Part shown: piece after piece, positions 1-64,000 of the stretch
Numbering within the stretch: the stretch's first letter is position 1
Layout of the letters: each line of letters starts with the position of its first letter
Made by a program: the position numbers and the translations under genes
The notes under the pieces: model-generated
Database searches by the model: none
Seen by the model: the letters and a program-made list of their open reading frames with translations, nothing else
What the model was told of the DNA's origin: nothing
NCBI RefSeq assembly: GCF_964204865.1
Contig: NC_135258.1
Coordinates: forward strand, 10,416,001 to 10,480,000
DNA: 64,000 nucleotides
DNA from: Styela clava
Lineage: Eukaryota
Reading direction: 5' to 3'

Positions 1-209
1 CCAGTGTTTACGTAACTACCTACCCGTCGACAACAATGAGATCAGCAATACTCTCGCGCAAACGTATTCTCCTTGAGATACGACCCTATGTAATCAGCGT
101 TATTATGGGCGCGTACGGACGGTCATTTCTCATGATAACCCCGTGAAATTGACTAAAACTTGTGAAATTGAAGATCAGAAGATGAATAACACATAAAAAA
201 AAAACTCAC

Positions 210-782
210 AATGAACTGAGTTAAAAACAGCAAAATTCCACAAAACAAAAAACACATATATTTTATGCTTCTTTGCTTCATCCAAATATTCTTTCATCTC
301 ACTATCTATGTGATTGTTATTGGAATCCGCGGCAGTTACAAATCCAGTTGTTGTGAATTGAGGAGTGCTCGAAGCATCCGTGTGAAGAAAGATACCTAAA
401 ATAGTGGTAACACCATATGTATGCAATGAAATAAAGACTAACGGAAATGCAAGAAAGATAAAAATCGCTGGCATATGTCGAATAAAAAACTATCATTATA
501 TCAGGATTTAGATTGCAATTCATTGTTGTCCCTATGAATAAAATTTAGCTTCCAGCAACAAATTAGCAAAATCGCGTCGAAGTGATGAAAATTGACATAT
601 ATATATATCAATATAACTTTTACATACGAATGGAATTTCCTCCAGCTTTATGTATATCTGAAAGCACAGATGTCAATCGAGATTTCGCCTTCTTGAAATT
701 TTTATTTCCGAAATCTTTTCCATAATTTTCCCAAGCTTGATTCACTCCACTCAAAAATATTGTTTTCCCGTCAGCACAAATT
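210..782 (-). CDS. GH5 endo-1,4-beta-mannanase, two N-terminal catalytic-domain exons; gene continues off the left edge
   Basis: Exons 782-628 and 395-210 splice in frame (GT/AG) to give ...IFLSGVNQAWENYGKDFGN...GGNSIR|IFLHTDASSTPQF...YLDEAKKHKIYVFFVLWN, the typical N-terminus of animal GH5_10 mannanases. The start/signal exon is unresolved. Confidence 0.85.
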
Positions 783-2641
783 CTAGGAAATAAAACAGAA
801 ATCATGGAGCTATTTTATATTTGAGCTATTGATATTTATATCTTGTGGAGTCCGATGGTATTTTGCAGGTTGTTGCTAAAATAGCACTCGACCAAGAAGA
901 ATTTATAAAATAAAAGCCCAAAGACAACAACACTAGAAGTTCTTATGTGTATTTAATTTGAACGTTATGCGAGAGAGAGAGAAAGTTCGTTTGTTTTGTC
1001 CAACAGAAAACCTATTCATAACAAAAACACAATTAATAGAAAGCAAAATAGTTCTCGATACAGACTGGGTGGCAACGATCCGACCATGCGGGCATCGGAG
1101 TTAGTTACCACCCAATATTAATAAACATGAATAAAAATGCTTCAGATATGTTTTAACAAATTTTAGGTGTGTCCAAAAACAACATTAAATTTCCATGGAA
1201 AGAAAAACAAACAAACAAATTAGTTACATATACGCAATGGGCAATCACACATATATAAGTGTTGAAAGCAAAATAACATGCGAGACAAATTACACACTTG
1301 ATCAATGTCAACTGAATTTGACATGAATATCTCATGCATTTTTTGGTAAAAGAAGAATCGATTGTGTGGAATCGGCTACTACAAGATGAGGAGTACATAA
1401 CAACATGATTGCCCGGCTGTCAGATGAATAGGCTTATTTGAATAAACGATTATTAATGACCTTATCTCCAAAAATAAATTTTCATATTTCATCTACGCGC
1501 ATACTCATGTGTTATGTTTATATAATTCCTGCCCGAAGAGACAGCGTAGTTCAAGATATGTACAGATATAATATTTTATTGCAGTCGATGATCTAAACTC
1601 ATGAAAATGGGCTTCATCTCATTTTAGACATTTGGAAATGCAATGCCTGAAATCTTGCTTATAGTCAGATTGAAATTTCAAAACTTCCAGGCAAAAATGA
1701 AACTACTTACTTTGATTTGCACATTGTCAGCGAGGTTGAACACCTAACAGATAAAACAAAGAGTACTATCCACCGAAAACAGCCGCACGCCATTCCTTTT
1801 ATGAAACGAACTTGTTTGCAAACAAAATGCTAATACCATGGATTGCTTAACTAATTCCAGAAGTAGCTGCATTAATATTGATCGCCTCGGGTGATCTAAC
1901 ATAGTGAAAAACACTTGAAAAATGACAAAAATCCAGTCAAAATTAGTATTGGTAATATTTCCTTTTTATTTTATTTTTATAAATTGCATTGGCCATGAAG
2001 AGAGAGATTTATTTCCCCAACACAATGTTACATGAAAACAAAAGACATTATCTCAGATTCTTATAGTAATACAATGCAGTGAATAATTTGAACATTGAAT
2101 TGTGTTGGTCAGTATGCAATACGTCCAAGGCTCCTGATCATTTTGTGTACACTGTAATCAAGGTTTCATAATGGATTGTGAAAATATTAAATTATGAAAA
2201 GAAAATATAAAGACAGAAAATGAGTCAGCAAATACTTTAATACTTTTCTGATAATTTAATTTGTTTGATATCATTCGTCGAAAAATCCATGGGTAATTTT
2301 AAACCAGTAAGGATCATTCAAGTTTCCTCCAAGCAACTGCATTAATTTTTAGCTACCGTATTCAAGTTACTGGTTGCCGTACTACGTCAGCGCACCGAAT
2401 TAGCTGTCAATTTTTGCTCAGACGCACTGCGTTTTTCGAGATTTGTTAATGTCACTGTATTTCAGTTTACACATTCTTACAGATCTAACGCAAGTTAAAA
2501 CACATTGCATCGCTGCATTGATGTGAATGGGGCTTAGCAATTACTCTGAAACACTGAAACTAAAAATGAATGCTGTCGCACCACAGCAAACTTTCTACGT
2601 TCAGACGTTCATGCTCGAGTGAGCCTACAATGTAAACATCA

Positions 2642-2655
2642 GATGCCGTAGCAAC
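2642..2655 (+). promoter_or_regulatory. Candidate RFX X-box upstream of the LRR gene
   Basis: GATGCCGTAGCAAC resembles the X-box GTTGCCATGGCAAC and lies ~660 bp upstream of the LRR gene ATG. Confidence 0.35.
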
Positions 2656-3312
2656 GTGAAGCCGTTGCACAATGCAGACATGTTTATCTTTCTGCCGTCT
2701 TCGTCAATCTCTGATCGATGATTGTGTACCGTATCCTATGGGTCTTTGCGGTAGTTTGTAATACTGATTAGGTTCTTTGGAAACATAGACTAGACCTGGG
2801 ATATATTTCTTTTTAGGCACGTTTTGTCATTTGAGGAGGGCGGAACACTCTGTCACTACTGCACTACTGTCAGTCAGTCTGTTCAATGAGGGCAGAATGT
2901 TGCAATGCTCATGATTTACTTGAGGTCTTTTTACTGTTTTAATATTTTTGTTCAAAATAATGCTGTATGACCATTTACCAATCTAGTTATTCGAAAATTT
3001 GTAGAATTCGCAGCTGTAATAGAATTAGCTTCCGCCATACAAAAACTGTAGCGTTACGGTACGTACCGTAGCCTATAATGGTATTACAAATTGAGTAACC
3101 TGTCAGCTACAAATATTTCTTGATTCACATAAGTAACCCACTATTGTATTGGATACACGAAACAAACTAAAACATCAAAATTCACCAAACAAAAAGTAGA
3201 CGAGTCTATTTATTATTCAATTTTGATTAAAAAAAAACTTGCTTTCATTTGAATTGTTGTTGAATTGAAGATTTTCTAATCATATCTGATATTAGATTGT
3301 TAAACTTGCAAG

Positions 3313-6300
3313 ATGAAAGAAGTAGAGGAAATATCACAGGCAGAAAAAGCGCAACTTAAAAAAGAAGAAGAAATTTTAAAAATTATTCGAAATCATAATG
3401 CTTCAAATTCATTTCTGGACCTTGCAGCACGCTCAATGATGTTTGTCCCGGAGGAATTGTATATGCTTCCCAACATACAGGTAGGTGTGCAAGTCGGAAA
3501 GTTCTAATAATTTACCGTAGGTCTCTTCTCAAAGTTTTATCATGAGGTGTCTCATACAGTTTCGGAGGTTAGTAAACATATAAGATGCCATTGTCGATTC
3601 TTACGTCTCCTTACTGCAGTACTGCCTTATACTGTTTTATGCAGATTTCGTATAAAGTAAAAAATCCTGCGTGTGATTTTGTACATTGAAAATTAATCAC
3701 ACTGCCAGATTAGTGTGCACTATGTATTTCTGCTCTTAATTATAAATTCAGGTTGAAAAACAAATGATGTTTTGTTCAAAAATCAAATTATGTACGTGAC
3801 ATATTGTTTTCATATGACTTAATCCTTATGCATTTGTGGAGGTATGTGTGAATAAGCAAAGATGTCGTAGCAAGAACACAGTAAAATATTAAATGTATAA
3901 TTCAGTTACCTTACTTCCTCGTTGAGGAATTCTGACATTGGACTTTTGGTTTCTCCAATTTTTTATAATAAACCGTTTTGTTCTTTTACAGCAACTTTAT
4001 TTGGAAAGTAATCTGCTAGAAGAACTACCAGATGACTTCTTTGAAAGTTTACCTAGATTAACATGGCTCGATTTACGAGATAATAAACTGGCAGATTTAC
4101 CATCAAGTATTGGAAACCATCGGTGAGGAAATTTTGCATCTTTTTACTTTTCTGCAAAATCATTGTGATATCAAATCTTGTGATGATATTTGTAATCTTT
4201 AATTGTAGAAATTGGTGAGAGGAACTTTGAAAAAGATCAGGTTACAGACTCCAAATCTCAATGGAAACCATGCTGCCTACCTATAAATTCTATTGAGCAG
4301 GGCATTCGGAATGTTCAGTATCATATAAATTTTTATCTATAGAATTGAGTTAATGTCCCTATAAATTTTTATTTTTAGGAACCTTAAAAACGTTCTGCTT
4401 GAAAGAAATCAAATTACACATCTACCACTTGAACTTGGAAATGTACAAACGATCACAGGTAATTATTTTTAATGTATTTGCTTCTATACTAGGGTAGGGT
4501 ATGCATAGTCATTCATCACTAATTTGGTAAGGGTATTAATAAGGTCAATCCAAGTTTCATTTTGAGTAGCGAGTCTCAATTGTTTATAATGCTCAAAAGT
4601 GGACTGGAAACCCCGAACGAATCCTACAATTCATTAGAGAATTCATATCCCTATAATTTAAGACTGTTGAATTCTGTCTTCTAATTAATTTGCCTGGAGG
4701 CGACCCATCCCCTCATGAAATTTTTGATAGAATGGCTCAATTTTATAAAAAAAACTTTGATGAAATCTTGCGGCCGAAGGATATTAAAAGTAATAAAGTA
4801 GTAAAAAAAGCAATAGCCTTTTACGCTATGTTATAAACAGTACTTGAAATAGATTTTACCCCTTTTTCGTACATCCTACTTTCGTATTCCAAATATTCAA
4901 GTTATTAATCATCTTATTTTTAGGTCTTTCTCTTTGTGGAAATCCTCTGATATTGCCTCCACCTGAAATTGTAGAACAAGGTGTACAAGTTATATTGTCC
5001 TTTCTGCTTGAGGAATTGAATAATGTTGGAAATATGGAGGGTAAAGTGAATCATAATTTTACGATTTTTTTATGACTTTGAATCTGAACCAAAGGTTTCC
5101 AGTATTTGATTTCTTTAGTTATCATTTAATAATTGCATTTTTCTTTATATCAGAATTACCGACTAAATTAGCTTTTGCTAAAATATCTCCTATATAGATC
5201 ATCATATTGTCTTGTGGTGGTAACTTTTTAGTGCATTTTACAAAGCTAACGTCCTTTTTTACCAAACATAACCAGAGTTATAATTTTGCAAGTCTTGGTT
5301 CGAAAGCATATTTCTAGTAGCACATTTCTAGTACCAAAATTCAGCATTATGTTCAATACAGATATGGATGAAGAAAATGAATGGGATTATGAAAATGATA
5401 ATGATTACTATCCAGAAGATGGCAATGAAAAGATTAATATTAATTCGCCATACATGGAAGAAAAACGAAGAGAGGTAATTGGGTATAACTAAAAATTTAA
5501 GAATGACACTCAGACTCTCAGTTCTCAGTACAGTATTTTTGTGAAGAATTTAGATATGACGCTTTGAAGTGCAAGAAATTGCTATAGGTTATTCGTATAG
5601 CATTTTGTTTTGAAGACAATTTCCTACACAACATCAAAACAGCTTCAAATAATGGTACAGTTGCTCAAATTGCTTCTTTCTATTGTTATGTAACGATGTT
5701 GGTCATTGTATCAATACAAATCCTTTATCAGAAGTAACTTGATCAACTGTTGTGGTAATTAGTGATGGTTCGAATTAAAGAATTGTTTCTGTAGTATCAG
5801 CACTCCGGCATAATAGTCTTTTGTAGTGATATAATGTTTACTATGTGTCTGTTATTGTGTTGATATATACACAATAGACAAATTTAAATTTTATAGTATA
5901 CACCAGGGCTGTGTAACCTGCGGCCTACCGGCCAAATGCGGTCCACAAGGAAAAAATGTGTGGCCCATGGAAAAGTGCCAATTTTGAATGATATGTGGCT
6001 TGCAAGACGAGTTTTTGATTAGGTTTGGTTTGCGTTGCAAAGCCTATACCTATTTTTGTGCCTGCAACTATTAGAAAGCCTATGTTAAATGAAGTTGCGG
6101 CCCACAGTTTCACTCGGTTATTTGTATCTGGCCCTTCTGTATTAAAGGTTGCACATCCCTGTTATTCACCATAATTACAAAAAATGCATACTTGATATTT
6201 AACTCTTATTCGAAACAGAAAATATTTCCCTTGATATCAATCAACACTACTCTACATCAGTTAATTCACTTCTTTTATGTCAAGTGGATCAAGATCCACT

Positions 6301-9300
6301 TGAAACACTTTGCCAAAGTCAAGTACTAACATATTATACTTTGTGTATTCAGCATGAAGCGATGCTTCAAGGTCCGACACTAGTACCAGCAATGTTTCAT
6401 CGACCAAATTCAAGGAACAAGCACACTCGAACTCCGTGGAGAGATAAGAGATTTGATAACTCATTGTAAGAATGAAATTTTATCCAGCCCTAAATATGTT
6501 CTGTGATAAATTCAATATTTATGCAACATTTTATTTGATTCTTTCTCTGGTTGAACAATTCTCTTTTAATCTGTTTTTGTTTCAAATACTAATTTCTGTT
6601 CTGTAAAATATAATTTCCTAACCCGTTGACAACGTCTAATAGAATCTTTGTTCTATATTCACAGGGGTGGCAGTGTTAGAGTGAACAACATCAGTCTTGT
6701 CAATGGTTCCAGCTCATCTCCAAAAACGGATAAAATGGAATATCAAAATAAACTAGCATTGTCCCAACAAAGAAAAAAGTGAGTCATTCATTATTTATAG
6801 AATTGCCAAAATTTTTTTAGAAATACAAATCTTCACCTTTTTTAATAATGTTCAGTTTTTATTGCCCAGAAAGTGGATCGATCCTCCATACCCGTGCATT
6901 CTTAGTGACAGGAATGTATTAACTTGTATATTAATATTATTCAGAAATAGCATGGTACTTGATGAATGGAGACAAGAAGCCAAAAAATTGCAAACTATAT
7001 TGCTACCAAGATCTAGAACGGGTATGTTTAGTTTCCTATTGTTTATTTTTTTGATTATGCATTGACAAATTTAGTAGAATATAGAGCGATTTCTACCACT
7101 TCACCGGTTACGGCTTCCTCCACTAACAACCTAACATAAAATAAATACCTACCGGTACCCGGTAGTTAATTATTTCCATACCTGACATGAAATGATTACT
7201 AGACGAGATGCCATGGTTCCCTGTATGATTAAGCAATCATATTGTTTTGTCAGCATATGGTTTCCCCTGATATAAATATGAAGACCTAACTTGATATCCT
7301 ATCCTACACATGTTCATGTGATTCGCGATAAGTTATTGCTTATCATAAAATAACAAAAACATATATTTCTTAAATAATATTGGAACATTACCACTAAAAA
7401 GCTTTCCAATGTGTACTTTAAATGGTGGTATTATTGATATCATATATCGTGTGATTAAAATGGTTCATTATAGTTAAATTTATATACGAGTGACTCTTGT
7501 TCTTCAGAAATCAGTCATGCTGTTCCACCTTATGGAATTGACACCCCTCCAATGGAAGCTAGACCTGTTACTGAGGAAGAACGAAGAATCCATTTTGATG
7601 CTGTAGAAGAAAAAGTTGACAGAGTTGAACCAAAAAATGCAAAACCAAAGTAAGAAGAGAAATTTCCATAAATATTATTTCTTTTAACAATTTCATAGTG
7701 AGTGAGGTCTGTGAAGTCGCAGACCGTAGGAAGGTGTAGTAATGAAGCATAATTCGAGCCGAATTATGTGTTTCGTCAATGAGTGAATAGAGTGGTTTTG
7801 TGAGTGAAGTTTTATCTTGACCTAACTATAAATAGTATTAGAAGAAGGAAGAAGGAAAAGCAGAGCAACACCTGAAAAAACAGAAAATGATAATTTATCC
7901 ATTATTAAGTTTTTATATCTATATCTGATCTAATGTGTAATTTGAGATTACATTTTCATACATTCTTATATTTTGATTTGAGCAAGATCAAGCAAAGTTT
8001 CCAAGCAAAAACTAATGAAAGAGATAGCTGAAAACGAAGTTGACAATGAAATAAAAATGATAACAAAGATGACGCATAATATACTCGAAATCAACAATTC
8101 CACTGAAAAGAAAAATGAGGAAACAAATAAATCAGAAGTGCAGTTAGGGCAGCAAGTTTTCACCAGCAAGAAAAATGTTTATGTGAAGCCATCCATCAAA
8201 CAAAATCAGTTCGTATTTTGGCTTACTATGATTTCATTGATTTATTGAGAAAAGTACAGTGGTTTGTCTAGTGCTTAGTGTACAGTTGATGTTGGGTTCA
8301 CAGACAGGAGATCTTAGGTTTTAGTTGTCACTTCATGCCTACCACCTTAGCCTGAGTGTTTACTATTGGGTAGCTTCTGTCACACGAAACTGTCATTCTC
8401 ATTTCATTAGATCTCTTCTTAGTGTTTTTAAAAGCAAAAGAAAACATTTGTATAGTTTTTGTCAGGTATGAGTATCATTGGGCATTTCCAGAATTTTAAA
8501 CATATATGTTAAATTTTACTCAGAACATGACAATAAACTTATCTGATCTGAAAGCTCTACTCTTAATCTGGCTGCTAGTTGGAGTGGAGACAACATTTAC
8601 ATTGGTCATTATCCTATATTGAGAAGGAAAGTAAAACATGAATGTTTCACTAGTTTGTCAAATAGATTTAGGTTAAATGTGACAAGTGGCATATGAAATA
8701 AGGGTACTCCTGAAGTATGCGCACCAAGATATCGCACAACCTGAACCCTAACCTGGTACACAACCTGAGTTCAGGTTGTGCGCCATCTTGGTGTGCATAC
8801 TCCAGGAAGTCCAAAATAAGTGCTCAAAAAACAAAATGTTGACAAAATTAAGTTTTTAATCATACTCATAGGGAGGAAATCTAGAGAAAAAAAACACAAT
8901 TTCAGTAAACAAGAACAAATTTTTCAGATAAAAGAATTGATTAATTTTTCCATGTTAGTGTCACATTTTATCATGTAACTCTTTTGATAATAATTTGTTA
9001 CACAAAGGGAACGAATGGACAGCGAAGTTCAGGCAAGAATACGACAACATACATCACAACTTCGAACCAGAAATCAAAAGAATGATAATATATTGAAACC
9101 GGTTAGTTTATGTGGCTGATGGTTTTTTGATGATCTTGATACTAATATGGTTTTTGCTTGATTTGGGTGCATTTGTAGCTGTTAATGATTTTATTGTTTC
9201 AATTATATTTGATGTATGTTTAGCTATAAAAATGTCTTCACACATCCAACTTGACCATATTTATGTAAAATGTAAGAATCCTACTCAAATATTCCAATAT

Positions 9301-10102
9301 CCTCCTCTATCTGAAACGGCTCATTCTAAAAACTGTTATTTACCGGTTTACAATTGTATGAGCCACTACAAGGAGTACAGCAATTTCCTCACTCATAATC
9401 CCATTTTTCCGGAAATCCAGGTTGAGTAATCAGTGATGTAATGACGACGGCATTGCTAGCACCCAATATTCCATGCAACGAGTTTAGTTTTAATGGAAGG
9501 TTACCCCACTTTTCAAGAAACAACTGTTTGTTTGGCGGTTTGTTGCGGCGTGAAAAGCATTAGGAATACGCTCGCCATCACATATCTGGTTACCCTGTGT
9601 GGGATCCGCAGGTTCCAATTGTATGCAAGGGTATTGCTGGACTCCTCGCTGTCGTAAGGTAATTCACGTTACCACTGTTCGATTACGGCTTCCTCCACCA
9701 TCAAGTTCATGTATCTGGCCCTATAATCCCATACCGACATGGACTGGTAACCAGACGAGAGATGTCATATGATTAAGCCACTCATCAGAGTTCATGTATC
9801 TGGCCCTATAATCCCATACCGACATGGACTGGTAACCAGACGAGAGGTGTCATATGATTAAGCCACTCATCGGTTTTCCTCTCTTCGGGGTAAATATGTA
9901 AATCCTATCCAATTCCGAGACTATAAATTATAAACAATTCATAATTCAGATTATATATTTATCCTGTACCCAGGGCCGAGAACTACAACGGGAACTCTTA
10001 GAGGAAAAGATGTCTCGCGATCAGCAATTAGAATATAGATTCCGTGCTTTCACTGGCGACTCTTCCTCATTTTCAAGTTCAAAGAAAACTTCATCTTTAT
10101 AG
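3313..10102 (+). CDS. LRRC27: Leucine-rich repeat protein, LRRC27-like
   Basis: Phase-consistent exons 3313-3480, 3992-4122, 4379-4458, 4924-5040, 5362-5474, 6353-6465, 6665-6778, 6945-7021, 7508-7649, (possible ~7987-8209), 9008-9101, 9974-10102. Features: N-terminal LRRs (LQQLYLESNLL, LTWLDLRDNKL, LKNVLLERNQI), LRR cap GNPLILPPPEIVEQG, coiled tail ending LEYRFRAFTGD..., AATAAA at ~10140. Confidence 0.75.
5904..6161. mobile_element. hAT-type MITE in an LRR gene intron
   Basis: TIRs CAGGGCTGTGTAACCT / AGGTTGCACATCCCTG; degenerate 8-bp flanks GTATACAC / TTATTCAC. Confidence 0.7.
7090..7305 (+). repeat. Degraded copy of the SINE-like repeat at 9.5-9.9 kb
   Basis: Shares TACCACT..CG.TTACGGCTTCCTCCAC, CCATACC.GACATG, AGACGAGA, ATGATTAAGC and the ATCCTATCC tail with 9520-9910. 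Confidence 0.55.
8703..8812. mobile_element. ~110-bp palindromic MITE (GG...CC ends, 8-bp TSD), copy 1
   Basis: GGTACTCC...GGAAGTCC; flanks GAAATAAG / AAAATAAG; internal inverted repeat. Confidence 0.75.
9520..9910 (+). mobile_element. SINE-like interspersed repeat with an internal 85-bp tandem duplication
   Basis: Related fragments at ~7090-7305, ~18820 (reverse) and ~26452; direct repeat 9704-9786 / 9789-9871. Confidence 0.5.
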
Positions 10103-10205
10103 GATTTAAATGGAAATAAGCAATTTATTAACTACTATCAATAAATCGATTTGCACATTGAGATTACATGTAAACGTTTTGCTTGTAGTTTCTAGTAGTT
10201 TTTTG

Positions 10206-10316
10206 GGAGCTCCGGAAGTATGTGTACCAAGATGGCGCACAACCTGAACATAGTATATGTACCAGGGTCATAGGGGTCAGGCTGCGCCATTTTATTGCAC
10301 ATAAATCAGGAGCGCC
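10206..10316. mobile_element. ~110-bp palindromic MITE, copy 2
   Basis: GGAGCTCC...GGAGCGCC; flanks GTTTTTTG / GTTTTATG. Confidence 0.75.
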
Positions 10317-10952
10317 GTTTTATGTTTGTTGTATGCGGTAATGATCCAATCCTTCTTGTTCAATGAATATAAGAAATATATTAGGATTTTAGTTTGTAAT
10401 GCTTCCTTCACTGTATCTGTTCGTTTACCTGTTTAAGATCGCTTTCTACTGTTTAAGTTGCTTGCCCATTTATTCATAATAAATGATAGATTTATTTTTG
10501 CAAAACTGTGTTTGTATTCTGATCAGGGCTGTGTACTCGAAAAAGTTCACAAACGACTCGCGACTACATCTTGAGAAAAATTTAGACTCCGGACTTTGCG
10601 TTTCAAAAGATTAAGACAATCAATCATTTCTTTTAACTCATAGAAAAACCTAACTTTGGCAACAAGACCTGTGACTATACAGACCTTCTTTAACAAACTG
10701 TTAGGAACGCAGTAGATTCAATGTTTTTTGGGTTTCTGTAGGAAATTTTGACTTTTATTATCACCATTGACGCACCAAAATTTTTGTGGGTAGCCTAAGT
10801 GAATATCATTTCCTCGGACTTTCGAAATATTTAATTGGGCGTCGACATCCTTACTGCGGAAAAATAATAATATGCATTTTTTACGTTTGAATTGCAAAAA
10901 TACCCGGAATAAATAGCGGGGGTTCCATGTCCTGAAAATAAACGCACAACGC

Positions 10953-12853
10953 TTCGCTGAGCGTTCACACACAATACGAAACTTATTTCATCAATACCTC
11001 ATTAGGAAAAAAGAGTCGTATGTCACGACGTGCCCCACTGGCCTGGGAAACACTGTATTGAAGATCATGTTTGGTAGTCATTTCACAGTTCGAAATGAGT
11101 GCACAAACAAGGCCATGTTTGGTCCTGATATGACCTAGTGATTGTTTTGCATGAACTTAATCAATTTTTTGAAATTCTGTAAAGTCGTTTAGTGATAATA
11201 AAATTCTTTCGGAAATTCGCAGTTTTGAAAAATGACACAATTCGACGTGTATGAAATCATATATATATATATGAATGATATAACGGAAGTGTGCTAATCA
11301 AATTGGGAGTTTGAATTTTAGAGGAAGTCTCCATGTTTGTTTCGCACCGAACGTGGCTCTACCCCAGCAGAAATAAATATATCTCTGATTTGGTATAGAC
11401 TTTTCACATTTTACATCCTGGGTTTAGTGGCGGGGATGGAATTTTAAATCAAAGATCCATATAGGCAATACGATAAGGCCGTCTTAATGAATTTCAATAC
11501 TTCATAGTTGGCGATTATGCGTCGATCACATCAAAATTTTGCTTGCTGATTTCAGAATTTCATCAAATCAGGAAACAGCGATGTGAAAATCCCTTTACCC
11601 AGATATCCCTCCATCTTCAATGTTAGACCACGTTCAAAATTCTCGATTTTTTTTTATTACGTTTTTAGTGCGGAACTACAAACGTAATAATTTGTTTTCG
11701 ATGCAGTTTTATTAAAATAGTCTAGTATTGTTGTAATACACACATACACTACTCAAAAAGTACCAAAGTGGGAGGTAGCACATATAGTCAGCTATTGATC
11801 TATTAAAGATTGAATAACAAATATATATATATATAGTTGGGGAGAAATTGAGGGATGCAAAATAGGCGAAGTGAGAAATCGTAAAAGGTTGGGAACAACT
11901 GCCTTATTCGATACCAAATTCTATATTTAAACTGTTGAGTCAAGACAGTACGATTCCTATTCCGTGAAGTAATAAACTCTGATGAGTTAACGTTTGATTG
12001 AACATGAGCTAGAATCATACACTCGCATATATATTGTCTTGTGTAAACGAGAAAAAGCCAAATTCTCAAAAGTTTTCGTGTCACGTCACCAATATGTTGC
12101 AAATAGGGCCTGTCATTTCCGAATAGCTGATGATGTCAAAATCAAAACGAATATCTTTTGAATCGAATCAATTGTAAAATACTTTAAAGATATGTAAATA
12201 TATATATATCAAGTTTTTTTTGCAATAGACACCCAAATTGATGAAAAAATAGAATCGATGACTTGGACTGTTCGCTGAGCGTTCACACACAATACGAAAC
12301 ATATTCCATCCATAACTCATTAGGAAAAAAAGTCGTAGGTCAAGAGGGGTCCACCGGTCTTGGAAACACTGGATCAATGATCGTGTTTTAACAATCATTT
12401 CAAAGCGTCCGAAATCAGTGCACAACCGAGGCCATGTTCGGTCCTGATATGACCTAGTGATTGTTCTCTATGAACTTTGTTCAATCTTTTTGAATTTTTG
12501 TAAAGTCGTTTAGTAATCATAAATGTCTTTCGGAAATTCGCAGTTTTGAAAAATGATGCAATACGACGTGCACGCTTTCATACGTGAACAATATAACGGA
12601 AGTGTGCGTAGAAACTAGGGATTTAAAATTTTAGAGGAAGCCCTCATGACTGTTTGTTTCATAAGTACTATCAAAATGTAAAATTTCAACCATACAAACA
12701 CTCGATGCACTTTTTATAAAACGTTCTGGATATCTGCACTGAAAGTGCCTCTATGCAAGCATAAATCAATATATATATATCTGATATTATATAAACTTCT
12801 CACATTTTTACAACCCGGGTTCCGCGGCAAGGATGGAATCTTAAACCAAGGAT
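10953..12853. repeat. Diverged direct duplication (10953-11343 vs 12271-12660; 11403-11456 vs 12799-12853)
   Basis: Both copies start TTCGCTGAGCGTTCACACACAATACGAAAC and stay colinear for ~390 bp. Confidence 0.85.
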
Positions 12854-13929
12854 ATGTATACCCACTGAATATACATGAATATATATATTAGAAACTTTCA
12901 AAACGACAAATAAAACTCTAGTGCTAGTCATACAACCCGACCCGCCAAGCCATTTAGTATGTCCCATGTCAACAATTAGATTTTTCCCCATCAATCATAA
13001 ATTCGAAGCGACAGTTTATGTTTGAAAAGGCGCTCACATGGGGAAAACAGGTTGTTTTTTGCTCTTGTGACTGCGTTAAATCTCCCGCCGTTTGCCTGGT
13101 GCCTTTATTACTGTAAGGCTAAGCAATAGCCGCATTCGCTTCTATTGCCTTTCCTTCGTGGAAATCCTCTCTGGGGTGAATTTATACGAGAATACCGGTC
13201 TATGTCGCTATGTCCCATCTTGCTAAGGTTTACAGAGGATCGTGTTAATGGACTTACAGGGTGTTCATGAGGTCTCGTTGCAATTTGTCATGAAGTCATT
13301 TCTTTTATGTGTTAACCAGGTTTACTTATTTTAATCCGTGTTAATTTATGTTTTTAAGACTTGAACACCCTTACCAAATTAAAACGTATACATGCTATGT
13401 GCTAAACTTCGTCGGTGTTATTGTTACACCTGCGCATTTCGTAACGAGGGAAGGGCGATTTAGTTAGAAAATTAAATATACCGTACAGTTTTTCCATCTC
13501 GATTTTAATTTTCCTGTAGGCCTACATTGCTTCAATTTCTCATAATATATTACAATGGGCTAGCTGTTACAAATTGTCGAAACTATTCAGGGTAGCGAGA
13601 ATACTCTACATATTGTGCCAAACCTATATTATAATTTCCCTGATACATAGTACGTGCGGAATTGAAGCACCAATCAACGTGCTGTTTTATGAGGATAGAA
13701 AGAGAGATGCGCCTACTAAATTCACCCTATTAGTGACGGAAAGCATTTTTTCATTTTTTTTTTCTAAAAAAAAAGAGAAACATAATTCTCTTCTCTTGCT
13801 ATGAGCTGTGAGTAAGCTCGCGTAGAATATGATGCGTTGCAAATAGTGTTTTTTATCACTCTATTGCAAACCGTATAAGGATCTGCTTTCAAGCAAAGAA
13901 TGGTCGGCATAGTCTTCAAAGAATTCAAA

Positions 13930-16900
13930 ATGGAAATTCCTCTTCGAGTTTTTTTTATCCAGACTCCTCCTGATTATCGAAGCTTTTTCATTAATTAAAG
14001 GTTAGTAATATTTCAATTATAACGTGAATGATTTTTATTTTGGATTGCTAGAATATTGTGTATTGTACTGCAAGTCTTTTATTTTTGATAGTGGGCGTTG
14101 CCACTAACATGATTTAACGAATCGGTATCAAGGTTTTAAATAAAAATAAAATCTTTTTTTTTCAACGAAATAGCATATTGTTAATTAATTAAGCTGGTAT
14201 AAATAGCAAAAGTTAGACTATGATCTAACAAGATCTTTTAAGCTACTTGCAATTTCGTTGAATGATATCATGCCATTCCTATTTATCTCTTTGTAATTGT
14301 TTTCACTTTTATCATGATATTAGGAAGTTAGCTTTGTCATCTCTTCCAGTAATCATTGCAGAATAAGTTACGATATGCAGCCAATGAGTTTGTGTTTGCA
14401 CTGGCGCAAACAGGCTCTTTAATAGGTGTACTATAGGCCCTTAGATAGGCTACTGACAGTTTTGTCAGGTAAAATAATTCACACAAAAGTTCTGAACAAA
14501 GCTTTGGACAAGCTGTGAAAGTTAGTCTCTAGTTTGTGGATATACAAGATCAATCGATTAAAATCGTCAACTATATCTGTCTTGATTTGCTCTGGGGTTT
14601 AATGTGTATTGATGATTGAGCAAAAAAAAATACTACAATTTGTATTTAAATAACTTGTTACTTTGTAAGGCAAACAATGTTCTTGAGGTGTCGTTGTTTT
14701 ATCTAACTATATATATTTCTTCAACAGGAGAGAAATGTTGGGCACCAATGCTTTGTAACAATATACCTGAGTGGAAAGTATTTCGGGCATGCGAAATGGT
14801 AAGATATTCATGGCAGCTTCATATCACAGATTTATTTGTTTTAAAAAAAAATTATGACTGGCGACATTCATAATATATGGATCATTTACTACACTTTTTT
14901 TTTAATTTAAAAATATTCTAAACATTATGCGCGCCACAAAACGGCCTTATGTTGTCACATAAATTTTAATTTTTTCACAAATTCACGAGGTTACAGATAA
15001 GTCATTTTTATTTCTCATTTTATAATCCTTTTTTTAAGAATGAAGAATTGAGAAACAGAAAAAAAGCTTTCGAAGGTTCGTAACATAAAGAACAAGTTAA
15101 CAATTTAACTGTGAGCCCAATCGAAATTGATTATTTTATATTTCTTCATATTAAGTTTCCAGTTTTATCAAACTAGGCACTACAACTGTTGCGTAAGAAA
15201 TATATCCCCCAGAATTGCAGTCTCCCACTTTTGGTTACCCTATCCTTTTCGTAACAAAATATTTCAAATCTTAACATTTTTATTTTATATATCTATATAA
15301 TTGAATATGGTTTTGTCGAATCGGAAACTTTAACAATAAAATCTTTTTAAATGAAATTCTAAAATTGAGAAAAAATATATTTAGTTCATCATATTTTTCT
15401 AAAAAATATTTTGGAACTAAATTATTTCGACCAAAAAATGGTTGATCAACTAGCAACGGACTGGTAAATAGTTGGATGATTAAACAATTTTCATTTATTC
15501 ATAGAGTAAATCAACCAGTTGGCCAGCATGATAACCCTCCTAGAAGGAAAACTGAAAACCACTACAGCAAGGACAACAAAAAACAACGCAATATACACCT
15601 CTGCCACAGATGTGAAAAAACTACCAAGTCACAAGGTAAACAAACTCTTCTTATTTCATTTTTGGTTGTTCTAGGCTGGGAGTGTGCAACATTTTTATCC
15701 TCGCGTGCTCTATACCCAACTGTTGCACCTGATGCAACCGGGCCACCTGTTGGACAACCCTGTTTAAAGCAGTCGATTATTATTATAAATATATTTTTTT
15801 TAGTCATAATATGAAATAATATTTAGAGACGCTGAATAAGTCGTTCGTTAATGATTGTGTAAAACAGAGGATTTTAGATTTTAAATTGTCGACTCCTTAC
15901 GAAAATTCAGAAGTGCATATCAGTTTTACAACCTCGTTTTTAAAATACATTTTAACACAGAATTCGACAGCATAAAGACCTTTTCAGTCACCACTCTAAC
16001 TACCCATGCAAAGTATCCTTCGACAACTGGCGAAGCGTTCTTTTATTCTGCAAACAGCGTTACGTCTTCCACAGTGCCCGCTTCGACTAGTCGTGCAAAA
16101 TTGTCTTTGACAACTCCCGAAGATGCTGTGATTCCGCAAACTACATTTGAGCCATCTGTGCAAACTACATCTGAGCCATCCGTCCAAACTACATCTGAGC
16201 CAGCTGTCCAAATGATTCCGTCTGGATTTACTGAACAAGGTCTGTTTTGTTTAATAAATCTTCAGGTTTAGTTTCGATTTGTCAGACTTTATATATATAT
16301 ATATATGGATATTTTATATGCATATGGAACATTAAGCGGGTCTGGTATAGTTTAGTACCACATGCACTTCTAGTTGGCCTAGCTCAACAATTTTTGAATA
16401 TGTCAATCCTGACCCCCACCTGACTACGTCACCGAAAAATTACGTCATTTGGACGTCACAGTGGCGTAATAATACCCAAGTATGCGGATGGTCGTCCAAA
16501 ACGCGCAGACGATCACCCGAAATCGAGCAAGCTATTTCTCTCGTTTTCTCGTCACAACGATCACCATAGGAGGGAGATCGCCGGCCTTCGATATCGGCGG
16601 CGCAGATGCCATTTCGGGCGATCGTTATTATACTTTGGCAAGCCATATGACGTGATGGTTACGTCGTAGTCACGTAATTTTTGGATGGTGGGGGTTATGA
16701 ATAACATATGCAAAATGTCGTTATGTTACGCCCACTGGAAGTATTTGTGTTACTAAACTATACTAGACCCCATTAAACAAGCTGTATATTTTTTTTATAC
16801 AACGTATCTATACACTTTCCAATCTAAAAAAGCTTCCACTGCCACGTAAAGAAATAACACTGCTCGGAAGTACAAGAATATTTTCGATTTAGCATTGCCC

Positions 16901-18255
16901 ACTCAATTTATTACACCATGTGTGATTTGCTGGTCATGGTATGATTCTAAATCATTTTCACATCTAAATGGGATCTATCAAAATTGCTCGTAGTTCCCTC
17001 GCCATTTTATTGTTAATACCTAATCAATCCATAAGGTTTGACCAAATTTGCAAATATCGATGTCAACCAACAAAGGCCAAAATCTAGAAGCCATCATCGA
17101 CAACCGATATATTTTTATTAAACTGCAAACTGTAATCAGATATGCAAATACACGACGACACATTTATAACAATTCATATGATTCAACAATTGCTAATTAT
17201 TTAAATTATAGATATCGTGCGCTATGACGGAAGAATATTCATACCGTTGGTGTCTGAACAGGTTCTTAAAGCATCAGCGATCTACAAATGTCCGCAACTA
17301 AGAGGGGAACTGGCGAATATATACAACCAAGATCATATGAACAAGATAATGACATTCATTCGTGACAACAAGATGGGCGGGTATTCATGGAAAAGATTTC
17401 ATCTCGGCATGACATACGACCCTATTGTAAGTTAAATATAAAAGTATTGTCAGTAATGCTCCTAACTGCACATATCGCTTACTTTAAAAAGAACAATGTA
17501 GTAGTGTCATAATATCTAGCAGTTGGTAATTTTTGTCGGATTCTTTAGATTTTCGCTCCAGATTAGACTCTGCATAAGACTTTACTCGGGTACAGAGAGA
17601 TTGGTGGATCCGTTATCATTCCTGATCGACTGTTTGTTTCATTTGTCTAATACTGATTGAGATAGTGAGCATAGGCGGGTAAACAATGACACTAACCCAG
17701 ATCTTCGAAAAATGATGCGAATAAGTTGAAAGTTGAGAGAATCCATAAAAATTGTTAAATACAAATTTTGGCGCTCCCGAAGTATGTGTACCAAAATGAC
17801 GCACAACCCGAACCCCAACATGGTACAATACTATGTTCAAGTTGTGCGCCATCTTGGTACACATACTTCTGGAGCTCCCAAATTTTATAATACTCAAATA
17901 CCCAATATTTATTAACATTTTTTTATAATCACATTTCTCGTTATCTTTGTGACATAAGATGGCAATATAGCGATGAAAAAGATGACAAATTCCATAATTG
18001 TTGAAATAAATCAATGTGTTCAAATATTTAAACACTTCATATTGTTCAATTTCATTCCTTTAGAATCAGGTTCTTCGTTTTCGCAACAAAACTGTGACAT
18101 TGCCACGTGGTTTTAAATGGTACAGAGGGTATCCAGTCAATGAAAATTCTGCTTACACAAACATGTATATCGAGATTGAGAAGGTTTCAACAAACCCAAA
18201 TCAATTCATTTACAACTACGCAGATTTAATGAGCTACGTCCTGTGTGAAATTTAA
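13930..18255 (+). CDS. Secreted protein with Thr/Ser-rich stalk and a divergent C-terminal C-type lectin domain; exon 1 frameshifted as given
   Basis: Exons ~13930-14000, 14728-14798, (15039-15075 and ~15504-15634 uncertain), 15961-16239, 17212-17426, 18064-18255. CTLD hallmarks: C..LRGELANIYNQDHM..I..FI...LGMTYDP | ...FKWYRGYP...YVLCEI*. Confidence 0.7.
16137..16212 (+). repeat. Coding 24-bp minisatellite (QTTSEPSV x3)
   Basis: CAAACTACAT(C/T)TGAGCCA.C.GT. repeated three times in the mucin-like exon. Confidence 0.9.
16336..16771. mobile_element. MITE with long imperfect TIRs, TTAA-flanked
   Basis: GGGTCTGGTATAGTTTAGTA... / ...TACTAAACTATACTAGACCC, with inverted similarity over ~100 bp and TTAA on both sides. 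Confidence 0.7.
17770..17878. mobile_element. ~110-bp palindromic MITE, copy 3
   Basis: GGCGCTCC...GGAGCTCC with a perfect 8-bp TSD CAAATTTT. Confidence 0.85.
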
Positions 18256-19499
18256 CTTTCTTCCAACTGTTATAGCAAACTGTCAGATAAAAAAAAAGAT
18301 GGAGCAATTTTTTTCGTATAATTAATGATAACAATATGAAAAGTTGTTCTATCAACTATGTGAAGAAACTAACGAAATGATTTCTGCCAAATCGTAAAAA
18401 TAAAGAATACGGGTTTCAGTTTGTACATTTGTGGAATTTTTAAAAACGTGATAAGGATGAATTTTCCCGAAATCCGTCATTTTTGGCAATGCTTCATATC
18501 TTCAATCTTAACGAGGCTTTGCCGAAGCTTTCAATCTTACGTGGAAAATAAAAATCTGTGTGAGTTCAGCAAGAATACGCTGTTAGACCAAACACGGTTC
18601 GAAGCCGAGATATATAATCTTTTGTAGCAATGTTAAAGGGCGCAAAGTACGGCCATGTCGGCTTTTAATAACTCCGCGGACTTTTTTGAACCCCCGCACA
18701 TATTAATCTGCCTATGTAGTTCACATATACTTGCTTATCCAATTTTACGCTAACATGCTCTGAACCGAGCTATTTGGTATTTGTACAACTAATATAATTG
18801 CCTCTCAGATTTGGTTTGGGATAGGATTACATTTTTATAGTAGAAAACGAAATGCCGATGATTTGGCAGTGTTGGCAGTGGGATGAGGCTTTGCTCGGGT
18901 TTTTCTTGTGCACGGAGTTCCATATTGAAATTGTTAGAATTGCGTGAATTAAATTCAACAACATAATGGCATTTTCAAAAAAATAAAATCAGTATCCAAA
19001 ATATTACGCTAGAATGAAAAAAATATTAGCTTCAATAGTTTCTTTGAAAGTTCTTGAAGTAAATAAGATAGGCAGACTCGGGTCGCTCTGAGACTCGAGT
19101 TAGTGTCGGCAAAGATCGACATACAATAGCAAAGACCTTCATCGACGGGACGGTGAACATTAGAAGGTTGTTGTTGTATCTATGCAAAAGGGACAGGACA
19201 AAAACTGCACACGTCAAGAAGATGGCCATGGAAAGGCAGCATTTCGGGGAAACGCAGCATTTCGGGGAAACGCAAACTTCAAGTAGCCCTTAGTCGTTTC
19301 TCAACCTACTTAACTAATTCAATAAGTATTAGTTATGAATAAGGCTACTGACGCGTCACCGAAGAATCAGTCCAGAATACCAGTCCTCACGTGGAAGACT
19401 CCAATCAAGAGACCACGTATCGCATGTTTATATGTGATACTTTCAAATACATTTATAGAAATAGTGTTAAATTGGTTCAAAAAAGGGAGGACGGGTCTT

Positions 19500-20426
19500 T
19501 TCAGGGAGAAGGAAAAGAATGAGCCTAATTAAACAAACCCGAAGGAGAAAGAAAAATGTCAGCGAGGCGGAATAGAAACTCCGCCAAGACTTGTTGGAGA
19601 AACAAAAACTTTTTGCCCAAATGCAACGCGAGTTACGGAGCGCCAAAAAGTGATTTCGCAACAGCGCCATAATGGAGCTATTGACTGTGTCGAACTCCTT
19701 CGGGATCGCGAATAATGAGAAAGTGATCAATGACTTTGCAAACAGTTTGAGAAAGAAACCCTTGTTTGAAATACATAGGCACTGCGCCAACTAGATAAAC
19801 AACTGAAGGACGAAATAAGGGAAGACTTAGACTGTTCCGTAATCTCCGGGCTAGATTACCCGAATTCCCCAGGATGATAATGCAAGGCAGCAAGCGTGGG
19901 GCGATGTAGCAAAGGAATTGCAAGAGTTCTGGAATTTGGAGTTTTGGATCAGCAAGCGGTTAAAGCGACCGGCAGAAGCGGGAGATATTCGAGATCTTCG
20001 ACCCATGCTGTAATGTCATCAAACCTCCACCGGTGAATGTGTATAACATACACTCAACAGATTAGGGGTTCGTGCCCTCTTTTGTCATAGAACGAGAAGA
20101 CGAATCGTTACACTCGAACCCTTACTTTCCTAAGAATGTTGATGATGAACGACTGGCGAACAGTCTGAGGAATTCCCCCGTAACACAAGTGGATGGGCAT
20201 CCTGGAATAGAAGGGACCCGCCTCAGCGGACGAGAAATCGTCTGCTATGACAAGCTAAAGAAGAAACTGGGAAAGGCATGGGAAAACCTAGTCAAACTAA
20301 AGAAATATTTGCCCCGGATCGTTTATTACGTGGCTACTGACTAAAAATGGCTGCCGAAGAAAGCGAGACAAGAATTTGAGCTTCTACGGTGTCACCCACA
20401 GACAGGACACCACAAGAATCCCAAGA
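19500..20426 (+). pseudogene. Decayed intronless coding sequence of unknown type, apparently resuming at 25846-26027
   Basis: GC-richer than the flanks; successive codon-like frames broken by stops and frameshifts (e.g. ORF 20072-20344); similar composition resumes right after the 3' LTR. Confidence 0.4.
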
Positions 20427-20427
20427 A

Positions 20428-20876
20428 AAAATATTATAAATTCTAGTGAGTTCTAGCAAAAGAATTCGACCCAAATATTGCACGCAAGTGCATAATTCTC
20501 ATGTGATATGATGAATCACCCCTATTTTACATGGATTTTGCTAGAGGTATCGAGCAAAGACTGGTTGAAGTGTGAAACCTTACAAATATGATCTCATCAA
20601 ACAAAATATACAGCTAACAGCAACCTTAAGAGACTGATAGTTAAATTATTAATAATAGTTTAGAAGTGTAATTTGTTTATGCTGATTTAAATTATTGTAA
20701 TATATTGTCGAAAGAAATAAAATTGTACAGGTAAACCTTTCTGATCCTTGGCTGTTATATCAAATTAACAGAGATCTCAAACTCAACTGAACACGTAACC
20801 TATACTATATTCTGTTTGGAGTCAGATTAATACATAACTAGTTAATTAGTAGTCAGGAAACAAAATTTACGCTTCA
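20428..20876 (+). repeat. 5' LTR (lacks the first ~65 bp)
   Basis: Matches 25398-25845 with about 8 differences counted by eye; ends ...GCTTCA. Confidence 0.93.
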
Positions 20877-20878
20877 CG

Positions 20879-20890
20879 TCGTGACCCCGA
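20879..20890 (+). other. Primer-binding site, tRNA-Trp type
   Basis: TCGTGACCCCGA, 2 bp after the LTR; one mismatch to TGGTGACCCCGA, the complement of the tRNA-Trp 3' end. Confidence 0.8.
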
Positions 20891-20908
20891 ATCTTGGGAT
20901 TTATTACC

Positions 20909-20934
20909 ATGGATCATCGCCAACAATCGTAAGT
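20909..20934 (+). other. Env leader mini-exon and splice donor
   Basis: accATGg Kozak context, ATG GAT CAT CGC CAA CAA TC|GTAAGT; joins in frame to the acceptor AG at 21982-21983. Confidence 0.7.
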
Positions 20935-21074
20935 CTTTTTATTTATTATATAGATAGTTTGGTAGTGCAATTTTGTATTGTTAAAATTTTTCTTGTATTA
21001 TACTTATTGAACCTTGTACCTGTTATTGCTTAGTGTGGGCCAGTTTATATTGTATATTGTACCGTATAAGATAA

Positions 21075-21874
21075 ATGCCAAATTTACAAAAAATGTTTAC
21101 GCGAAGTAAAACTCGTAAAACAGAGAAATTAGGTGTAAATCCTTATCAGTTAACACATCTAACTCCAGAAGTGACCAAAGGAAATGACCCACAATTCGGA
21201 CTCCAAAAATTGAACATTTCTGAACCTAATTTAATTGGAAACGAAATAGACGATAGACATTGGCTGAGCTTGCATATGGTAGAACACTAAGACTCCCAGG
21301 AGACTTAGTGGAAAGTTCTAATATAAGTCAGAATCTTGACACATACAGTTATGCTTCTAAATTAAAACGTTTTTTTGGAACTTTTGAAGCTCTTCCAACG
21401 AGGAAGAAAATAATGAGTAATGTATATATTCCACCAAAGTTATTTACATGTAGTCACGTATTTCAACGAATAGATCACGTAAAGAAATCTTTGCAACCCA
21501 ATTATCAAGGGCCATATGAGGTTATATTTCGGAATAAAACTTGTTTTACTATAAAGAAAAACAGAGGAATTGAAAAAGTTTCCATTAATCAATTAAAACC
21601 AGCCGAAATTAGAATTTTTGATACAGATACAGAAGAACTTTCTTCTACTAAACAAAATGATTTTCCTTCTAAAATAGAAAATTCACCGGTAAAAAAGATT
21701 GTTACTACAGATTATAATAATGAATCAAATTTTTCAGTGGTTACGAATCCGACGAGAGAGGAGACAGAGAAAACCAAAGAGGATCAGAACAAGACCAGGT
21801 ATGGCCGGACAGTACGTCCTCCAATCCGGTACGGTCAGGCGGCAATGTGCCAGATCGAAGAAACCGAAGTGTAA
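21075..21874 (+). pseudogene. Probable gag N-terminus joined out of frame to the integrase C-terminal (GPY/F) region
   Basis: AELAYGRTLRLPGDL...CSHVFQRIDHVKKSLQPNYQGPYEV...VSINQLKPA...TRYGRTVRPPIRY is a typical CsRN1-clade integrase tail. No protease, RT, RNase H or DDE core is present. Confidence 0.85.
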
Positions 21875-21983
21875 AGGACGATGATAAAGTAATCTCCCGG
21901 ACCGATAATTATGACAGAAAACTACTTATAGTCTACGTGAAACATGGGGAAGTTGTTGGAACAGAACATATTGCAGACTTTAG

Positions 21984-24148
21984 GTATTTCTGTTTCTTCT
22001 TACTGCTGATAATTTTTTGCAGTCTACCCTGTTTAAGTCTTCGAACAATGGAAATTTCTGGGTATCATTGCCAGAACGACAAAATAAATCAAGAGTACGA
22101 TATATCCGATCATATGGTTAAATGTCAAGCTAAAATTTATCATGCACCAAAATTGCATACCAAAATTCAAATTCGAGCTTGTCAAACAAGCATAACGGAA
22201 TGGCGAAGCCATTTTTTATTTTTTGGGGGCTAAAACTCATTATACTAAAATAATACCTGGCGTACCAACCGCCAAACAAAATTGCCGAAACTGGTTTGAA
22301 ACCCGCGAATCAAATCAGTTTGGTAAATTTGTTCAGAAAACTAATAATTTGTGGGAAACAGAGAATAAGCCGGTCATAAATTATAAATGGCCTACGGCTG
22401 CTTCGGGAGCAACCGAAAACATTGCTCTAATATACTCCTATGTAATGTACGACCATTTAAATTCGAAAAATATATTTCCACTAGCTGACAGCGCAAATTG
22501 CTCTGTGAATCAATCTGCCTGTCAAATTGGCAGTTATACACTTTTATTTGACGATTCAAAATTTGAAATGTGCCCGAATAAAATGGAAGAAATAAATTCC
22601 TCGCTAACCCTGCATATAAACAACACTAACCAAGTGTTTGCTGTAGAATTGGACGAATTACATATGACTTTTCATTCATTTTCAAAATGTAATGAGTTGA
22701 CGACCAGATGCTTTGGCAGTATCTTCTGTCTAGAAAACGAACTTTTGGTTCAAGCTAATAATTGTAGTTTCTTAGAGAAAGTCGACATGATCCGCAAATT
22801 TGCAGATCATCCCGACATTTCGACAGCTCTGACATTGATGATACAAAATGTCGCTGACTCTCAAACCGAGTTGTCAATGAAATTATAAAGCCAAATTTTT
22901 AAACTCGAATGTAACGCTGAACAACTATTATCTAAAATCTATAAAATCTTGGCGAAAACATACCCTTCTGACGTTTTAAATGAAATTCTGGGGACAAACA
23001 ACTTGTTTGCAGTAAACAGAGGAGACGTAATGGGGGCCCTCTGGTGTCAACCTATAAAAGCGACCATTTTAAACAGCCTAAAATTACCTAACAACCTATA
23101 TTCTACACGTCCTCTGGTTAATTATACTGATATATCTAATAACACCGTGATGGGCCAACTTTTAGGCTCTGGAAGACTTATTCCAGGAATTCATTTTTAC
23201 AGTACCGAACTTCTAGAGTTTGTTACGTTTAAAATAAATAGCACGTATTATAGGTACCAAAAGGGGATCCTGCAAAACATGACCTCCAAACCCAAAAAAA
23301 TCCATCCGTATCTTACAACGAAAAAAATAACTCCTTATGATATAAATTATCTTACTTCATTATCTAAGTTCTTTGAAAACGACTTATCCAGTACCAATGA
23401 TATTGATTCTATGTTAATGTCTATAAATCAGAATTCTGCATTTACCAGAAGTCTGATTGATTATGCGAATTCTTTTAATGACGAAAGTGAAACCACTAGT
23501 GCAAATCCTGCACTCCCCTTGAAAATGCTAGCAAAACATATTACGAACATATTGATATCTTTTTTTAGTGGTATAGGCAATAAGTTTCTTAGTACTGTAA
23601 TTTTAATAGGACTAATCTTGGCTATTGTATTTGCATATGGCAAGACTCTGACTCGGACTGGTAGTGGAGTCAAAAGCTTGGCCGGTCGAAGATTGAAAAG
23701 AAAGCTTCTTGATGAACATTCATCTACTTCCGAAAGGCGTACAAGCGATTCTAGAGATCATGAAAGTCAAAGATCACCAATCCATCGCCGTACCCGCTCT
23801 GATGACCGAAACGGCAATCGTTCAAGAGAAGGGCCCGGGCGTTCGTATTTCACCCCACGGGTCACTCGTAGCCAAGCCTGAGCAAGAGGTGCTCCTGCAT
23901 ATGGGCGAGGCAAATCGGGAAATGCGCAACAAAAAGCACGCGCAAGAAGTCCCATTGAGCAGCCCACTACGGCTCAACCCAAAGCACCGAGCCAAAAAGG
24001 GGCCGAAAGTAGCCTAAATGAAAGTGCGAAAAGTTTAATGGCACGAATCGCACCAGGAATGGCACCAGCTGCCGCCAAATTGGGCACAGCAAGCCAGACC
24101 AAAAATGTGCAGATTGTATCTCTGTCGTCCGATAGCGACAGCGGTTAA
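21984..24148 (+). pseudogene. env: env: glycoprotein-B-like (class III) fusion protein plus basic tail; one frameshift (~22225) and stops at 22886 and 23879
   Basis: Signal peptide, Cys-rich ectodomain with many N-X-S/T sites, gB-like motifs LAKTYPSDVLNEILG..AVNRGDVMGALWCQPI and YSTRPLVNY...GQL, and a C-terminal TM helix FLSTVILIGLILAIVFAY. Confidence 0.8.
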
Positions 24149-25332
24149 ATAAAAATTATTGCTGGTCGTGCGACAAAAGACTTATGACCTGATGAATGAC
24201 AGGTTACGTAATCGAGAAATTATAAACGAGAAATATTGAAGTACTCTTTTCTTGCTTATTTGTCGTGCTTGCATTGTCGCCCTTATGCACAAAAACAAAG
24301 TGCCGCTTTTCATACCAGTTTTATTGTTTCACCCGTGTATCGTGTCTTACGAAATCATGAAAATATGGCAGTACCGACCTCTTTCCATTTTCAAAGTCTA
24401 TAGTCTTGCCTTTCTTTTCTGCTTCGCCTATTTATTGTACGTTATATTTCACTATTTTTTCTCGTCTATTTTTAGTGTATATGATATTCATGCTTATTAT
24501 TATTGAAGTGCCTTTTTTCCCCATTATTTTATTGTTTCTTGTTTTCGTCTAATTATCATGCTTTAGAGTTAGTTGGGGGAGTTTAATAATTTTTTTTACA
24601 AATCCCTAAATAACATTCACTGAAAGTATTTAAAGACCTGAATTTTTAACAGGAATAACCACTGATAACGCAAATAGCAATAAAGCTTTCGTCATTAAAA
24701 GAACCGTTTTGAAAGTTATTTAATCTTTTTTTAGTAATGTCTAAATTAATATAATCGTACATTGAATAAATTCTACTTACAAACAAATTTTAAAGTCGTG
24801 TGAGTGAGAGGAAGGTAATATTAATATGTTACTCTTACTCATCCACGCATTTTGAATCACACCAAAATAAATAACTCTTGAAATAAATTATACAAACAAA
24901 ATTATAAAATTAAAATTATATGTGTTCCCCCCTGATGTGTCTTTATCAATGTTCGATTCCAATGTTGCCTTGATTTTATTACAATTAGTGCTTAAGTAAC
25001 GTTTTATTGTTTTTACTATTTGTGTATATATCTATCAATTGCAGTTATCTTTATTGCTTTATTAATTGTGTAAAAATCTATCAATTGCTGTTTTTGTGAC
25101 GTAATATTACTGATTATCTGACATCCAACAGTTTTTTTTGACTTTACGTTATTGATTGTTTTACATCTTATATTGACATTTCAATTTTATTGTTAAAATT
25201 TTAAATTTGGACCTTTGTGCTTTATTGACATAATAATTCCATCATCATATTGCAAGAGAATTTAGGACTTATACAATTATCGGTTAATTTAGTATGTACC
25301 TTTTAAATATTTCGCATGTGGGCTCGGGAAAG

Positions 25333-25845
25333 TGTAACAAATTAACCAATAATTTTGGATGGATTATATCAATGCTAAATATAATTTCTGACGTCATAAA
25401 ATATTATAAATTCTAGAGAGTTCTAGCAAAAGAATTCGACCCAAATATTGCACGCAAGTGAATAATTCTCATGTGATATGATGAATCACCCCTATTTTAC
25501 ATGGATTTTGCTAGAGGTATCGAGCAAAGACTGTTTGAAGTGTGAAACCTTATAAATATGATCTCATCAAACAAAAGATACAGCTAACAGCAACCTTAAG
25601 AGATAGATAGTTAAATTATTAATATAGTTTAGAAGTGTAATTTGTTTATGCTGATTTAAATTATTGTAATATATTGTCGAAAGAAATAAAATTGTACAGG
25701 TAAACCTTTCTGATCCTTGGCTGTTATATCAAATTAACAGAGATCTCAAACTCAACTGAACACGTAACCTATACTATATTCTGTTTGGAGTCAGATTAAT
25801 ACATAACTAGTTAATTAGTAGTCAGGAAACAAAATTTACGCTTCA
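25333..25845 (+). repeat. 3' LTR (513 bp, TG...CA)
   Basis: Starts TGTAAC directly after the purine-rich GGGAAAG; ends GCTTCA; contains AATAAA. Confidence 0.9.
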
Positions 25846-26027
25846 AACTCACTGCAGGCCAGTGCCCATATACCAGCGAAGGTTTTCACTCTCGGGACCG
25901 AGAGAAATGTTACAAGAAAGGCTGTGCGTTAAATGTGACATAGAGTTCCTAAATGAGGTGATGCGAGGCAGTGAAAAGAGCTATCGTTACGAAAAATGGC
26001 CTGGGTTCAGCCTATGGCCACACAGAA

Positions 26028-26445
26028 GGGTGCAAATGTACGTGGATGTGAATGTCCGCGGATGCAAATGTATGGGAGTGCAAGTTTTTGCAGGGATGTA
26101 AATGTCCGCGGATGCAAATGTATGCGAGTGCAAATTTTTACGTGAATGTAAATGTCCGCGGATGCAAATGTATGTGGGTGCAAATGTACGTAGATGTAAA
26201 TGTCCGCGGATGCAAATGTACAGGGGTGCAAATGTATGTAGATGTAAATGTCCGCGGATGCAAATGTATGCGGGTGCAAATTTACGTGGGTTCTAATGTT
26301 CATGAGTGCAAATGTACGTGAATGTCAATGTCCGCGGATGCAAATGTATGCGGGTGCAAATTTACGTGGGTTCTAATGTACATAGGGGCAAATGTTCGCG
26401 GGTGCAAATTTACGTGGGTAAGAATGTCCGCGGGTGCAAATGCTG
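26028..26445. repeat. Minisatellite array of ~15-16-bp (GC)GG(G/A)TGCAAATGTA(C/T) units
   Basis: More than 20 variant units, e.g. AATGTCCGCGGATGCAAATGTA recurring. Confidence 0.9.
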
Positions 26446-27239
26446 CAAAAAAGGATTGCTGGACTCGTCTTCGCAGTAAGGTACGGTAGTTTGCGTATCC
26501 CAGTGGTCGGGAAATCTGTAGTAATCTGGCCGGGGACGCTTCACTGAATGAATTTTTTTCCGACATTTGACCCCGGAAAAATTTTCACATTCTAAAATTT
26601 TCGGTGTTTATTTTAAGAGTGGTTTCGCGAGTTGTTGCCTATAAAATGAAGTATTTGCTTCACACTATCATTCTAATTCATACCATTCAACAATCTGTTT
26701 TTTAAAAGTACCGGTAAAGAATTTTAGCCTAGTCTATCACAGCTATTTCTACACTAATTTTTGATCACTGTAATTAAACTGAAACTCCTAGGAGGACAAG
26801 GTGACCATTTATTTAAATTTCCGAAAAACAACTAAAAACTAACAAATATAATTCAAAATCGCGGTAATGTTCACGACCACGCCTGAAAGTCTGTCTAAGT
26901 GAGGAATGTGTCTGAGCGGATGCGAAAGGGGGTACTGTTACGTTTATTTTTGCATCTTGCTGATTAACCAATGTCACGAAGTAAACAAGGAAGTCTTTGC
27001 CAGGGGAAACATCCAAACGGCGGTTTTAACGATGAATTAATTTTATATACTATCTACGCTCGAGGAGTATATTACATTTTTTTACGTAACAGAATTTATC
27101 GTGAGACGTTTGGGCTAAGTTTTATTATATCCTAAAAATTATATTGAACAGCTACTCGTTTAACGAGCCTACAATTTATTTATAATTACACAAATTGAAA
27201 CACGCAGAAAAGTTGATGCTGAGGGCAGGGGTTCAATCG

Positions 27240-27721
27240 CGCAGTAAATATTCGAATATATTGCAATGCAATAAGGAAATCAAATTCATATTCTATTCGA
27301 GAGATTCATCACTGCTTAATTTTTGTAAGAATGTATCTTCTTAAAGAAAATCTTCATCGAAATTTCTTAAACCATGCGAAAATATTCACTTCGATGTTTG
27401 GAAGTACATATTTGTGCGAACAATTATTTTTGAAAATGAACATTACAAAGAACAAGCAAAGAATTAGTATTAGTGATGCCCATTTAGAGAATCTTCCAAT
27501 ATTGGCGTCGCAAAGCTATCAAGCGTGATGCAGCAACAAGACAGTGTCACATCAAATGTCATTGTAATAATTTTTTAATAAGACTACTGAGTTGAGTTCA
27601 CGAATTGTCGCAGTTTTTGCACGATGTTCCGTTTTTAACTTTCAAAAAATGTATGCGATCCGCAAAAGATTAGCAACCCTAAATTTTGTCCCGCGAGCGA
27701 CGTAAAATTTGCCGACGCCTG
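27240..27721 (+). mobile_element. hAT (Charlie/Buster, GTF2IRD2-like) transposase C-terminal relic with right TIR
   Basis: FTSMFGSTYLCEQLF..MNITKNKQRISISDAHLEN is the hAT dimerisation motif; TTTGCCGACGCCTG at 27708-27721 is a CAGG-type TIR. Confidence 0.8.
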
Positions 27722-28634
27722 AGCCACCCGAGTCCACAAATTCCAAACAAATGGCTGATTAATTCTATGGACTGGTGATCGGACTGGAGGACGTGGTAGT
27801 ATGGGGAATAGGGGGTGAATTTTACCAAAGACCGTTATATATCATGTATTTTGGTGAAGGTCATCAGGCTGTACGAATGAATGAGATACCTAAATCATTA
27901 ATATAAGTTTTAACAAATTAATTTGTATATACTGTATAAACTATTGTAGGGGGGCGATGGTACAAAAAGTTTGGAAACCACTGGAGTAGACTATCATCAA
28001 AGCGTGCCACGGATTGTAAGGTGACGTTGGTGAAGAGCATAGTGAGTGGACGCTAAGAGGTAACGATGTCGCGTAGGTGAGCTCACCGTCGTCGGCGACT
28101 GGCTGAATTCCGTTTGCCCATGGCTGATAATGTCTCTGTTTCAAAACGCAGAATCGTATAATATAGTTTTTTATCGAGATACTTAATTAATAGGAAAGTT
28201 ACTTCACTTGCACTAATCGACATTGTTGTCACGGGGATGATTTATTCAGTACAATTTTTACGTGTTTCCAATCTTACGAAAACCATGACTTCGTAATGAC
28301 TTGTTTTGCATGATTGTCATATATATTTGTATTCCGGACCTACGCGCGTGTTTAATTAGCAATGATCGGTCTGAATTTGTGTTACTGAATGTCATAGTAG
28401 GATAGGTCGCTTATTAAAAATGATAGACTTGTTATTTCTCTTTTTATTTTTATGAGAATATGGCGAAAACAAAATAATTAATAAGTAAATGCAAAAAAAT
28501 GAAGAACATTAGGAAAAATCAACGGACTGCATTGCATTCAATTCTTAGGCTCCTTCCAGACTACAGACTTCCATTGGTCTTCATCAATTTTTCGTGGAAA
28601 AATTACATTTTACGTCGTCAGAATACGAAAGCGT

Positions 28635-30428
28635 CTACTTGTTTATTCGTCTTGGCAGATAACTTTGCGTTCCAGATGACAACTGTTGATTGATTTTTCT
28701 TGAGTCATAAAAGTTGATTAGCGAAGATCCGTAAGGATATCTTTTCCACCAGTCCGCGTTAAGAGCATTTGAAGAAGTATATGGTGGTGGTGGTAACGAA
28801 ATCGGAAAATTATTTCCCCATGTATGATAGAAACCAAATATTGGCGTCTGGGTTAATAATTTGGAATTAACGTTGATTTCAGTATTTGACATCGCCTGAT
28901 GTGCAGCAGAATCAGAGTTTTTCGCCAATAGCTGTGAAAACAAGTAAGTATAAATTTATGTAAGAATTATTCAAATCAAAGCGAATTTGTATTGGAGTTG
29001 GAACTTGTCTCTCACCTTCTCTATTGTTCTAATAATGTCATCATCACATCCGTTCAACGTTTCCAGTATTTTGCTTGGAAGAACTGTTGGAAATGTTTGG
29101 ACCAGTACCCGGAACTTTCTGTAGAACAAAATAATGATATTCAATACAAGAAACTACTTTGGAGATTTCAACGTGATAAATTTAATTGTTCTAAATTCCA
29201 AAACATAAATAAGTCAGATTCAGATCCGACATAAAAAAAACTTTCAAAAGCTTCGAAAACGTTTTAAATCCGAGAGTGGTTTTATCGTGGTTATTATTGG
29301 TCATCGTCAGTAATGAATAAAAGCAATGCTCAAGTATATGAACACGAATGTCAAAACATTACTGCGATGTCAGCAAAATTGAGGGGGGGGGGGGGGATTC
29401 GTAGTTCCACTTCGTGGCCAATAAGCTTATAGCCCCGGTGGCAACTGCGGGTAGATATAAAAGGCTGTGAATAATTGCAGCACTAACCTTGATGTTGAAT
29501 TATCATTTGAATCAAAAATATGTGCAATGTCCAATTTTGCTGCATTCTTGGCTTGATTGTTGAATTTAGAACCAGCTCTCAATGGAGTAGAGTGTAGAGG
29601 AGAAATTCGGTCACGCACGTCCTCGGAGCTATTTGAATGTTGTTGTGGAGTCGAGACATCGCTACTGTTCGGGGAGAATGAGAAGCATCCAGAGCTCGTG
29701 GCATCACTTTTGTTTTCTATTTGAATCTCTTCGGAGTGATTATCACTAGGGTTTTTGGTCTCTCTATCTTGTTCTCCGACAGTGTTCTCAGATGCTAGTG
29801 GATGGTAACACTCTTCGGTTTTAACCCTTTTTGATGCTGTTGAAATATCAAGAATTGTTTTAAACGCCGATAATTTTATCAATAGCACAAGATGTTTAGG
29901 ATAGTATATTCACCTTGCATAACTTGAGTGCGTTCTGGGAATAAGTTTCGTTTCCCATTGATCAATCTTGATTCTTGAGCCTGTTGTCGACGAAGTGCAA
30001 CCTGGAATATATAAATGAATTAGTTGGGATTTATGTTGGTGCTATATACATTGCAACCCTACTGCGAATTTATGCTAATTCCAACTTACTTGAGCAGCCA
30101 TGACTCTTTGTCTTTCTGCAATCAAGTTACATTTTATGCATTCGCAATTCTTCCATTTGCAAAACCGTTTATGGCCTTTTAAAATACTGATTTCGCCGTG
30201 ATTTCGACACCTGTAAAATGTTAAATATTTTCAAATATTTCATTCGCCAATTGGCTTCGAAGTAAAAACGTTCCAACGTGACACCTACCTTGCGCATTTC
30301 GGCGCTCTGCTCTGTAGCACACTTTGGTCTCTTGATACACTGGCTTGAGATGAATGGTGTGTGAAATAATACTTCGACCCAATAGGTAAAGCGTAAGAAA
30401 TCGTTTGCTGCTTGCGTTTAGAATCCAT
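28635..30428 (-). CDS. dmrt: DMRT transcription factor (DM + DMA domain), copy A, intact
   Basis: Exons 30428-30289, 30210-30090, 30001-29914, 29836-29488, 29118-29016, 28931-28635. DM: RAPKCAR|[40 protein letters not shown]|[13 protein letters not shown]: [32 protein letters not shown]. Confidence 0.93.
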
Positions 30429-30617
30429 ATTTTTCATAAGCTCCGCTGATTTGATGATGTGTTTACTTTATGCTAATGATGAATTGACGTGCTACTGAAT
30501 CTGATTGCCTCTTATAATGAATTTTCAACGGTTTTCTTATATTTATATCTGTAACATAGTAATTATTTTTTCTGGTTATCTCTATATTACGAAATAAAAC
30601 AAATATGTCTACAAAAT

Positions 30618-30810
30618 GTATTGTTCACTAATTATCTTCGCTTCCATTTAACAAAAACAGTTTGTAATACAACTGATAAGAACTATTACAGAGTCCATGC
30701 TTTTGTTAAAACTAATTCCTGTGACACGCGATTAATTGTATTGTTTGTTTGTTTACTTTATTAAGAATGATTTTAGCGTTTTACAATATCCACGCGACTT
30801 GTTTCCGCTT
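30618..30810 (-). promoter_or_regulatory. Conserved dmrt upstream module (copy A)
   Basis: On the minus strand: GGAAACAAGTCGCGTG...AAAGTAAACA...TAATCGCGTGTCACAGGAATT...CTTATCAG...AATGGAA...GATAATTAGTGAACAAT. Confidence 0.75.
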
Positions 30811-33608
30811 AATATATCTTGTATATTTTTAGAAAATTGGACATCGAATTAATTAGCAGTTGTTCTAAATAAACTACAGTTCAGCATTATGAGCAAAATA
30901 TTGTCAGTTGCTGGAAATCTTTTATTTCGTTTTGTTCTGTTAGGGGTTGGAAATGCCATTCTTTTTTATTCTCAAGAGTCAAGACAGTCTTCACATTTCA
31001 ATTACAACTTTTAAATCACTTGTGAAAATATTACAACTATTACCTAATTACTATTTAGATTTAGTCCATAAAAACAATTCACTCCGAAAGGAAATCAGTT
31101 AGGTATCTTCGGATTGGAAATTTCCGCAACAATTTTTGTTGCACACATTTTCGAGATAATTACATATAACTTTCATCTCCGAAAACCTCGTAAAATCACA
31201 GGATAATATTAAGCGGAAGTAGTTCACGTGTTCATTTCCCAACATTAATATTGTTTACTTACCAAAGTAAACAATCAAACAACCATATATATGTCACAGG
31301 AATTCGTTTTAACAAAGTGAAGATCTCGATTAAACGTTATCAATTGTTTTGTCTCTGTACCGGGGGGGTGGCCACAAGGGCAGCCGCCCCGAGCAGCAGG
31401 TTGTAGGCTTCGTGCTATTACTTATTACACATTTTTTTCTCGATGTGTTTGAATTTAATTGAAAAACGACATTACAAGTCTTGTGAAACTGATTGCGTGA
31501 CGGTGAATCAGCAATGGCTAACTGCCTTTCCCGACAAAGTTCTCGTCTGGTCATTGCGTGATTTAGCGAAGTCGATGATGCTTTCTTTTTAATTCTCTGT
31601 CATTTTTATGTATAACAACATCTATGATTTGTTTATCCCCCGCATCATTTTCGAAGTTAGGTATAAGGGACATCATTATCAGAAACTCGCACTGGAAAAA
31701 AGAGAAGTTCGGCACGGCGCTGCTCTAGCCTCAAAGTACTGAAGTAAATGAAAGAAAACAAATGAATTGTAAAATTGTATAAATATAAAATGTTTACAGC
31801 AGGAGTAACAAAAGTATTACAAGTATATATAATTGATCCGAAACATGCTTCTGGAATCTACCAAGATTTCGTCAACGACATGTAGCCTATTTTTGATGCA
31901 TGGCCTTTCATCCTAACACCGTTTGAATAATTCATTTGTATCTTCTTTTTATCAGACTTCCACGCCGTTAAAATTTAGCTTTACTCATTGGAGTGGTTGC
32001 TTTTTATCTGCAACGTTTTCGCGCCCTGAGATTCTTTCAAGGAACTCCGTGTTTGGGTATTGTCTTTTAACGAATGATTTTAAAAAAAATATATTATAAC
32101 CAAATGTTACGAATCTCATTTCAAGCATTTGCTATGTTATTATACGCATCACCAGTTGGTGCTAATTTATTTCTTCAAATGTATCAGGGGTTGCTTATCT
32201 GCGCGTACTTGATTTTGGGTGTAAATTATTGCTTGCTATCTTTCTGTTGTTTGGGCAAATTCGTATACAATAAGTAAAAAATTCGAAGCTACAAGAAAAA
32301 TTGATAGGGCTATGAAAAAGTTATGATGCGATAATCAAGAGATTGTTAAGGCCACGCATTCGTGATGCATTGAAAATTTTTTATCGAAGGTCTATTTTAA
32401 GAGCAGGAAAAAATTTGGTAAAAAGGTGAAAGATACCTGAGTCACTTGTCTTTTTGTTCAAATATATTATTTATTACGAACACAAAAATAAATGAAATAT
32501 TGAAATAAGTAAAAAAGGAATATTGAAAATTATTTGATATATACATTATTTTGTCTCACATTTCTCTGTTTTTCGGGTGAAGAGGATATATTTATATGTA
32601 GCCTACACCCGCACGGTTGAACCCATACGTACAATTTTAACTAAGTATACAAAAAGTTAAAGTAACATTTCAACATAACAACCACAAGTACATATAAGAT
32701 ATGACATGTGAGATCTTCACGACAATTTTTAAGTATGTGGGTGAGTAATATCTTCCCGAATAGAAGAATATTCAAAAACTTTACTAGACAATTTCTTCGA
32801 TATTTTGCATATTTTCACTTGGTGGTGAAATTCAATTTCTCGAATATTAAAAGTAGGCAACAGCAGCTTCACGCGAAATAAGAATTTTGTTGGATATCGT
32901 GAAACAGCGATAAATTCTTTAATAAAGTAAACATTTACACAAAAGAATTAATCTTGTGTCACCGGAAAATATATAATCAAGAATAATAATATCAACGTTT
33001 TGTGTGTTATCAGTAACTTCGCAAGTTATCTCGAAGCAGATAGTTAATGGAATTTAATGAAGATTTATTGTATTGAACGATGAATAATTAATTTTAAATA
33101 ATTTTGAATCACTAAAAAACAGTAATGTTTATTGCAATCATGCGCTAGACAAAAATTATTTTCAAACTGTCTACAAGCTACAAAACAACTATATTAATAT
33201 TTTCAATAATTGAAAGCAAAATAAATTATGAAGACTATATATCAGAAGCAATGGATAAGTCTTTGCCGGAAGTATACAATTCATTAAACACAATAACACA
33301 AGACAAGTGTGCGAAGGATTACCGTACATTTCGGGTAAAGTTGTCTCTTTAAACACAAAAGTTATTTTGCCCAGCATAAATCCGTCTTCTGTAATTGATT
33401 GACCCTAACCACCACTCACAATTATACTAAATCAGAAGAAGTCAACTGTTTGTAAATTCAAAGGGGAAAATTTGAAAAAAATTGACAATATAAGTTTACC
33501 TCATGTTTAAATTTTGAAGGCGTTAGTTGCTGAAAATATTTTTAAGTTCAAATACCAACCACCTTCAAATACTTTTCCATTTTTCAAGAAATTGTCTGTT
33601 GTATTTTG

Positions 33609-33800
33609 TGGAAACAAGTCGCGTGGTCGTTGTAACGCGCCACAATGTTCTTATTAAAATAAACAAACAAACAATGGAAATAATCACGTGTCACCGGAAT
33701 TTGGTTTGCTAAGAGGAAAAGCTCGGTTATATTTGTTATCAGTTGTTTAACAAATTGTTTTCGTTAAATGGAAACGAAGATAATTAGTGAACAATGCATT
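33609..33800 (+). promoter_or_regulatory. Conserved dmrt upstream module (copy B)
   Basis: Same ordered motifs as the other copies. Confidence 0.75.
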
Positions 33801-33973
33801 TCGCAAGCCTTTTGTTTTATTTTGCAATATGAAGATAATCGAGATAATGAATATTATTTCACGGATATAAAACAGCAGATGTAAATCTTAGGAGTCAATT
33901 AGTTTCAGAAACTCTTCGATAGATCATCGCTAAAGAGCAACATAGGATTAAATCAGTGAAAGTTATTAAAAAT

Positions 33974-35790
33974 ATGGATTCTATCCGTCAGCAACAAATG
34001 TCGCCTTTCCTATCAGATCGCCGTATGAGTTTACTAGGATTGAAAGTCAAGCCATTGCATCAAACGACCAAAGTATCGTAGGCCTACGGAGCAGAGCACC
34101 AAAGTGCGCAAGGTAGCTGTGGTTTTAAGAGTTTGTTGGTGGAGAACGAATAGTTGGGCAATAAACATAATGAATTAATATTTACATTTCACAGATGCAG
34201 AAATCACGGCGAAATCAATGTTTTGAAAGGTCATAAACGTTTTTGTGAATGGAAGAATTGCGAATGTGTGAAATGTAACTTGATTGCAGAAAGACAAAGA
34301 GTTATGGCTGCTCAAGTAAGTTCAAGTTGACCTTAAAACCTTAAAGTAGCTTTGCGACAAACATTGTACCAACACATATTCCAACTAATTCCTTCCAATA
34401 TTCCAGGTTGCACTTCGGCGACAGCAGGCTCAAGAATCAAGACTGGTCATCGAGAAACGAGACTTGATTCCAGGATCTACGGAAGTTATGCAAGGTGAAT
34501 ATTCTGCTTAAAGTAACAAAATTATCGCTCCAGAAGTATGTGTACCAATATGGAGGTACCTAATTTTGTTTGCCTACTTTACATCAAGTTGTGTAAAGGG
34601 ACGGGAGCATATAGGCAGGGGGTATATTCACTTGGCTAACACAAGCAGTCCCCGAAGTCGTAATAGAACTAAATAAGGGAAAATCGGAATGAAATTATTG
34701 GTTGACCCTAACCTGGTACACATACTACGGGAGTACCCAAAATTCTGATATAAATAAATATAGAACTCATGGATATTGTTTTGGTATTTATATAGCATCA
34801 AAAAAGATCAAAACCGAAGACTATATACCTCCACTAACATCCGAAAAGCTAGAGGTGGATACCAACAACACCGCTGAGAAAAATTTCGAAGAGTGCCAAA
34901 GAGAAAACAAAAGTGATACTACAAGTTCTGGATGCTTCTCGTTTTCCCCAAGCAGTAGTAAAGTTTCGACACCGCAAAAATACTCGACGAGTACGGTTGA
35001 TAATTTGTGTGACCGAATTTCACCTGTTCATTCTAGTCCTGTGAAAGACTCAATTGGGGAAAGAAATTCAGAAACAAAGTCGGATGTCCCCAAAGATAAC
35101 TCAATTAGAAGGTGAGTACCGGAAATAAAATATTACTTTAGTTTGGTAGTAAAATAACTTTGTCATATCATTGTCTAACTTAAAATCTGCTAATCGACGA
35201 ATTCGTAACTCATTCGAAAAGTTTTAGTTTGACTAAGTTTTTATCAAGATAGAGGTATATATGTCAAAATATCCAAGATCGAATTTTTTATATTTGTTCA
35301 TGTTGCTTTCATATACAGAAAGTTCCATGTACTGATTCAAGCATTTCCAACAATTCTTCCAAGTACAATACTCGAAACATTGAACGAATGTGATGCTGAC
35401 ATTATCAGAACAATATAAAAGGTGGAGACTAAATCAAATTTTAATAAAAATTCGCACTTCCCAACCCGTTTCTTTCAACAATTTATATTTTTTTTGCAGT
35501 TATTGGAGAAGAAATTAGCTTCCATACCACAACAAGCGATACTATATAAGGATAACAATGTCTATTCAAGAGTCTCACCTCATACACCAAAACTTGATAC
35601 ATATCAAGCACTGAGAAGTAATTTTCCGATATCGTTACCAACAACGTTGACTCCTGCAAATGCTTTCCAAGCAGACATGTGGAGATATCCGTACGGATCA
35701 CCGCTATCAAATTATTATGTCACAAGTCGCATCAATCAAGATTTCTTTTCTGGAACAAAATGTTTTTTGCCAAGCTTACTGAATAATTAA
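33974..35790 (+). pseudogene. dmrt: DMRT copy B: full exon set but frameshifted and carrying a nonsense codon
   Basis: Exons 33974-34112, 34195-34315, 34407-34494, 34796-35111, 35319-35421, 35500-35790. A 4-bp deletion near 34003 relative to copy C gives TAG at 34079 before the DM domain; TAA at 35416-35418 in the DMA exon. Confidence 0.85.
34525..34737. mobile_element. Longer member of the GG...CC MITE family in dmrt B intron 3
   Basis: GCTCCAGAAGTATGTGTACCAA ... CTGGTACACATACTACGGGAGTACC; flanks CAAAATTA / CAAAATTC; absent from the same intron of copy C (~40390). Confidence 0.75.
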
Positions 35791-37739
35791 TTGCATAGTG
35801 GGGAAGCAGGGGCTAATGAATGAGTTCATGAATCGAGAGTGCAGCCCATTAATACTATTAAGATTTATTTATATTTTTGCTTCATTTTTTTTTATACTCT
35901 ATTATGTGTTTGCTACTGTTCTTTCTTTGCACAAATATAACGAAAAACTAAGACAGTCCAGTAATTTATATTGGAGAGCAAGATGAGTAGTTGAAAGTTT
36001 ACTTAGCGTATACATACTACAAAGGAAATACTATTCCAAGTGTTCGTATATAAATCAATAATTAAGGAACAACGAGTTACTTTGCGCATATTTATGAGTT
36101 GTGTAATTATGCTCTTTTAACCCATTTCTACTGTTTGTTGTATTGTGAAAATTGCTGATATGTTTCTCATATTTTTGAAAGCAAAATAGATTTAAGGATC
36201 AATTTGCAAAATTGTTGTTGGACATCCTTGTGACAACGGCAAGAAGTAGACAAAAATAAAGGATCTGCGGTTTAATACACAATATCCTAGTACTGTAAAA
36301 CTAGTACCTATAATGATTATCTCCAGCGAACTTGATATACATTTGCTGAAGATATGGATGGTATGGTACCAATAAATTCCCATTTTTTTTTTATAAAAAC
36401 CACTCGTGGTTCTGTTTAGGTCTTCGTTATTTTTACAAAGGAATTACAGTCGTTCTATCGTTAAGGCCTATGCCGTTATATCTTATCACTATGATTGTTG
36501 GTAATTGGTCTGTGGATAATGCTTGCTAGGGCTGACTGAATGCTTCATATTACATTTTCATATCTAAAAAAAATTGCAATCGCACAAAATGTATTTATTT
36601 TGTACAAAAAAGTGATTTGAATACAAAAATATAAATAAATGACAAAAAATAGACGAAAATAAATATATTTGAACTGTGAATGAACTTTCGATGTGTATTA
36701 TTCTTTTCTTCGCACCTTCTTGTGCTCTTTTGCATCCTCCGCGCAACTTCCTGTTCACCTCAGGACGTGCTTTTTATACCTGACTTTGTTTAAAATTGGA
36801 GTAAGAGTTAATAAATAATAACCTAAAAATATTTAATGCTAACCAAAGATTGTACATGATTACTTTTGAATAGAATGAAGTCAGGTCTGATCCGAAATAA
36901 TTTTTAACAAAACGGATGTCACAAATTATAAAGATTACACATATTCAATTTCCGAGTTTTGAAGTTCATATCTGAATCTAGGAAAAAAATTGAATATTAT
37001 TTGTAGTTCAGAAAAAATATCAATAACAATTCAAGTTATTAAAATCCTTAAATAAAAAAACATAAAAGCAACATTATTTATCACTAATTAACAATGCAAA
37101 TTGGTATGAATAAATAATTTTTTTTCTCTATACCAGTGGTTGTGTTATCTTATAGGCCGTTTCCGCGCTGCGCCGATGTTTGCTATTTTAAAAATTAATA
37201 CGTAAAAAAACTTAATTGATTTCATGTGAATAGCGTCAAAACCTCTAAAAAAATAAATAGAATCAAATTCTAAAATCCAGCAAAAACATTTTCCGTGATA
37301 ACCCACCCTTAAAGTTCTACTTATCCCGACGGTAAACTTCGATTCGGAATTAATTTGGGACAAAAGCTGGGTTAGATACGACACAGTATTATATTCAGAA
37401 TGATTTTAATCTTGGAGATTCCATTTAGTCAATATTTCAGTTTGCTGCCGCATTGCTCATGCCGGTGCGGGGAGGATATAAAAAATAATCTTTTTCGGGG
37501 ACCGATGCATCAGTTTTTTTACTGAACTAAGAGCGTGAAAAGTGAGAAATATATTATTTATCATTGAACATAAGTAATAAATATATAATTATTGGCGAAT
37601 AAGCACCCATAGTGTTTAAGCTTGATTCGTGACCTATTTTCAAGTCGCAAGTCCCTGCTTAAATTTTTGCTTTCTCACATATGAGATTTTCATTGATATT
37701 TCAAATAAAATTTTGCATTTGTTTCACTATTGCCTAAAA

Positions 37740-38484
37740 TAACTTCAAGATAATAACTGGTGGTTGATGTTTCTTGTGCCACAGATGTTGATTTGTGGAG
37801 ACCCGTACCGCAAGGAGATATCAGGATATCTTTCCCACCAGTTCGCGTAGTTAGCATATGTAGAAATATATTTTGTTGAAGGCTTAAGAAAGTAAATCAT
37901 ATTTGTGGTTTGAACCAGCATCTAGTCGCTTCCATGGTTGGGATAACGTAATCGTTACATTCGTTCAATGTTTCAAGTATTGTACTTGGAAGAATTGTTG
38001 GAAATGTTTGAACCAGTACATGGAACTCTCCATATATGAATTTAGTCACAGCTTGAATTTTGAGTATATATATAAGCTGGAAGTGATGGCGGGGACTGTA
38101 GGACTGGCGAGAGGAAGTTTGGTGAAACGACAATATTTTGATGCACATACTTCCATGTTCAATTTTATTAGATTCGGAAACGGTGAAATATTGGATTTTG
38201 TTTCCTCTGCGTCTTAGTATCTTACTTTAAAACAAGCTCTTCAGTATAAAGTGTAGGGGAGAAATATTTCGATCATACATATCCTCAGATGTACTCAAGT
38301 GTTTGTGGGGATTCTGTTCGTAGTTAATGAGAAGCATCCTGAGCTGGTAGCCCTATTTTTGTTTTCTATTTGAATTTCGTCGAAGTGTCTATCCACGAGG
38401 TTTTTAGTTTCTATTTATTGTTTCTTGTCAATATTCCCATACGTTAGTGGCTGATAATTCTCACCAAATATAAATTTTTCGATA
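37740..38484 (-). pseudogene. dmrt: DMRT relic psi1 (exons 4-6 only, most like copy A)
   Basis: Remnants of [31 protein letters not shown] and WWERYP; no DM exons. Confidence 0.8.
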
Positions 38485-39486
38485 CTGCAAAAATATGAAA
38501 AAATTGTTCATTGAACTCATACACTTATTGTATCGCAATGTGTTCATTTACAACTACGTAGTCAAAAAGTGAAACTTACATTTCAACATTTGCAAGAAAA
38601 TATTGTGAGATAATCACAACTATTTTCAATCATGTGAGTGGAATATGGATGAGAAAATATAAGGAAGGAATTATTAGAAAATTTTTACTTTATATTGCAT
38701 ATTTTCACTAGGTATTCATAATTTCTCAAATTGCAAAAGTACAGGCAACAGCAGCTGTACATGAAATAGAGGTCGTATTAGATGTCGTAAAACAGCGACA
38801 AAGTCCTTAATAAAGTAAATATTTGCACAAAATAAATAATCTTGTGTCACCGGAAAATATATAATTGAAAATTATAATAACAACATATTACATGTTATCA
38901 GTAAATTTGCAAGTTATCTCAAATCAGATAAATGATGATATGTAATGACGGTGTATTGTGTTTATCAATAAATAATTAATTATTCAATAATTGTTAATCA
39001 GTAACAAGCACTAGTGTCCATTGGTGTCATGCGCTGGACAAAAACTATAATTGAACAGTCTACAAACTACATGTCAACTATATTAATAGTTTCAACAATT
39101 TGAAATTCAATTATGTCGACTAGGGATCAATATTAATAGATAGATTTTCACTAAACACAATAAGACAAGAAAAATTTATGAAGGTTAACGGACATTTCGT
39201 GCAAGTTGTCACCTCTAGACACAAAATGTATCTATTCCAGCCTAAATTCGTCTTCTCTAATTGATTTACTTTGATCACAAGCACAACTTGCAATTATACC
39301 AAACAAAATTAAGTCAACTGTTTGTAAACTTAAATAAAATTTGGAAAAATAATTAATAATATAAATTTGCCTTATTTTTTTAATTTTAGAGACTTTAGTG
39401 GATTAAAAATATTATTGAGTGTAAATGCTAACCAAATTTAAATACTTTTCATTTTCGCTTTTCAAGAAATCACCTGGTGTATTTTG

Positions 39487-39675
39487 CGGAAACAAGTCGC
39501 GTGTTCGTTGTAACGCACCGAAATTGTCTTATTAAAGCAAACAAGCAAACAATGGATTTAATCACGTGTCACAGGAATTTGGTTTAATAACAGGAAAAGC
39601 TCGGTTATATTTCTTATCAGTTGTTTAACAAATTGTTTTCGTTAAATGGAAACGAATATAATTAATCAACAATGC
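39487..39675 (+). promoter_or_regulatory. Conserved dmrt upstream module (copy C)
   Basis: GGAAACAAGTCGCGTG...TAATCACGTGTCACAGGAATT...CTTATCAG...AATGGAAAC...AACAATG. Confidence 0.75.
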
Positions 39676-39849
39676 ATTCTGCAAGCCTTTTGTTTTATTT
39701 CGTAATATGGAGATAATCGAGAAATGATTATTATTTCACGGATATAAAACAGCAGATGTAAACGTTAGGAGACAATTAGTATCAATAACTTTTCGATACA
39801 TCATCACTATAGAGCAGCATAGAATCAAATCATTGGAATTATTAAGAAT

Positions 39850-41387
39850 ATGGATTATATCCGTCAGCAACAAATTTCGTATGCTTTTCCAATCAGATCG
39901 CCGTATGAGTTTCGAGAGATGGAAAATCAAGCCATTCCATCAAACGACCAAAGTATTGTACGGAGCAGAGCACCAAAGTGCGCACGGTAGGTGATGTGTT
40001 AAAAAAAATTTAGCTGGAGAACCAATATTTGGGCGATAAACATAATGAATAAATTTTTTAAAATCACAGATGTAGAAATCACGGCAAAATCAATGTTTTG
40101 AAAGGTCACAAACGTTTCTGCAAATGGAAGACTTGCGAATGTGTGAAATGTAACCTGGTTGCAGAAAGACAGAGAGTTATGGCTGCTCAAGTAAGTACAA
40201 ATTGATTTAATCTCAAAGTAGCGTTGCAACACATATTGTACCAACACATAAACCAATTAATTCTATCCAATATTCCAGGTCGCACTTCGGCGGCAACAGG
40301 CTCAAGAATCTAGATTGATCATCGCGAAACGACACTTGATTCCAGAATCTACTGAAGTTATGCAAGGTGGATATTCTATTTAAAATGTCAAAATCTTGCT
40401 ATAAATATAGATATTTTATAACTAATGTTTTGGCATTTCTGTAGCATCAAAAAAGATCAAAACCGAAGACTATGGATGTCTACTAACACCCGAGAAACTA
40501 GAGAAGGATACTAACAACACCGGGGTGAAAAATTTCGGAGAGTGCCAAAAAGAAAACAAAAGTGATGCTACAAGTTCTGGATGCTTCTCGTTTTCCCCAA
40601 ACAGTAGTGAAGTTTCAACACCGCAAAATTACTCGACGAGTACGGATTTGTGTGACCGCATTTCACCTGTTCATTCTACTCCTGTAAAAGATGGTTTCAA
40701 TTCAATTATGAAAAGTAATTCATCAACAAAGTCGGATGTCCCCAAAGATAACTCAATTAGACGGTGAGTACCGGAAATAAAATTATATTTTAGTTTGAAG
40801 AATTCATAACCTATCCGATAAGTTTTACATTGGCTAAGTTGAAGAAGAAAATGAAATGTATATACGAGGATATCGAAATATCCAAGATCGGATTTTTTAC
40901 ATTTTTGTTTGTTGCTTCCATATACAGAAAGTTTCATGTACTGATTCAAGCATTTCCAACAATTCTTCCAAGTACAATACTCGAAACATTGAACGAATGT
41001 AATGATGACATTATCAGAACAATAGGAAAGGTGTGAGACTTATTCAAATTTTAATAAAAATTCGCACTTCCCAACCCGTTTCTTTCAACAATTTATACAT
41101 TTTTGCAGTTATTGGAGAAGAAATTAGCTACCATACCACAACAAGCGATACTATATAAGGATAACAATGTCTATTCAGGGGTCGCACCTCATACACCAAA
41201 ACTTGATACATATCAAGTACTGAGAAATAATTTTCCGATATCGCTACCAACAACATTGACTACTGCAAATGCTTTCCAAGCAGACATGTGGAGATATCCG
41301 TACGGATCACCGCTATCAAATTATTATGTCACAAGTCGCATCAATCAAGATTTCTTTTCTGGAACGAAATGTTTTTTGCCAAGATAA
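39850..41387 (+). CDS. dmrt: DMRT copy C, intact
   Basis: Exons 39850-39986, 40070-40190, 40279-40366, 40445-40763, 40928-41030, 41109-41387; all DM Cys/His ligands present; DMA domain present. Confidence 0.93.
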
Positions 41388-43319
41388 CTGAATAATTAAT
41401 TGCATAGTGGGGAAGCAGGGGCTAATGAATGAGTTCATGAATCGAGAGTGCAGCCCATTAATACTATTAAGATTTATTTATATTTTTGCTTCATTTTTAT
41501 TTTTTTATACTCTATTATGTGTTTGCTACTGTTCTTTCTTTGCACAAATATAACGAAAAACTAAGACAGTCCAGTAATTTATATTGGAGAGCAAGATGAG
41601 TAGTTGAAAGTTTACTTAGCGTATACATACAAAAAGAAAACACTATTCTAAGTGTTCGTATAGAAAGAAATCAATAATTAATGAACAACGAGTTACTTTG
41701 CACATATTTAGGAGTTGTGTAATTATGCTCTATTAACCCATTCCTACTGTTTGTTGTATTGTGAACATTGCTGATATGTTTCTCACATTTTTGAAAGCAA
41801 AATAGATTTAAGGATCAATTTGCAAAATTGTTGTTGATCATCCTTGTGACAACGGCCAAAAGTAGACAAAAAGAAAGGATCTGCGGTTTAATACACAATA
41901 TCCTAGTACTGTAAAACTAGTATCCTATAATGTTTATCTCCAGCGAACTTGATATACCTTTGCTGAAGATATGATATGGTGCAAATAAATTCCCATTTTT
42001 GTTTTTTTAAAACAACTCGTGGTTATGTTTAGGTCTTCGTTATTTTTACAAAGGAATTACAGACGTTCTAACGTTAAGGCCTATACCGTTATATCTTATC
42101 ACTAGGATTGTTGGTAATTGTTCTGTGAATAATGCATGCTAGGTCTGACTAAATGCTTCATATTACATTTTCATATCTGAAAAAATTGGAATCGCACAGA
42201 AAATATTTATTTTGTACAAAAAAAGTGATTTGAACACAAAAATATAAATAAATGACAAAGAATAGACGAAAATAAATATATTTGAATTGTGAATGAACTT
42301 TGGATGTGTATTATTCTTTTTGTCGCACCTTCTTGTGCTCTTTTGCATCCTCCGCGCAACTTTCTGTTCACTTCAGGACGTGCTTTTTATACCTGACTTC
42401 GTTTAAAATTGGAGTAAGAGTTGATGAATGATGACCTAAATATAGTTAATGCGAACCAAAGATTGTACACATGATTACTTTTGAATAGAATGAAGCCAAG
42501 TCTGATCCGAAATAATTTTTCACAAAACGGATGTCACAAATTATAAAGATTACACATATTCAATTTCCGAGTTTTGAAGTTCATATCTAAATCTGGGAAA
42601 AAAATTTAATATTATTTGTAGTTCAGAAAAAATATCAATAACAATTCGAGTTCTTCTTTAGAATATAATGCGGAAGAAAATATTAGAATACTTGAATAAA
42701 AAAACATAAAAGCAACATTATTTATTGTTAACAATGCAAATTGGCATAAATAAATAATTTTTTTCTCTATATGAGTGTTTTTTTAAATTTCTTTTATTGA
42801 TTTCCGGCCTTGTTCACTAAAAAAACATTAAAAGATCACAACAAAAAAGCAATGCGGCTTATAGTGAAAAATATTAAAATGGATTGAAGTATATGACAAA
42901 GTTTAAAAAGTTTAATGAGATGGGTGCACCTTGCCATCGCTGTTTCGTTGTGAAGCAGCATTTAGTAGCGGGATGGCATTAGAACCGTAACTTCCTGAAC
43001 TGCCCATTGTAACTCCCTCCTATACCAACAAACGTGCAAAAAGGCAGCGTCAGCTATACTTCTGCAGTTAGTTAACTTTTAATGGCAGCAATTGAATTTT
43101 CTCTGTGACATCATAGTGGGGCAGTGTGATTAAAACAGGAAGTGAAGGTGTCTCCAGCAGCGATTGCGAAGCAGCAAAAGGAGACAAATGTGTATTTGCA
43201 AACTTAATTTTTGTATTGTCAAGTTATGATCCATATAACCGATTTATTTCGCGGACCCTCCGAAAGTGCTTCACGGACCCCAAACGGTGCGCGAACACCA
43301 CTTCAGGAACCACTGCTCT

Positions 43320-44030
43320 ATATAATGCTTGTCAATATTACATAATTAAAGACTTATGTAACTAGTGGTGGTATCCAGGGGGTTTGCACGTTCTTGGAGT
43401 GAGATGATCATCATCCATCCCGTTCTTGAGCTGAAGACTAATGTAATATTTGTCATTTCGAATGTAATGTATTAGATCAAATTAAAGCGTGCCATGTTAA
43501 TGTACGCAGAGACATGATTTAGTAAATAGGATGTAGGGTTATTGGGCTATAACTTTGGCATAGTTTTTTTTTCAGATGAGGTAACCGATGGCGAATTCGA
43601 TACTAGAGAGAACTTGTTTATAAACTTCGGAATCCCACCACTCTATGTTCATATAAATTACGTTTTTCATTGGTCAGATTTGATTCTTGAGCTTGATATC
43701 TACGTAGGGAGTGCCACCTAAAATAAATGTAAGTATATTATATATAAATAAACTTGTTAAGATATATGCAAATGGAACTAACGAAATTAGTTAAATTGAA
43801 CTTACTTGGGCAGACATAACTCTTTGTCTTCCTTTTCACTAAAACCATTGTAACATTGAGACATGAAAAAAAATAGCACATTTACCCATCTTGCGCACTT
43901 TGGTGCTTTGTTTTAAATAAATTACTATGGTCGTTTGGTAGACTGCTCTGTCTCACATAACCTGGTAGCTTGTACATTCCACTGGAATAGACGTATTATA
44001 ACTGTTGTTGATAGGAAGCGGTTATGCGTT
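43320..44030 (-). pseudogene. dmrt: DMRT relic psi2 (most of the DM exon deleted)
   Basis: Exon 1 remnant ending APKCA, only RQRVMSAQ left of exon 2, exon 3 remnant ...QAQESNL; colinear with 50430-51730. Confidence 0.8.
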
Positions 44031-44139
44031 GATAAGTTAATGAAACTGATTGTCTTCAACATTTTAAACTATTGCTATATGCGTGAAATCTTAATTTTAT
44101 CTCAATTTATTTCAATTGATAAATAAAACATGATAATTG

Positions 44140-44320
44140 ACATGTTCATTAATTATCTTTAGTTCCATCGAATAGAAACAATATGTAGTACAAGTGATAA
44201 CAATTATAACAAAGACGTTGCTATTGTTAAAATTGAATTCCTGTGACAAGTGATTACTATTGTTGTTTTTGTTTACTTTATAAAATATTGTGTTGTGTTC
44301 ACGCGACCTCGTTTCCTCTT
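44140..44320 (-). promoter_or_regulatory. Conserved dmrt upstream module in front of psi2
   Basis: TGATAAC, AATTCCTGTGACA, TGTTTACTTT and CACGCGACCTCGTTTCC retained. Confidence 0.65.
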
Positions 44321-45464
44321 AATGCTAATATTAATTGTTATTCACTATAAAATTATGAATTATGTGAACTGATTGAAATATTTTTACTTAAAATATTCTA
44401 TAAAATATTCAGATTATTGTGAACGCATTTTGATACCGTGTTTCTTGTAATTGAAACAAAATTACCAAAATTCGGATATAATACCTCAGACTTGGAAACT
44501 TAATATTGGTTACGTGTTGATACATTGAGCCGAAAATACATTGATGATCGACGTTATGCATTGCTGAATATTTACAATATGAGCTTTGTAAAACAAGGAT
44601 GAAATCACTGATAAAGTAGACAAATACATATAAGATTAATCGTTAATCAACTAAATAAACAAGTTGCATGTTATCTGTAGTCGATTTCCCGGATTGGCAT
44701 TCGGAAATTAATTAGCTGTTTGCATCGTTGTTTTATTCAGAGTTGTTCAGTAAAAGATAAGAAAAAACAATAATGAATCGCCTGCGTAGCGTATCCAATT
44801 ATGCCTTTCAGGGTGACTTTATTCAGATTTGTAGAGAAACTTATTTCGAAAAAAAATTGAATAAAATCAATGTTCATGCTTTCACACTAGTTTATTGGGA
44901 ATATAAGCCCATTGGCTGAATATATCTTAGAAAACGCATTCACTTGTTTGTATGATTGTTGTTCATACTATTCCCAGTTTAAATTAATAAATTCATATGC
45001 ATTGCGCGCTTTATATGCCCAAACATAATTGAGAATAATATTTCACAGATAATAAATTACAAATAATTCAATTACACTAAAAAAATATGCACCTGACGCT
45101 ATTTTATTCAGAAAACATGGCTAATTATCATTAGCAATGACACATTTTTGGTGATTGAATCTCGGAGTTAACAAAACATTTTATCACACTACGTAATTTA
45201 TTTCTAGTGCTAGTTAGAAGTCTGCTTTAGAACCTACAAGTATCATTTTAAAAGAAGTAAAAAATAACAACTTTAACGAGAAGCAAGATCACGCCGGTAC
45301 TCGAAAACAAGTTGATATAATTTTATTATGTATTTTGAATAAAAGCATAGGCGAAATTTTAATGCTTCAGCAATAATTATAATATTACTCAACGTACAAG
45401 GCCCATTCAATTATCAAAAATGCGTAATGTAGTTTCCTAAAAATGACTGAAATAAGTAATAAAA

Positions 45465-45645
45465 GGAAACGCGGTCGTGTGAGCACGACGAAATATATGT
45501 TAAAGTAAACAAGTGAACAATAGGACTAATCGCGTGTCACAGGAATTCAATTTTAACAAAGGTAGGATCTTCGTAATATTTCTTATCAGTTGTTTTACAA
45601 ATTGTTTTTTGTTAAATGGAAACGAAGATAATTAGTGAACAATGC
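45465..45645 (+). promoter_or_regulatory. Conserved dmrt upstream module (copy D)
   Basis: AAAGTAAACA 45502, CAGGAA 45540, CTTATCA 45582, GAACAATG 45637; TATA-like sequence ~45715. Confidence 0.75.
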
Positions 45646-45807
45646 ATTTCGTCAAACTTTATTTCATTTTATAATTGCGATAAACGAAGAAAAAATTTAG
45701 ATAACACGCATATATATATAAGAACAGTTTGAATTATAATGGACAAATCGTAGCTTGTCAATACATTACTATTACACTGAAAAAAAATTCTTTAGAATTT
45801 TTGAACT

Positions 45808-47412
45808 ATGGATACTTTCCATGTACAGCAGTTGCCATACGTGTATCCCAGTGGAATCTACAAGAATAACGGACATGTGAGTCAAAGCAGTCTACCAAAC
45901 GATCAAAGTAATGTACCCAACAGAGCACCAAAGTGCGCAAGGTAAGTAAACTGTTTTCTATTTTCTATTAACTATGCCGAAATGTTGGACCTGTTTCATT
46001 AAAAAAATCTTGAATCTACAGGTGTCGAAATCATGGTGAAATCAATGTTTTGAAAGGTCATAAACGATTTTGCAAATGGAAGAATTGCGAATGTGTCAAG
46101 TGTAACTTGATTGCAGAAAGACAAAGAGTTATGGCTGCTCAAGTATGTTCGATTAATTCAATTTTTTAGTTCTTGTTTATATCATAACACATCTTTTGTT
46201 TACTTAAATATACATTTTTATATATTGTAGGTGGCACTACGTCGACAACAAGCTCAAGAATCGAATCTAATCAATGCAAAACGTTTTAATTTATATGCAG
46301 AGTGCACTGACGTTGTGCAAGGTTACTATTTTTTTTATCTTGTATGAATTTTTGCCAATAAATTTACAGCAAAATTCATCATTCCAATATATCTTCACAG
46401 AACCCAAGCGAATCAAGATTGAAAGAGAATTTTTCACGCCGACATTTGATAAGACTTGTATGGATTCGCACTTGGATAAGAACAGTGCTTGGACGGAAAT
46501 AACCAATAAATGCAAAACCACAAATAACAGTGATACAACTTCAGGATGTTTCTCATTATCTCCGACCAGTGATGCCTCGACTACTCCAGATTACTCGAGC
46601 ACAGTTAATGATAAATTTGGCCACGTTTTGCCAGTTCATTCTACTCCAGTGAGAAATTTTCCCAAACTAGGCCAAAGAGATAATTTGGAAATAGAACGAG
46701 ACAACTCATCCTACATTGAACCCTGTGAAAATTCAATAAGGAGGTAAGTTCATAGAAAATATCATATTAAAATTCTGGATAGTGCGATTAACGATTGCCA
46801 ATGACGAAGGATTATGTATATTCTAATATTTTTTGATATCTCGTTCTTTTTATTGCAGAACGTTCCAGGCATTGGTTCGAACATTTCCAACAATTCTTCC
46901 AAGTACGATTCTTGAAACATTGAACGAATGTGATGATAATGTTATCAAAACAATGGAAGAGGTGAGGAAACGCACGCTGTTTGAATATTTAAAGTTAATA
47001 TGTAAACTTCAAAAAAAAATCTATAAAAACTAGTTAATGTATCAATTAATGTATTTTCTATAATCCAACTCTTCGAGATGAAATTTGTTTAATACTAATT
47101 TGATTTATACTCAGTTTTTTTATTTCCACAATCAGCATTGCAAAACCTCTAACATGAATTGACTTTAATTTTTTTCAACAGTTATTGAAGAAAAGATCTT
47201 ACTCAACAGAGTCACTGGTTACAGAAAATGCAAATTCTAAAGTATTTTCTCGCCTACCAAAGCAGTTTTGTTACCCGCAATTGCTGAGCTATAATTCACC
47301 AGTTTTACCAACGGCGTTCAACCCATCGAGTTTTTTCCAGACAGACTTGCTGAAAAGATATCCATATGTTCCTTCATATATCAACCCCTTTTCAAATGTT
47401 CAAAAAAATTGA
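45808..47412 (+). CDS. dmrt: DMRT copy D, intact
   Basis: Exons 45808-45941, 46022-46142, 46231-46321, 46401-46743, 46859-46961, 47182-47412; DM and DMA domains intact. Confidence 0.93.
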
Positions 47413-48019
47413 AGAGATTATAGAAGGTTATATGTGCGTGGTATCTACTTTTCCACACACAACCATTATCTGATGGACATTACATACCAGTGAATATTGT
47501 CTTTTTCACGAATTCAAAGGACATAATTAAACGAAATAAGGATGCTATAGGGTATGAAAGACTCACATATAAAAGCCTTTAAAAGTTCATATATATTTCC
47601 CGAATATTTATTTTTACCTACAATACTTTTTTATTATTTTTCTTGAGCATAAATCATATATTTAATTTGAGCAAAATATATTAAAACACCGACATGAGTC
47701 CTTCTCAACCTAGAAAGTCGAGATGGAACGAGTAGTCAAATTCCAAAGCAGTATACTCAAATCATTTATACGACGATAGTGTCATTGTATTAGACGCTTA
47801 GCTTAGGTATTGGTGTAAGGCTGGGGTTTAGAACCTTTTTTAGCCGGCGCAATTCGTTTCTGTAAAAGGACTACGGCCGCCAGTAATGTCGCGATTTTTC
47901 ATGAGTTAGTAATATTCAATCAAAGAATTTCTTATTATGGGTATATCTCATAGTCTTGCACTTAACACTTATTAAATGTCTTTTGTTTTTGAATCGTCGA
48001 ATTCCTAATATACCTCACA

Positions 48020-48590
48020 ATATATCATTGTTTAACTTAAAATCTGCTAATTGACGAATTCATAACTTCTACGAAAAATTTTGTTTGGTTAAGTCTTTAC
48101 CGACGGAAATGTATTTTCATCGAAATATTCAAGGTATGGTTATACATTTGTTTTATGTTGCTTCCATATACAAATAGTTCCATGTGATGATTCAAGCCTT
48201 TCCAACAATTCTACCAAGTACAATACATTTAACGAATGGGATGATGACGTGAGGGACGAATGGGATGAAGAACAAGAGAAAAGGTGACAGATACTACTGC
48301 AGACAGTGATACTATTAAGATTTATTTATATTATTGCTTTATTTTAATTTTTTTTTTTTAATTGTACTCTATTTTATGTGTTTTCCACTGTTTTTTCTTT
48401 ACACAAATATAAAGAAAAAAAAAAGACAGTCCAGTAATTCATATAGGAGAGAAGGTGAATTGCTTGAAGTCTACTCAGTGTACACATACAACAAAGAAAG
48501 CACTATTCTAAGTTCCTATAGAAAACAATAATTAATGAATAATGATTTACTTGTGAGTTGTGTATTACTATGCTCTAATAACCACCTTCT
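48020..48590 (+). pseudogene. dmrt: DMRT fragment of B/C type (intron 4, part of the DMA exon, 3' UTR)
   Basis: Matches 35166-35400, then jumps to the 3' UTR sequence seen at 35852-36120. Confidence 0.75.
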
Positions 48591-48779
48591 ATATTGACAA
48601 ATCAATTTTAAATTTTTAGTACCGGTACTCGAAATTGAAAGAAGTCACTTGAAGACTGTGACTTTCTTTGATTTTACTATGGGGCCCATTATATCTTGGA
48701 AACGCTGTTTAGATGATATTTAGAATGTTATCTTTCAACAATCGGCTGGAATAATTTTGCTGACATTGCGATATTTGAG

Positions 48780-49140
48780 CATTATTCTCCGTTTGTCTGT
48801 TAGATACACGCGATATCTCACGAAAACGAGGTTGAATCTGCTCCAAATTTTGCTTGTGCATTCATCATATCTCGGACTAGAAGCCTATCGATTGGATGAA
48901 TTATGTCGTATAATTAGCGAGTCATTAATTAATTAGTGATGAAAAGATCTAGATTTTTGCAAAACGAGAGAACGTGTATTGTCTAGATTTTTGAGGCTAG
49001 AGCGCGCATGTGATGAGTGTGTGTGTGCGATGCGCAAGTTTCCATCGAGAAAGTTTCCACGCTATTGAGTCAGAGCGAAGGATACACGCCGCTAGATCTA
49101 TCTATAAGTCGACGATATCTGATCGCTATCTCGTTATTTT
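48780..49140 (+). repeat. Probable non-autonomous interspersed repeat (Helentron/DINE-1-like style)
   Basis: CCGTTTGTCTGTT...GATATCTC...CCAAATTTTGC organisation; absent from paralogous blocks; only one copy in this window. Confidence 0.3.
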
Positions 49141-49799
49141 CTTGTTAGAAATTTTAGCTTTATATTTCATTCAGCAATACCTAGCTACCCAATAGACATT
49201 GAACTTTCTGGTAAAATCAATATTTCAAACGTTCTGAAGTTTAGTGACACATTCAAAACTTTGGATTTAGTGACAGATTCGAAACTAAACCAAATAATAC
49301 GTTTATCATTTATTAATTTTGTGGCGAAAAGCCCGGCAGTCGCCCTCAGAGATCGAAGTCGACTTGTTTTTAAATTTGGGTAGCATTCTAAATTTTGGTA
49401 AATACATGGGTGGATGACTTGGTGCATTTGCACTCATTGAAATATATAGTTTTTAATGACTTATGCGTCCATTGGGGGGGGGATTTTTTTTTTTTACAAA
49501 GAATGACAGTCGTTCTGTTATTAAGGCCTATGTTGTTATATTTATCACTATGATTGTTGGTAACTGTTCTGGATGCTTTGTATTACCTGTTCATATCAAA
49601 TAATATTTATTTTATACAAAAAATGTGATTTAAACACAAAAATATAAGTAAGTAAATGACAAAGGGGAGACGAAAATAGATACTTTTTTAAAATTGTAAA
49701 TGAACTTTGTAGGTGTATCTTTCTGTCTTTCGCTTCCTGTTGTGTTCATTTGCGTCATCCACACAACTTTGTATTCAACTCAGGCCGTGTTTTTTATAC

Positions 49800-51726
49800 C
49801 TGACTCCGTTGAAAATTTGAGTAAGGGTTGGATAAATGAAAAAGCATATGGTTATCTTGCCAACAATATCTTGCCTGTCTGAAAGGAACTTGAAGGAGTG
49901 GATGTTGTTGATGGCAGAACTGAAAAATTATATCCAAATGAATAAGAAGCGTTAAACTGATTTGGCATCCAAGCAAACGCTTTGTAATAGGCATTTCCTG
50001 TATCCAGTTACATTTTTGGTGAAGTAGTTCTTTTCTTCAGTAACTGTGAGTGAAAGAAATTTAATTAATGCAAAATAATGATTGTATATGATTTCTTTTG
50101 AATAGGATGAAGCCATTTCTGATCCGAAACAATTTTTAACAAAACGGATATCACAAGTTATAAAAAGTACATATATTAAATTTCCGATTTACAAAGTTCA
50201 TATTTTAATTTTTCTGTAGCATTTGCAAAAAGTCCGGAGAGAGTCCGATTGTAATCCACTGTCATAAAGTATGGGAGTATTTTATGTGTTATCTGATTAC
50301 ATGACCTGAAATTTAACTCGCGACTCTGATCATAACTCATGTTTCCATAGTTAAATTTGTTTCATTACGATAGTCTGGGAAAGCTCGCGTTTTCTCACCT
50401 TTTTCATTGTTTTGATGACAGTTTTCCTTTATATAATGCTTCTCAGTAGTGCATGATTAAAGAGCTATGTAACCAGTGGTGACATTCAGGGGGTTCGCAC
50501 GTTCTTGAAATGACGTGACTATCATCGAACCCGTTCCTGAGCTGAAGACTAATGTAATATTCGGCATTTTGAAAAGTAATGTATTATATCGAATTAAAGC
50601 GTGCCATGTTAATGTAGCTTACGCAGAATCATAAATTAGTAAATATGGTGTTTAGGTATAGGATTATAAGTTTGGCATAGTTTTATGAAATATGGGAACC
50701 TGGAGCGAGTTCTATACCAAAGAGAACCTGTTTTTAAACTACTGAATCGCACCACTGTATGTAACCATACATTTCATAAAACGTTGATTACATGTCTATC
50801 TAGAGTTTTAGTATATGGATTTCTTTTAATTTACCTCTTCAACGAATATCCACAAGCTTCAGTGAATGCTTTGGCCTCTTGTTCCGTATCCACATTCTCT
50901 CTCTCGTCTAATTTGGAGAGATTTCTCACTGAAGTAGAATGAATCGGGTGATCTCGGTCACATTCATCTTTAACGGTGCTTGGGCAATTTGGAGGAATCG
51001 CGACGTCACTGTTACTAGGACACTGTTATTTGTAGTTTGACCTTGGCTTATCCTTTTGACGTCATCATTGGTAATATCGAAATTTGTATCGGCACGAGTC
51101 ATTTCGAATATTGGAGTACGAAAATCATTCTCGATGACGATTCTTTTGGATTCTGTGAATATATACAGAAAATTAAATAGTATAGTTGAAGGTAAAATGC
51201 TAACCTCGAAAAACTTATTTGTACTCTTCATATAAATTGCGTTTTGCATTGATCAGATTAGATTCTTGAGCTTGTTGTCTACCAGTGCCATTAAGCTTAA
51301 TATGTAAATAAATGTAAGTATAAAAAAATATATAAGTTGTTATGATGTATACAAATGGAACCAACGAAATTAGTTTAATTGGACCAACTTGAGCAGCCAT
51401 AACTCTTTGTCTTTCTGCACTCAAGTTAAATTTTACACATTGGCAATTTTTACATTTACAGAACCGTTTGTGACCTTTCAAACGCGAATTTCGCCTCGAT
51501 TTTGACATCTGCGAAGTTTTAAAATACTTTTATTGAAACCATTGTAGCATTTAGGCACATAAAACGAAAATTGCACATTATGTCATATCACTCACCTGGT
51601 GCACTTTGGTGCTAAGTTGGAAACATCACTATGATTGTTTGGTAGACTCTGGCTCACACACCCTGGAAGCTTGTAGATTCCACTGGGATAGATGTATGAT
51701 AACTATTGTTGTTGGGAGGCATGCAT
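49800..51726 (-). pseudogene. dmrt: DMRT relic psi3 (D/E type; all exons recognisable)
   Basis: ATG at 51726 with TAG at codon 8; CRNHG changed to CQNRG followed by a frameshift; exon 5 end at ~50400; exon 6 from ~50043 with stops. Confidence 0.85.
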
Positions 51727-51814
51727 AGTTCAGTGTTTTTGAAATAATCTGATAAGTTAATGAAATCTTAATTTTATCTCAATTTATTTCAAATGATAAA
51801 TAAAACAAAAGAAT

Positions 51815-51992
51815 TCAATTGTTCAGTAATTACCTTCGGTTCCATCGAACAGAAACAATATATAGTGCAGATGATAACAATTATAACGAAGATGTTGCTA
51901 TTGTTAAAATTGAATTCCTGTGACACGCGATTATTACTATTGTTGTTTACTTTATCAAATATTAAGTTATGTTCACGCGACCTCGTTTCCTC
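51815..51992 (-). promoter_or_regulatory. Conserved dmrt upstream module in front of psi3
   Basis: ATTGTTC, TGATAAC, AATTCCTGTGACACGCGATTA and TGTTTACTTT retained. Confidence 0.7.
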
Positions 51993-53068
51993 TTAATACT
52001 AATATTAATTGTAATTTACTAGTAAAAAATTTATGAACTATGTGAACTGATTGAAATCTTTTAACTTGGTCTAGCCTAGGACATTCTAATCATTGTGAAA
52101 GCATTAGTAGCCTAAACCATGTTCCTTGTAATTGAAAAAAAATTACAAAAACTAAAATATAATACTTCAGACTTTATATTGGTTACGTGTTGAATAAATT
52201 GCTGAATGACGTTATGCATTGCTGAATATATACAATATGAGCTTTGTAAAACAAGGATAAAATCACTAATGAAGTAGAAAAATACATACAAGATTTAATC
52301 GTCATCCATGATTAATCAACTCTATAAACAAATTGTTATCTGTGGTCGATTTCCCGAATTGCCAATCGGAAATGAATTAGCTGTTTCTATCGTTTTTGTT
52401 TATTCCGAGTTGTTCAGTAATAGATAACAGAAAACAATAATGAATCGCATGTGTAACGTATACAGAGGCCATTTAAATTGAATTCATTCAGATTTGTAGA
52501 AAAAATTATTTAGAAATAAATTGAACAAAATCAATGTTCATGCTTTCATATTAAAGTTGTACTAGTTTTTTTAAGAATATGAGCATAATTGCGCTTCTTC
52601 TGCCCAAAAGTTTTTGACAATAATATTTCACAGATAATTAATTACAAATATTTTTAATTGTACTAAACAAATATGCAGCCGGCGCTACTTTATTCGGGAA
52701 ACATGGCTATTGATATTGGCATTCACATATTTTTGTTGATTGAATCTCAGAGGTAACAAAACATTTCATCCCTATTCAAAATTTATTTCGAATGCCATAG
52801 TTAGAAATCTGTTTTGGAACTTATACAGGTATATTTTTAATAACATCAAAAATAGCAATTTGAACGAGAAGCAAGAATACGCAGGCACGCAAAAAAACAA
52901 GTTGATATATTTCTATTACATATTTTGAATTAAAGCTTAGACGATATTAATTAATAAGACGATTAGACGATAATAATAATAAATATTCTATAACTTAACG
53001 TACAAGGTCCAATTATTATAAAAAAGCGTAATGTAGTTTCCTAAAAATGAACGAAATAAGTAATAAAA

Positions 53069-53250
53069 GGAAACGCGGTCGTGTGAGCACGACAAAATAT
53101 TTGTCAAAGTAAACAAGTAAACAATAGGACTAATCGCGTGTCACAGGAATTCAATTTGAACAAAGGTGAGATCTTCGTAATATTTGTTATCAGTTGTTTT
53201 ACAAATTGTTTTTGTTAAATGGAAACGCAGATAATTAGTGAACAATGCAT
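53069..53250 (+). promoter_or_regulatory. Conserved dmrt upstream module (copy E)
   Basis: Nearly identical to the copy D module. Confidence 0.75.
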
Positions 53251-53408
53251 CTCGTCAAACCTTTTGTTTTATTTTATAATTGCGATAAAAGAAGAAAAAA
53301 TTTAGATTATACGCATATATAAGAACAGTTCGGATTGTAGTGGAAAAATCGTAACTTGACGATACATTATTATTACACTGAGTAAAAAACCTTTAGAATT
53401 TTTGAACT

Positions 53409-54945
53409 ATGGATACTTTTCATGTACAGCAATTGCCATACGTAAATCCCAGTGATATCTATAAGAATAAAAGACCTGTGAGTCAAAGCAGTCTACCAAA
53501 CGATCATAGTAATGTACCCAACAGAGCACCAAAGTGCGCAAGGTGAGTAATTTGTTTTCCATTTTTATTTATTATGCCTAAATGTTACAACAGTTTCATA
53601 GAAAAATTTCAAATTTACAGGTGTCGAAATCATGGTGAAATCAATGATTTGAAAGGTCATAAACGATTTTGCAAATGGAAGAACTGCGAATGTGTGAAAT
53701 GTAACTTGATTGCAGAAAGACAAAGAGTTATGGCTGCTCAAGTATGTTCGATTAATTCAATTTTTTAGTTCTTGTTTATATCATAACAAATCTTTTGTTT
53801 ACTATATACATTTATATATAAATTTTAGGTGGCACTACGCCGACAACAAGCTCAGGAATCTAATCTAATTAATGCAAAACGTAATTTATATGCAGAGTAC
53901 ATTGATGTTGTTCAAGGTAAATAAATATTTTATATTGTGTATAAGATTTTGTGAATAAGTTTGTAGCAAGATTTAGAATTGCATTATATATTTACAGCAC
54001 CCAAACGAATCAAGTTTGAAACAGATTTAATCACGCCGACATTTGACAGGACTGGTTTGGAATCGCTCTTAGATAAGAACAGTGCTTGCATGGAGAACTG
54101 CAAAACTACGAATAACAGTGATACAACTTCAGGATGTTTCTCATTATCTCCGAACGGTGATGCCTCGACTACTTCAGATTACTCGAATACAGCTAATGAT
54201 AAATGTGGACAAGTTTTGCCAATTCATTCTACTCCAGTGAGAAATTTTCCCAAATTAGGCCAGAAAGATAATTTGGAAATAGGACGAGACGACTCATATT
54301 ACATTGAATCTTGTGAAAATTCAATGAGGAGGTAGGTTTATACAAAATATTATATTGAAATCCTAGATGTAACTGAATATTGTGTTTCATGTTTTTTAAT
54401 ATCTCATTCGTTTTATTGCAGAACGTTCCAGGCATTGGTTCGAACATTTCCAACAATTCTTCCAAGTACGATTCTTGAAAAATTGAACGAATGTGATGAT
54501 AATGTTATCAAAACAATGGAAGAGGTGAGGAATTAATATGTGACTTCAAATCACAAATCTTTCAATTTATTTAGTTATTGCGATCAAACTCATTTGCAAG
54601 ATGCAAGTTGTTTAAAATACCAATTTGTGATCAAAATCAAGTCAATTTGTTTTTCTTTGCTCACTATCAGCACTATAAAACCCTTTAATATGAATTAACT
54701 TTAATTCTTCTCAACAGTTATTGAAGAAGAGATCTGCTTCCTCAACAGAGTCAGCAAACGCTGAAGCATGTTCTCGCCTACCAAAGCAGTTACCCTGTTA
54801 CCCTGGATTATTGGGATATAATTCAACAGTTTTACCAACATCATTCAACCCATCGACTTTTTTCCAAACAGACTTGCTGAAAAGATATCCCTATGTTCCA
54901 TTATTTATCAACCCCTATTCTAGTGTCCAAAGAAATTTAGTATAA
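53409..54945 (+). CDS. dmrt: DMRT copy E, intact
   Basis: Exons 53409-53542, 53621-53741, 53829-53916, 53998-54331, 54422-54524, 54718-54945; DM and DMA domains intact. Confidence 0.93.
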
Positions 54946-56526
54946 ATATTTTGTAAAGAAGGTTTTGTGGGCTGACGAAAATTACATTTTAGTACGAGGA
55001 CACATGGGTGCATGGATGGAAAGGACACATAATTAAAACGCTCTAGAACTTCATACATATTTACCGACTATTTATTTTTGCCTACAATACTTTTTTTATG
55101 ATTTTTCTTGTACATGAATTATATATTTTATTTGAGCAAAATAAATTAAAATATCATTATGAGTCAAGATCGTAGCCAGCCCAAATCGGGGGGAGATCCA
55201 AAATTATTTTTGTATAATGACGTAATACGACGCTTACTCGTGCCTTTTGCTCCGAACAAGGCCAGATTGAAGCAGCCAGCCATTGATGTCTGACTATTTA
55301 TTAAAAAATTTCTCTGCAGACTTACTATGCTGTCAAAGTAATCCAAGATAAATAAGCGCACATTTTCATCTATATCGGTTAATTTGGAGAAAAGATTATT
55401 GATAGTAAAATGGCTCCTCAGCCCAAAAGTCCAAGTCTATATTATAACATGAGTCATTTCAAACCTAAAGTGGCGAGATAGAACGAGTAGTCAAACTCCA
55501 AGGCAGTACAGTATATTAAAAGCATTTATTCGACTTTGTTGCCTGTGTATTTGACACTTAATTTGGTCGATGGTGGTTGTTTATTGGCACCGAACTGCAT
55601 CGTCAGCAATACTAAACAGTAAACACACAATATTCATTTACCAAAGTACTCATTTGGCAATAAAAACTCATTCATTTGCCAAACATGCAGCCTAAATTAC
55701 CAGGAATAACTTTAGACTTTCGTAAAGAAAAATCTCGGCTGGTATAACCAACCAATCAGCTTAAATGTGTTAATGACACAGTGGATAATTCTAATGATTT
55801 GAAATGGAAGTAATAGTACAGAGAAAACATTGTTGGCTCTCACTATAGGTTTTAGAAAAACGCAACGTCATCAGTTCCTTAAAATTGTTAACACTAATTC
55901 ACATTTTGACCTCTCTACAAATGTTATCTATGATTTTAAGTAAAACGCGAAAAGTAAAGCGATCAGTGTCATGTTTTAGAAATAAAATGTTCGCGTATTA
56001 GGTTCACCCCATCGCTCTTAAAATTGAGGTCGAAGCTGATTGTTTAGAGTAGTTTTCAGTTCTGTCTCTATACTTCACTATTCGAAATTAACCTCTTTTT
56101 TAAATATATCATCGTATGTGAATTTTCTGTTGTTACATCCATGATCTTAGCAATATTTAGTAATGCATTATTCCTATAGCCTCACTGTCCAATTTGATTG
56201 AATCAACTTGAACCGACCGTATGTAGGTTATAGAAGCACAGTAATAAAAAAATAATAACAGTTAAGCCACCAAATGACTCGTAGCGGAATCGACCTTTGA
56301 GCATACATTGAATTTTCGAAGCCAATGTCAACGAACAAATTTTATTTGAGTATACTGTACATACATTGTTCAGACTCAGCCAAACAAGCAAACTGTCAGA
56401 GCGATGCAGAGGTTTATAAGGTTGCCTTGCAGATTAGCGTTGTAGTTGCACCTGGCAGTTGTCATGTGATAGATACATCCATAAACAGGCGCAATTATTT
56501 TGTGAAAATAAAATTGGCCTCCAAGT

Positions 56527-56800
56527 AGGGCCGGATTTAGACTATGGATAAGCGATTATCTTTGATAATGACTTCAAAAAATTTCATTGATCGAATTTGA
56601 AGTAAATGTTGAAAATTTAAATTTATGTAAAGTGTGTGACGACATAAATAAAATTTAAATTGCGTCAATACGAAAGCCACCCACCTTAGGGGTTTTATTT
56701 ATTCATTTAAAAACATAATGAAGAAATTCGAAACTGCATGACGAAGCCCACGGCTTGAGGCCCTCTTCAGGCTACCTTGCCTAATGGTAAATCCGACACT
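56527..56800. mobile_element. MITE-like element upstream of PHYH (paralogous copy at ~62067-62352)
   Basis: AGGGCCGGATTTA ... TAAATCCGACACT inverted ends. Confidence 0.5.
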
Positions 56801-56939
56801 GACTTCAAGACTACTGCACCGGTTATGAAATTGTATATTTTGAAATTATATTAGGTAACTTCAGGTTTATTAACTTTTGGATCTTGGAACAAAAGTAATA
56901 TCAATTTCAAGCTTTATACATAAAACGACGAACATTGTC

Positions 56940-59900
56940 ATGACGACGGTTGGTCGACTGAATGTAATCAGGGGCCATATTGGATATGACGCTCCAGAAT
57001 TGGTAAGTTTAGTTTAACTGGTGATTAATTATCTCACATTGTCTAGTATTCAATAATTTAAAATAGTGTTAGAAATGAATTTTCGGGCTCGAATTATCAA
57101 GAAAACTGCTTGGCTAGATAAAATGATTTAATATAAAAAAAAAAATTGTTTCTGACTGTGTCCTCGGCTATAAACCTGGAGCGTTAACCTGATCAGTACT
57201 GGATTAAGCATAAACCAAGATTGGGGCATACCGTGGCTTTGAGTTTATCAGACCTATATTTTCCACGCTGTTTGTTTAATACAGATATCGTTAAAGAGAT
57301 TGGTGATTACTGGACTGAAAATTGATTGTTACTCATTGGGTGCCATTTTCAGGTTACTAAAATGACTTCATCTTCTGGATATCGGTATACTTTAAATTAT
57401 AATGGTAATCTGACGGACGAACAACGACAATTTTACGAGGAAAATGGATATCTTGTAGTGCGTAAGCTTGTTCCACAATATGAGCTTGATATTTATCGGA
57501 AGAGATTTCATGAAATTTGCACAAAGCAGGTCAGAACAAAGTACATATTGGCATATCCAAACGCACATTTTAAATTTGTTTTGCATTATCCTTATATTGA
57601 AAACATAAGGTTTAAATGAATACGTTATGCGCCATTTCGAATACCATGAGTTTACGATGTGTTCATTACAATTGCACAAATCAATTCATCTTTGGGTATT
57701 CCGCAGGCTACGTTTTGCCTGCGATTGATTCACTCTGACACAAACATTTAATTGAACAATATGCATTTTAAAATTAAAGAATCTTTATACTCAATAATTT
57801 TCGGCGATTGATAAATGTAGTAAATAGTTCTGAAAATTGATAAGTCTCAATAAAATACAGAAGATTTGCAAATTGGATGCAAAAGTGAAATATCTGAAGA
57901 AGAAACAAAGTTACACTAAAATGTTTTAATCATCTTATCTGTGTTGAAAAAAAAAGTTTTGTTATGTGTGTGTAAATCATTTATTGAAAATGCTGAAGGT
58001 TGCAATTCCCGGTCTAGGAATGATGAGGGATGTCTCCATTGCCAAAGACAAGTCTATACAAGGAGAAAAGGCAATTAACAAGATTCAGCATTTTCAAAAC
58101 GATCCTGTTCTTTTCAGTTATCTCCACTCTCCAAGGGTAATAAATTCCATATAAATTTTGGTATTAGTAAAATCTTTCATAAATAAATTGCTAATCAATG
58201 AAATTAGGAAACTTTGAGTTAGGTACAATTTGTCTTGTCTAGCGATATCATCTGACAAGTTTGCAACCTGTTTTTAATAAATGCGAGTGGCGAATGCAAG
58301 AAGTAATCTAATTAAAAAGTTAACCTAGCTCGTCATGAAGTCAACTCTGCCATATCTCTTTTTTATTTTTCAATAAAACTCTTCTTGCATTTTTGGGAAT
58401 GCTCATCCAACAAACAATTTCAGTACAAACATTTCATATTTGAGCAAATACGGAGAAACCAGCTGTCATACTGCCAAAACCTATTTCGTACTCTCCAAAT
58501 CACAACCTATTTCGTACTCTCCAAATATTTATTTTTTATTGAAAATCATTAAATGCATTTCAGATCCTTCAATACGTCGAAGCCATTACTGGGCCTGATA
58601 TAACGGCCATTCATTCAATGCTGATAAATAAACCCCCGGACTCAGGTAGGATACTATTAATCATATAAATGTATATGGGGATCCAATGCTAGCGTAGATA
58701 TCTCCAAATTTATTTCAAACTATAAAATCGCAAATCTCAGAGCTTTGCTGATAATCCGAATAAACACATGCGGGCATTCCAAACTGTTTTCCTCTATCAA
58801 TATACTGATTTGCGTTTACTCCTAATAAATGTTCCCTGATCTATTTGTCGTACACTATTAATGTTGCAATAAGGACAAATAACGTAAAAATATTTGCGAT
58901 GTTGACCTAATGTTAATAATTATACAAGGCTATGTTTGCTTTCTTGTCATGGCGCTGCTGTTGTGTTCCTCTCCAATTATGCATGATTCACTGCCTGTTC
59001 ATGTAATGTGAATGATGGTTTAGAAAGGATGATAATAGCGATTACATTCTCATCGATATTGAAAACATGAGACATATTGATAGTTTTGCTAATAAGATTT
59101 TGATACTCATGTGGTTGTTGTTAATTAAATAGGAAAAAAGATTACTTTTGCAATTAATCTCCGCTACTGAACCAATGACTATTAGATTTCCAGCAGTTAA
59201 GGAAGAAAGTGTCTTCTAGATTCTAGACCTAGAAAACCGTAATTCTTACATTTTATCTGGAGCTCATTGTTTCAACCAAACTTTGCTAATCAATGAGTGC
59301 TGTACATTTACACGGGGTTAGTCAACTAGTAACGGTAGGTATTAAATGTCCATTCCCTTGTACATTGTACTATTTTCAGCGCAAGAAACTTTTCACCCAG
59401 TTTGTGTAGACTGTTCAAAATCGCAAAAATATATAATTTGTTATAGGAAACTTAAAAATGTTTTTATCATATTAAGGTAAAAAGACATCTCGGCACCCGC
59501 TTCATCAAGATCTCCATTACTTTCTACTGCGACCTGCAGATCGGATTGCTTGTGCATGGACTGCAATGCAGAAAATTGACAGAAGTAATGGATGCCTTGT
59601 TGTACTGCCAGGAACACACAAGCAACCGTTAAAAGAGCACAAATATCCAGACTGGGAGGTTTGTAATACTGTTCAGTTAGTTGAAGTAGTTAAAATTGCT
59701 CTGAATGCATATGCGATTATCAATGTAGATTGATTCTTTATTTAGCCAGAGCAAATATAATCTAGCATTAATTCAATTCAACATTTTAGGGTGGTGTGAA
59801 TAAAATGTATTATGGAGTAGAAGACTACGACGAAAATGCTCCCAGACACCATCTAGTGATGGATGAAGGTGATACCGTATTCTTTCATCCATTACTCGTT

Positions 59901-60422
59901 CATGGTTCAGGAACGAATGTCAGTGATGGATTTAGAAAGGTGTGTCTCATCTTTATAAAATGGGTTTAAAAATTATTAATAACAAATACATTTTGATAAA
60001 TCAAGGATAAATTGTAAACGTAAGATATTTGAAATTACCCCAATTTTGCGTATAAAGTTTCAAATAAATAATGCAGGTATTTCTAGCGTTTTTCTTTAAG
60101 TTTTCAACGATTGTGTATTGATAGATATTAACAGTTATGTAATTTTGATTAAACTTATCGTTCACTTCCTTCATATGTTTTCGTGCAATATACGAATTAA
60201 TATCAAATTGTACATTTATTTATGGATACTTCATTTCAGGCCATCAGTGGGCATTTTGCCAGCAGCCAGTGTCATTTCATTTTACCAGAAGGAACGTCAC
60301 AGAAAAATTTTGTGGCTGAAGGTGCGGGCATCGTAAAACGTCAAACGGGCAAGGATGTACCTTATGAAGAAGGGGCTCGAACAATATATCGGGCAGTTCA
60401 AGGAATGCGGAAAAACATTTAA
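56940..60422 (+). CDS. PHYH: Phytanoyl-CoA dioxygenase, peroxisomal, copy 1
   Basis: Exons 56940-57002, 57353-57529, 57999-58136, 58564-58645, 59477-59658, 59790-59939, 60240-60422. Motifs: PTS2-like RLNVIRGHI; [16 protein letters not shown]; [25 protein letters not shown]; [18 protein letters not shown]. Confidence 0.95.
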
Positions 60423-60530
60423 TAGTTACCTTGTTTGTAAATATTTGAAAAGAGTTGAAACATATGGTTTCATATTAATTGGGTTTTTTATTAATATAGA
60501 ATCTAAATAAATAATTATCTATTATTAGCT

Positions 60531-60640
60531 ACCAACAGCATTCAACCCATCGAATTTTTTCCAGACAGACTTGCTGGAAATATATTCGTATGTTCCTTCA
60601 TTTATCAATCCTTATTCTAATGTTCAACGAAATTGAATTA
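60531..60640 (+). pseudogene. dmrt: dmrt last-exon fragment at the PHYH duplication junction
   Basis: PTAFNPSNFFQTDLLEIYSYVPSFINPYSNVQRN*, followed by the 3' flank also seen at 54990-55430. Confidence 0.8.
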
Positions 60641-62556
60641 CGTACCAGTACCAGGAAACATGAGTGCATGGGTAGAATGGACACATATATAAAACGCTTT
60701 GAAGTTCATATATATTTACCGACTATTTATTTTTGCCTACAATACTTTTGTTATTATTTTTTTGTGTGAATGAATCATATATTTTATTTGAGCAAAATAA
60801 TTAAAAAGATCACTATGAGTCAAGATCGTAGACCAAAATTGGGGGAAGGGGCAAAATTATTTTTATAAAATGACGTATTACGACGCTTACTCGTGCCTTT
60901 TGCTCCGAACAAGATCAGATTAAAGCAGCCACTGATGGCTAAGACTTTGTTAAGAAATTTCTCTGCAAACTTACATCGCTGTCACAGTAATCCAAGATAT
61001 ATAAACGCGCATTTTCATCTATCTCGGTTCATTTGGAGAAAGGATTATTGATAGTAAAATGGCCTCTCAGCTCACTTGTCTACGCCTATGACTACGACTT
61101 TGTTGCCATTGCATTGGACACTTAATTTGGACGTTGGTGGTTGTATAAAGGCATCGAACTGCATCGTCAGCAATACTAAACACACAATATTCATTTACTA
61201 TAGAATTCATTAGGCAATAAAAACTCATTCATTTGCCAAACATGTAGCCTAAATTACCAGGATAAAAATCTAGGCTGGCATGAGCAACTAACCCGCAACA
61301 CTAAAATGTGTTAATGTGTATGGATAATTCTAATGATTTGGAATAGAAGTAATAGTACAAAGAAAACATTGATGGTCTTTACTATAAGTTTTAGAAGAAC
61401 GTAACGCCATCAGTTCTTTAATTGTTGACAGTAAGTTACTTTTTGACCTCTTCACAAATGTTATCTATGATTTTAGGGAAAATGCGAAAAGTAAAACGAT
61501 CAGCGTCATGTTTTAGAAATAAAATGGTCGCGTGTTATGTTCACCCCATCTCTCCTAAAATTAAGGTTGTAGCTGACTCAATGTATAAAATAGTTTTCAG
61601 TTTTTGTCTCTATACTTCACTATTGGAAATTAAGCACTTTTTATATATTATTAATGTTTTGTAAATTTTCTGTTGTTACACCCGCGCTCTCAGCAATATT
61701 TCGCATTACATTATTTCTATAGCGGGATCCTCTCACTGTTCTCTGAGTCCAATTTGATTAAATCAACTTAAACCGTAATAGTTTATCAACCGTATGTAGT
61801 TCATAAATGTACAGTATCCGTTAAGCCACCAAATGACTCGTAGCGGAATCGACCTTTGAGCACACATTGATTTTACAAAGCCAAAGTCAACGAACCGATT
61901 TTATTTGCTCATACGAATGGGACAAACAAGCAAACTGTTGAAGCGATGCAGGAGTTTTCAAGGTTGCCTTGCAGATTAGCTATGCAGTTGCACCTGGCAG
62001 TTGTCATGTGATAGATACATCTATAAACAGGCGCAATTATTTTTTGAAAAAAAATTGCCTTCAAGTAGGGCCGGATTTAGACTATGGCTATGCTATTATC
62101 TTTAACAATGACGTCATAAAATGTCGTTGATCGATTTTGACGTAAATTATAGATTAATTAAGTTTATGTAAAGTGTATAATGACGCCGTAAATAAATTTT
62201 GAATTGCGTGAATACGAAAGCCACTCACTCAATTAATTTTATTTATTCATTCAAAAACATTATAAAGTAGTTCGAAACTGCACGACGAAGCCTATGGCTT
62301 GAGGCCTCTAGGCTTCTTCAGCCTACCTTGCCTAATGGTAAATACGACACTTCAAGTTAGTAACAAGCAGTGAGTTTGCACTTCAGCATGCTATCTCTTT
62401 TTCAAATAATGAGGCAAATAAACTACTAGTCGCCTACTGTATCGGTTATGAAATTGTATATTTTTAAATATCGGGCAACTTCCGGTTTAAGTTTTGAATT
62501 TTGGAAATAAAGTGTAATCGATCTTGAACTTTATACATAAAACGACGAACATTATC

Positions 62557-63835
62557 ATGGCTGCGGTTGATCGACTGAATGTGATCAGGGGCCATATTGG
62601 ATATGACGTCCCAAAATTGGTAAGTTTAACTAGTGATTTATTATCTCACATTGTCTAGTATTTAATAATTTCAAATAGAGTTGGAAATAAGTTTTCAAGC
62701 TTGAAATTATTAGGGATAAACCGAGCTTTGTTATAAAAATGATTAAATGTGAAAAAAAAAACTGACTGTATCCTCAGCTACAAACAGGAAGCGTTGAAAA
62801 CTGGTCAGAACTGAATTGAGCCTAAAGCCAAAATTTGGGCTCATCGTGGTATTCAGTTTATCAAACCTATATCATCCGCGCTGTTTGTTTAATACAGATA
62901 TTGTTAAATAGATTGGTGATTACTGAACTGAAAATTGATTGTTACTCATTGGGTGTCATTTTCAGGTTACTAAAATGACTTCATCTTCTGGATATCGGTA
63001 TACTTTAAATTATAATGGTAAACTAACGAACGAACAACGACAATTTTACGAGGAAAATGGATATCTTGTAGTGCGTAAGCTTGTTCCACAATATGAGCTT
63101 GATATTTATCGGATAAGATTTCATGAAATTTGCACAAAACAGGTCAGAACAAAGTACATATTGCCATATCCAAACGCACATTTTATTTGTAGCAATTTAC
63201 TTGGAATAATTGCTTTCTAGTATATTTTTGCGAAAATTCGCTTTGTGATTATTTTTGCATTATCCTTATATTGAAACGTAAAATTTAAATGAATACGTTA
63301 TGCGCCATTTCAAATGCCATACGTGTACGATGTGTTCATTACAATTGTACGAGTCAATTCATCTTTGGTTACATCGCTGGCTGCGTTTTGCCTGCGATTG
63401 ATTCACTCTGACACAAACGTTATTGATTCACTTTGACACAAACGTTTACTTGAACAATATGCATTTTAAAATTGAGGAATCTTCATACTCAATAATTTTC
63501 GGCGATTGTTAAATGCAGTAAATAGTTCTAAAGATTAGTAAGTCTTAATAAAATACAGAAGATTTGCAAATTGGATGTAAAAGTGGAATATCTAAAGATG
63601 AAACATAGTTACACTAAAATGTTTTACACATCTTATCTGCGTTGAAAAAATATAATTTCGTTATGTGTGAGTAAATCATTTATTGAAAATGATGAAGATT
63701 GCCATTCCCGGCCTAGGAATGATGAGGGATGTCTCCATTGCCAAAGACAAGTCAATACAAGGAGAAAAGGCAATTAACAAGATTCAGAATTTTCAAAACG
63801 ATCCTGTTCTTTTCAGTTATCTCCACTCTCCAAGG
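62557..63835 (+). CDS. PHYH: Phytanoyl-CoA dioxygenase copy 2, first three exons; runs off the right edge
   Basis: Exons 62557-62619, 62966-63142, 63698-63835, near-identical to copy 1. Confidence 0.92.
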
Positions 63836-64000
63836 GTGAGTATTAAATTCCATAATAATTTGGTATTAGTGAAATCTTTCGTAAATAAATTGTTAATCAA
63901 TGAAATTTGGAAACTTTGAATTAGGTACAATTTGTGGTGACTAGCAATAGTAACTGCTAAGCATATGCTATGTAACCTGTTTTGATAAGGATTGGAAACG

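Follow-up and report, generated by a model that had tools for sequence, protein, structure and literature searches.

An internally deleted Ty3/Gypsy provirus with CsRN1-type marks in Styela clava and its predicted gB-like class III envelope gene, a likely new member of a published ascidian group

The window analyzed here is a 64-kb stretch of the Styela clava genome. Positions 20428–25845 of its forward strand, on which all parts of the element lie, hold a dead, internally deleted Ty3/Gypsy provirus in which a gag stub is fused to the integrase tail and followed by a broken env gene. The initial annotation reported long terminal repeats (LTRs) of about 98% identity, a Trp primer binding site and an integrase tail, and all three were recovered: the direct repeats at 20428–20876 and 25398–25845 are identical in 441 of 449 columns (98.2%), a tRNA-Trp-type primer site with one mismatch lies at 20879–20890, and the C-terminal part of the integrase (GPY region and basic tail, 21258–21874) is recognized by its likeness to the pol of a sister family (70% identity over 21257–21874). 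The left LTR (20428–20876) lacks its first 65 bases, which were not found anywhere else in the 64-kb window; the sequence to its left belongs to a different repeat of low copy number, and the truncation leaves the target duplication of this copy unreadable. Behind the primer site, a leader mini-exon (20909–20934) carries an ATG at 20909 and a splice donor, GTAAGT, at 20929, in a phase that matches the env acceptor. About 60 codons of gag (21075–21257), matching the N-terminus of the sister gag, run up to the junction of an internal deletion (21258–21268, where 10 of 11 bases are common to both sides), and the roughly 4.3 kb missing from this copy comprise most of gag, PR, RT, RNase H and the integrase core. 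No tRNA genes were found in the 64-kb window. The host DNA carries an intron-split cellulose synthase gene (CesA), followed after 2 kb by a GH6 domain of the same orientation, a fusion which we take to be a tunicate marker.

The env gene had been described as one glycoprotein frame of about 550 amino acids with a signal peptide and a transmembrane (TM) helix. The hydrophobic signal segment (about 21970–22040) and the TM helix (23585–23641) are present, but the frame is split by a frameshift, stops and a gap. Its 5' part (21738–22233), consisting of the leader, the signal segment and the start of the ectodomain, has a splice acceptor before 21738, a second donor at 21984 and a 30-nt gap near 22111, and ends where a homopolymer run (about 22205–22230) carries a frameshift. 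Domains I–II (22196–22888), 82% identical to the sister env, retain 8 of the 10 cysteines of the group and end at an in-frame stop (22886–22888). The central helix, crown domain, TM helix and start of an Arg-rich tail follow (22889–23881), ending at a stop at 23879–23881; the gB-like motifs quoted in the initial annotation fall within this part and align with gB domains III–IV in a profile search. The remaining tail (23882–24148) is cut off by a stop and has a terminal hydrophobic-acidic motif common to the sister family. Only 59 reads of a DNA sequencing run fell on the window stretch, which is not enough to tell these breaks from assembly error. The element closes with a long AT-rich 3' untranslated region (24149–25319), a plus-strand primer position that is purine-rich without being a clean polypurine tract (25320–25332) and a complete right LTR of 513 bp, beginning in TG and ending in CA (25333–25845).

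In the sister family (family A), from the same genome and 75% identical in nucleotide sequence, gag, pol and env are all open. Its gag (445 aa) contains DUF7041 and a CX2HX9CX3C motif, which also occurs in families B and C and in a copy of the window element's own subfamily (L028) and is deleted in the window copy. Its pol (1256 aa; RT 276–434, RH 501–615, IN 840–1007) has Ty3 Gag-Pol as its best PDB match (3e-90). The sister shows the LTRs, primer site and PR-RT-RH-IN order of Ty3/Gypsy elements, with PR-RT-RH absent from the window copy. Matches of the sister pol were to RVT_1, RT_RNaseH_2, Integrase_H2C2 and Ty3, with none to Pao families, and a BEL/Pao element with a gB- or chuvirus-type env was ruled out on this Ty3-like pol. 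The Trp primer site is exact in three family A copies (L019, L025 and L034), and a 4-bp target duplication was seen in all five copies whose flanks were read. LTR pairs of five copies are 95.6–100% identical, four of them at least 99.2%, so that the recent activity proposed from LTR identity fits this family better than the decayed window copy (98.2%).

Profile searches, a predicted model and Foldseek all support the proposal that env encodes a gB-like class III fusogen, with sequence-profile and fold matches that span domains I–IV. In the PDB, a profile built from 108 env sequences found gB (3.3e-24) and rhabdovirus G (4e-9), such glycoproteins making up all 58 of the matches listed, and 45 of the 108 members matched Pfam Glycoprotein_B at E ≤ 0.001. 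Pfam searches of the six window frames yielded nothing over the cut-off, the window env pieces reaching E 0.016–0.026 at best; the sister ectodomain alone had no match at E ≤ 0.001, and of five env frames matching a fusogen family in Pfam, none reached its cut-off. With the env model (pLDDT 79.7, pTM 0.49), the top Foldseek match was HCMV gB (3.7e-19), and structure comparison gave Z 13.7 for VIA and Z 13.1 for gB domain IV (3.3 Å over 172 residues). Global TM-scores for post-fusion chains were low (0.27–0.36, rmsd 13–17 Å), which, together with the pTM, indicates that domain packing is not reliably modelled. A single-sequence prediction for the window env, with X used to read through it, reached only pLDDT 34 and was set aside. 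The ESM Atlas placed the ectodomain with Monjiviricetes/rhabdovirus glycoprotein clusters (0.90–0.94) at low recognition (1172), which is weak evidence, and returned no usable match for the Arg-rich tail.

In predicted domain order, long central helix and crown domain the family env resembles herpesvirus gB, rhabdovirus G and chuvirus/nyamivirus G. Like gB and other class III fusogens, to which it is 9–20% identical, it is also predicted to have bipartite hydrophobic loops, with putative fusion loops formed by YFFGA at a hairpin tip (model positions 68–72) and YKWP in a second loop; these model-derived loops accompany a signal segment and a TM anchor, the other class III marks found. Unlike gB, it lacks a furin site in the ectodomain, and the element lacks a gH/gL partner. 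The F-type env of insect errantiviruses was ruled out by the class III fold and by the absence of R-x-K/R-R from the ectodomain.

The initial annotation held that gB-type env genes occur mainly in BEL/Pao elements and that this element represents a candidate new lineage. Published work contradicts the first statement: gB-type env is widespread in Ty3/Gypsy elements (Chary and Hayashi, eLife 2026; bioRxiv 2023; PMC13524379), and the supplements of that paper list nine ascidian Ty3/Gypsy elements, all ENV_HSV and one with an exact Trp primer site. As displayed there, the Tunicata C3 elements of RT clade T (such as Clep_errantivirus_1 and Amen_errantivirus_1) share with family A the tunicate host and the gag-pol-env order of a Ty3/Gypsy element, the same ten env cysteines in domains I–II and the YFFG and Y-WP motifs; Clep_1 also has the Trp primer site, and LTR sizes are similar (778 against 774 bp). 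The cysteine spacings of the family env are 19-34-72-7-17-39-7-6-12 and those of Amen_1, aligned by hand to the displayed sequence, 19-34-72-7-17-40-7-7-12, so that 10 of 10 cysteines correspond, 7 of 9 spacings are equal and two are off by one. A hand count against the same displayed sequence gave 52 identities in 150 ungapped positions, inside the 33–41% range of the four within-group pairs displayed. Phallusia is the source of the sole informatively named env relative among ten looked up. On the env side, then, published ascidian gB-env elements with the same cysteines, an already described lineage of the kind that the initial annotation had named as grounds for giving up its claim, take the place of a new one. 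At about 35% env identity to the displayed published elements, ours form a distinct family, and the element probably joins the gB-type 'errantiviruses' published from ascidians as a new member of their group.

The sister family bears out the description of a Gypsy element with CsRN1-type marks: its Trp primer site, 4-bp duplication, Gag CX2HX9CX3C motif, GPY integrase tail and gag/pol −1 overlap are all given for the CsRN1 clade (CsRn1, PwRn1, AgCR, Kabuki, Boudicca and Saci-3) in the portion of PMC2582038 used here. Both the CsRN1 and the ascidian placements are based on diagnostic features and on the likeness of env, our tree being without named CsRN1, Kabuki, Boudicca or published ascidian pols; no named CsRN1, Kabuki or Boudicca protein was among the 120 matches listed per pol search. 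That the clade usually lacks env, as initially stated, is half right. According to the same portion of PMC2582038, PwRn1 and the AgCRs have no env, in contrast to family A with its class III env, but Boudicca and Saci-3 have an env-like third ORF, not described there as gB-like. PMC13524379 does not assign its ascidian elements to CsRN1, and its main text contains neither CsRN1 nor Kabuki (0 matches) and does not mention splicing, accessory or cytoplasmic features. A literature search for CsRN1 combined with a gB env found no prior report, with most subscription journals outside its coverage.

The pairing of this env with a CsRN1-like pol had been interpreted as an independent capture, which our data do not bear out. 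A recent acquisition of a viral class III gene by an env-less CsRN1 element, founding a new lineage, is largely refuted and in our view very improbable. It would be in keeping with the presence in this genome of an env-less family (L085 and L086; 38% RT identity to family A) that has a CHCC gag and a Trp primer site, with the absence of CsRN1 and Kabuki from the PMC13524379 main text, and with viral-library matches of env divided among rhabdo-like, herpes, poxvirus, nyami- and chu-like proteins at 1e-20 to 1e-18. However, identity to these viral proteins never exceeds 16%, compared with about 35% for the displayed published ascidian env with the same cysteines, and the genome holds no fewer than four env families (A–D), all with open env frames and pairwise 27–30% identical except for B and C (50%).

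The RT/RNase H tree also argues against a recent capture. Its 33 CHCC/DUF7041-type rows form one clade (100/99) that includes family A as an early branch; env-bearing family A, with the env-stub family E, splits first and env-bearing B and C next (99/91 with the crown), while env-less family F is nested in the crown, placing env-bearing pols below env-less ones. A second tree gave the same order. The database rows were chosen by likeness to family A rather than by env, the root is a midpoint, family A has an odd composition, and an AU test did not reject a single clade of env-bearers (p 0.056). Between subfamilies, dN/dS is 0.09–0.10 for env and 0.12 for integrase. Judging from these comparisons, env is under purifying selection in several families, and its pairing with pol is old rather than a fresh capture.

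The branching order further suggests, tentatively and at less than even odds, that a gB-type env was ancestral to the CsRN1-like (CHCC) clade and lost in the crown, which would make env-less CsRN1 elements reduced retroviruses. This idea is an addition to our preferred explanation and not an alternative to it. Family E, which has only an env stub and yet LTR pairs 99–100% identical, would represent loss in progress, and the env-like ORF given for Boudicca and Saci-3 in the cited portion of PMC2582038 is consistent with an ancestral env. The AU result, the row selection, the rooting and the composition of family A weigh against it, and exchange of env among pol lineages within one host group, as allowed by PMC13524379, would produce the same pattern.

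In two integrated copies (L016 and L034), the leader donor is joined to the env acceptor base for base, and the leader donor is also used in one contig from a sequencing run presumed to be RNA. Env is made from spliced RNA, for which the leader mini-exon would supply the start codon; the leader ATG, donor and acceptor are kept in phase in two subfamilies 25% apart. The Oikopleura Tor elements (PMC4402516) are, like family A, tunicate Gypsy elements with env, and in Tor3a the env mRNA arises by splicing between a donor close to the gag start and an acceptor upstream of env, but the Tor3a donor is GA rather than GT, and the promoter of Tor3b/4b is internal. PMC13524379 places Tor4b with the elements that have an F-type env.

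The family A env frame, 788 codons from stop to stop, begins with an 80-aa leader and ends in a 140-aa Arg-rich tail. From its splice sites, a second in-frame splice would remove the fusogen and leave a short, Arg-rich and possibly regulatory protein, a predicted product of about 225 aa in which signal, ectodomain and TM helix would be skipped and the leader joined in frame to the tail. Rec of HERV-K and Rem of MMTV, which are Arg-rich, arise when a second splice bypasses the fusogen and links the env leader to an exon further downstream. Their likeness to the putative short product is one of architecture only, with no sequence or structure likeness found, and in the present family the env tail, read in the env frame, serves as the second exon. 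By analogy with Rev, Rec and Rem, the doubly spliced RNA might give a soluble nuclear protein of leader and Arg-rich tail that acts on the element's RNA, although we consider this quite unlikely. A genomic copy with the second splice was sought without success: of 10 tail matches 8 are full, and each of these adjoins an ectodomain. Neither the post-TM acceptor nor the end motif turned up in L027 and L075, which are more distant copies, and the env tails of families B, C and D are short and not Arg-rich. A literature search for a Rev-like spliced product in Gypsy elements, with the same coverage of journals, found none.

Several alternative acceptors are used inside the ectodomain, and a splice within pol takes out the integrase core. 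Such splices could mean that env was once functional but that the family now spreads only within cells, with host splicing mostly destroying env and integrase messages. Broken env or pol in most copies examined and the higher dN/dS among near-identical copies (0.23–0.45, from few changes) would agree with such a history, which we nonetheless find unlikely: between subfamilies the ectodomain is under strong purifying selection, families A–D have open env frames, and the phase of leader ATG, donor and acceptor is conserved.

We are confident that the locus is a dead, internally deleted copy of a Ty3/Gypsy element with CsRN1-type marks whose third gene encodes a predicted class III gB-like fusogen, likely a new member of the ascidian gB-errantiviruses. 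In an intact element, LTR-driven genomic RNA would yield Gag and, probably by −1 frameshift, Gag-Pol. Reverse transcription would be primed by tRNA-Trp, and integration would leave the 4-bp duplication seen in sister copies. Splicing from the leader mini-exon behind the primer site to the acceptor at the pol end, as in the two integrated copies, would provide the env message. Env would be trimeric and glycosylated, would have two hydrophobic fusion loops and may let particles pass between cells, probably from the soma into the germ line, as Drosophila gypsy does.

A gB-type env on a Gypsy element, a tunicate host and a Trp primer are already in print in the cited parts of PMC13524379. The new details are the CsRN1-like marks, the branching of env-bearing pols below their env-less relatives, an env message that is spliced and has itself been copied back into the genome, and a second in-frame splice whose product would be Arg-rich and free of the fusogen. 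This one genome holds CsRN1-like families with env, with an env stub and without env, a natural series for studying the ancestry and loss of env. If the Rev-like reading were true, it would bring complex-retrovirus behaviour, with an accessory regulator, into a CsRN1-like lineage in which the gB-type env may be ancestral.

The Ty3/Gypsy provirus at window 20428-25845 carries the LTRs, Trp-type primer site and integrase tail described in the initial annotation, but its env is not intact and its left LTR is truncated. The direct repeats (20428-20876 and 25398-25845) are identical in 441 of 449 columns; comparison with other copies extended the right LTR to 25333-25845 and placed the left LTR at 20428-20876 without its first 65 bases, so that the target duplication is unreadable in this copy. 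The primer site, with one mismatch, starts at 20879 after the left LTR, and a gag stub starting at 21075 continues for about 60 codons before being fused to the C-terminal part of the integrase, across an internal loss of about 4.3 kb. Ten of 11 bases at the deletion junction are common to both sides, the pattern that template switching or microhomology-mediated repair would be expected to leave. The env is broken by a 30-nt gap, two stops and one frameshift; the frameshift falls in the run that encodes the first of the predicted fusion loops. The copy is dead. On its left the truncated LTR abuts another repeat of low copy number (19300-20427; 11 matches, at 68-79% for those outside the window), and a minisatellite with a 16/32-base unit lies immediately right of the element (26028-26465). 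Elsewhere in the window, three related minus-strand frames (29427-29909, 34693-35115 and 46271-46747) have a common SGCFS.SP motif, which we read as a locally repeated exon or gene family.

A search of the 377-Mb genome with the C-terminal half of env gave 105 candidates, of which 92 were matches. All three other copies read from the subfamily of the window copy (92-97% protein identity) were decayed. Open frames for gag (445 aa), pol (1256 aa) and env (788 codons), with a -1 overlap of 25 bases between gag and pol, are present among copies of the sister family A (75% nucleotide and 79% amino acid identity); the five family-A copies read all have a 4-bp target duplication, with LTR pairs 100, 99.7, 99.6, 99.2 and 95.6% identical. 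Related env frames of 666, 699 and 700 codons occur in families B, C and D, the first two having a gag of the CX2HX9CX3C (CHCC) type and a full pol. Family E (L081-L084, L098), a multi-copy Gypsy element with a pol of 1167 aa and LTR pairs of 99-100%, has an env reduced to a stub of domain I, and family F is a CHCC element without env. Clusters and tandem arrays of env fragments in advanced decay, at 30-40% identity and with many stops, occur at C14:21.3-21.6 Mb, C16:18.97-18.99 Mb, C20 and C42. One family-B-type env frame (L092:1373-3055) lies downstream of a CCHC-gag pol, probably through nested insertion and not as a genuine pairing. The env tails of families B and C (L037:3919-5916, L047:3995-6091) end in LYP-x-L, which resembles an ALIX-binding late-domain motif and is unusual for an env tail. 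An intronless short-chain dehydrogenase frame (L046:5218-6006), inside a 3.2-kb tandem duplication, lies beside a family-C element, next to its left LTR. The marker used for the host, an intron-split cellulose synthase with a GH6 domain behind it, an arrangement that marks tunicates, is at G000:C9:16177457-16180164 (L079, L080).

Single window env pieces gave only weak Pfam matches, and a single-sequence structure model of the window env had no usable fold. A profile from a 108-row alignment (97 of the 135 relatives found, plus 10 frames from the genome and the window read-through) gave 58 PDB hits at E<=1: 54 herpesvirus gB sequences (best 3.3e-24) and four 'Glycoprotein' chains, which we take to be rhabdovirus G, aligned in the fusion-domain region (4e-9). 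The modeled family-A ectodomain (pLDDT 79.7, pTM 0.49) had HCMV gB as its top Foldseek match (3.7e-19) and a VIA-align Z of 13.7, with domain IV aligned at 3.3 A over 172 residues; whole-chain TM-scores were low, leaving the domain packing uncertain. Identity to this modeled protein is 82% and 70% for the window env pieces, which keep its cysteine spacing. The gB-like fold proposed for env is borne out by PDB profile, Foldseek and VIA-align, and we regard env as a predicted class III fusogen on the basis of profile matches and predicted structure. Since rhabdo-like, herpes, entomopox, nyami- and chu-like proteins tied in a viral-library search, 'gB-like' names the fold and not a viral donor. 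dN/dS was 0.09-0.10 for the ectodomain and 0.12 for the integrase.

No ATG precedes the signal segment in the window env frame. An ATG at 20909 lies 20 bases 5' of a GTAAGT donor, with an acceptor in matching phase at 21738, and family A has the same arrangement. Two integrated family-A copies (L034:893-6116 and L016:1096-5997) are env-only proviruses consisting of LTR, primer site, leader-env junction, env and LTR, in which the leader is joined to the env acceptor base for base between near-identical LTRs (99.7% in L034, which also has a 4-bp duplication). These exact junctions indicate that the two copies derive from spliced env RNA by reverse transcription and integration, presumably in trans. 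The spliced env RNAs described for Tor3a and Drosophila gypsy parallel this junction (PMC4402516).

Contigs of three presumed-RNA runs from three studies, compared with one family-A copy, gave 15 joints, seven with GT..AG ends on the element's strand; one of the seven was also found in DNA reads. Two GT..AG joints occurred in all three presumed-RNA runs and were absent from a thin DNA run: one from a pol-internal donor to the env acceptor, the other an in-frame skip of 1689 bases that leaves out everything from just ahead of the signal segment to just past the TM helix. As their sides are just 20-30 bases, below the 31-base bar of the tool, these joints are leads only. A joint inside pol (L101:4706 to 3628), present in all three presumed-RNA runs, is in frame for pol and removes the integrase core; it may also point to an internal env promoter like that of Tor3b. 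In the window's subfamily, the post-TM acceptor is joined to a different donor in one contig of a further run, with a shorter side of 252 bases; a genomic copy carrying the 1689-base skip was looked for and not found. Translation of the skipped form would give a soluble product of about 225 aa, made up of an acidic leader and the env tail. That tail contains 27 Arg but not a single Lys among its 140 residues, and its end is a hydrophobic-acidic motif, conserved in both subfamilies, that resembles a SUMO-interacting motif. The layout of this product recalls that of Rec and Rem, but the Arg-rich tail is fast-evolving (dN/dS 0.5 over 69 codons) and missing from families B-D, and a homologue search with it found none. 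Host splicing noise is a live alternative.

CsRN1-like elements are defined by a Trp primer site, a 4-bp duplication and a Gag CX2HX9CX3C, and an env-like third ORF is described in Boudicca and Saci-3 (PMC2582038). Family A shows all three features. RT/RNase H trees (a quick tree of 65 of 136 rows, and a second of 39 rows after dropping six long or redundant rows and thinning unnamed matches) united all CHCC/DUF7041-type rows, with no named CsRN1 reference among them, in one clade (100/99). Within it, families A and E, the latter an RT neighbor of A with a CX2HX9CX4C gag variant, branched first and B and C next (99/91), with the env-less F in the crown; a single clade of env-bearers was not rejected (AU p 0.056).

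The initial proposal of a new lineage is not supported. Chary and Hayashi (PMC13524379; bioRxiv 10.1101/2023.10.26.564294; see also PMC8220671 for background) report 1512 env-bearing Ty3/Gypsy elements, with gB-type env equal in abundance to F-type, and make the case for an ancient origin. In their supplements, all nine ascidian rows are ENV_HSV in a common RT clade T, and Clep_errantivirus_1 has an exact Trp primer site. The ten cysteines of the window-family env recur, at nearly equal spacing, in the domain I-II sequences of their 'Tunicata C3' group, and Amen_1 is identical to this env at 52 of 150 positions by hand count. On this evidence, the element is likely a new family of a described group. 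What the locus adds is the link to CsRN1, a series of env, stub and no env within one genome, and the splice pattern.

Follow-up and report, generated by a model that had tools for sequence, protein, structure and literature searches.

Env splicing in described elements and in Styela clava

In the Drosophila elements ZAM and Beagle, a mini-exon upstream of gag is spliced to env (PMC12992720), and the env RNA of the Oikopleura element Tor3a follows the same mini-exon plan (PMC4402516). Doubly spliced env RNAs are described for HERV-K(HML-2), where the long signal peptide of Env contributes its N-terminal 87 aa to rec and the rest comes from an exon near the 3' end of env (PMC12724133), and for MMTV, where rem is read in the env frame and includes a 98-aa signal peptide (PMC8725593). 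Retrocopies of spliced rec RNA also exist (PMC3590776). In ascidians, gypsy elements with a gB-type env are already known: Chary & Hayashi described Ty3/gypsy 'errantiviruses' with an HSV/gB-type ENV, with tunicate members among those listed, and entered Styela clava as having 'No intact copies' in the assembly used there (PMC13524379).

We studied a window of 64,000 nucleotides of the Styela clava genome (the whole stretch of DNA that was analysed), which holds a Ty3/gypsy retrotransposon with an internal deletion and an env of the herpes-gB type. This ascidian element resembles the errantiviruses of PMC13524379, as described in the parts of that paper covered here, in its gag-pol-env order, its RT-RNaseH-integrase pol, its gB-type env, its LTRs and a tRNA-Trp primer-binding site (PBS) as in Clavelina errantivirus_1. 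In its main text 'splic' does not occur, and the parts covered do not describe a product made of the leader and tail of Env. As in the accounts of ZAM/Beagle and Tor3a, the main env exon of the Styela element is joined to a short peptide-coding exon upstream of gag, and expression is LTR-driven. Unlike ZAM and Beagle, which have an F-type Env with an N-terminal signal peptide, it has a leader of ~86-89 aa before the hydrophobic segment of Env, and it has a second intron inside env, which the parts covered of PMC12992720 and PMC4402516 do not describe for ZAM/Beagle or Tor3a. We consider it probable, taking the second splice together with the rest, that the window locus is a damaged copy of an ascidian Ty3/gypsy element and that the gB-type env of this element consists of three exons, arranged as a cassette.

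All features of the element lie on the + strand. Its 3' LTR (25333..25845, TG...CA) has a short purine run just upstream (25326-25332). The 5' LTR (20428..20876) lacks its first ~64 nt, for which no match was found elsewhere in the 64-kb window, and shows 7 mismatches over 448 nt with the 3' LTR; the repeat pair 20428-20876 / 25398-25845 corresponds to these LTRs. The PBS (20879..20890) is a PBS-like 12-mer of the tRNA-Trp type that matches at 11 of 12 positions, and is identical to the Trp_CCA PBS given for a Clavelina errantivirus in supplement 1 of PMC13524379. Further on, the start of gag is fused to the C-terminus of the integrase (21075..21874) by a gag-pol deletion of ~5,527 nt, with a 7-nt microhomology near 21256, through which the window copy lost its RT. 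We rejected the fusion as a splice because the joint shows microhomology and not GT-AG. Owing to this 5.5-kb internal deletion, the first intron of 1,055 nt seen in the window is an artefact, the real one being longer than 6 kb. A 16-nt tandem repeat with at least 16 diverged units lies directly behind the 3' LTR (26091-26458).

With 4 and 22 matches, two DNA searches of the genome identified 11 other loci, and later searches added three more loci and several distant ones; all of these counts are lower bounds. Two copies (C18 and C13) are more than 90% alike to the window copy, and a sister subfamily (C9, C6b, C6c, C4, C5, C1, C2 and C10b) is ~75% alike to it. RefSeq proteins of Styela clava are 96-98% identical to the sister Env. 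Full-length copies encode a gag with DUF7041, followed by RT-RNaseH-integrase; in C9, which has DUF7041 in gag, the domains behind gag come as RVT_1, RT_RNaseH, Integrase_H2C2 and rve, i.e., in the pol order of Ty3/gypsy (Metaviridae). The family has TG...CA LTRs, a PBS and target duplications. The LTR pairs are 99.2-100% alike in C9, C6c, C4, C1 and C2, and the duplications, checked in other copies since the 5' end of the window copy is lost, measure 4 bp in C2, C4, C1, C9 and L073 and 5 bp in C6c. In three deleted copies (L029, L031 and L073), a complete 18-nt PBS complementary to a tRNA is fused to internal or LTR-like sequence, which indicates that strand transfer went astray in reverse transcription. 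Two further gB-env gypsy families (L108, L109, L111 and L112), with an Env 29-30% identical, have LTR pairs 99.5-100% alike and long open frames, which contrasts with the 'No intact copies' entry for Styela clava in PMC13524379.

Splice junctions of the env RNA

The RNA evidence consists of assembled contigs, not raw reads, and contigs drop rare variants. The RNA status of the runs X1, X4, X6 and X9 is an automatic guess, backed by the absence of cover on the flank 20300-20681 and by GT..AG joints that are missing in the DNA run; nine runs that contain the sequence were guessed to be RNA, none being on record as such. Contig depths were left out of the ranking of isoforms. The RefSeq models were generated automatically, and the same public RNA may underlie them. 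Because the contigs carry the variants of other copies, and because the window copy lacks the second acceptor (acceptor C, below), transcription of the window copy itself is not supported.

The coding part of env exon 1 (20909..20928) starts with an ATG at 20909 in the context accATGg. It has 20 coding nt up to the donor, i.e., the ATG, five codons and two bases of a split codon (phase 2), where the sequence-only reading had counted six codons after the ATG. The same reading had placed a donor at 20928/20929 (TC|GTAAGT), and this site, donor 1 (GTAAGT, 20929..20934), is real and used: it is kept in six of the seven copies with an unspliced exon 1, the seventh retaining the GT, and the X9 contig leaves the window sequence at 20928. 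If exon 1 is not spliced, its mini-frame ends at a stop inside the donor (20930-20932).

The acceptor used with donor 1 (acceptor A, 21736..21737) lies inside the integrase tail. Its junction, 21737/21738, is 246 nt upstream of 21983/21984, and its CAG is found in 9/9 copies that keep the intron end. Exon 2 (21738..21983) encodes the hydrophilic env leader in 81 full codons and overlaps the integrase frame up to 21874. After leaving the window at 20928, the X9 contig continues from 21738 in the C18 variant (one of the three probable RNA runs). Exons 1 and 2 of the sister copy are likewise joined in X9 (again one run of three), two donors in pol also reach acceptor A, and an X6 contig spans exactly exon 2 on this copy (L049 5408-5648). 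It counts against our explanation that the sister-family contig join could stem from transcribed retrocopies. The RefSeq models P0002, P0007 and P0130-P0134 all begin with exon 1 and exon 2, none with exon 1 and the hydrophobic segment. Env is expressed from a spliced subgenomic RNA whose start codon is supplied by a mini-exon downstream of the PBS; this mini-exon, upstream of gag, is spliced to the env exon as in the env subgenomic mRNAs of the ZAM/Beagle type.

Two members of the sister subfamily, C2 (L041) and C10b (L033), have the structure LTR-env-LTR. They contain the exact exon 1-exon 2 junction: exon 1 ends at L049 position 300 and is followed, without insertion or loss of a base, by 5408, which corresponds to window 21738. 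The two LTRs of C2 are 99.7% alike, its target duplication measures 4 bp and its 18-nt tRNA-type PBS is complete; it was therefore probably produced by the element's own machinery copying back a spliced RNA. In a third retrocopy (L072), exon 1 is joined straight to the tail exon (window 23644), in frame, which corresponds to the 301->7760 joint of the DNA run. Spliced RNAs of this family have reintegrated with two LTRs; the copying back of spliced env RNAs can therefore produce env-only elements with both LTRs.

A second intron lies inside env. The site at 21983/21984, originally proposed as the env acceptor, is a splice donor (donor B, AG|GT, phase 2; 21984..21989), whose homologue is the donor of three GT..AG joints and at which RefSeq models end or turn. 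In the sister copy, the joint L049 5644->7306 was found in X1, X6 and X9 (3/3 probable RNA runs), with 26 letters on its short side against a bridging standard of 31 letters. It reads GT..AG after a shift, with the donor at L049 5647/5648 (the homologue of window 21983/21984) and the acceptor one codon past the membrane anchor (window 23643/23644). The joint is absent from the DNA run X10 (0/1), where a contig runs through unbroken. The sister copy shows three more GT..AG joints within env and another that starts in pol, and X10 lacks these as well. Acceptor C (23642..23643) is missing in the window copy; of the other close copies in which this region is kept, 9/9 have it, as do two distant copies. 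Exon 3 (23644..24148), the Arg/Ser-rich cytoplasmic tail of Env, is interrupted in the window by a stop at 23879-23881.

As all four splice sites are in phase 2, the join of donor B to acceptor C is in frame, and its product consists of the leader (86 aa) and the tail (140 aa) without a hydrophobic segment. Among 77 candidates, a search with the tail only returned one protein, a 226-aa RefSeq model that is exactly leader plus tail (P0151); four of the ten members of its cluster have this length. That both junctions occur on the same molecule, a doubly spliced env RNA whose first coding part is the env leader, is indicated by the RefSeq models and by the contig made of exon 2 only. The junction of exons 1 and 2 is thus seen in genomic retrocopies and contigs, and that of donor B and acceptor C in contigs of probable RNA runs and in RefSeq models. 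The cut removes the signal segment, the ectodomain and the anchor, a layout as in HERV-K rec and MMTV rem.

A distant copy (L107), with an env only 63-67% identical, has AG|GT and CAG at the aligned positions of donor B and acceptor C, as well as same-phase candidate sites for donor 1 and acceptor A, both picked by eye. On its own, this conservation weighs little in favour of our explanation, since 10/26 YAG and 2/2 AGGT motifs of the aligned stretches are conserved as well. Donor B and the hydrophobic segment have been lost from C18 and C13 through a 61-nt deletion (21978-22038). A weak donor (22095..22100) is used in the RNA of copies that lack donor B, the joint 22094->23650 being present in 3/3 probable RNA runs and not in the DNA run. 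We do not regard it as the second donor of the family, since only copies without donor B use it and the sister copy does not. The joints 21977->22039 and 24245->24306 were rejected as splices because they are genomic deletions in C18 and C13, and 20730->20881 because it is a deletion in the 5' LTR of C18. A CT..AC joint in X1 (L049 5781-6064) may mark an intron in a transcript that crosses env in antisense.

The Env protein and its leader-tail isoform

Full-length Env comprises, after its leader, a hydrophobic signal/anchor segment (21985..22038; residues 90-107 of the spliced product) and a gB-type (class III) ectodomain with a membrane anchor (22039..23640). The window env has one frameshift and two stops; the ectodomain part contains the frameshift (near 22200-22230) and a stop (22886-22888). 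The fold was tested on the open frame of the sister. A word-indexed homologue search with the whole sister Env gave no match, and a full HMMER search with it gave 129 homologues. Pfam Glycoprotein_B was matched at E<=0.001 by 14 of the 16 homologues scanned, in one case above the curated cut-off, and the profile match to HCMV gB had an E-value of 1e-21. The fold predicted from the single sequence had a pLDDT of 36, and the one from a 45-sequence alignment a pLDDT of 68. With the latter model, Foldseek matched gB with an E-value of 6e-19 and TM-scores of only 0.2-0.4. The modelled fold of Env is thus of the gB type, with a herpes-gB-like class III ectodomain predicted between two hydrophobic segments, as in the gB-type env-carrying errantiviruses of PMC13524379. 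In one 1,463-aa homologue (P0124), the gB-like domain is split by a long Thr-rich, charged insertion.

The leader has about 89 hydrophilic residues before the hydrophobic segment in the window and 86 aa in the sister, where it is acidic (13 K/R, including 9 Arg, and 22 D/E in 86 aa). The sister tail has 27 Arg and no Lys in 140 aa. Both parts are predicted to be disordered. A tail of at least 120 aa was found in one of the 32 near-full-length homologues, and an Atlas search with the tail gave no usable match. In the two other gB-env families of the genome, a Met is found at a short signal segment, and the tails are short. As the start, leader and tail depend on splicing, gB-type env genes of such elements can be mis-annotated from genomic frames alone.

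We propose that three RNAs would share the coding capacity of the element. The unspliced RNA would make Gag-Pol, because the mini-frame stops inside the donor. The singly spliced RNA would make Env with a cytosolic leader of ~86-89 aa and an internal signal segment, and the doubly spliced one a soluble protein of 226 aa, acidic in its N-half and rich in Arg in its C-half, that lacks a hydrophobic segment. It is likely that the splice from donor B to acceptor C yields such a soluble accessory protein. The chances that this protein has a selected function of any kind seem evenly balanced. Our guess is that it acts as an RNA-binding helper for the intron-retaining RNA of the element, in export, translation or packaging; a Rev/Rec-like function in export would be unlikely. 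We hold a similarly low opinion of the wider proposal that a Ty3/gypsy element independently evolved the plan of complex retroviruses, in which a doubly spliced env RNA encodes a membrane-free, Arg-rich regulator of the fate of unspliced RNA, i.e., an analogue of Rec/Rem outside Retroviridae on a herpes-gB-type envelope.

Like that of rec as described in PMC12724133, the first coding part of the Styela isoform is an Env leader cut before the end of the signal peptide and joined to a 3' exon of env. Unlike the Styela join, which is in frame, that of rec leads to a last exon in another frame. The Arg-rich NLS and the NES of rec are reported in its signal-peptide part, whereas the Styela leader is acidic, the Arg-rich region is the tail, and one simple leucine-rich export pattern had no match in leader or tail. 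The two also belong to different families with different fusogen classes, and the likeness is one of layout. Rem differs in that it keeps the membrane targeting of the signal peptide and is cleaved in the ER (PMC8725593), whereas the Styela product drops the hydrophobic segment entirely. Given a leader devoid of an Arg-rich RNA-binding/NLS motif and the lack of a match to the export pattern, the leader-tail protein is not a member of the Rec/Rem type.

The splice from donor B would also lower the output of fusogen, as a by-product or as its sole purpose, and the latter is the main rival to an accessory protein. The splice map would then be right and the second splice would be a regulated or leaky removal of env (a throttle on the fusogen, or host silencing), leaving the leader-tail protein without a selected job. 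We regard this as a serious contender, with a chance somewhat short of even. Several acceptors are joined to donor B, and two of these (L049 6178 and 6379) are out of frame, which gives leader-only peptides of 86-87 aa, as expected of a leaky site and contrary to our explanation. Yet among the joints inside env, only the one from donor B to acceptor C occurs in each of the three runs, and it keeps the frame. The use of the same acceptor by a weaker donor where donor B is deleted suggests a strong acceptor and not a protected product. Donor B nonetheless precedes the hydrophobic segment by a single codon, and acceptor C follows the anchor at the same distance, so that only membrane-bound parts are removed, and both sites persist in the distant subfamily. 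The negative searches for an export motif and for relatives of the tail fit a protein without a job, whereas an Arg-rich tail of this length is unusual among the relatives.

The leader peptide of foamy-virus Env ties Env to Gag. The Styela leader could similarly be a structural part of Env, in which case the leader-tail protein would be a membrane-free adaptor or competitor in particle assembly and not an RNA regulator. Leader and tail would both face the cytosol in full Env, one acidic and the other basic, and a gB-type errantivirus Env with two membrane segments has been reported (PMC13524379). Against this, both parts are predicted to be disordered, their binding is putative, and a tail with 27 Arg and no Lys fits binding to nucleic acids at least as well. 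We therefore find this role quite improbable.

We retain as preferred explanation a second splice that makes a soluble accessory protein. In the literature covered, to which most subscription journals do not belong, we found no report of a doubly spliced env or a Rev-like product in gypsy elements, nor any on Styela elements. Splicing env once is ordinary, whereas the corrected map, with its isoform that joins head to tail in frame and its three retrocopied isoform copies, represents a new variant. The family bears on how the intron-containing genomic RNA of LTR retrotransposons leaves the nucleus alongside env splicing, and on whether accessory genes carved out of env by a second splice are confined to retroviruses. 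It is a chordate case of recent activity, whose isoforms are preserved in genomic DNA as retrocopies and can also be seen in RNA assemblies, which makes the question directly testable.

The site at 21983/21984 and other features of the window

The sequence-only reading had joined exon 1 to 21984, with a short canonical signal peptide as the product. The AG at 21982-21983 is present in the window and in eight sister copies, the join would be in frame (phase 2), and the hydrophobic stretch begins at 21985. Frame alone does not single out this AG, because the interval 21724-21983 contains nine AGs in frame, and the pyrimidine tract of this one is poor (8 pyrimidines in the preceding 17 nt). We sought the junction 20928^21984 in the contigs of the three probable RNA runs and found it neither among the joints nor among the 24 of 85 loose ends listed; its homologues in the sister copy gave no joint and were absent from the 23 of 25 loose ends listed. 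Two retrocopies, contigs and RefSeq models use 21737/21738, which places the hydrophobic segment at residue 90 in the window and at residue 87 in the sister, and not at residue 8. Relatives with short N-terminal signal peptides fit the original proposal: among 32 near-full-length, Met-starting homologues, the first hydrophobic stretch lies by residue 25 in 20, at residue 52 in one and at residue 60 or beyond in none, with 11 having none by the threshold used and with starts that are predictions and could miss spliced leaders. As the junction is absent from the contigs, the three retrocopies and the RefSeq models examined, as the site acts as a donor, and as copy C6a retains the GT without the AG, splicing to 21984 is contradicted as the main route and is very improbable, although contigs drop rare variants and a minor isoform may exist.

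The idea of a retrovirus-style spliced subgenomic env mRNA thus holds for the splice of the mini-exon, and fails for the acceptor, the product and the role of the 21983 site. In other copies, the GT of donor 1 is found in all seven that show exon 1 unspliced, and the AG at 21983, present in eight sister copies, belongs to a donor. Spliced contigs, retrocopies and RefSeq models bear out the view that env is an integral, transcribed gene of the element family.

Two other groups of exons were noted in the window. Duplicated first exons resembling PhyH (phytanoyl-CoA dioxygenase), with a Pfam score just under the cut-off, lie 5.6 kb apart at 57326-57619 and 62939-63220. Between 28,000 and 56,000, there are at least six DM-domain (Dmrt-like) exons (30084-30188(-), 34223, 40098, 46050, 51374-51505(-) and 53649), arranged in repeated units of 5.6-7.6 kb, some of them inverted. 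Judging from the sequence, this array appears to be a local expansion of doublesex/mab-3-type genes in an ascidian.

What the first reader, a model, noticed from the sequence alone, without database searches (positions are those of the whole stretch)
28635..54945. Expanded DMRT array organised as four head-to-head pairs
Eight loci share the same six-exon plan: A(-)/B(+), psi1(-)/C(+), psi2(-)/D(+), psi3(-)/E(+), plus fragments at 48.0 and 60.5 kb. All are DM + DMA type (DMRTA-like). Two subfamilies are visible: A/B/C/psi1 and D/E/psi2/psi3. DMRT genes are normally low-copy regulators of sex/germline and anterior neural fate, so a birth-and-death array with four intact diverged paralogues is unusual.
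Basis: partly seen in the sequence, partly recalled or inferred. Interest (0 to 1): 0.85.

Follow-up and report, generated by a model that had tools for sequence, protein, structure and literature searches.

The report
Sea-squirt DMRT gene array
A 26-kb stretch of the Styela clava (sea squirt) genome holds a private family of DMRT-type transcription-factor genes: four intact copies, one freshly broken copy and several wrecks, arranged as four back-to-back pairs. It is a real but fairly ordinary case of gene-family birth and death, and nobody has yet tested where the copies are expressed.

Summary
Window 28635-54945 (Styela clava, contig C10) carries eight DMRT-like loci in four divergent (head-to-head) pairs, plus two fragments.

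- **Intact copies.** A, C, D and E have six GT-AG exons and encode 365/368, 348, 340 and 335 aa. They match NCBI RefSeq models named 'DMRT A2-like' exactly, apart from three extra N-terminal residues in the model for A.
- **Broken copy.** B has a 4-nt deletion in exon 1 and a TAA in exon 5.
- **Remnants.** psi1-3 keep only three to five of the six exons.
- **Domains.** All copies share an intron that splits the DM domain, found nowhere else in the genome. The DMA-like exon scores below Pfam's cut-off, but profile-profile comparison (96%) and a confident three-helix model support it.
- **Relationships.** The family is monophyletic on a very long branch and confined to this array. It is not the one-to-one orthologue of Ciona Dmrt.a, which lies on contig C8. 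It splits into two subfamilies: {A,B,C,psi1,f48} and {D,E,psi2,psi3}.
- **Selection.** dN/dS is 0.30-0.37 and dS is 0.15-1.2, which excludes haplotype artefacts and indicates selection.
- **Regulatory block.** A ~200-nt non-coding block precedes seven loci and occurs nowhere else in the genome.

I found no paper describing the array. Verdict: a real lineage-specific DMRT expansion, a new member of a known kind, of moderate interest.

The parts
28635..30437 (-). Gene A, intact. Exons: 30428(or 30437)-30289, 30210-30090, 30001-29914, 29836-29488, 29118-29016, 28931-28635. Encodes 365 aa, or 368 aa from the upstream ATG.
   Evidence: Identical to XP_039263500.2, which adds MKN at the N-terminus.
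30565..30760 (-). Conserved upstream non-coding block of A
33654..33823 (+). Conserved upstream non-coding block of B
33974..35790 (+). Locus B, a young pseudogene. All six exons and all splice sites are present: 33974-34112, 34195-34315, 34407-34494, 34796-35111, 35319-35421, 35500-35790. It carries a 4-nt deletion in e1, which gives a stop after 35 codons, and a TAA two codons before the end of e5.
   Evidence: B-C dS is 0.147. No protein model for B was found.
37748..38484 (-). psi1, a remnant of an A-type copy. Only e4 (with stops), e5 (both splice sites lost) and e6 remain.
39532..39724 (+). Conserved upstream non-coding block of C
39850..41387 (+). Gene C, intact, 348 aa. Exons: 39850-39986, 40070-40190, 40279-40366, 40445-40763, 40928-41030, 41109-41387.
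   Evidence: Identical to XP_039264316.2.
43651..44025 (-). psi2, a remnant of a D/E-type copy. It keeps e1 (no ATG, an in-frame stop, donor GT changed to AT), only the 3' end of e2, and e3.
44143..44280 (-). Conserved upstream block of psi2, lying in the spacer shared with D
45495..45700 (+). Conserved upstream non-coding block of D
45808..47412 (+). Gene D, intact, 340 aa. Exons: 45808-45941, 46022-46142, 46231-46321, 46401-46743, 46859-46961, 47182-47412.
   Evidence: Identical to XP_039263474.2.
48022..50209 (+). f48: a remnant of a B/C-type e5 (48163-48264; 7-nt deletion, stop, no acceptor) plus B/C-type 3' flank
49825..51729 (-). psi3, a D/E-type pseudogene. It keeps e1 (stop), e2 (three zinc ligands lost), e3 (acceptor AA), e4 (deletion) and e6 (stops). 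No e5 was detected.
51818..51960 (-). Conserved upstream block of psi3, lying in the spacer shared with E
53099..53305 (+). Conserved upstream non-coding block of E
53409..54945 (+). Gene E, intact, 335 aa. Exons: 53409-53542, 53621-53741, 53829-53916, 53998-54331, 54422-54524, 54718-54945.
   Evidence: Identical to XP_039263493.2.
60529..60637 (+). f60: a copy of the last 35 codons of E's e6. It lies inside a 3.4-kb duplication of E's downstream flank (54833-58247 matches 60530-63949).

Best explanation
This is a lineage-specific, tandemly and invertedly duplicated family of DM-domain transcription-factor genes in Styela clava.

**Origin (inferred).** An ancestral DM+DMA gene gained an intron inside the DM domain. 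Shared intron positions make a tunicate DMRTA-type gene the likely ancestor. That gene was copied into a divergent head-to-head pair, and the pair unit was then duplicated to give two subfamilies, each of which duplicated again.

**Current state (shown).** One member of every pair has decayed or is decaying: B, psi1, psi2 and psi3. A, C, D and E remain intact under purifying selection.

**Proteins (shown by sequence).** Each intact protein keeps all eight zinc ligands and an unchanged recognition helix. Each also has a divergent DMA (CUE-like, ubiquitin-binding type) three-helix domain.

**Function (inferred).** The four proteins most likely bind the standard DMRT DNA site and are regulated through DMA-dependent stability. 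They probably differ mainly in their fast-evolving linker and tail regions, and perhaps in expression.

**Regulation (conservation shown, activity inferred).** Each locus is preceded by an array-specific ~200-nt conserved non-coding block, presumably a shared promoter-proximal cis-regulatory module.

Expression, DNA binding, ubiquitin binding, regulatory activity of the block and the biological role were not tested.
For: **Array structure.**
- Eleven DM hits genome-wide, six of them in the array. Only the array hits start at profile position 6-7, because the domain is split by an intron.
- Six-exon GT-AG models for A-E.
- The models are identical to RefSeq proteins of Styela clava.
- Unit-level homology includes the spacers.
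- p-distances define the two subfamilies.
- The lesions of B and of psi1-3 are mapped.

**Domains.**
- DM scores 69-73 bits on e2 alone.
- The DM region matches human DMRT1 (4YJ0) at E 1.4e-27 over residues 43-103.
- e5 hits only Pfam DMA, covering profile positions 6-36 of 37.
- HHalign of the e5 region against 72 canonical DMA segments gives 96% probability and E 4e-9.
- The AlphaFold model has three helices at residues 232-287 with pLDDT 87-97. The top Foldseek hits are UBA/CUE domains.

**Selection and age.** dN/dS is 0.30-0.37 and dS is 0.15-1.2.

**Relationships.**
- The array clade has 100/100 support.
- The non-DM exons occur only in the array.
- The only close database relatives are the four S. 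clava proteins.
- The intron just after the DMA motif (IEK|LL) is shared with the canonical S. clava DMRTA gene on C8 (VIEK|IL) (with P0259).

**Upstream block.**
- It occurs seven times genome-wide, all in the array.
- D versus E in the block differs by 0.05, against 0.20 in the spacer and introns (P = 3e-7).
Against:
- The DMA match is below Pfam's curated cut-off.
- The zinc module of the AlphaFold model has low confidence, and the Foldseek E-values are not significant.
- Placement of the family within DMRT3/4/5 is unresolved, so derivation from DMRTA rests on one shared intron position.
- Within each subfamily the (-) and (+) partners are closer to each other than to same-strand copies of the other subfamily. 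A single ancestral pair therefore needs either gene conversion between the arms or two independent inversions.
- dN/dS of about 0.35 is fairly relaxed for a developmental transcription factor.
Confidence: 0.8

Rival explanations
1. The array is the S. clava set of co-orthologues of Ciona Dmrt.a, the anterior neural plate regulator. On this view it inherited Dmrt.a's Sox/Fox/Ets/Gata regulatory logic, and the copies share or subdivide that early embryonic role.
For: - The AU test does not reject array + (S. clava C8 gene + Ciona Q4H3P8) as one clade (p = 0.435).
- The post-DMA intron is shared.
- Invariant columns of the upstream block contain forkhead-, Sox-, GATA- and ETS-like cores.
- Ciona Dmrt.a is controlled by Sox1/2/3, Foxa.a, Fgf9/16/20 and Gata.a (PMC8189585, PMC10530022).
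Against: - A canonical single-copy orthologue of Ciona Q4H3P8 exists elsewhere, on C8 (LOC120328405). Its DM region and flanks are nearly identical to the Ciona protein.
- The upstream block is absent from that locus and from the rest of the genome at BLAST level.
- Grouping with DMRT3 is not rejected either (p = 0.18).
- The motif matches are read off the consensus only.
Confidence: 0.2
2. The whole array is non-functional or on its way out. The four 'intact' copies are unexpressed relics that have not yet acquired lesions.
For: - Four of the eight loci are already broken.
- The proteins differ by 2.9-7% between the two RefSeq versions, while the canonical gene is unchanged.
- There are no expression data.
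Against: - Four copies keep open six-exon frames, and all 20 introns keep GT-AG, across dS up to about 1.2 with dN/dS 0.30-0.37.
- The DM exon is nearly invariant.
- The upstream block of D and E is constrained (P = 3e-7).
- RefSeq predicts alternative isoforms for C and D, which usually reflects transcript evidence. That last point is an inference.
Confidence: 0.07
3. Assembly artefact: uncollapsed haplotypes or a false duplication.
For: None found. Read depth could not be checked.
Against: - Exon p-distances are 0.11-0.38 and dS is at least 0.15.
- The copies differ in indels, lesions, intron sizes and flanks.
- The copies lie in alternating orientation on one contig.
- All four genes have distinct accessions in two annotation versions.
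Confidence: 0.02

Closest known systems
DMRTA / DMRT4-5 class (vertebrate DMRTA1/DMRTA2, Drosophila dmrt99B, Ciona Dmrt.a = Q4H3P8)
   Same: - DM domain followed by a DMA (CUE-like) motif.
- Identical recognition helix and [10 protein letters not shown] extension.
- The conserved phase-0 intron after MAAQ.
- The best full-length database matches are DMRTA2/A1/DMRT3 proteins, at 33-36% identity over 62-70% of the query.
   Different: - The array sits on a very long branch (stem 2.8 changes per column).
- The DMA motif is below Pfam's cut-off.
- There are three extra introns, one of them inside the DM domain.
- The proteins are short (335-368 aa) with unrelated linker and tail sequence.
- The family is multi-copy and clustered.
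- The true one-to-one DMRTA orthologue is a separate gene on C8.
DMRT3 / dmrt93B class (C. elegans DMD-4, human DMRT3)
   Same: - DM + DMA architecture.
- The DMA domain of this class was shown to bind ubiquitin and control protein stability (PMC7538159).
- The hydrophobic residue at DMA position 31 is kept as Ile in the array proteins (my reading of the sequences).
   Different: S. clava has its own two DMRT3-type genes, on C5 and C9, with strong DMA matches (52-56 bits). They group with DMRT3 at 100/100 support, and the array falls outside that clade in the best tree. The AU test does not reject joining the array to it (p = 0.18).
Other lineage-specific DMRT expansions (11 Dmrt genes in Nematostella, PMC4433094; tandem Dsx2 duplication in a centipede, PMC12562212)
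   Same: Copy number of DM genes raised within one lineage, partly by tandem duplication.
   Different: Here the unit of duplication is a head-to-head pair. Half of the loci are pseudogenes. The family carries its own intron and its own conserved upstream block. The host is a hermaphroditic chordate.

Membership tests
DMRT (DM-domain) transcription factors | DM domain (Pfam PF00751) above the curated cut-off | tested here: met
   e2 alone scores 69-73 bits against a 27-bit cut-off in A-E. Genome scan E-values are 1e-17 to 1e-19. The match to DMRT1 in 4YJ0 has E 1.4e-27.
DMRT (DM-domain) transcription factors | Eight zinc ligands (CCHC + HCCC) and the C-terminal recognition helix | tested here: met
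   All eight ligands are present in A-E once e1 (…KCA) is joined to e2 (RCRNHG…), as read from the translations. The helix [22 protein letters not shown] is unchanged apart from one L-to-V change in C. psi3 has lost three ligands.
DM + DMA class (DMRT3/4/5, 'DMRTA-like') | DMA motif (Pfam PF03474) above the curated cut-off of 23 bits | tested here: not met
   e5 of A-E scores 14.4-19.4 bits (E 8e-4 to 0.03). DMA is the only family hit, and the match covers profile positions 6-36 of 37. In the genome scan only A appears, at 18.7 bits.
DM + DMA class (DMRT3/4/5, 'DMRTA-like') | Homology of the region to canonical DMA domains by a more sensitive test, and a CUE-like three-helix fold | tested here: met
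   HHalign gives 96% probability, E 4e-9 and 41 aligned columns. AlphaFold predicts helices at 232-244, 250-259 and 264-287 with pLDDT 87-97. The top Foldseek hits are UBA/CUE domains, with rmsd 0.6-1.2 Å over 37-44 columns, but their E-values are not significant.
Orthologue of DMRTA2 / tunicate Dmrt.a | Groups with DMRTA2 or Ciona Dmrt.a to the exclusion of other DMRT classes, as the one-to-one counterpart | tested here: inconclusive
   Placement of the array is unresolved. AU tests reject neither a tunicate-DMRTA affinity (p = 0.435) nor a DMRT3 affinity (p = 0.18). The one-to-one counterpart of Ciona Q4H3P8 is the C8 gene LOC120328405.
Birth-and-death tandem gene array | Clustered paralogues of graded divergence, mixed with pseudogenes and fragments, sharing unit-level homology that includes non-coding flanks | tested here: met
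Functional (expressed) genes | Paralogue-specific spliced transcripts | not testable with these tools
The only support is indirect: RefSeq models, with isoforms for C and D.

The most novel reading that the evidence does not exclude
The array is a fast-evolving, Styela-lineage-specific DMRT subfamily that has been given a new developmental or reproductive job in this hermaphroditic chordate. It would be driven by its own private cis-regulatory module. On this reading the head-to-head layout matters: the promoter modules of the dead partners (psi2, psi3) are kept as extra enhancers for the surviving neighbour genes.
Probability: 0.2. Interest if true: 0.6.

Novelty: new member of a known kind. 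Interest (0 to 1): 0.4.

Why it matters
DMRT genes are central regulators of sexual and anterior neural development and are usually few in number. A private four-gene expansion in a tunicate offers a compact natural experiment on how a deeply conserved DNA-binding module is redeployed.

- The DNA-contacting helix is frozen, while the rest of the protein, the intron structure and the regulatory DNA are all new.
- The array also gives a dated series of duplication, inversion and decay events, with dS ranging from 0.15 to about 1.2.
- The ~200-nt conserved upstream block can be tested directly by electroporation in ascidian embryos.

The significance is limited for now. The genes are already annotated in RefSeq, DMRT expansions are known in other phyla, and nothing yet ties these copies to a phenotype or even to an expression domain.

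Tried and rejected
- I replaced it with projection of coordinates through alignments.
- **Joined models.** Exons were searched by reference. Full-length searches used the database proteins P0009, P0010 and P0153, and the alignment A1, which holds the older D version P0154. P0009, P0153 and P0333 equal my models; P0010 equals A plus three N-terminal residues. Joined models were built only inside scripts, for translation, dN/dS and trees.
- **Relatives in other tunicates.** A search with the non-DM part of A found only gene C. A profile of the four proteins found nothing closer than generic DM+DMA proteins. This says little, because few tunicate proteomes are in the database.
- **Phylogenetic placement.** It is unresolved, and the AU tests could not separate a DMRTA from a DMRT3 affinity.
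- **Gene conversion between D and E.** The idea came from the differences between old and new RefSeq versions. It was rejected: no site shows a pattern shared across the paralogues, only singletons.
- **Relaxed selection on B.** Changes polarised with A give 8 non-synonymous to 7 synonymous in B, against 6 to 13 in C. The counts are too small to decide.
- **Foldseek against the PDB.** No hit was significant; the list is merely dominated by UBA/CUE domains.
Full report
**Where we are.** The window is G000:C10:10416001-10480000 of a 377-Mb animal genome. Proteins identical to my gene models are RefSeq entries of Styela clava, a stolidobranch ascidian. The window contains no N.

**Checking the observation.**
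- A six-frame motif scan found DM-domain exons at about 30.1 kb (-), 34.2, 40.1, 46.0 and 53.6 kb (+), and a degraded one at 51.4 kb (-).
- A whole-genome scan with Pfam DM gave 11 matches. Six are in this array. The other five are single loci on contigs C8, C1, C3, C5 and C9.
- Only the array matches begin at profile position 6-7. In every copy the domain is split by a phase-2 intron in the Arg codon of KCA|RCRNHG.
- A blastn self-comparison showed the repeated units and their alternating orientation.

**Gene models.** I projected exon boundaries through alignments of each exon. This gave six-exon models in which all introns are GT-AG.

| Gene | Strand | Length | Matching RefSeq protein |
|---|---|---|---|
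| A | - | 365 aa (368 from an upstream ATG) | XP_039263500.2 |
| C | + | 348 aa | XP_039264316.2 |
| D | + | 340 aa | XP_039263474.2 |
| E | + | 335 aa | XP_039263493.2 |

- The splice structure is therefore independently reproduced.
- RefSeq lists two isoforms each for C and D.
- The finding's end coordinates, 28635 and 54945, are the stop codons of A and E.

**Broken copies.**
- B has all six exons and all splice sites, but two lesions. A 4-nt deletion in e1 gives a stop after 35 codons. A TAA lies two codons before the end of e5. No protein model for B appeared in any search.
- psi1 (-) retains e4, e5 and e6 of an A-type copy, with stops and lost splice sites.
- psi2 (-) retains e1, the 3' end of e2 and e3. 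It has no ATG, an in-frame stop, and an AT in place of the GT donor.
- psi3 (-) retains e1-e4 and e6, with stops, three lost zinc ligands, an AA acceptor and no detectable e5.
- f48 is a B/C-type e5 remnant with about 2 kb of B/C-type 3' flank.
- f60 is the end of E's e6, inside a 3.4-kb duplication of E's downstream flank.
- 'Eight loci with one six-exon plan' is therefore true only as ancestry. Five loci still have all six exons and four are intact.

**Architecture and history.**
- The pairs A/B, psi1/C, psi2/D and psi3/E are all divergent (head-to-head).
- Homology extends through the spacers and flanks. 32639-34522 matches 38552-40394, 34738-37141 matches 40389-42780, 43834-44884 matches 51528-52548, and 45006-47410 matches 52591-54937. 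Whole pair units were therefore duplicated.
Examples: B-C 0.13, D-E 0.11, A-B/C 0.26-0.28, psi3-D/E 0.30, and 0.35-0.38 between subfamilies.
- Within each subfamily the (-) and (+) partners are closer to each other than to same-strand copies of the other subfamily. A single ancestral pair would therefore need gene conversion between its arms. The alternative is two independent inversions. I cannot tell which (inference).
- dS is 0.15 (B-C), 0.23 (D-E), about 0.7 (A-B/C) and about 1.2 between subfamilies.
- Spacer and intron divergence for D/E is about 0.20.
- These values, the different lesions and the presence of all four genes under separate accessions in two annotation versions rule out uncollapsed haplotypes.

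**What the proteins are.**
- e2 alone scores 69-73 bits on Pfam DM. Residues 43-103 of A align to the human DMRT1 DM domain of 4YJ0 at E 1.4e-27.
- All eight zinc ligands and the recognition helix are kept in A-E.
- e5 hits only Pfam DMA. The scores are 14-19 bits, below the 23-bit cut-off, over nearly the whole profile. In the genome scan only A reaches the list, while the C5 and C9 genes score 52-56 bits.
- A profile-profile comparison of the e5 region with 72 canonical DMA segments gives 96% probability, E 4e-9 and 41 aligned columns.
- An AlphaFold model built on a 60-sequence alignment predicts three helices at 232-287 with pLDDT 87-97. The rest, apart from the DM helix, is low-confidence or disordered.
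- The Foldseek list is dominated by UBA and CUE domains, but without significant E-values.
- The DMA domain has been shown to be a CUE-like ubiquitin-binding stability element in DMD-4 and human DMRT3 (PMC7538159). The hydrophobic position 31 is Ile in the array proteins (my reading of the alignment).
- I conclude that these are DM + divergent-DMA proteins.

**Selection.** Pairwise dN/dS among A, C, D and E is 0.30-0.37. The DM exon is almost invariant while the linker and tail evolve fast.

**Relationships.**
- Full-length and profile searches find only the four S. clava proteins as close relatives (at least 278 bits).
- The next hits are DM-only matches and generic DM+DMA proteins, at 33-36% identity over 62-70% of the query.
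- The non-DM part of A finds only C.
- Searching the genome with protein A shows that the non-DM exons exist only in the array.
- In a maximum-likelihood tree the array is one clade (100/100) on a stem of 2.8 changes per column, with D+E at 99/97. Its position is unresolved.
- AU tests reject neither union with the tunicate DMRTA pair (p = 0.435) nor union with the DMRT3 clade (p = 0.18).

**The canonical S. clava genes.**
- The canonical DMRTA gene is LOC120328405 on C8 (P0259). Its DM region and following residues are nearly identical to Ciona Q4H3P8.
- The published Dmrt.a qPCR primers (PMC10530022) translate to LIAERQ and NNRQSP, both present in Q4H3P8. I read this by hand. It implies that Q4H3P8 is Ciona Dmrt.a and that the C8 gene, not the array, is its orthologue.
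- The C5 and C9 genes are DMRT3-type (100/100 support).
- C1 looks DMRT2-like from its DM sequence, judged from my own knowledge of the family.
- C3 is a divergent DMRTA-like gene.

**Introns.**
- The array shares two introns with the C8 gene: the universal one after MAAQ, and one directly after the DMA motif (IEK|LL against VIEK|IL).
- It has three further introns of its own.
- This favours derivation from a tunicate DMRTA-type gene, but it is a single character.

**Upstream block.**
- A roughly 200-nt non-coding stretch, with stops in all frames, lies 100-330 nt upstream of e1 of A, B, C, D, E, psi2 and psi3.
- It occurs exactly seven times in the genome, all in the array.
- Its core differs by 0.16-0.21 between subfamilies, against 0.35-0.38 for the exon windows.
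- D versus E differs by 0.05 against a neutral 0.20 (P = 3e-7).
- psi2 versus psi3 differs by 0.13 (P = 0.02).
- Invariant columns include forkhead-, Sox-, GATA- and ETS-like cores, as another first-stage note (s1-820001) proposed. I checked this only by reading the consensus.
- Ciona Dmrt.a is controlled by Sox1/2/3, Foxa.a, Fgf9/16/20 and Gata.a (PMC8189585, PMC10530022). The resemblance is a lead, not a result.

**What could not be done.**
Exons were searched by reference, and database proteins were used for the full-length searches.

**Literature.**
- I found no paper describing DMRT genes of Styela.
- Clavelina is reported to have a single Dmrta (PMC10950049).
- Four DMRT classes are said to be common to invertebrate bilaterians (PMC6737965).
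- Larger DMRT complements and tandem duplicates are known elsewhere (PMC4433094, PMC12562212).

**Verdict.** It is a lineage-specific DMRT expansion evolving by birth and death. The four intact genes are already annotated in RefSeq, and their function and expression are unknown. I rate it a new member of a known kind, interest about 0.4.

Noticed in passing
window 20428-25845: LTR retroelement. It has 449-nt direct repeats at 20428-20876 and 25398-25845 that are 98.2% identical. Between them lie ORFs of 204-310 aa on the + strand with no clear Pfam match. Another first-stage note (s1-819912) reads it as retrovirus-like. I observed it only.
   Followed up: partly
window 54833-58247 and 60530-63949: A 3.4-kb segmental duplication (79-87% identity) downstream of E. 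It carries the end of E's last exon and two copies of an exon matching the N-terminus of phytanoyl-CoA dioxygenase (PhyH; 57326-57619 and 62939-63220; 21 and 18 bits, just under Pfam's cut-off). The duplication process therefore reaches into the neighbouring PHYH-like gene.
   Followed up: partly
proteins P0151, P0152, P0154, P0332 versus window genes E, A, D, C: The older RefSeq versions (.1) of the four array proteins differ from the present ones by 2.9-7% of residues. The canonical DMRTA gene on C8 kept its version (.1), so its sequence is unchanged. This means either very divergent alleles or copy-number differences between the sequenced individuals.
   Followed up: partly
window 34738-37141 versus 40389-42780, compared with 32639-34522 versus 38552-40394: B and C are much more alike in their 3' halves and flanks (88% overall; e6 95.5%, intron 5 95%) than in their 5' halves and upstream DNA (78-84%). 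This suggests a later conversion or unequal exchange. B's intron 3 also carries a 223-nt insertion.
   Followed up: no
window 39850-39986 (C exon 1); protein P0331: RefSeq isoform X2 of gene C starts from a different ATG in another frame of exon 1. It joins e2 without the first DM cysteine. It is either an annotation artefact or a non-DNA-binding isoform.
   Followed up: no
window 26028-26442: Tandem repeat array with a 16-nt basic unit and 48- and 80-nt higher-order periods, about 25 copies, just upstream of the 3' end of gene A.
   Followed up: no
window 8707-8819, 10199-10316, 17770-17883; also 10953-11342 versus 12271-12655: Short dispersed repeats of about 115 nt, in both orientations, and a 390-nt direct repeat pair at 80% identity. 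They are probably small mobile elements.
   Followed up: no
G000 C5:13130414-13132266 and C9:943485-945087 (L004/L012, L005/L013): S. clava has two DMRT3/dmrt93B-type genes with strong DMA domains. It also has a divergent DMRTA-like gene on C3, whose DM domain has NHN in place of NHG. With the array this makes nine apparently intact DM genes.
   Followed up: partly
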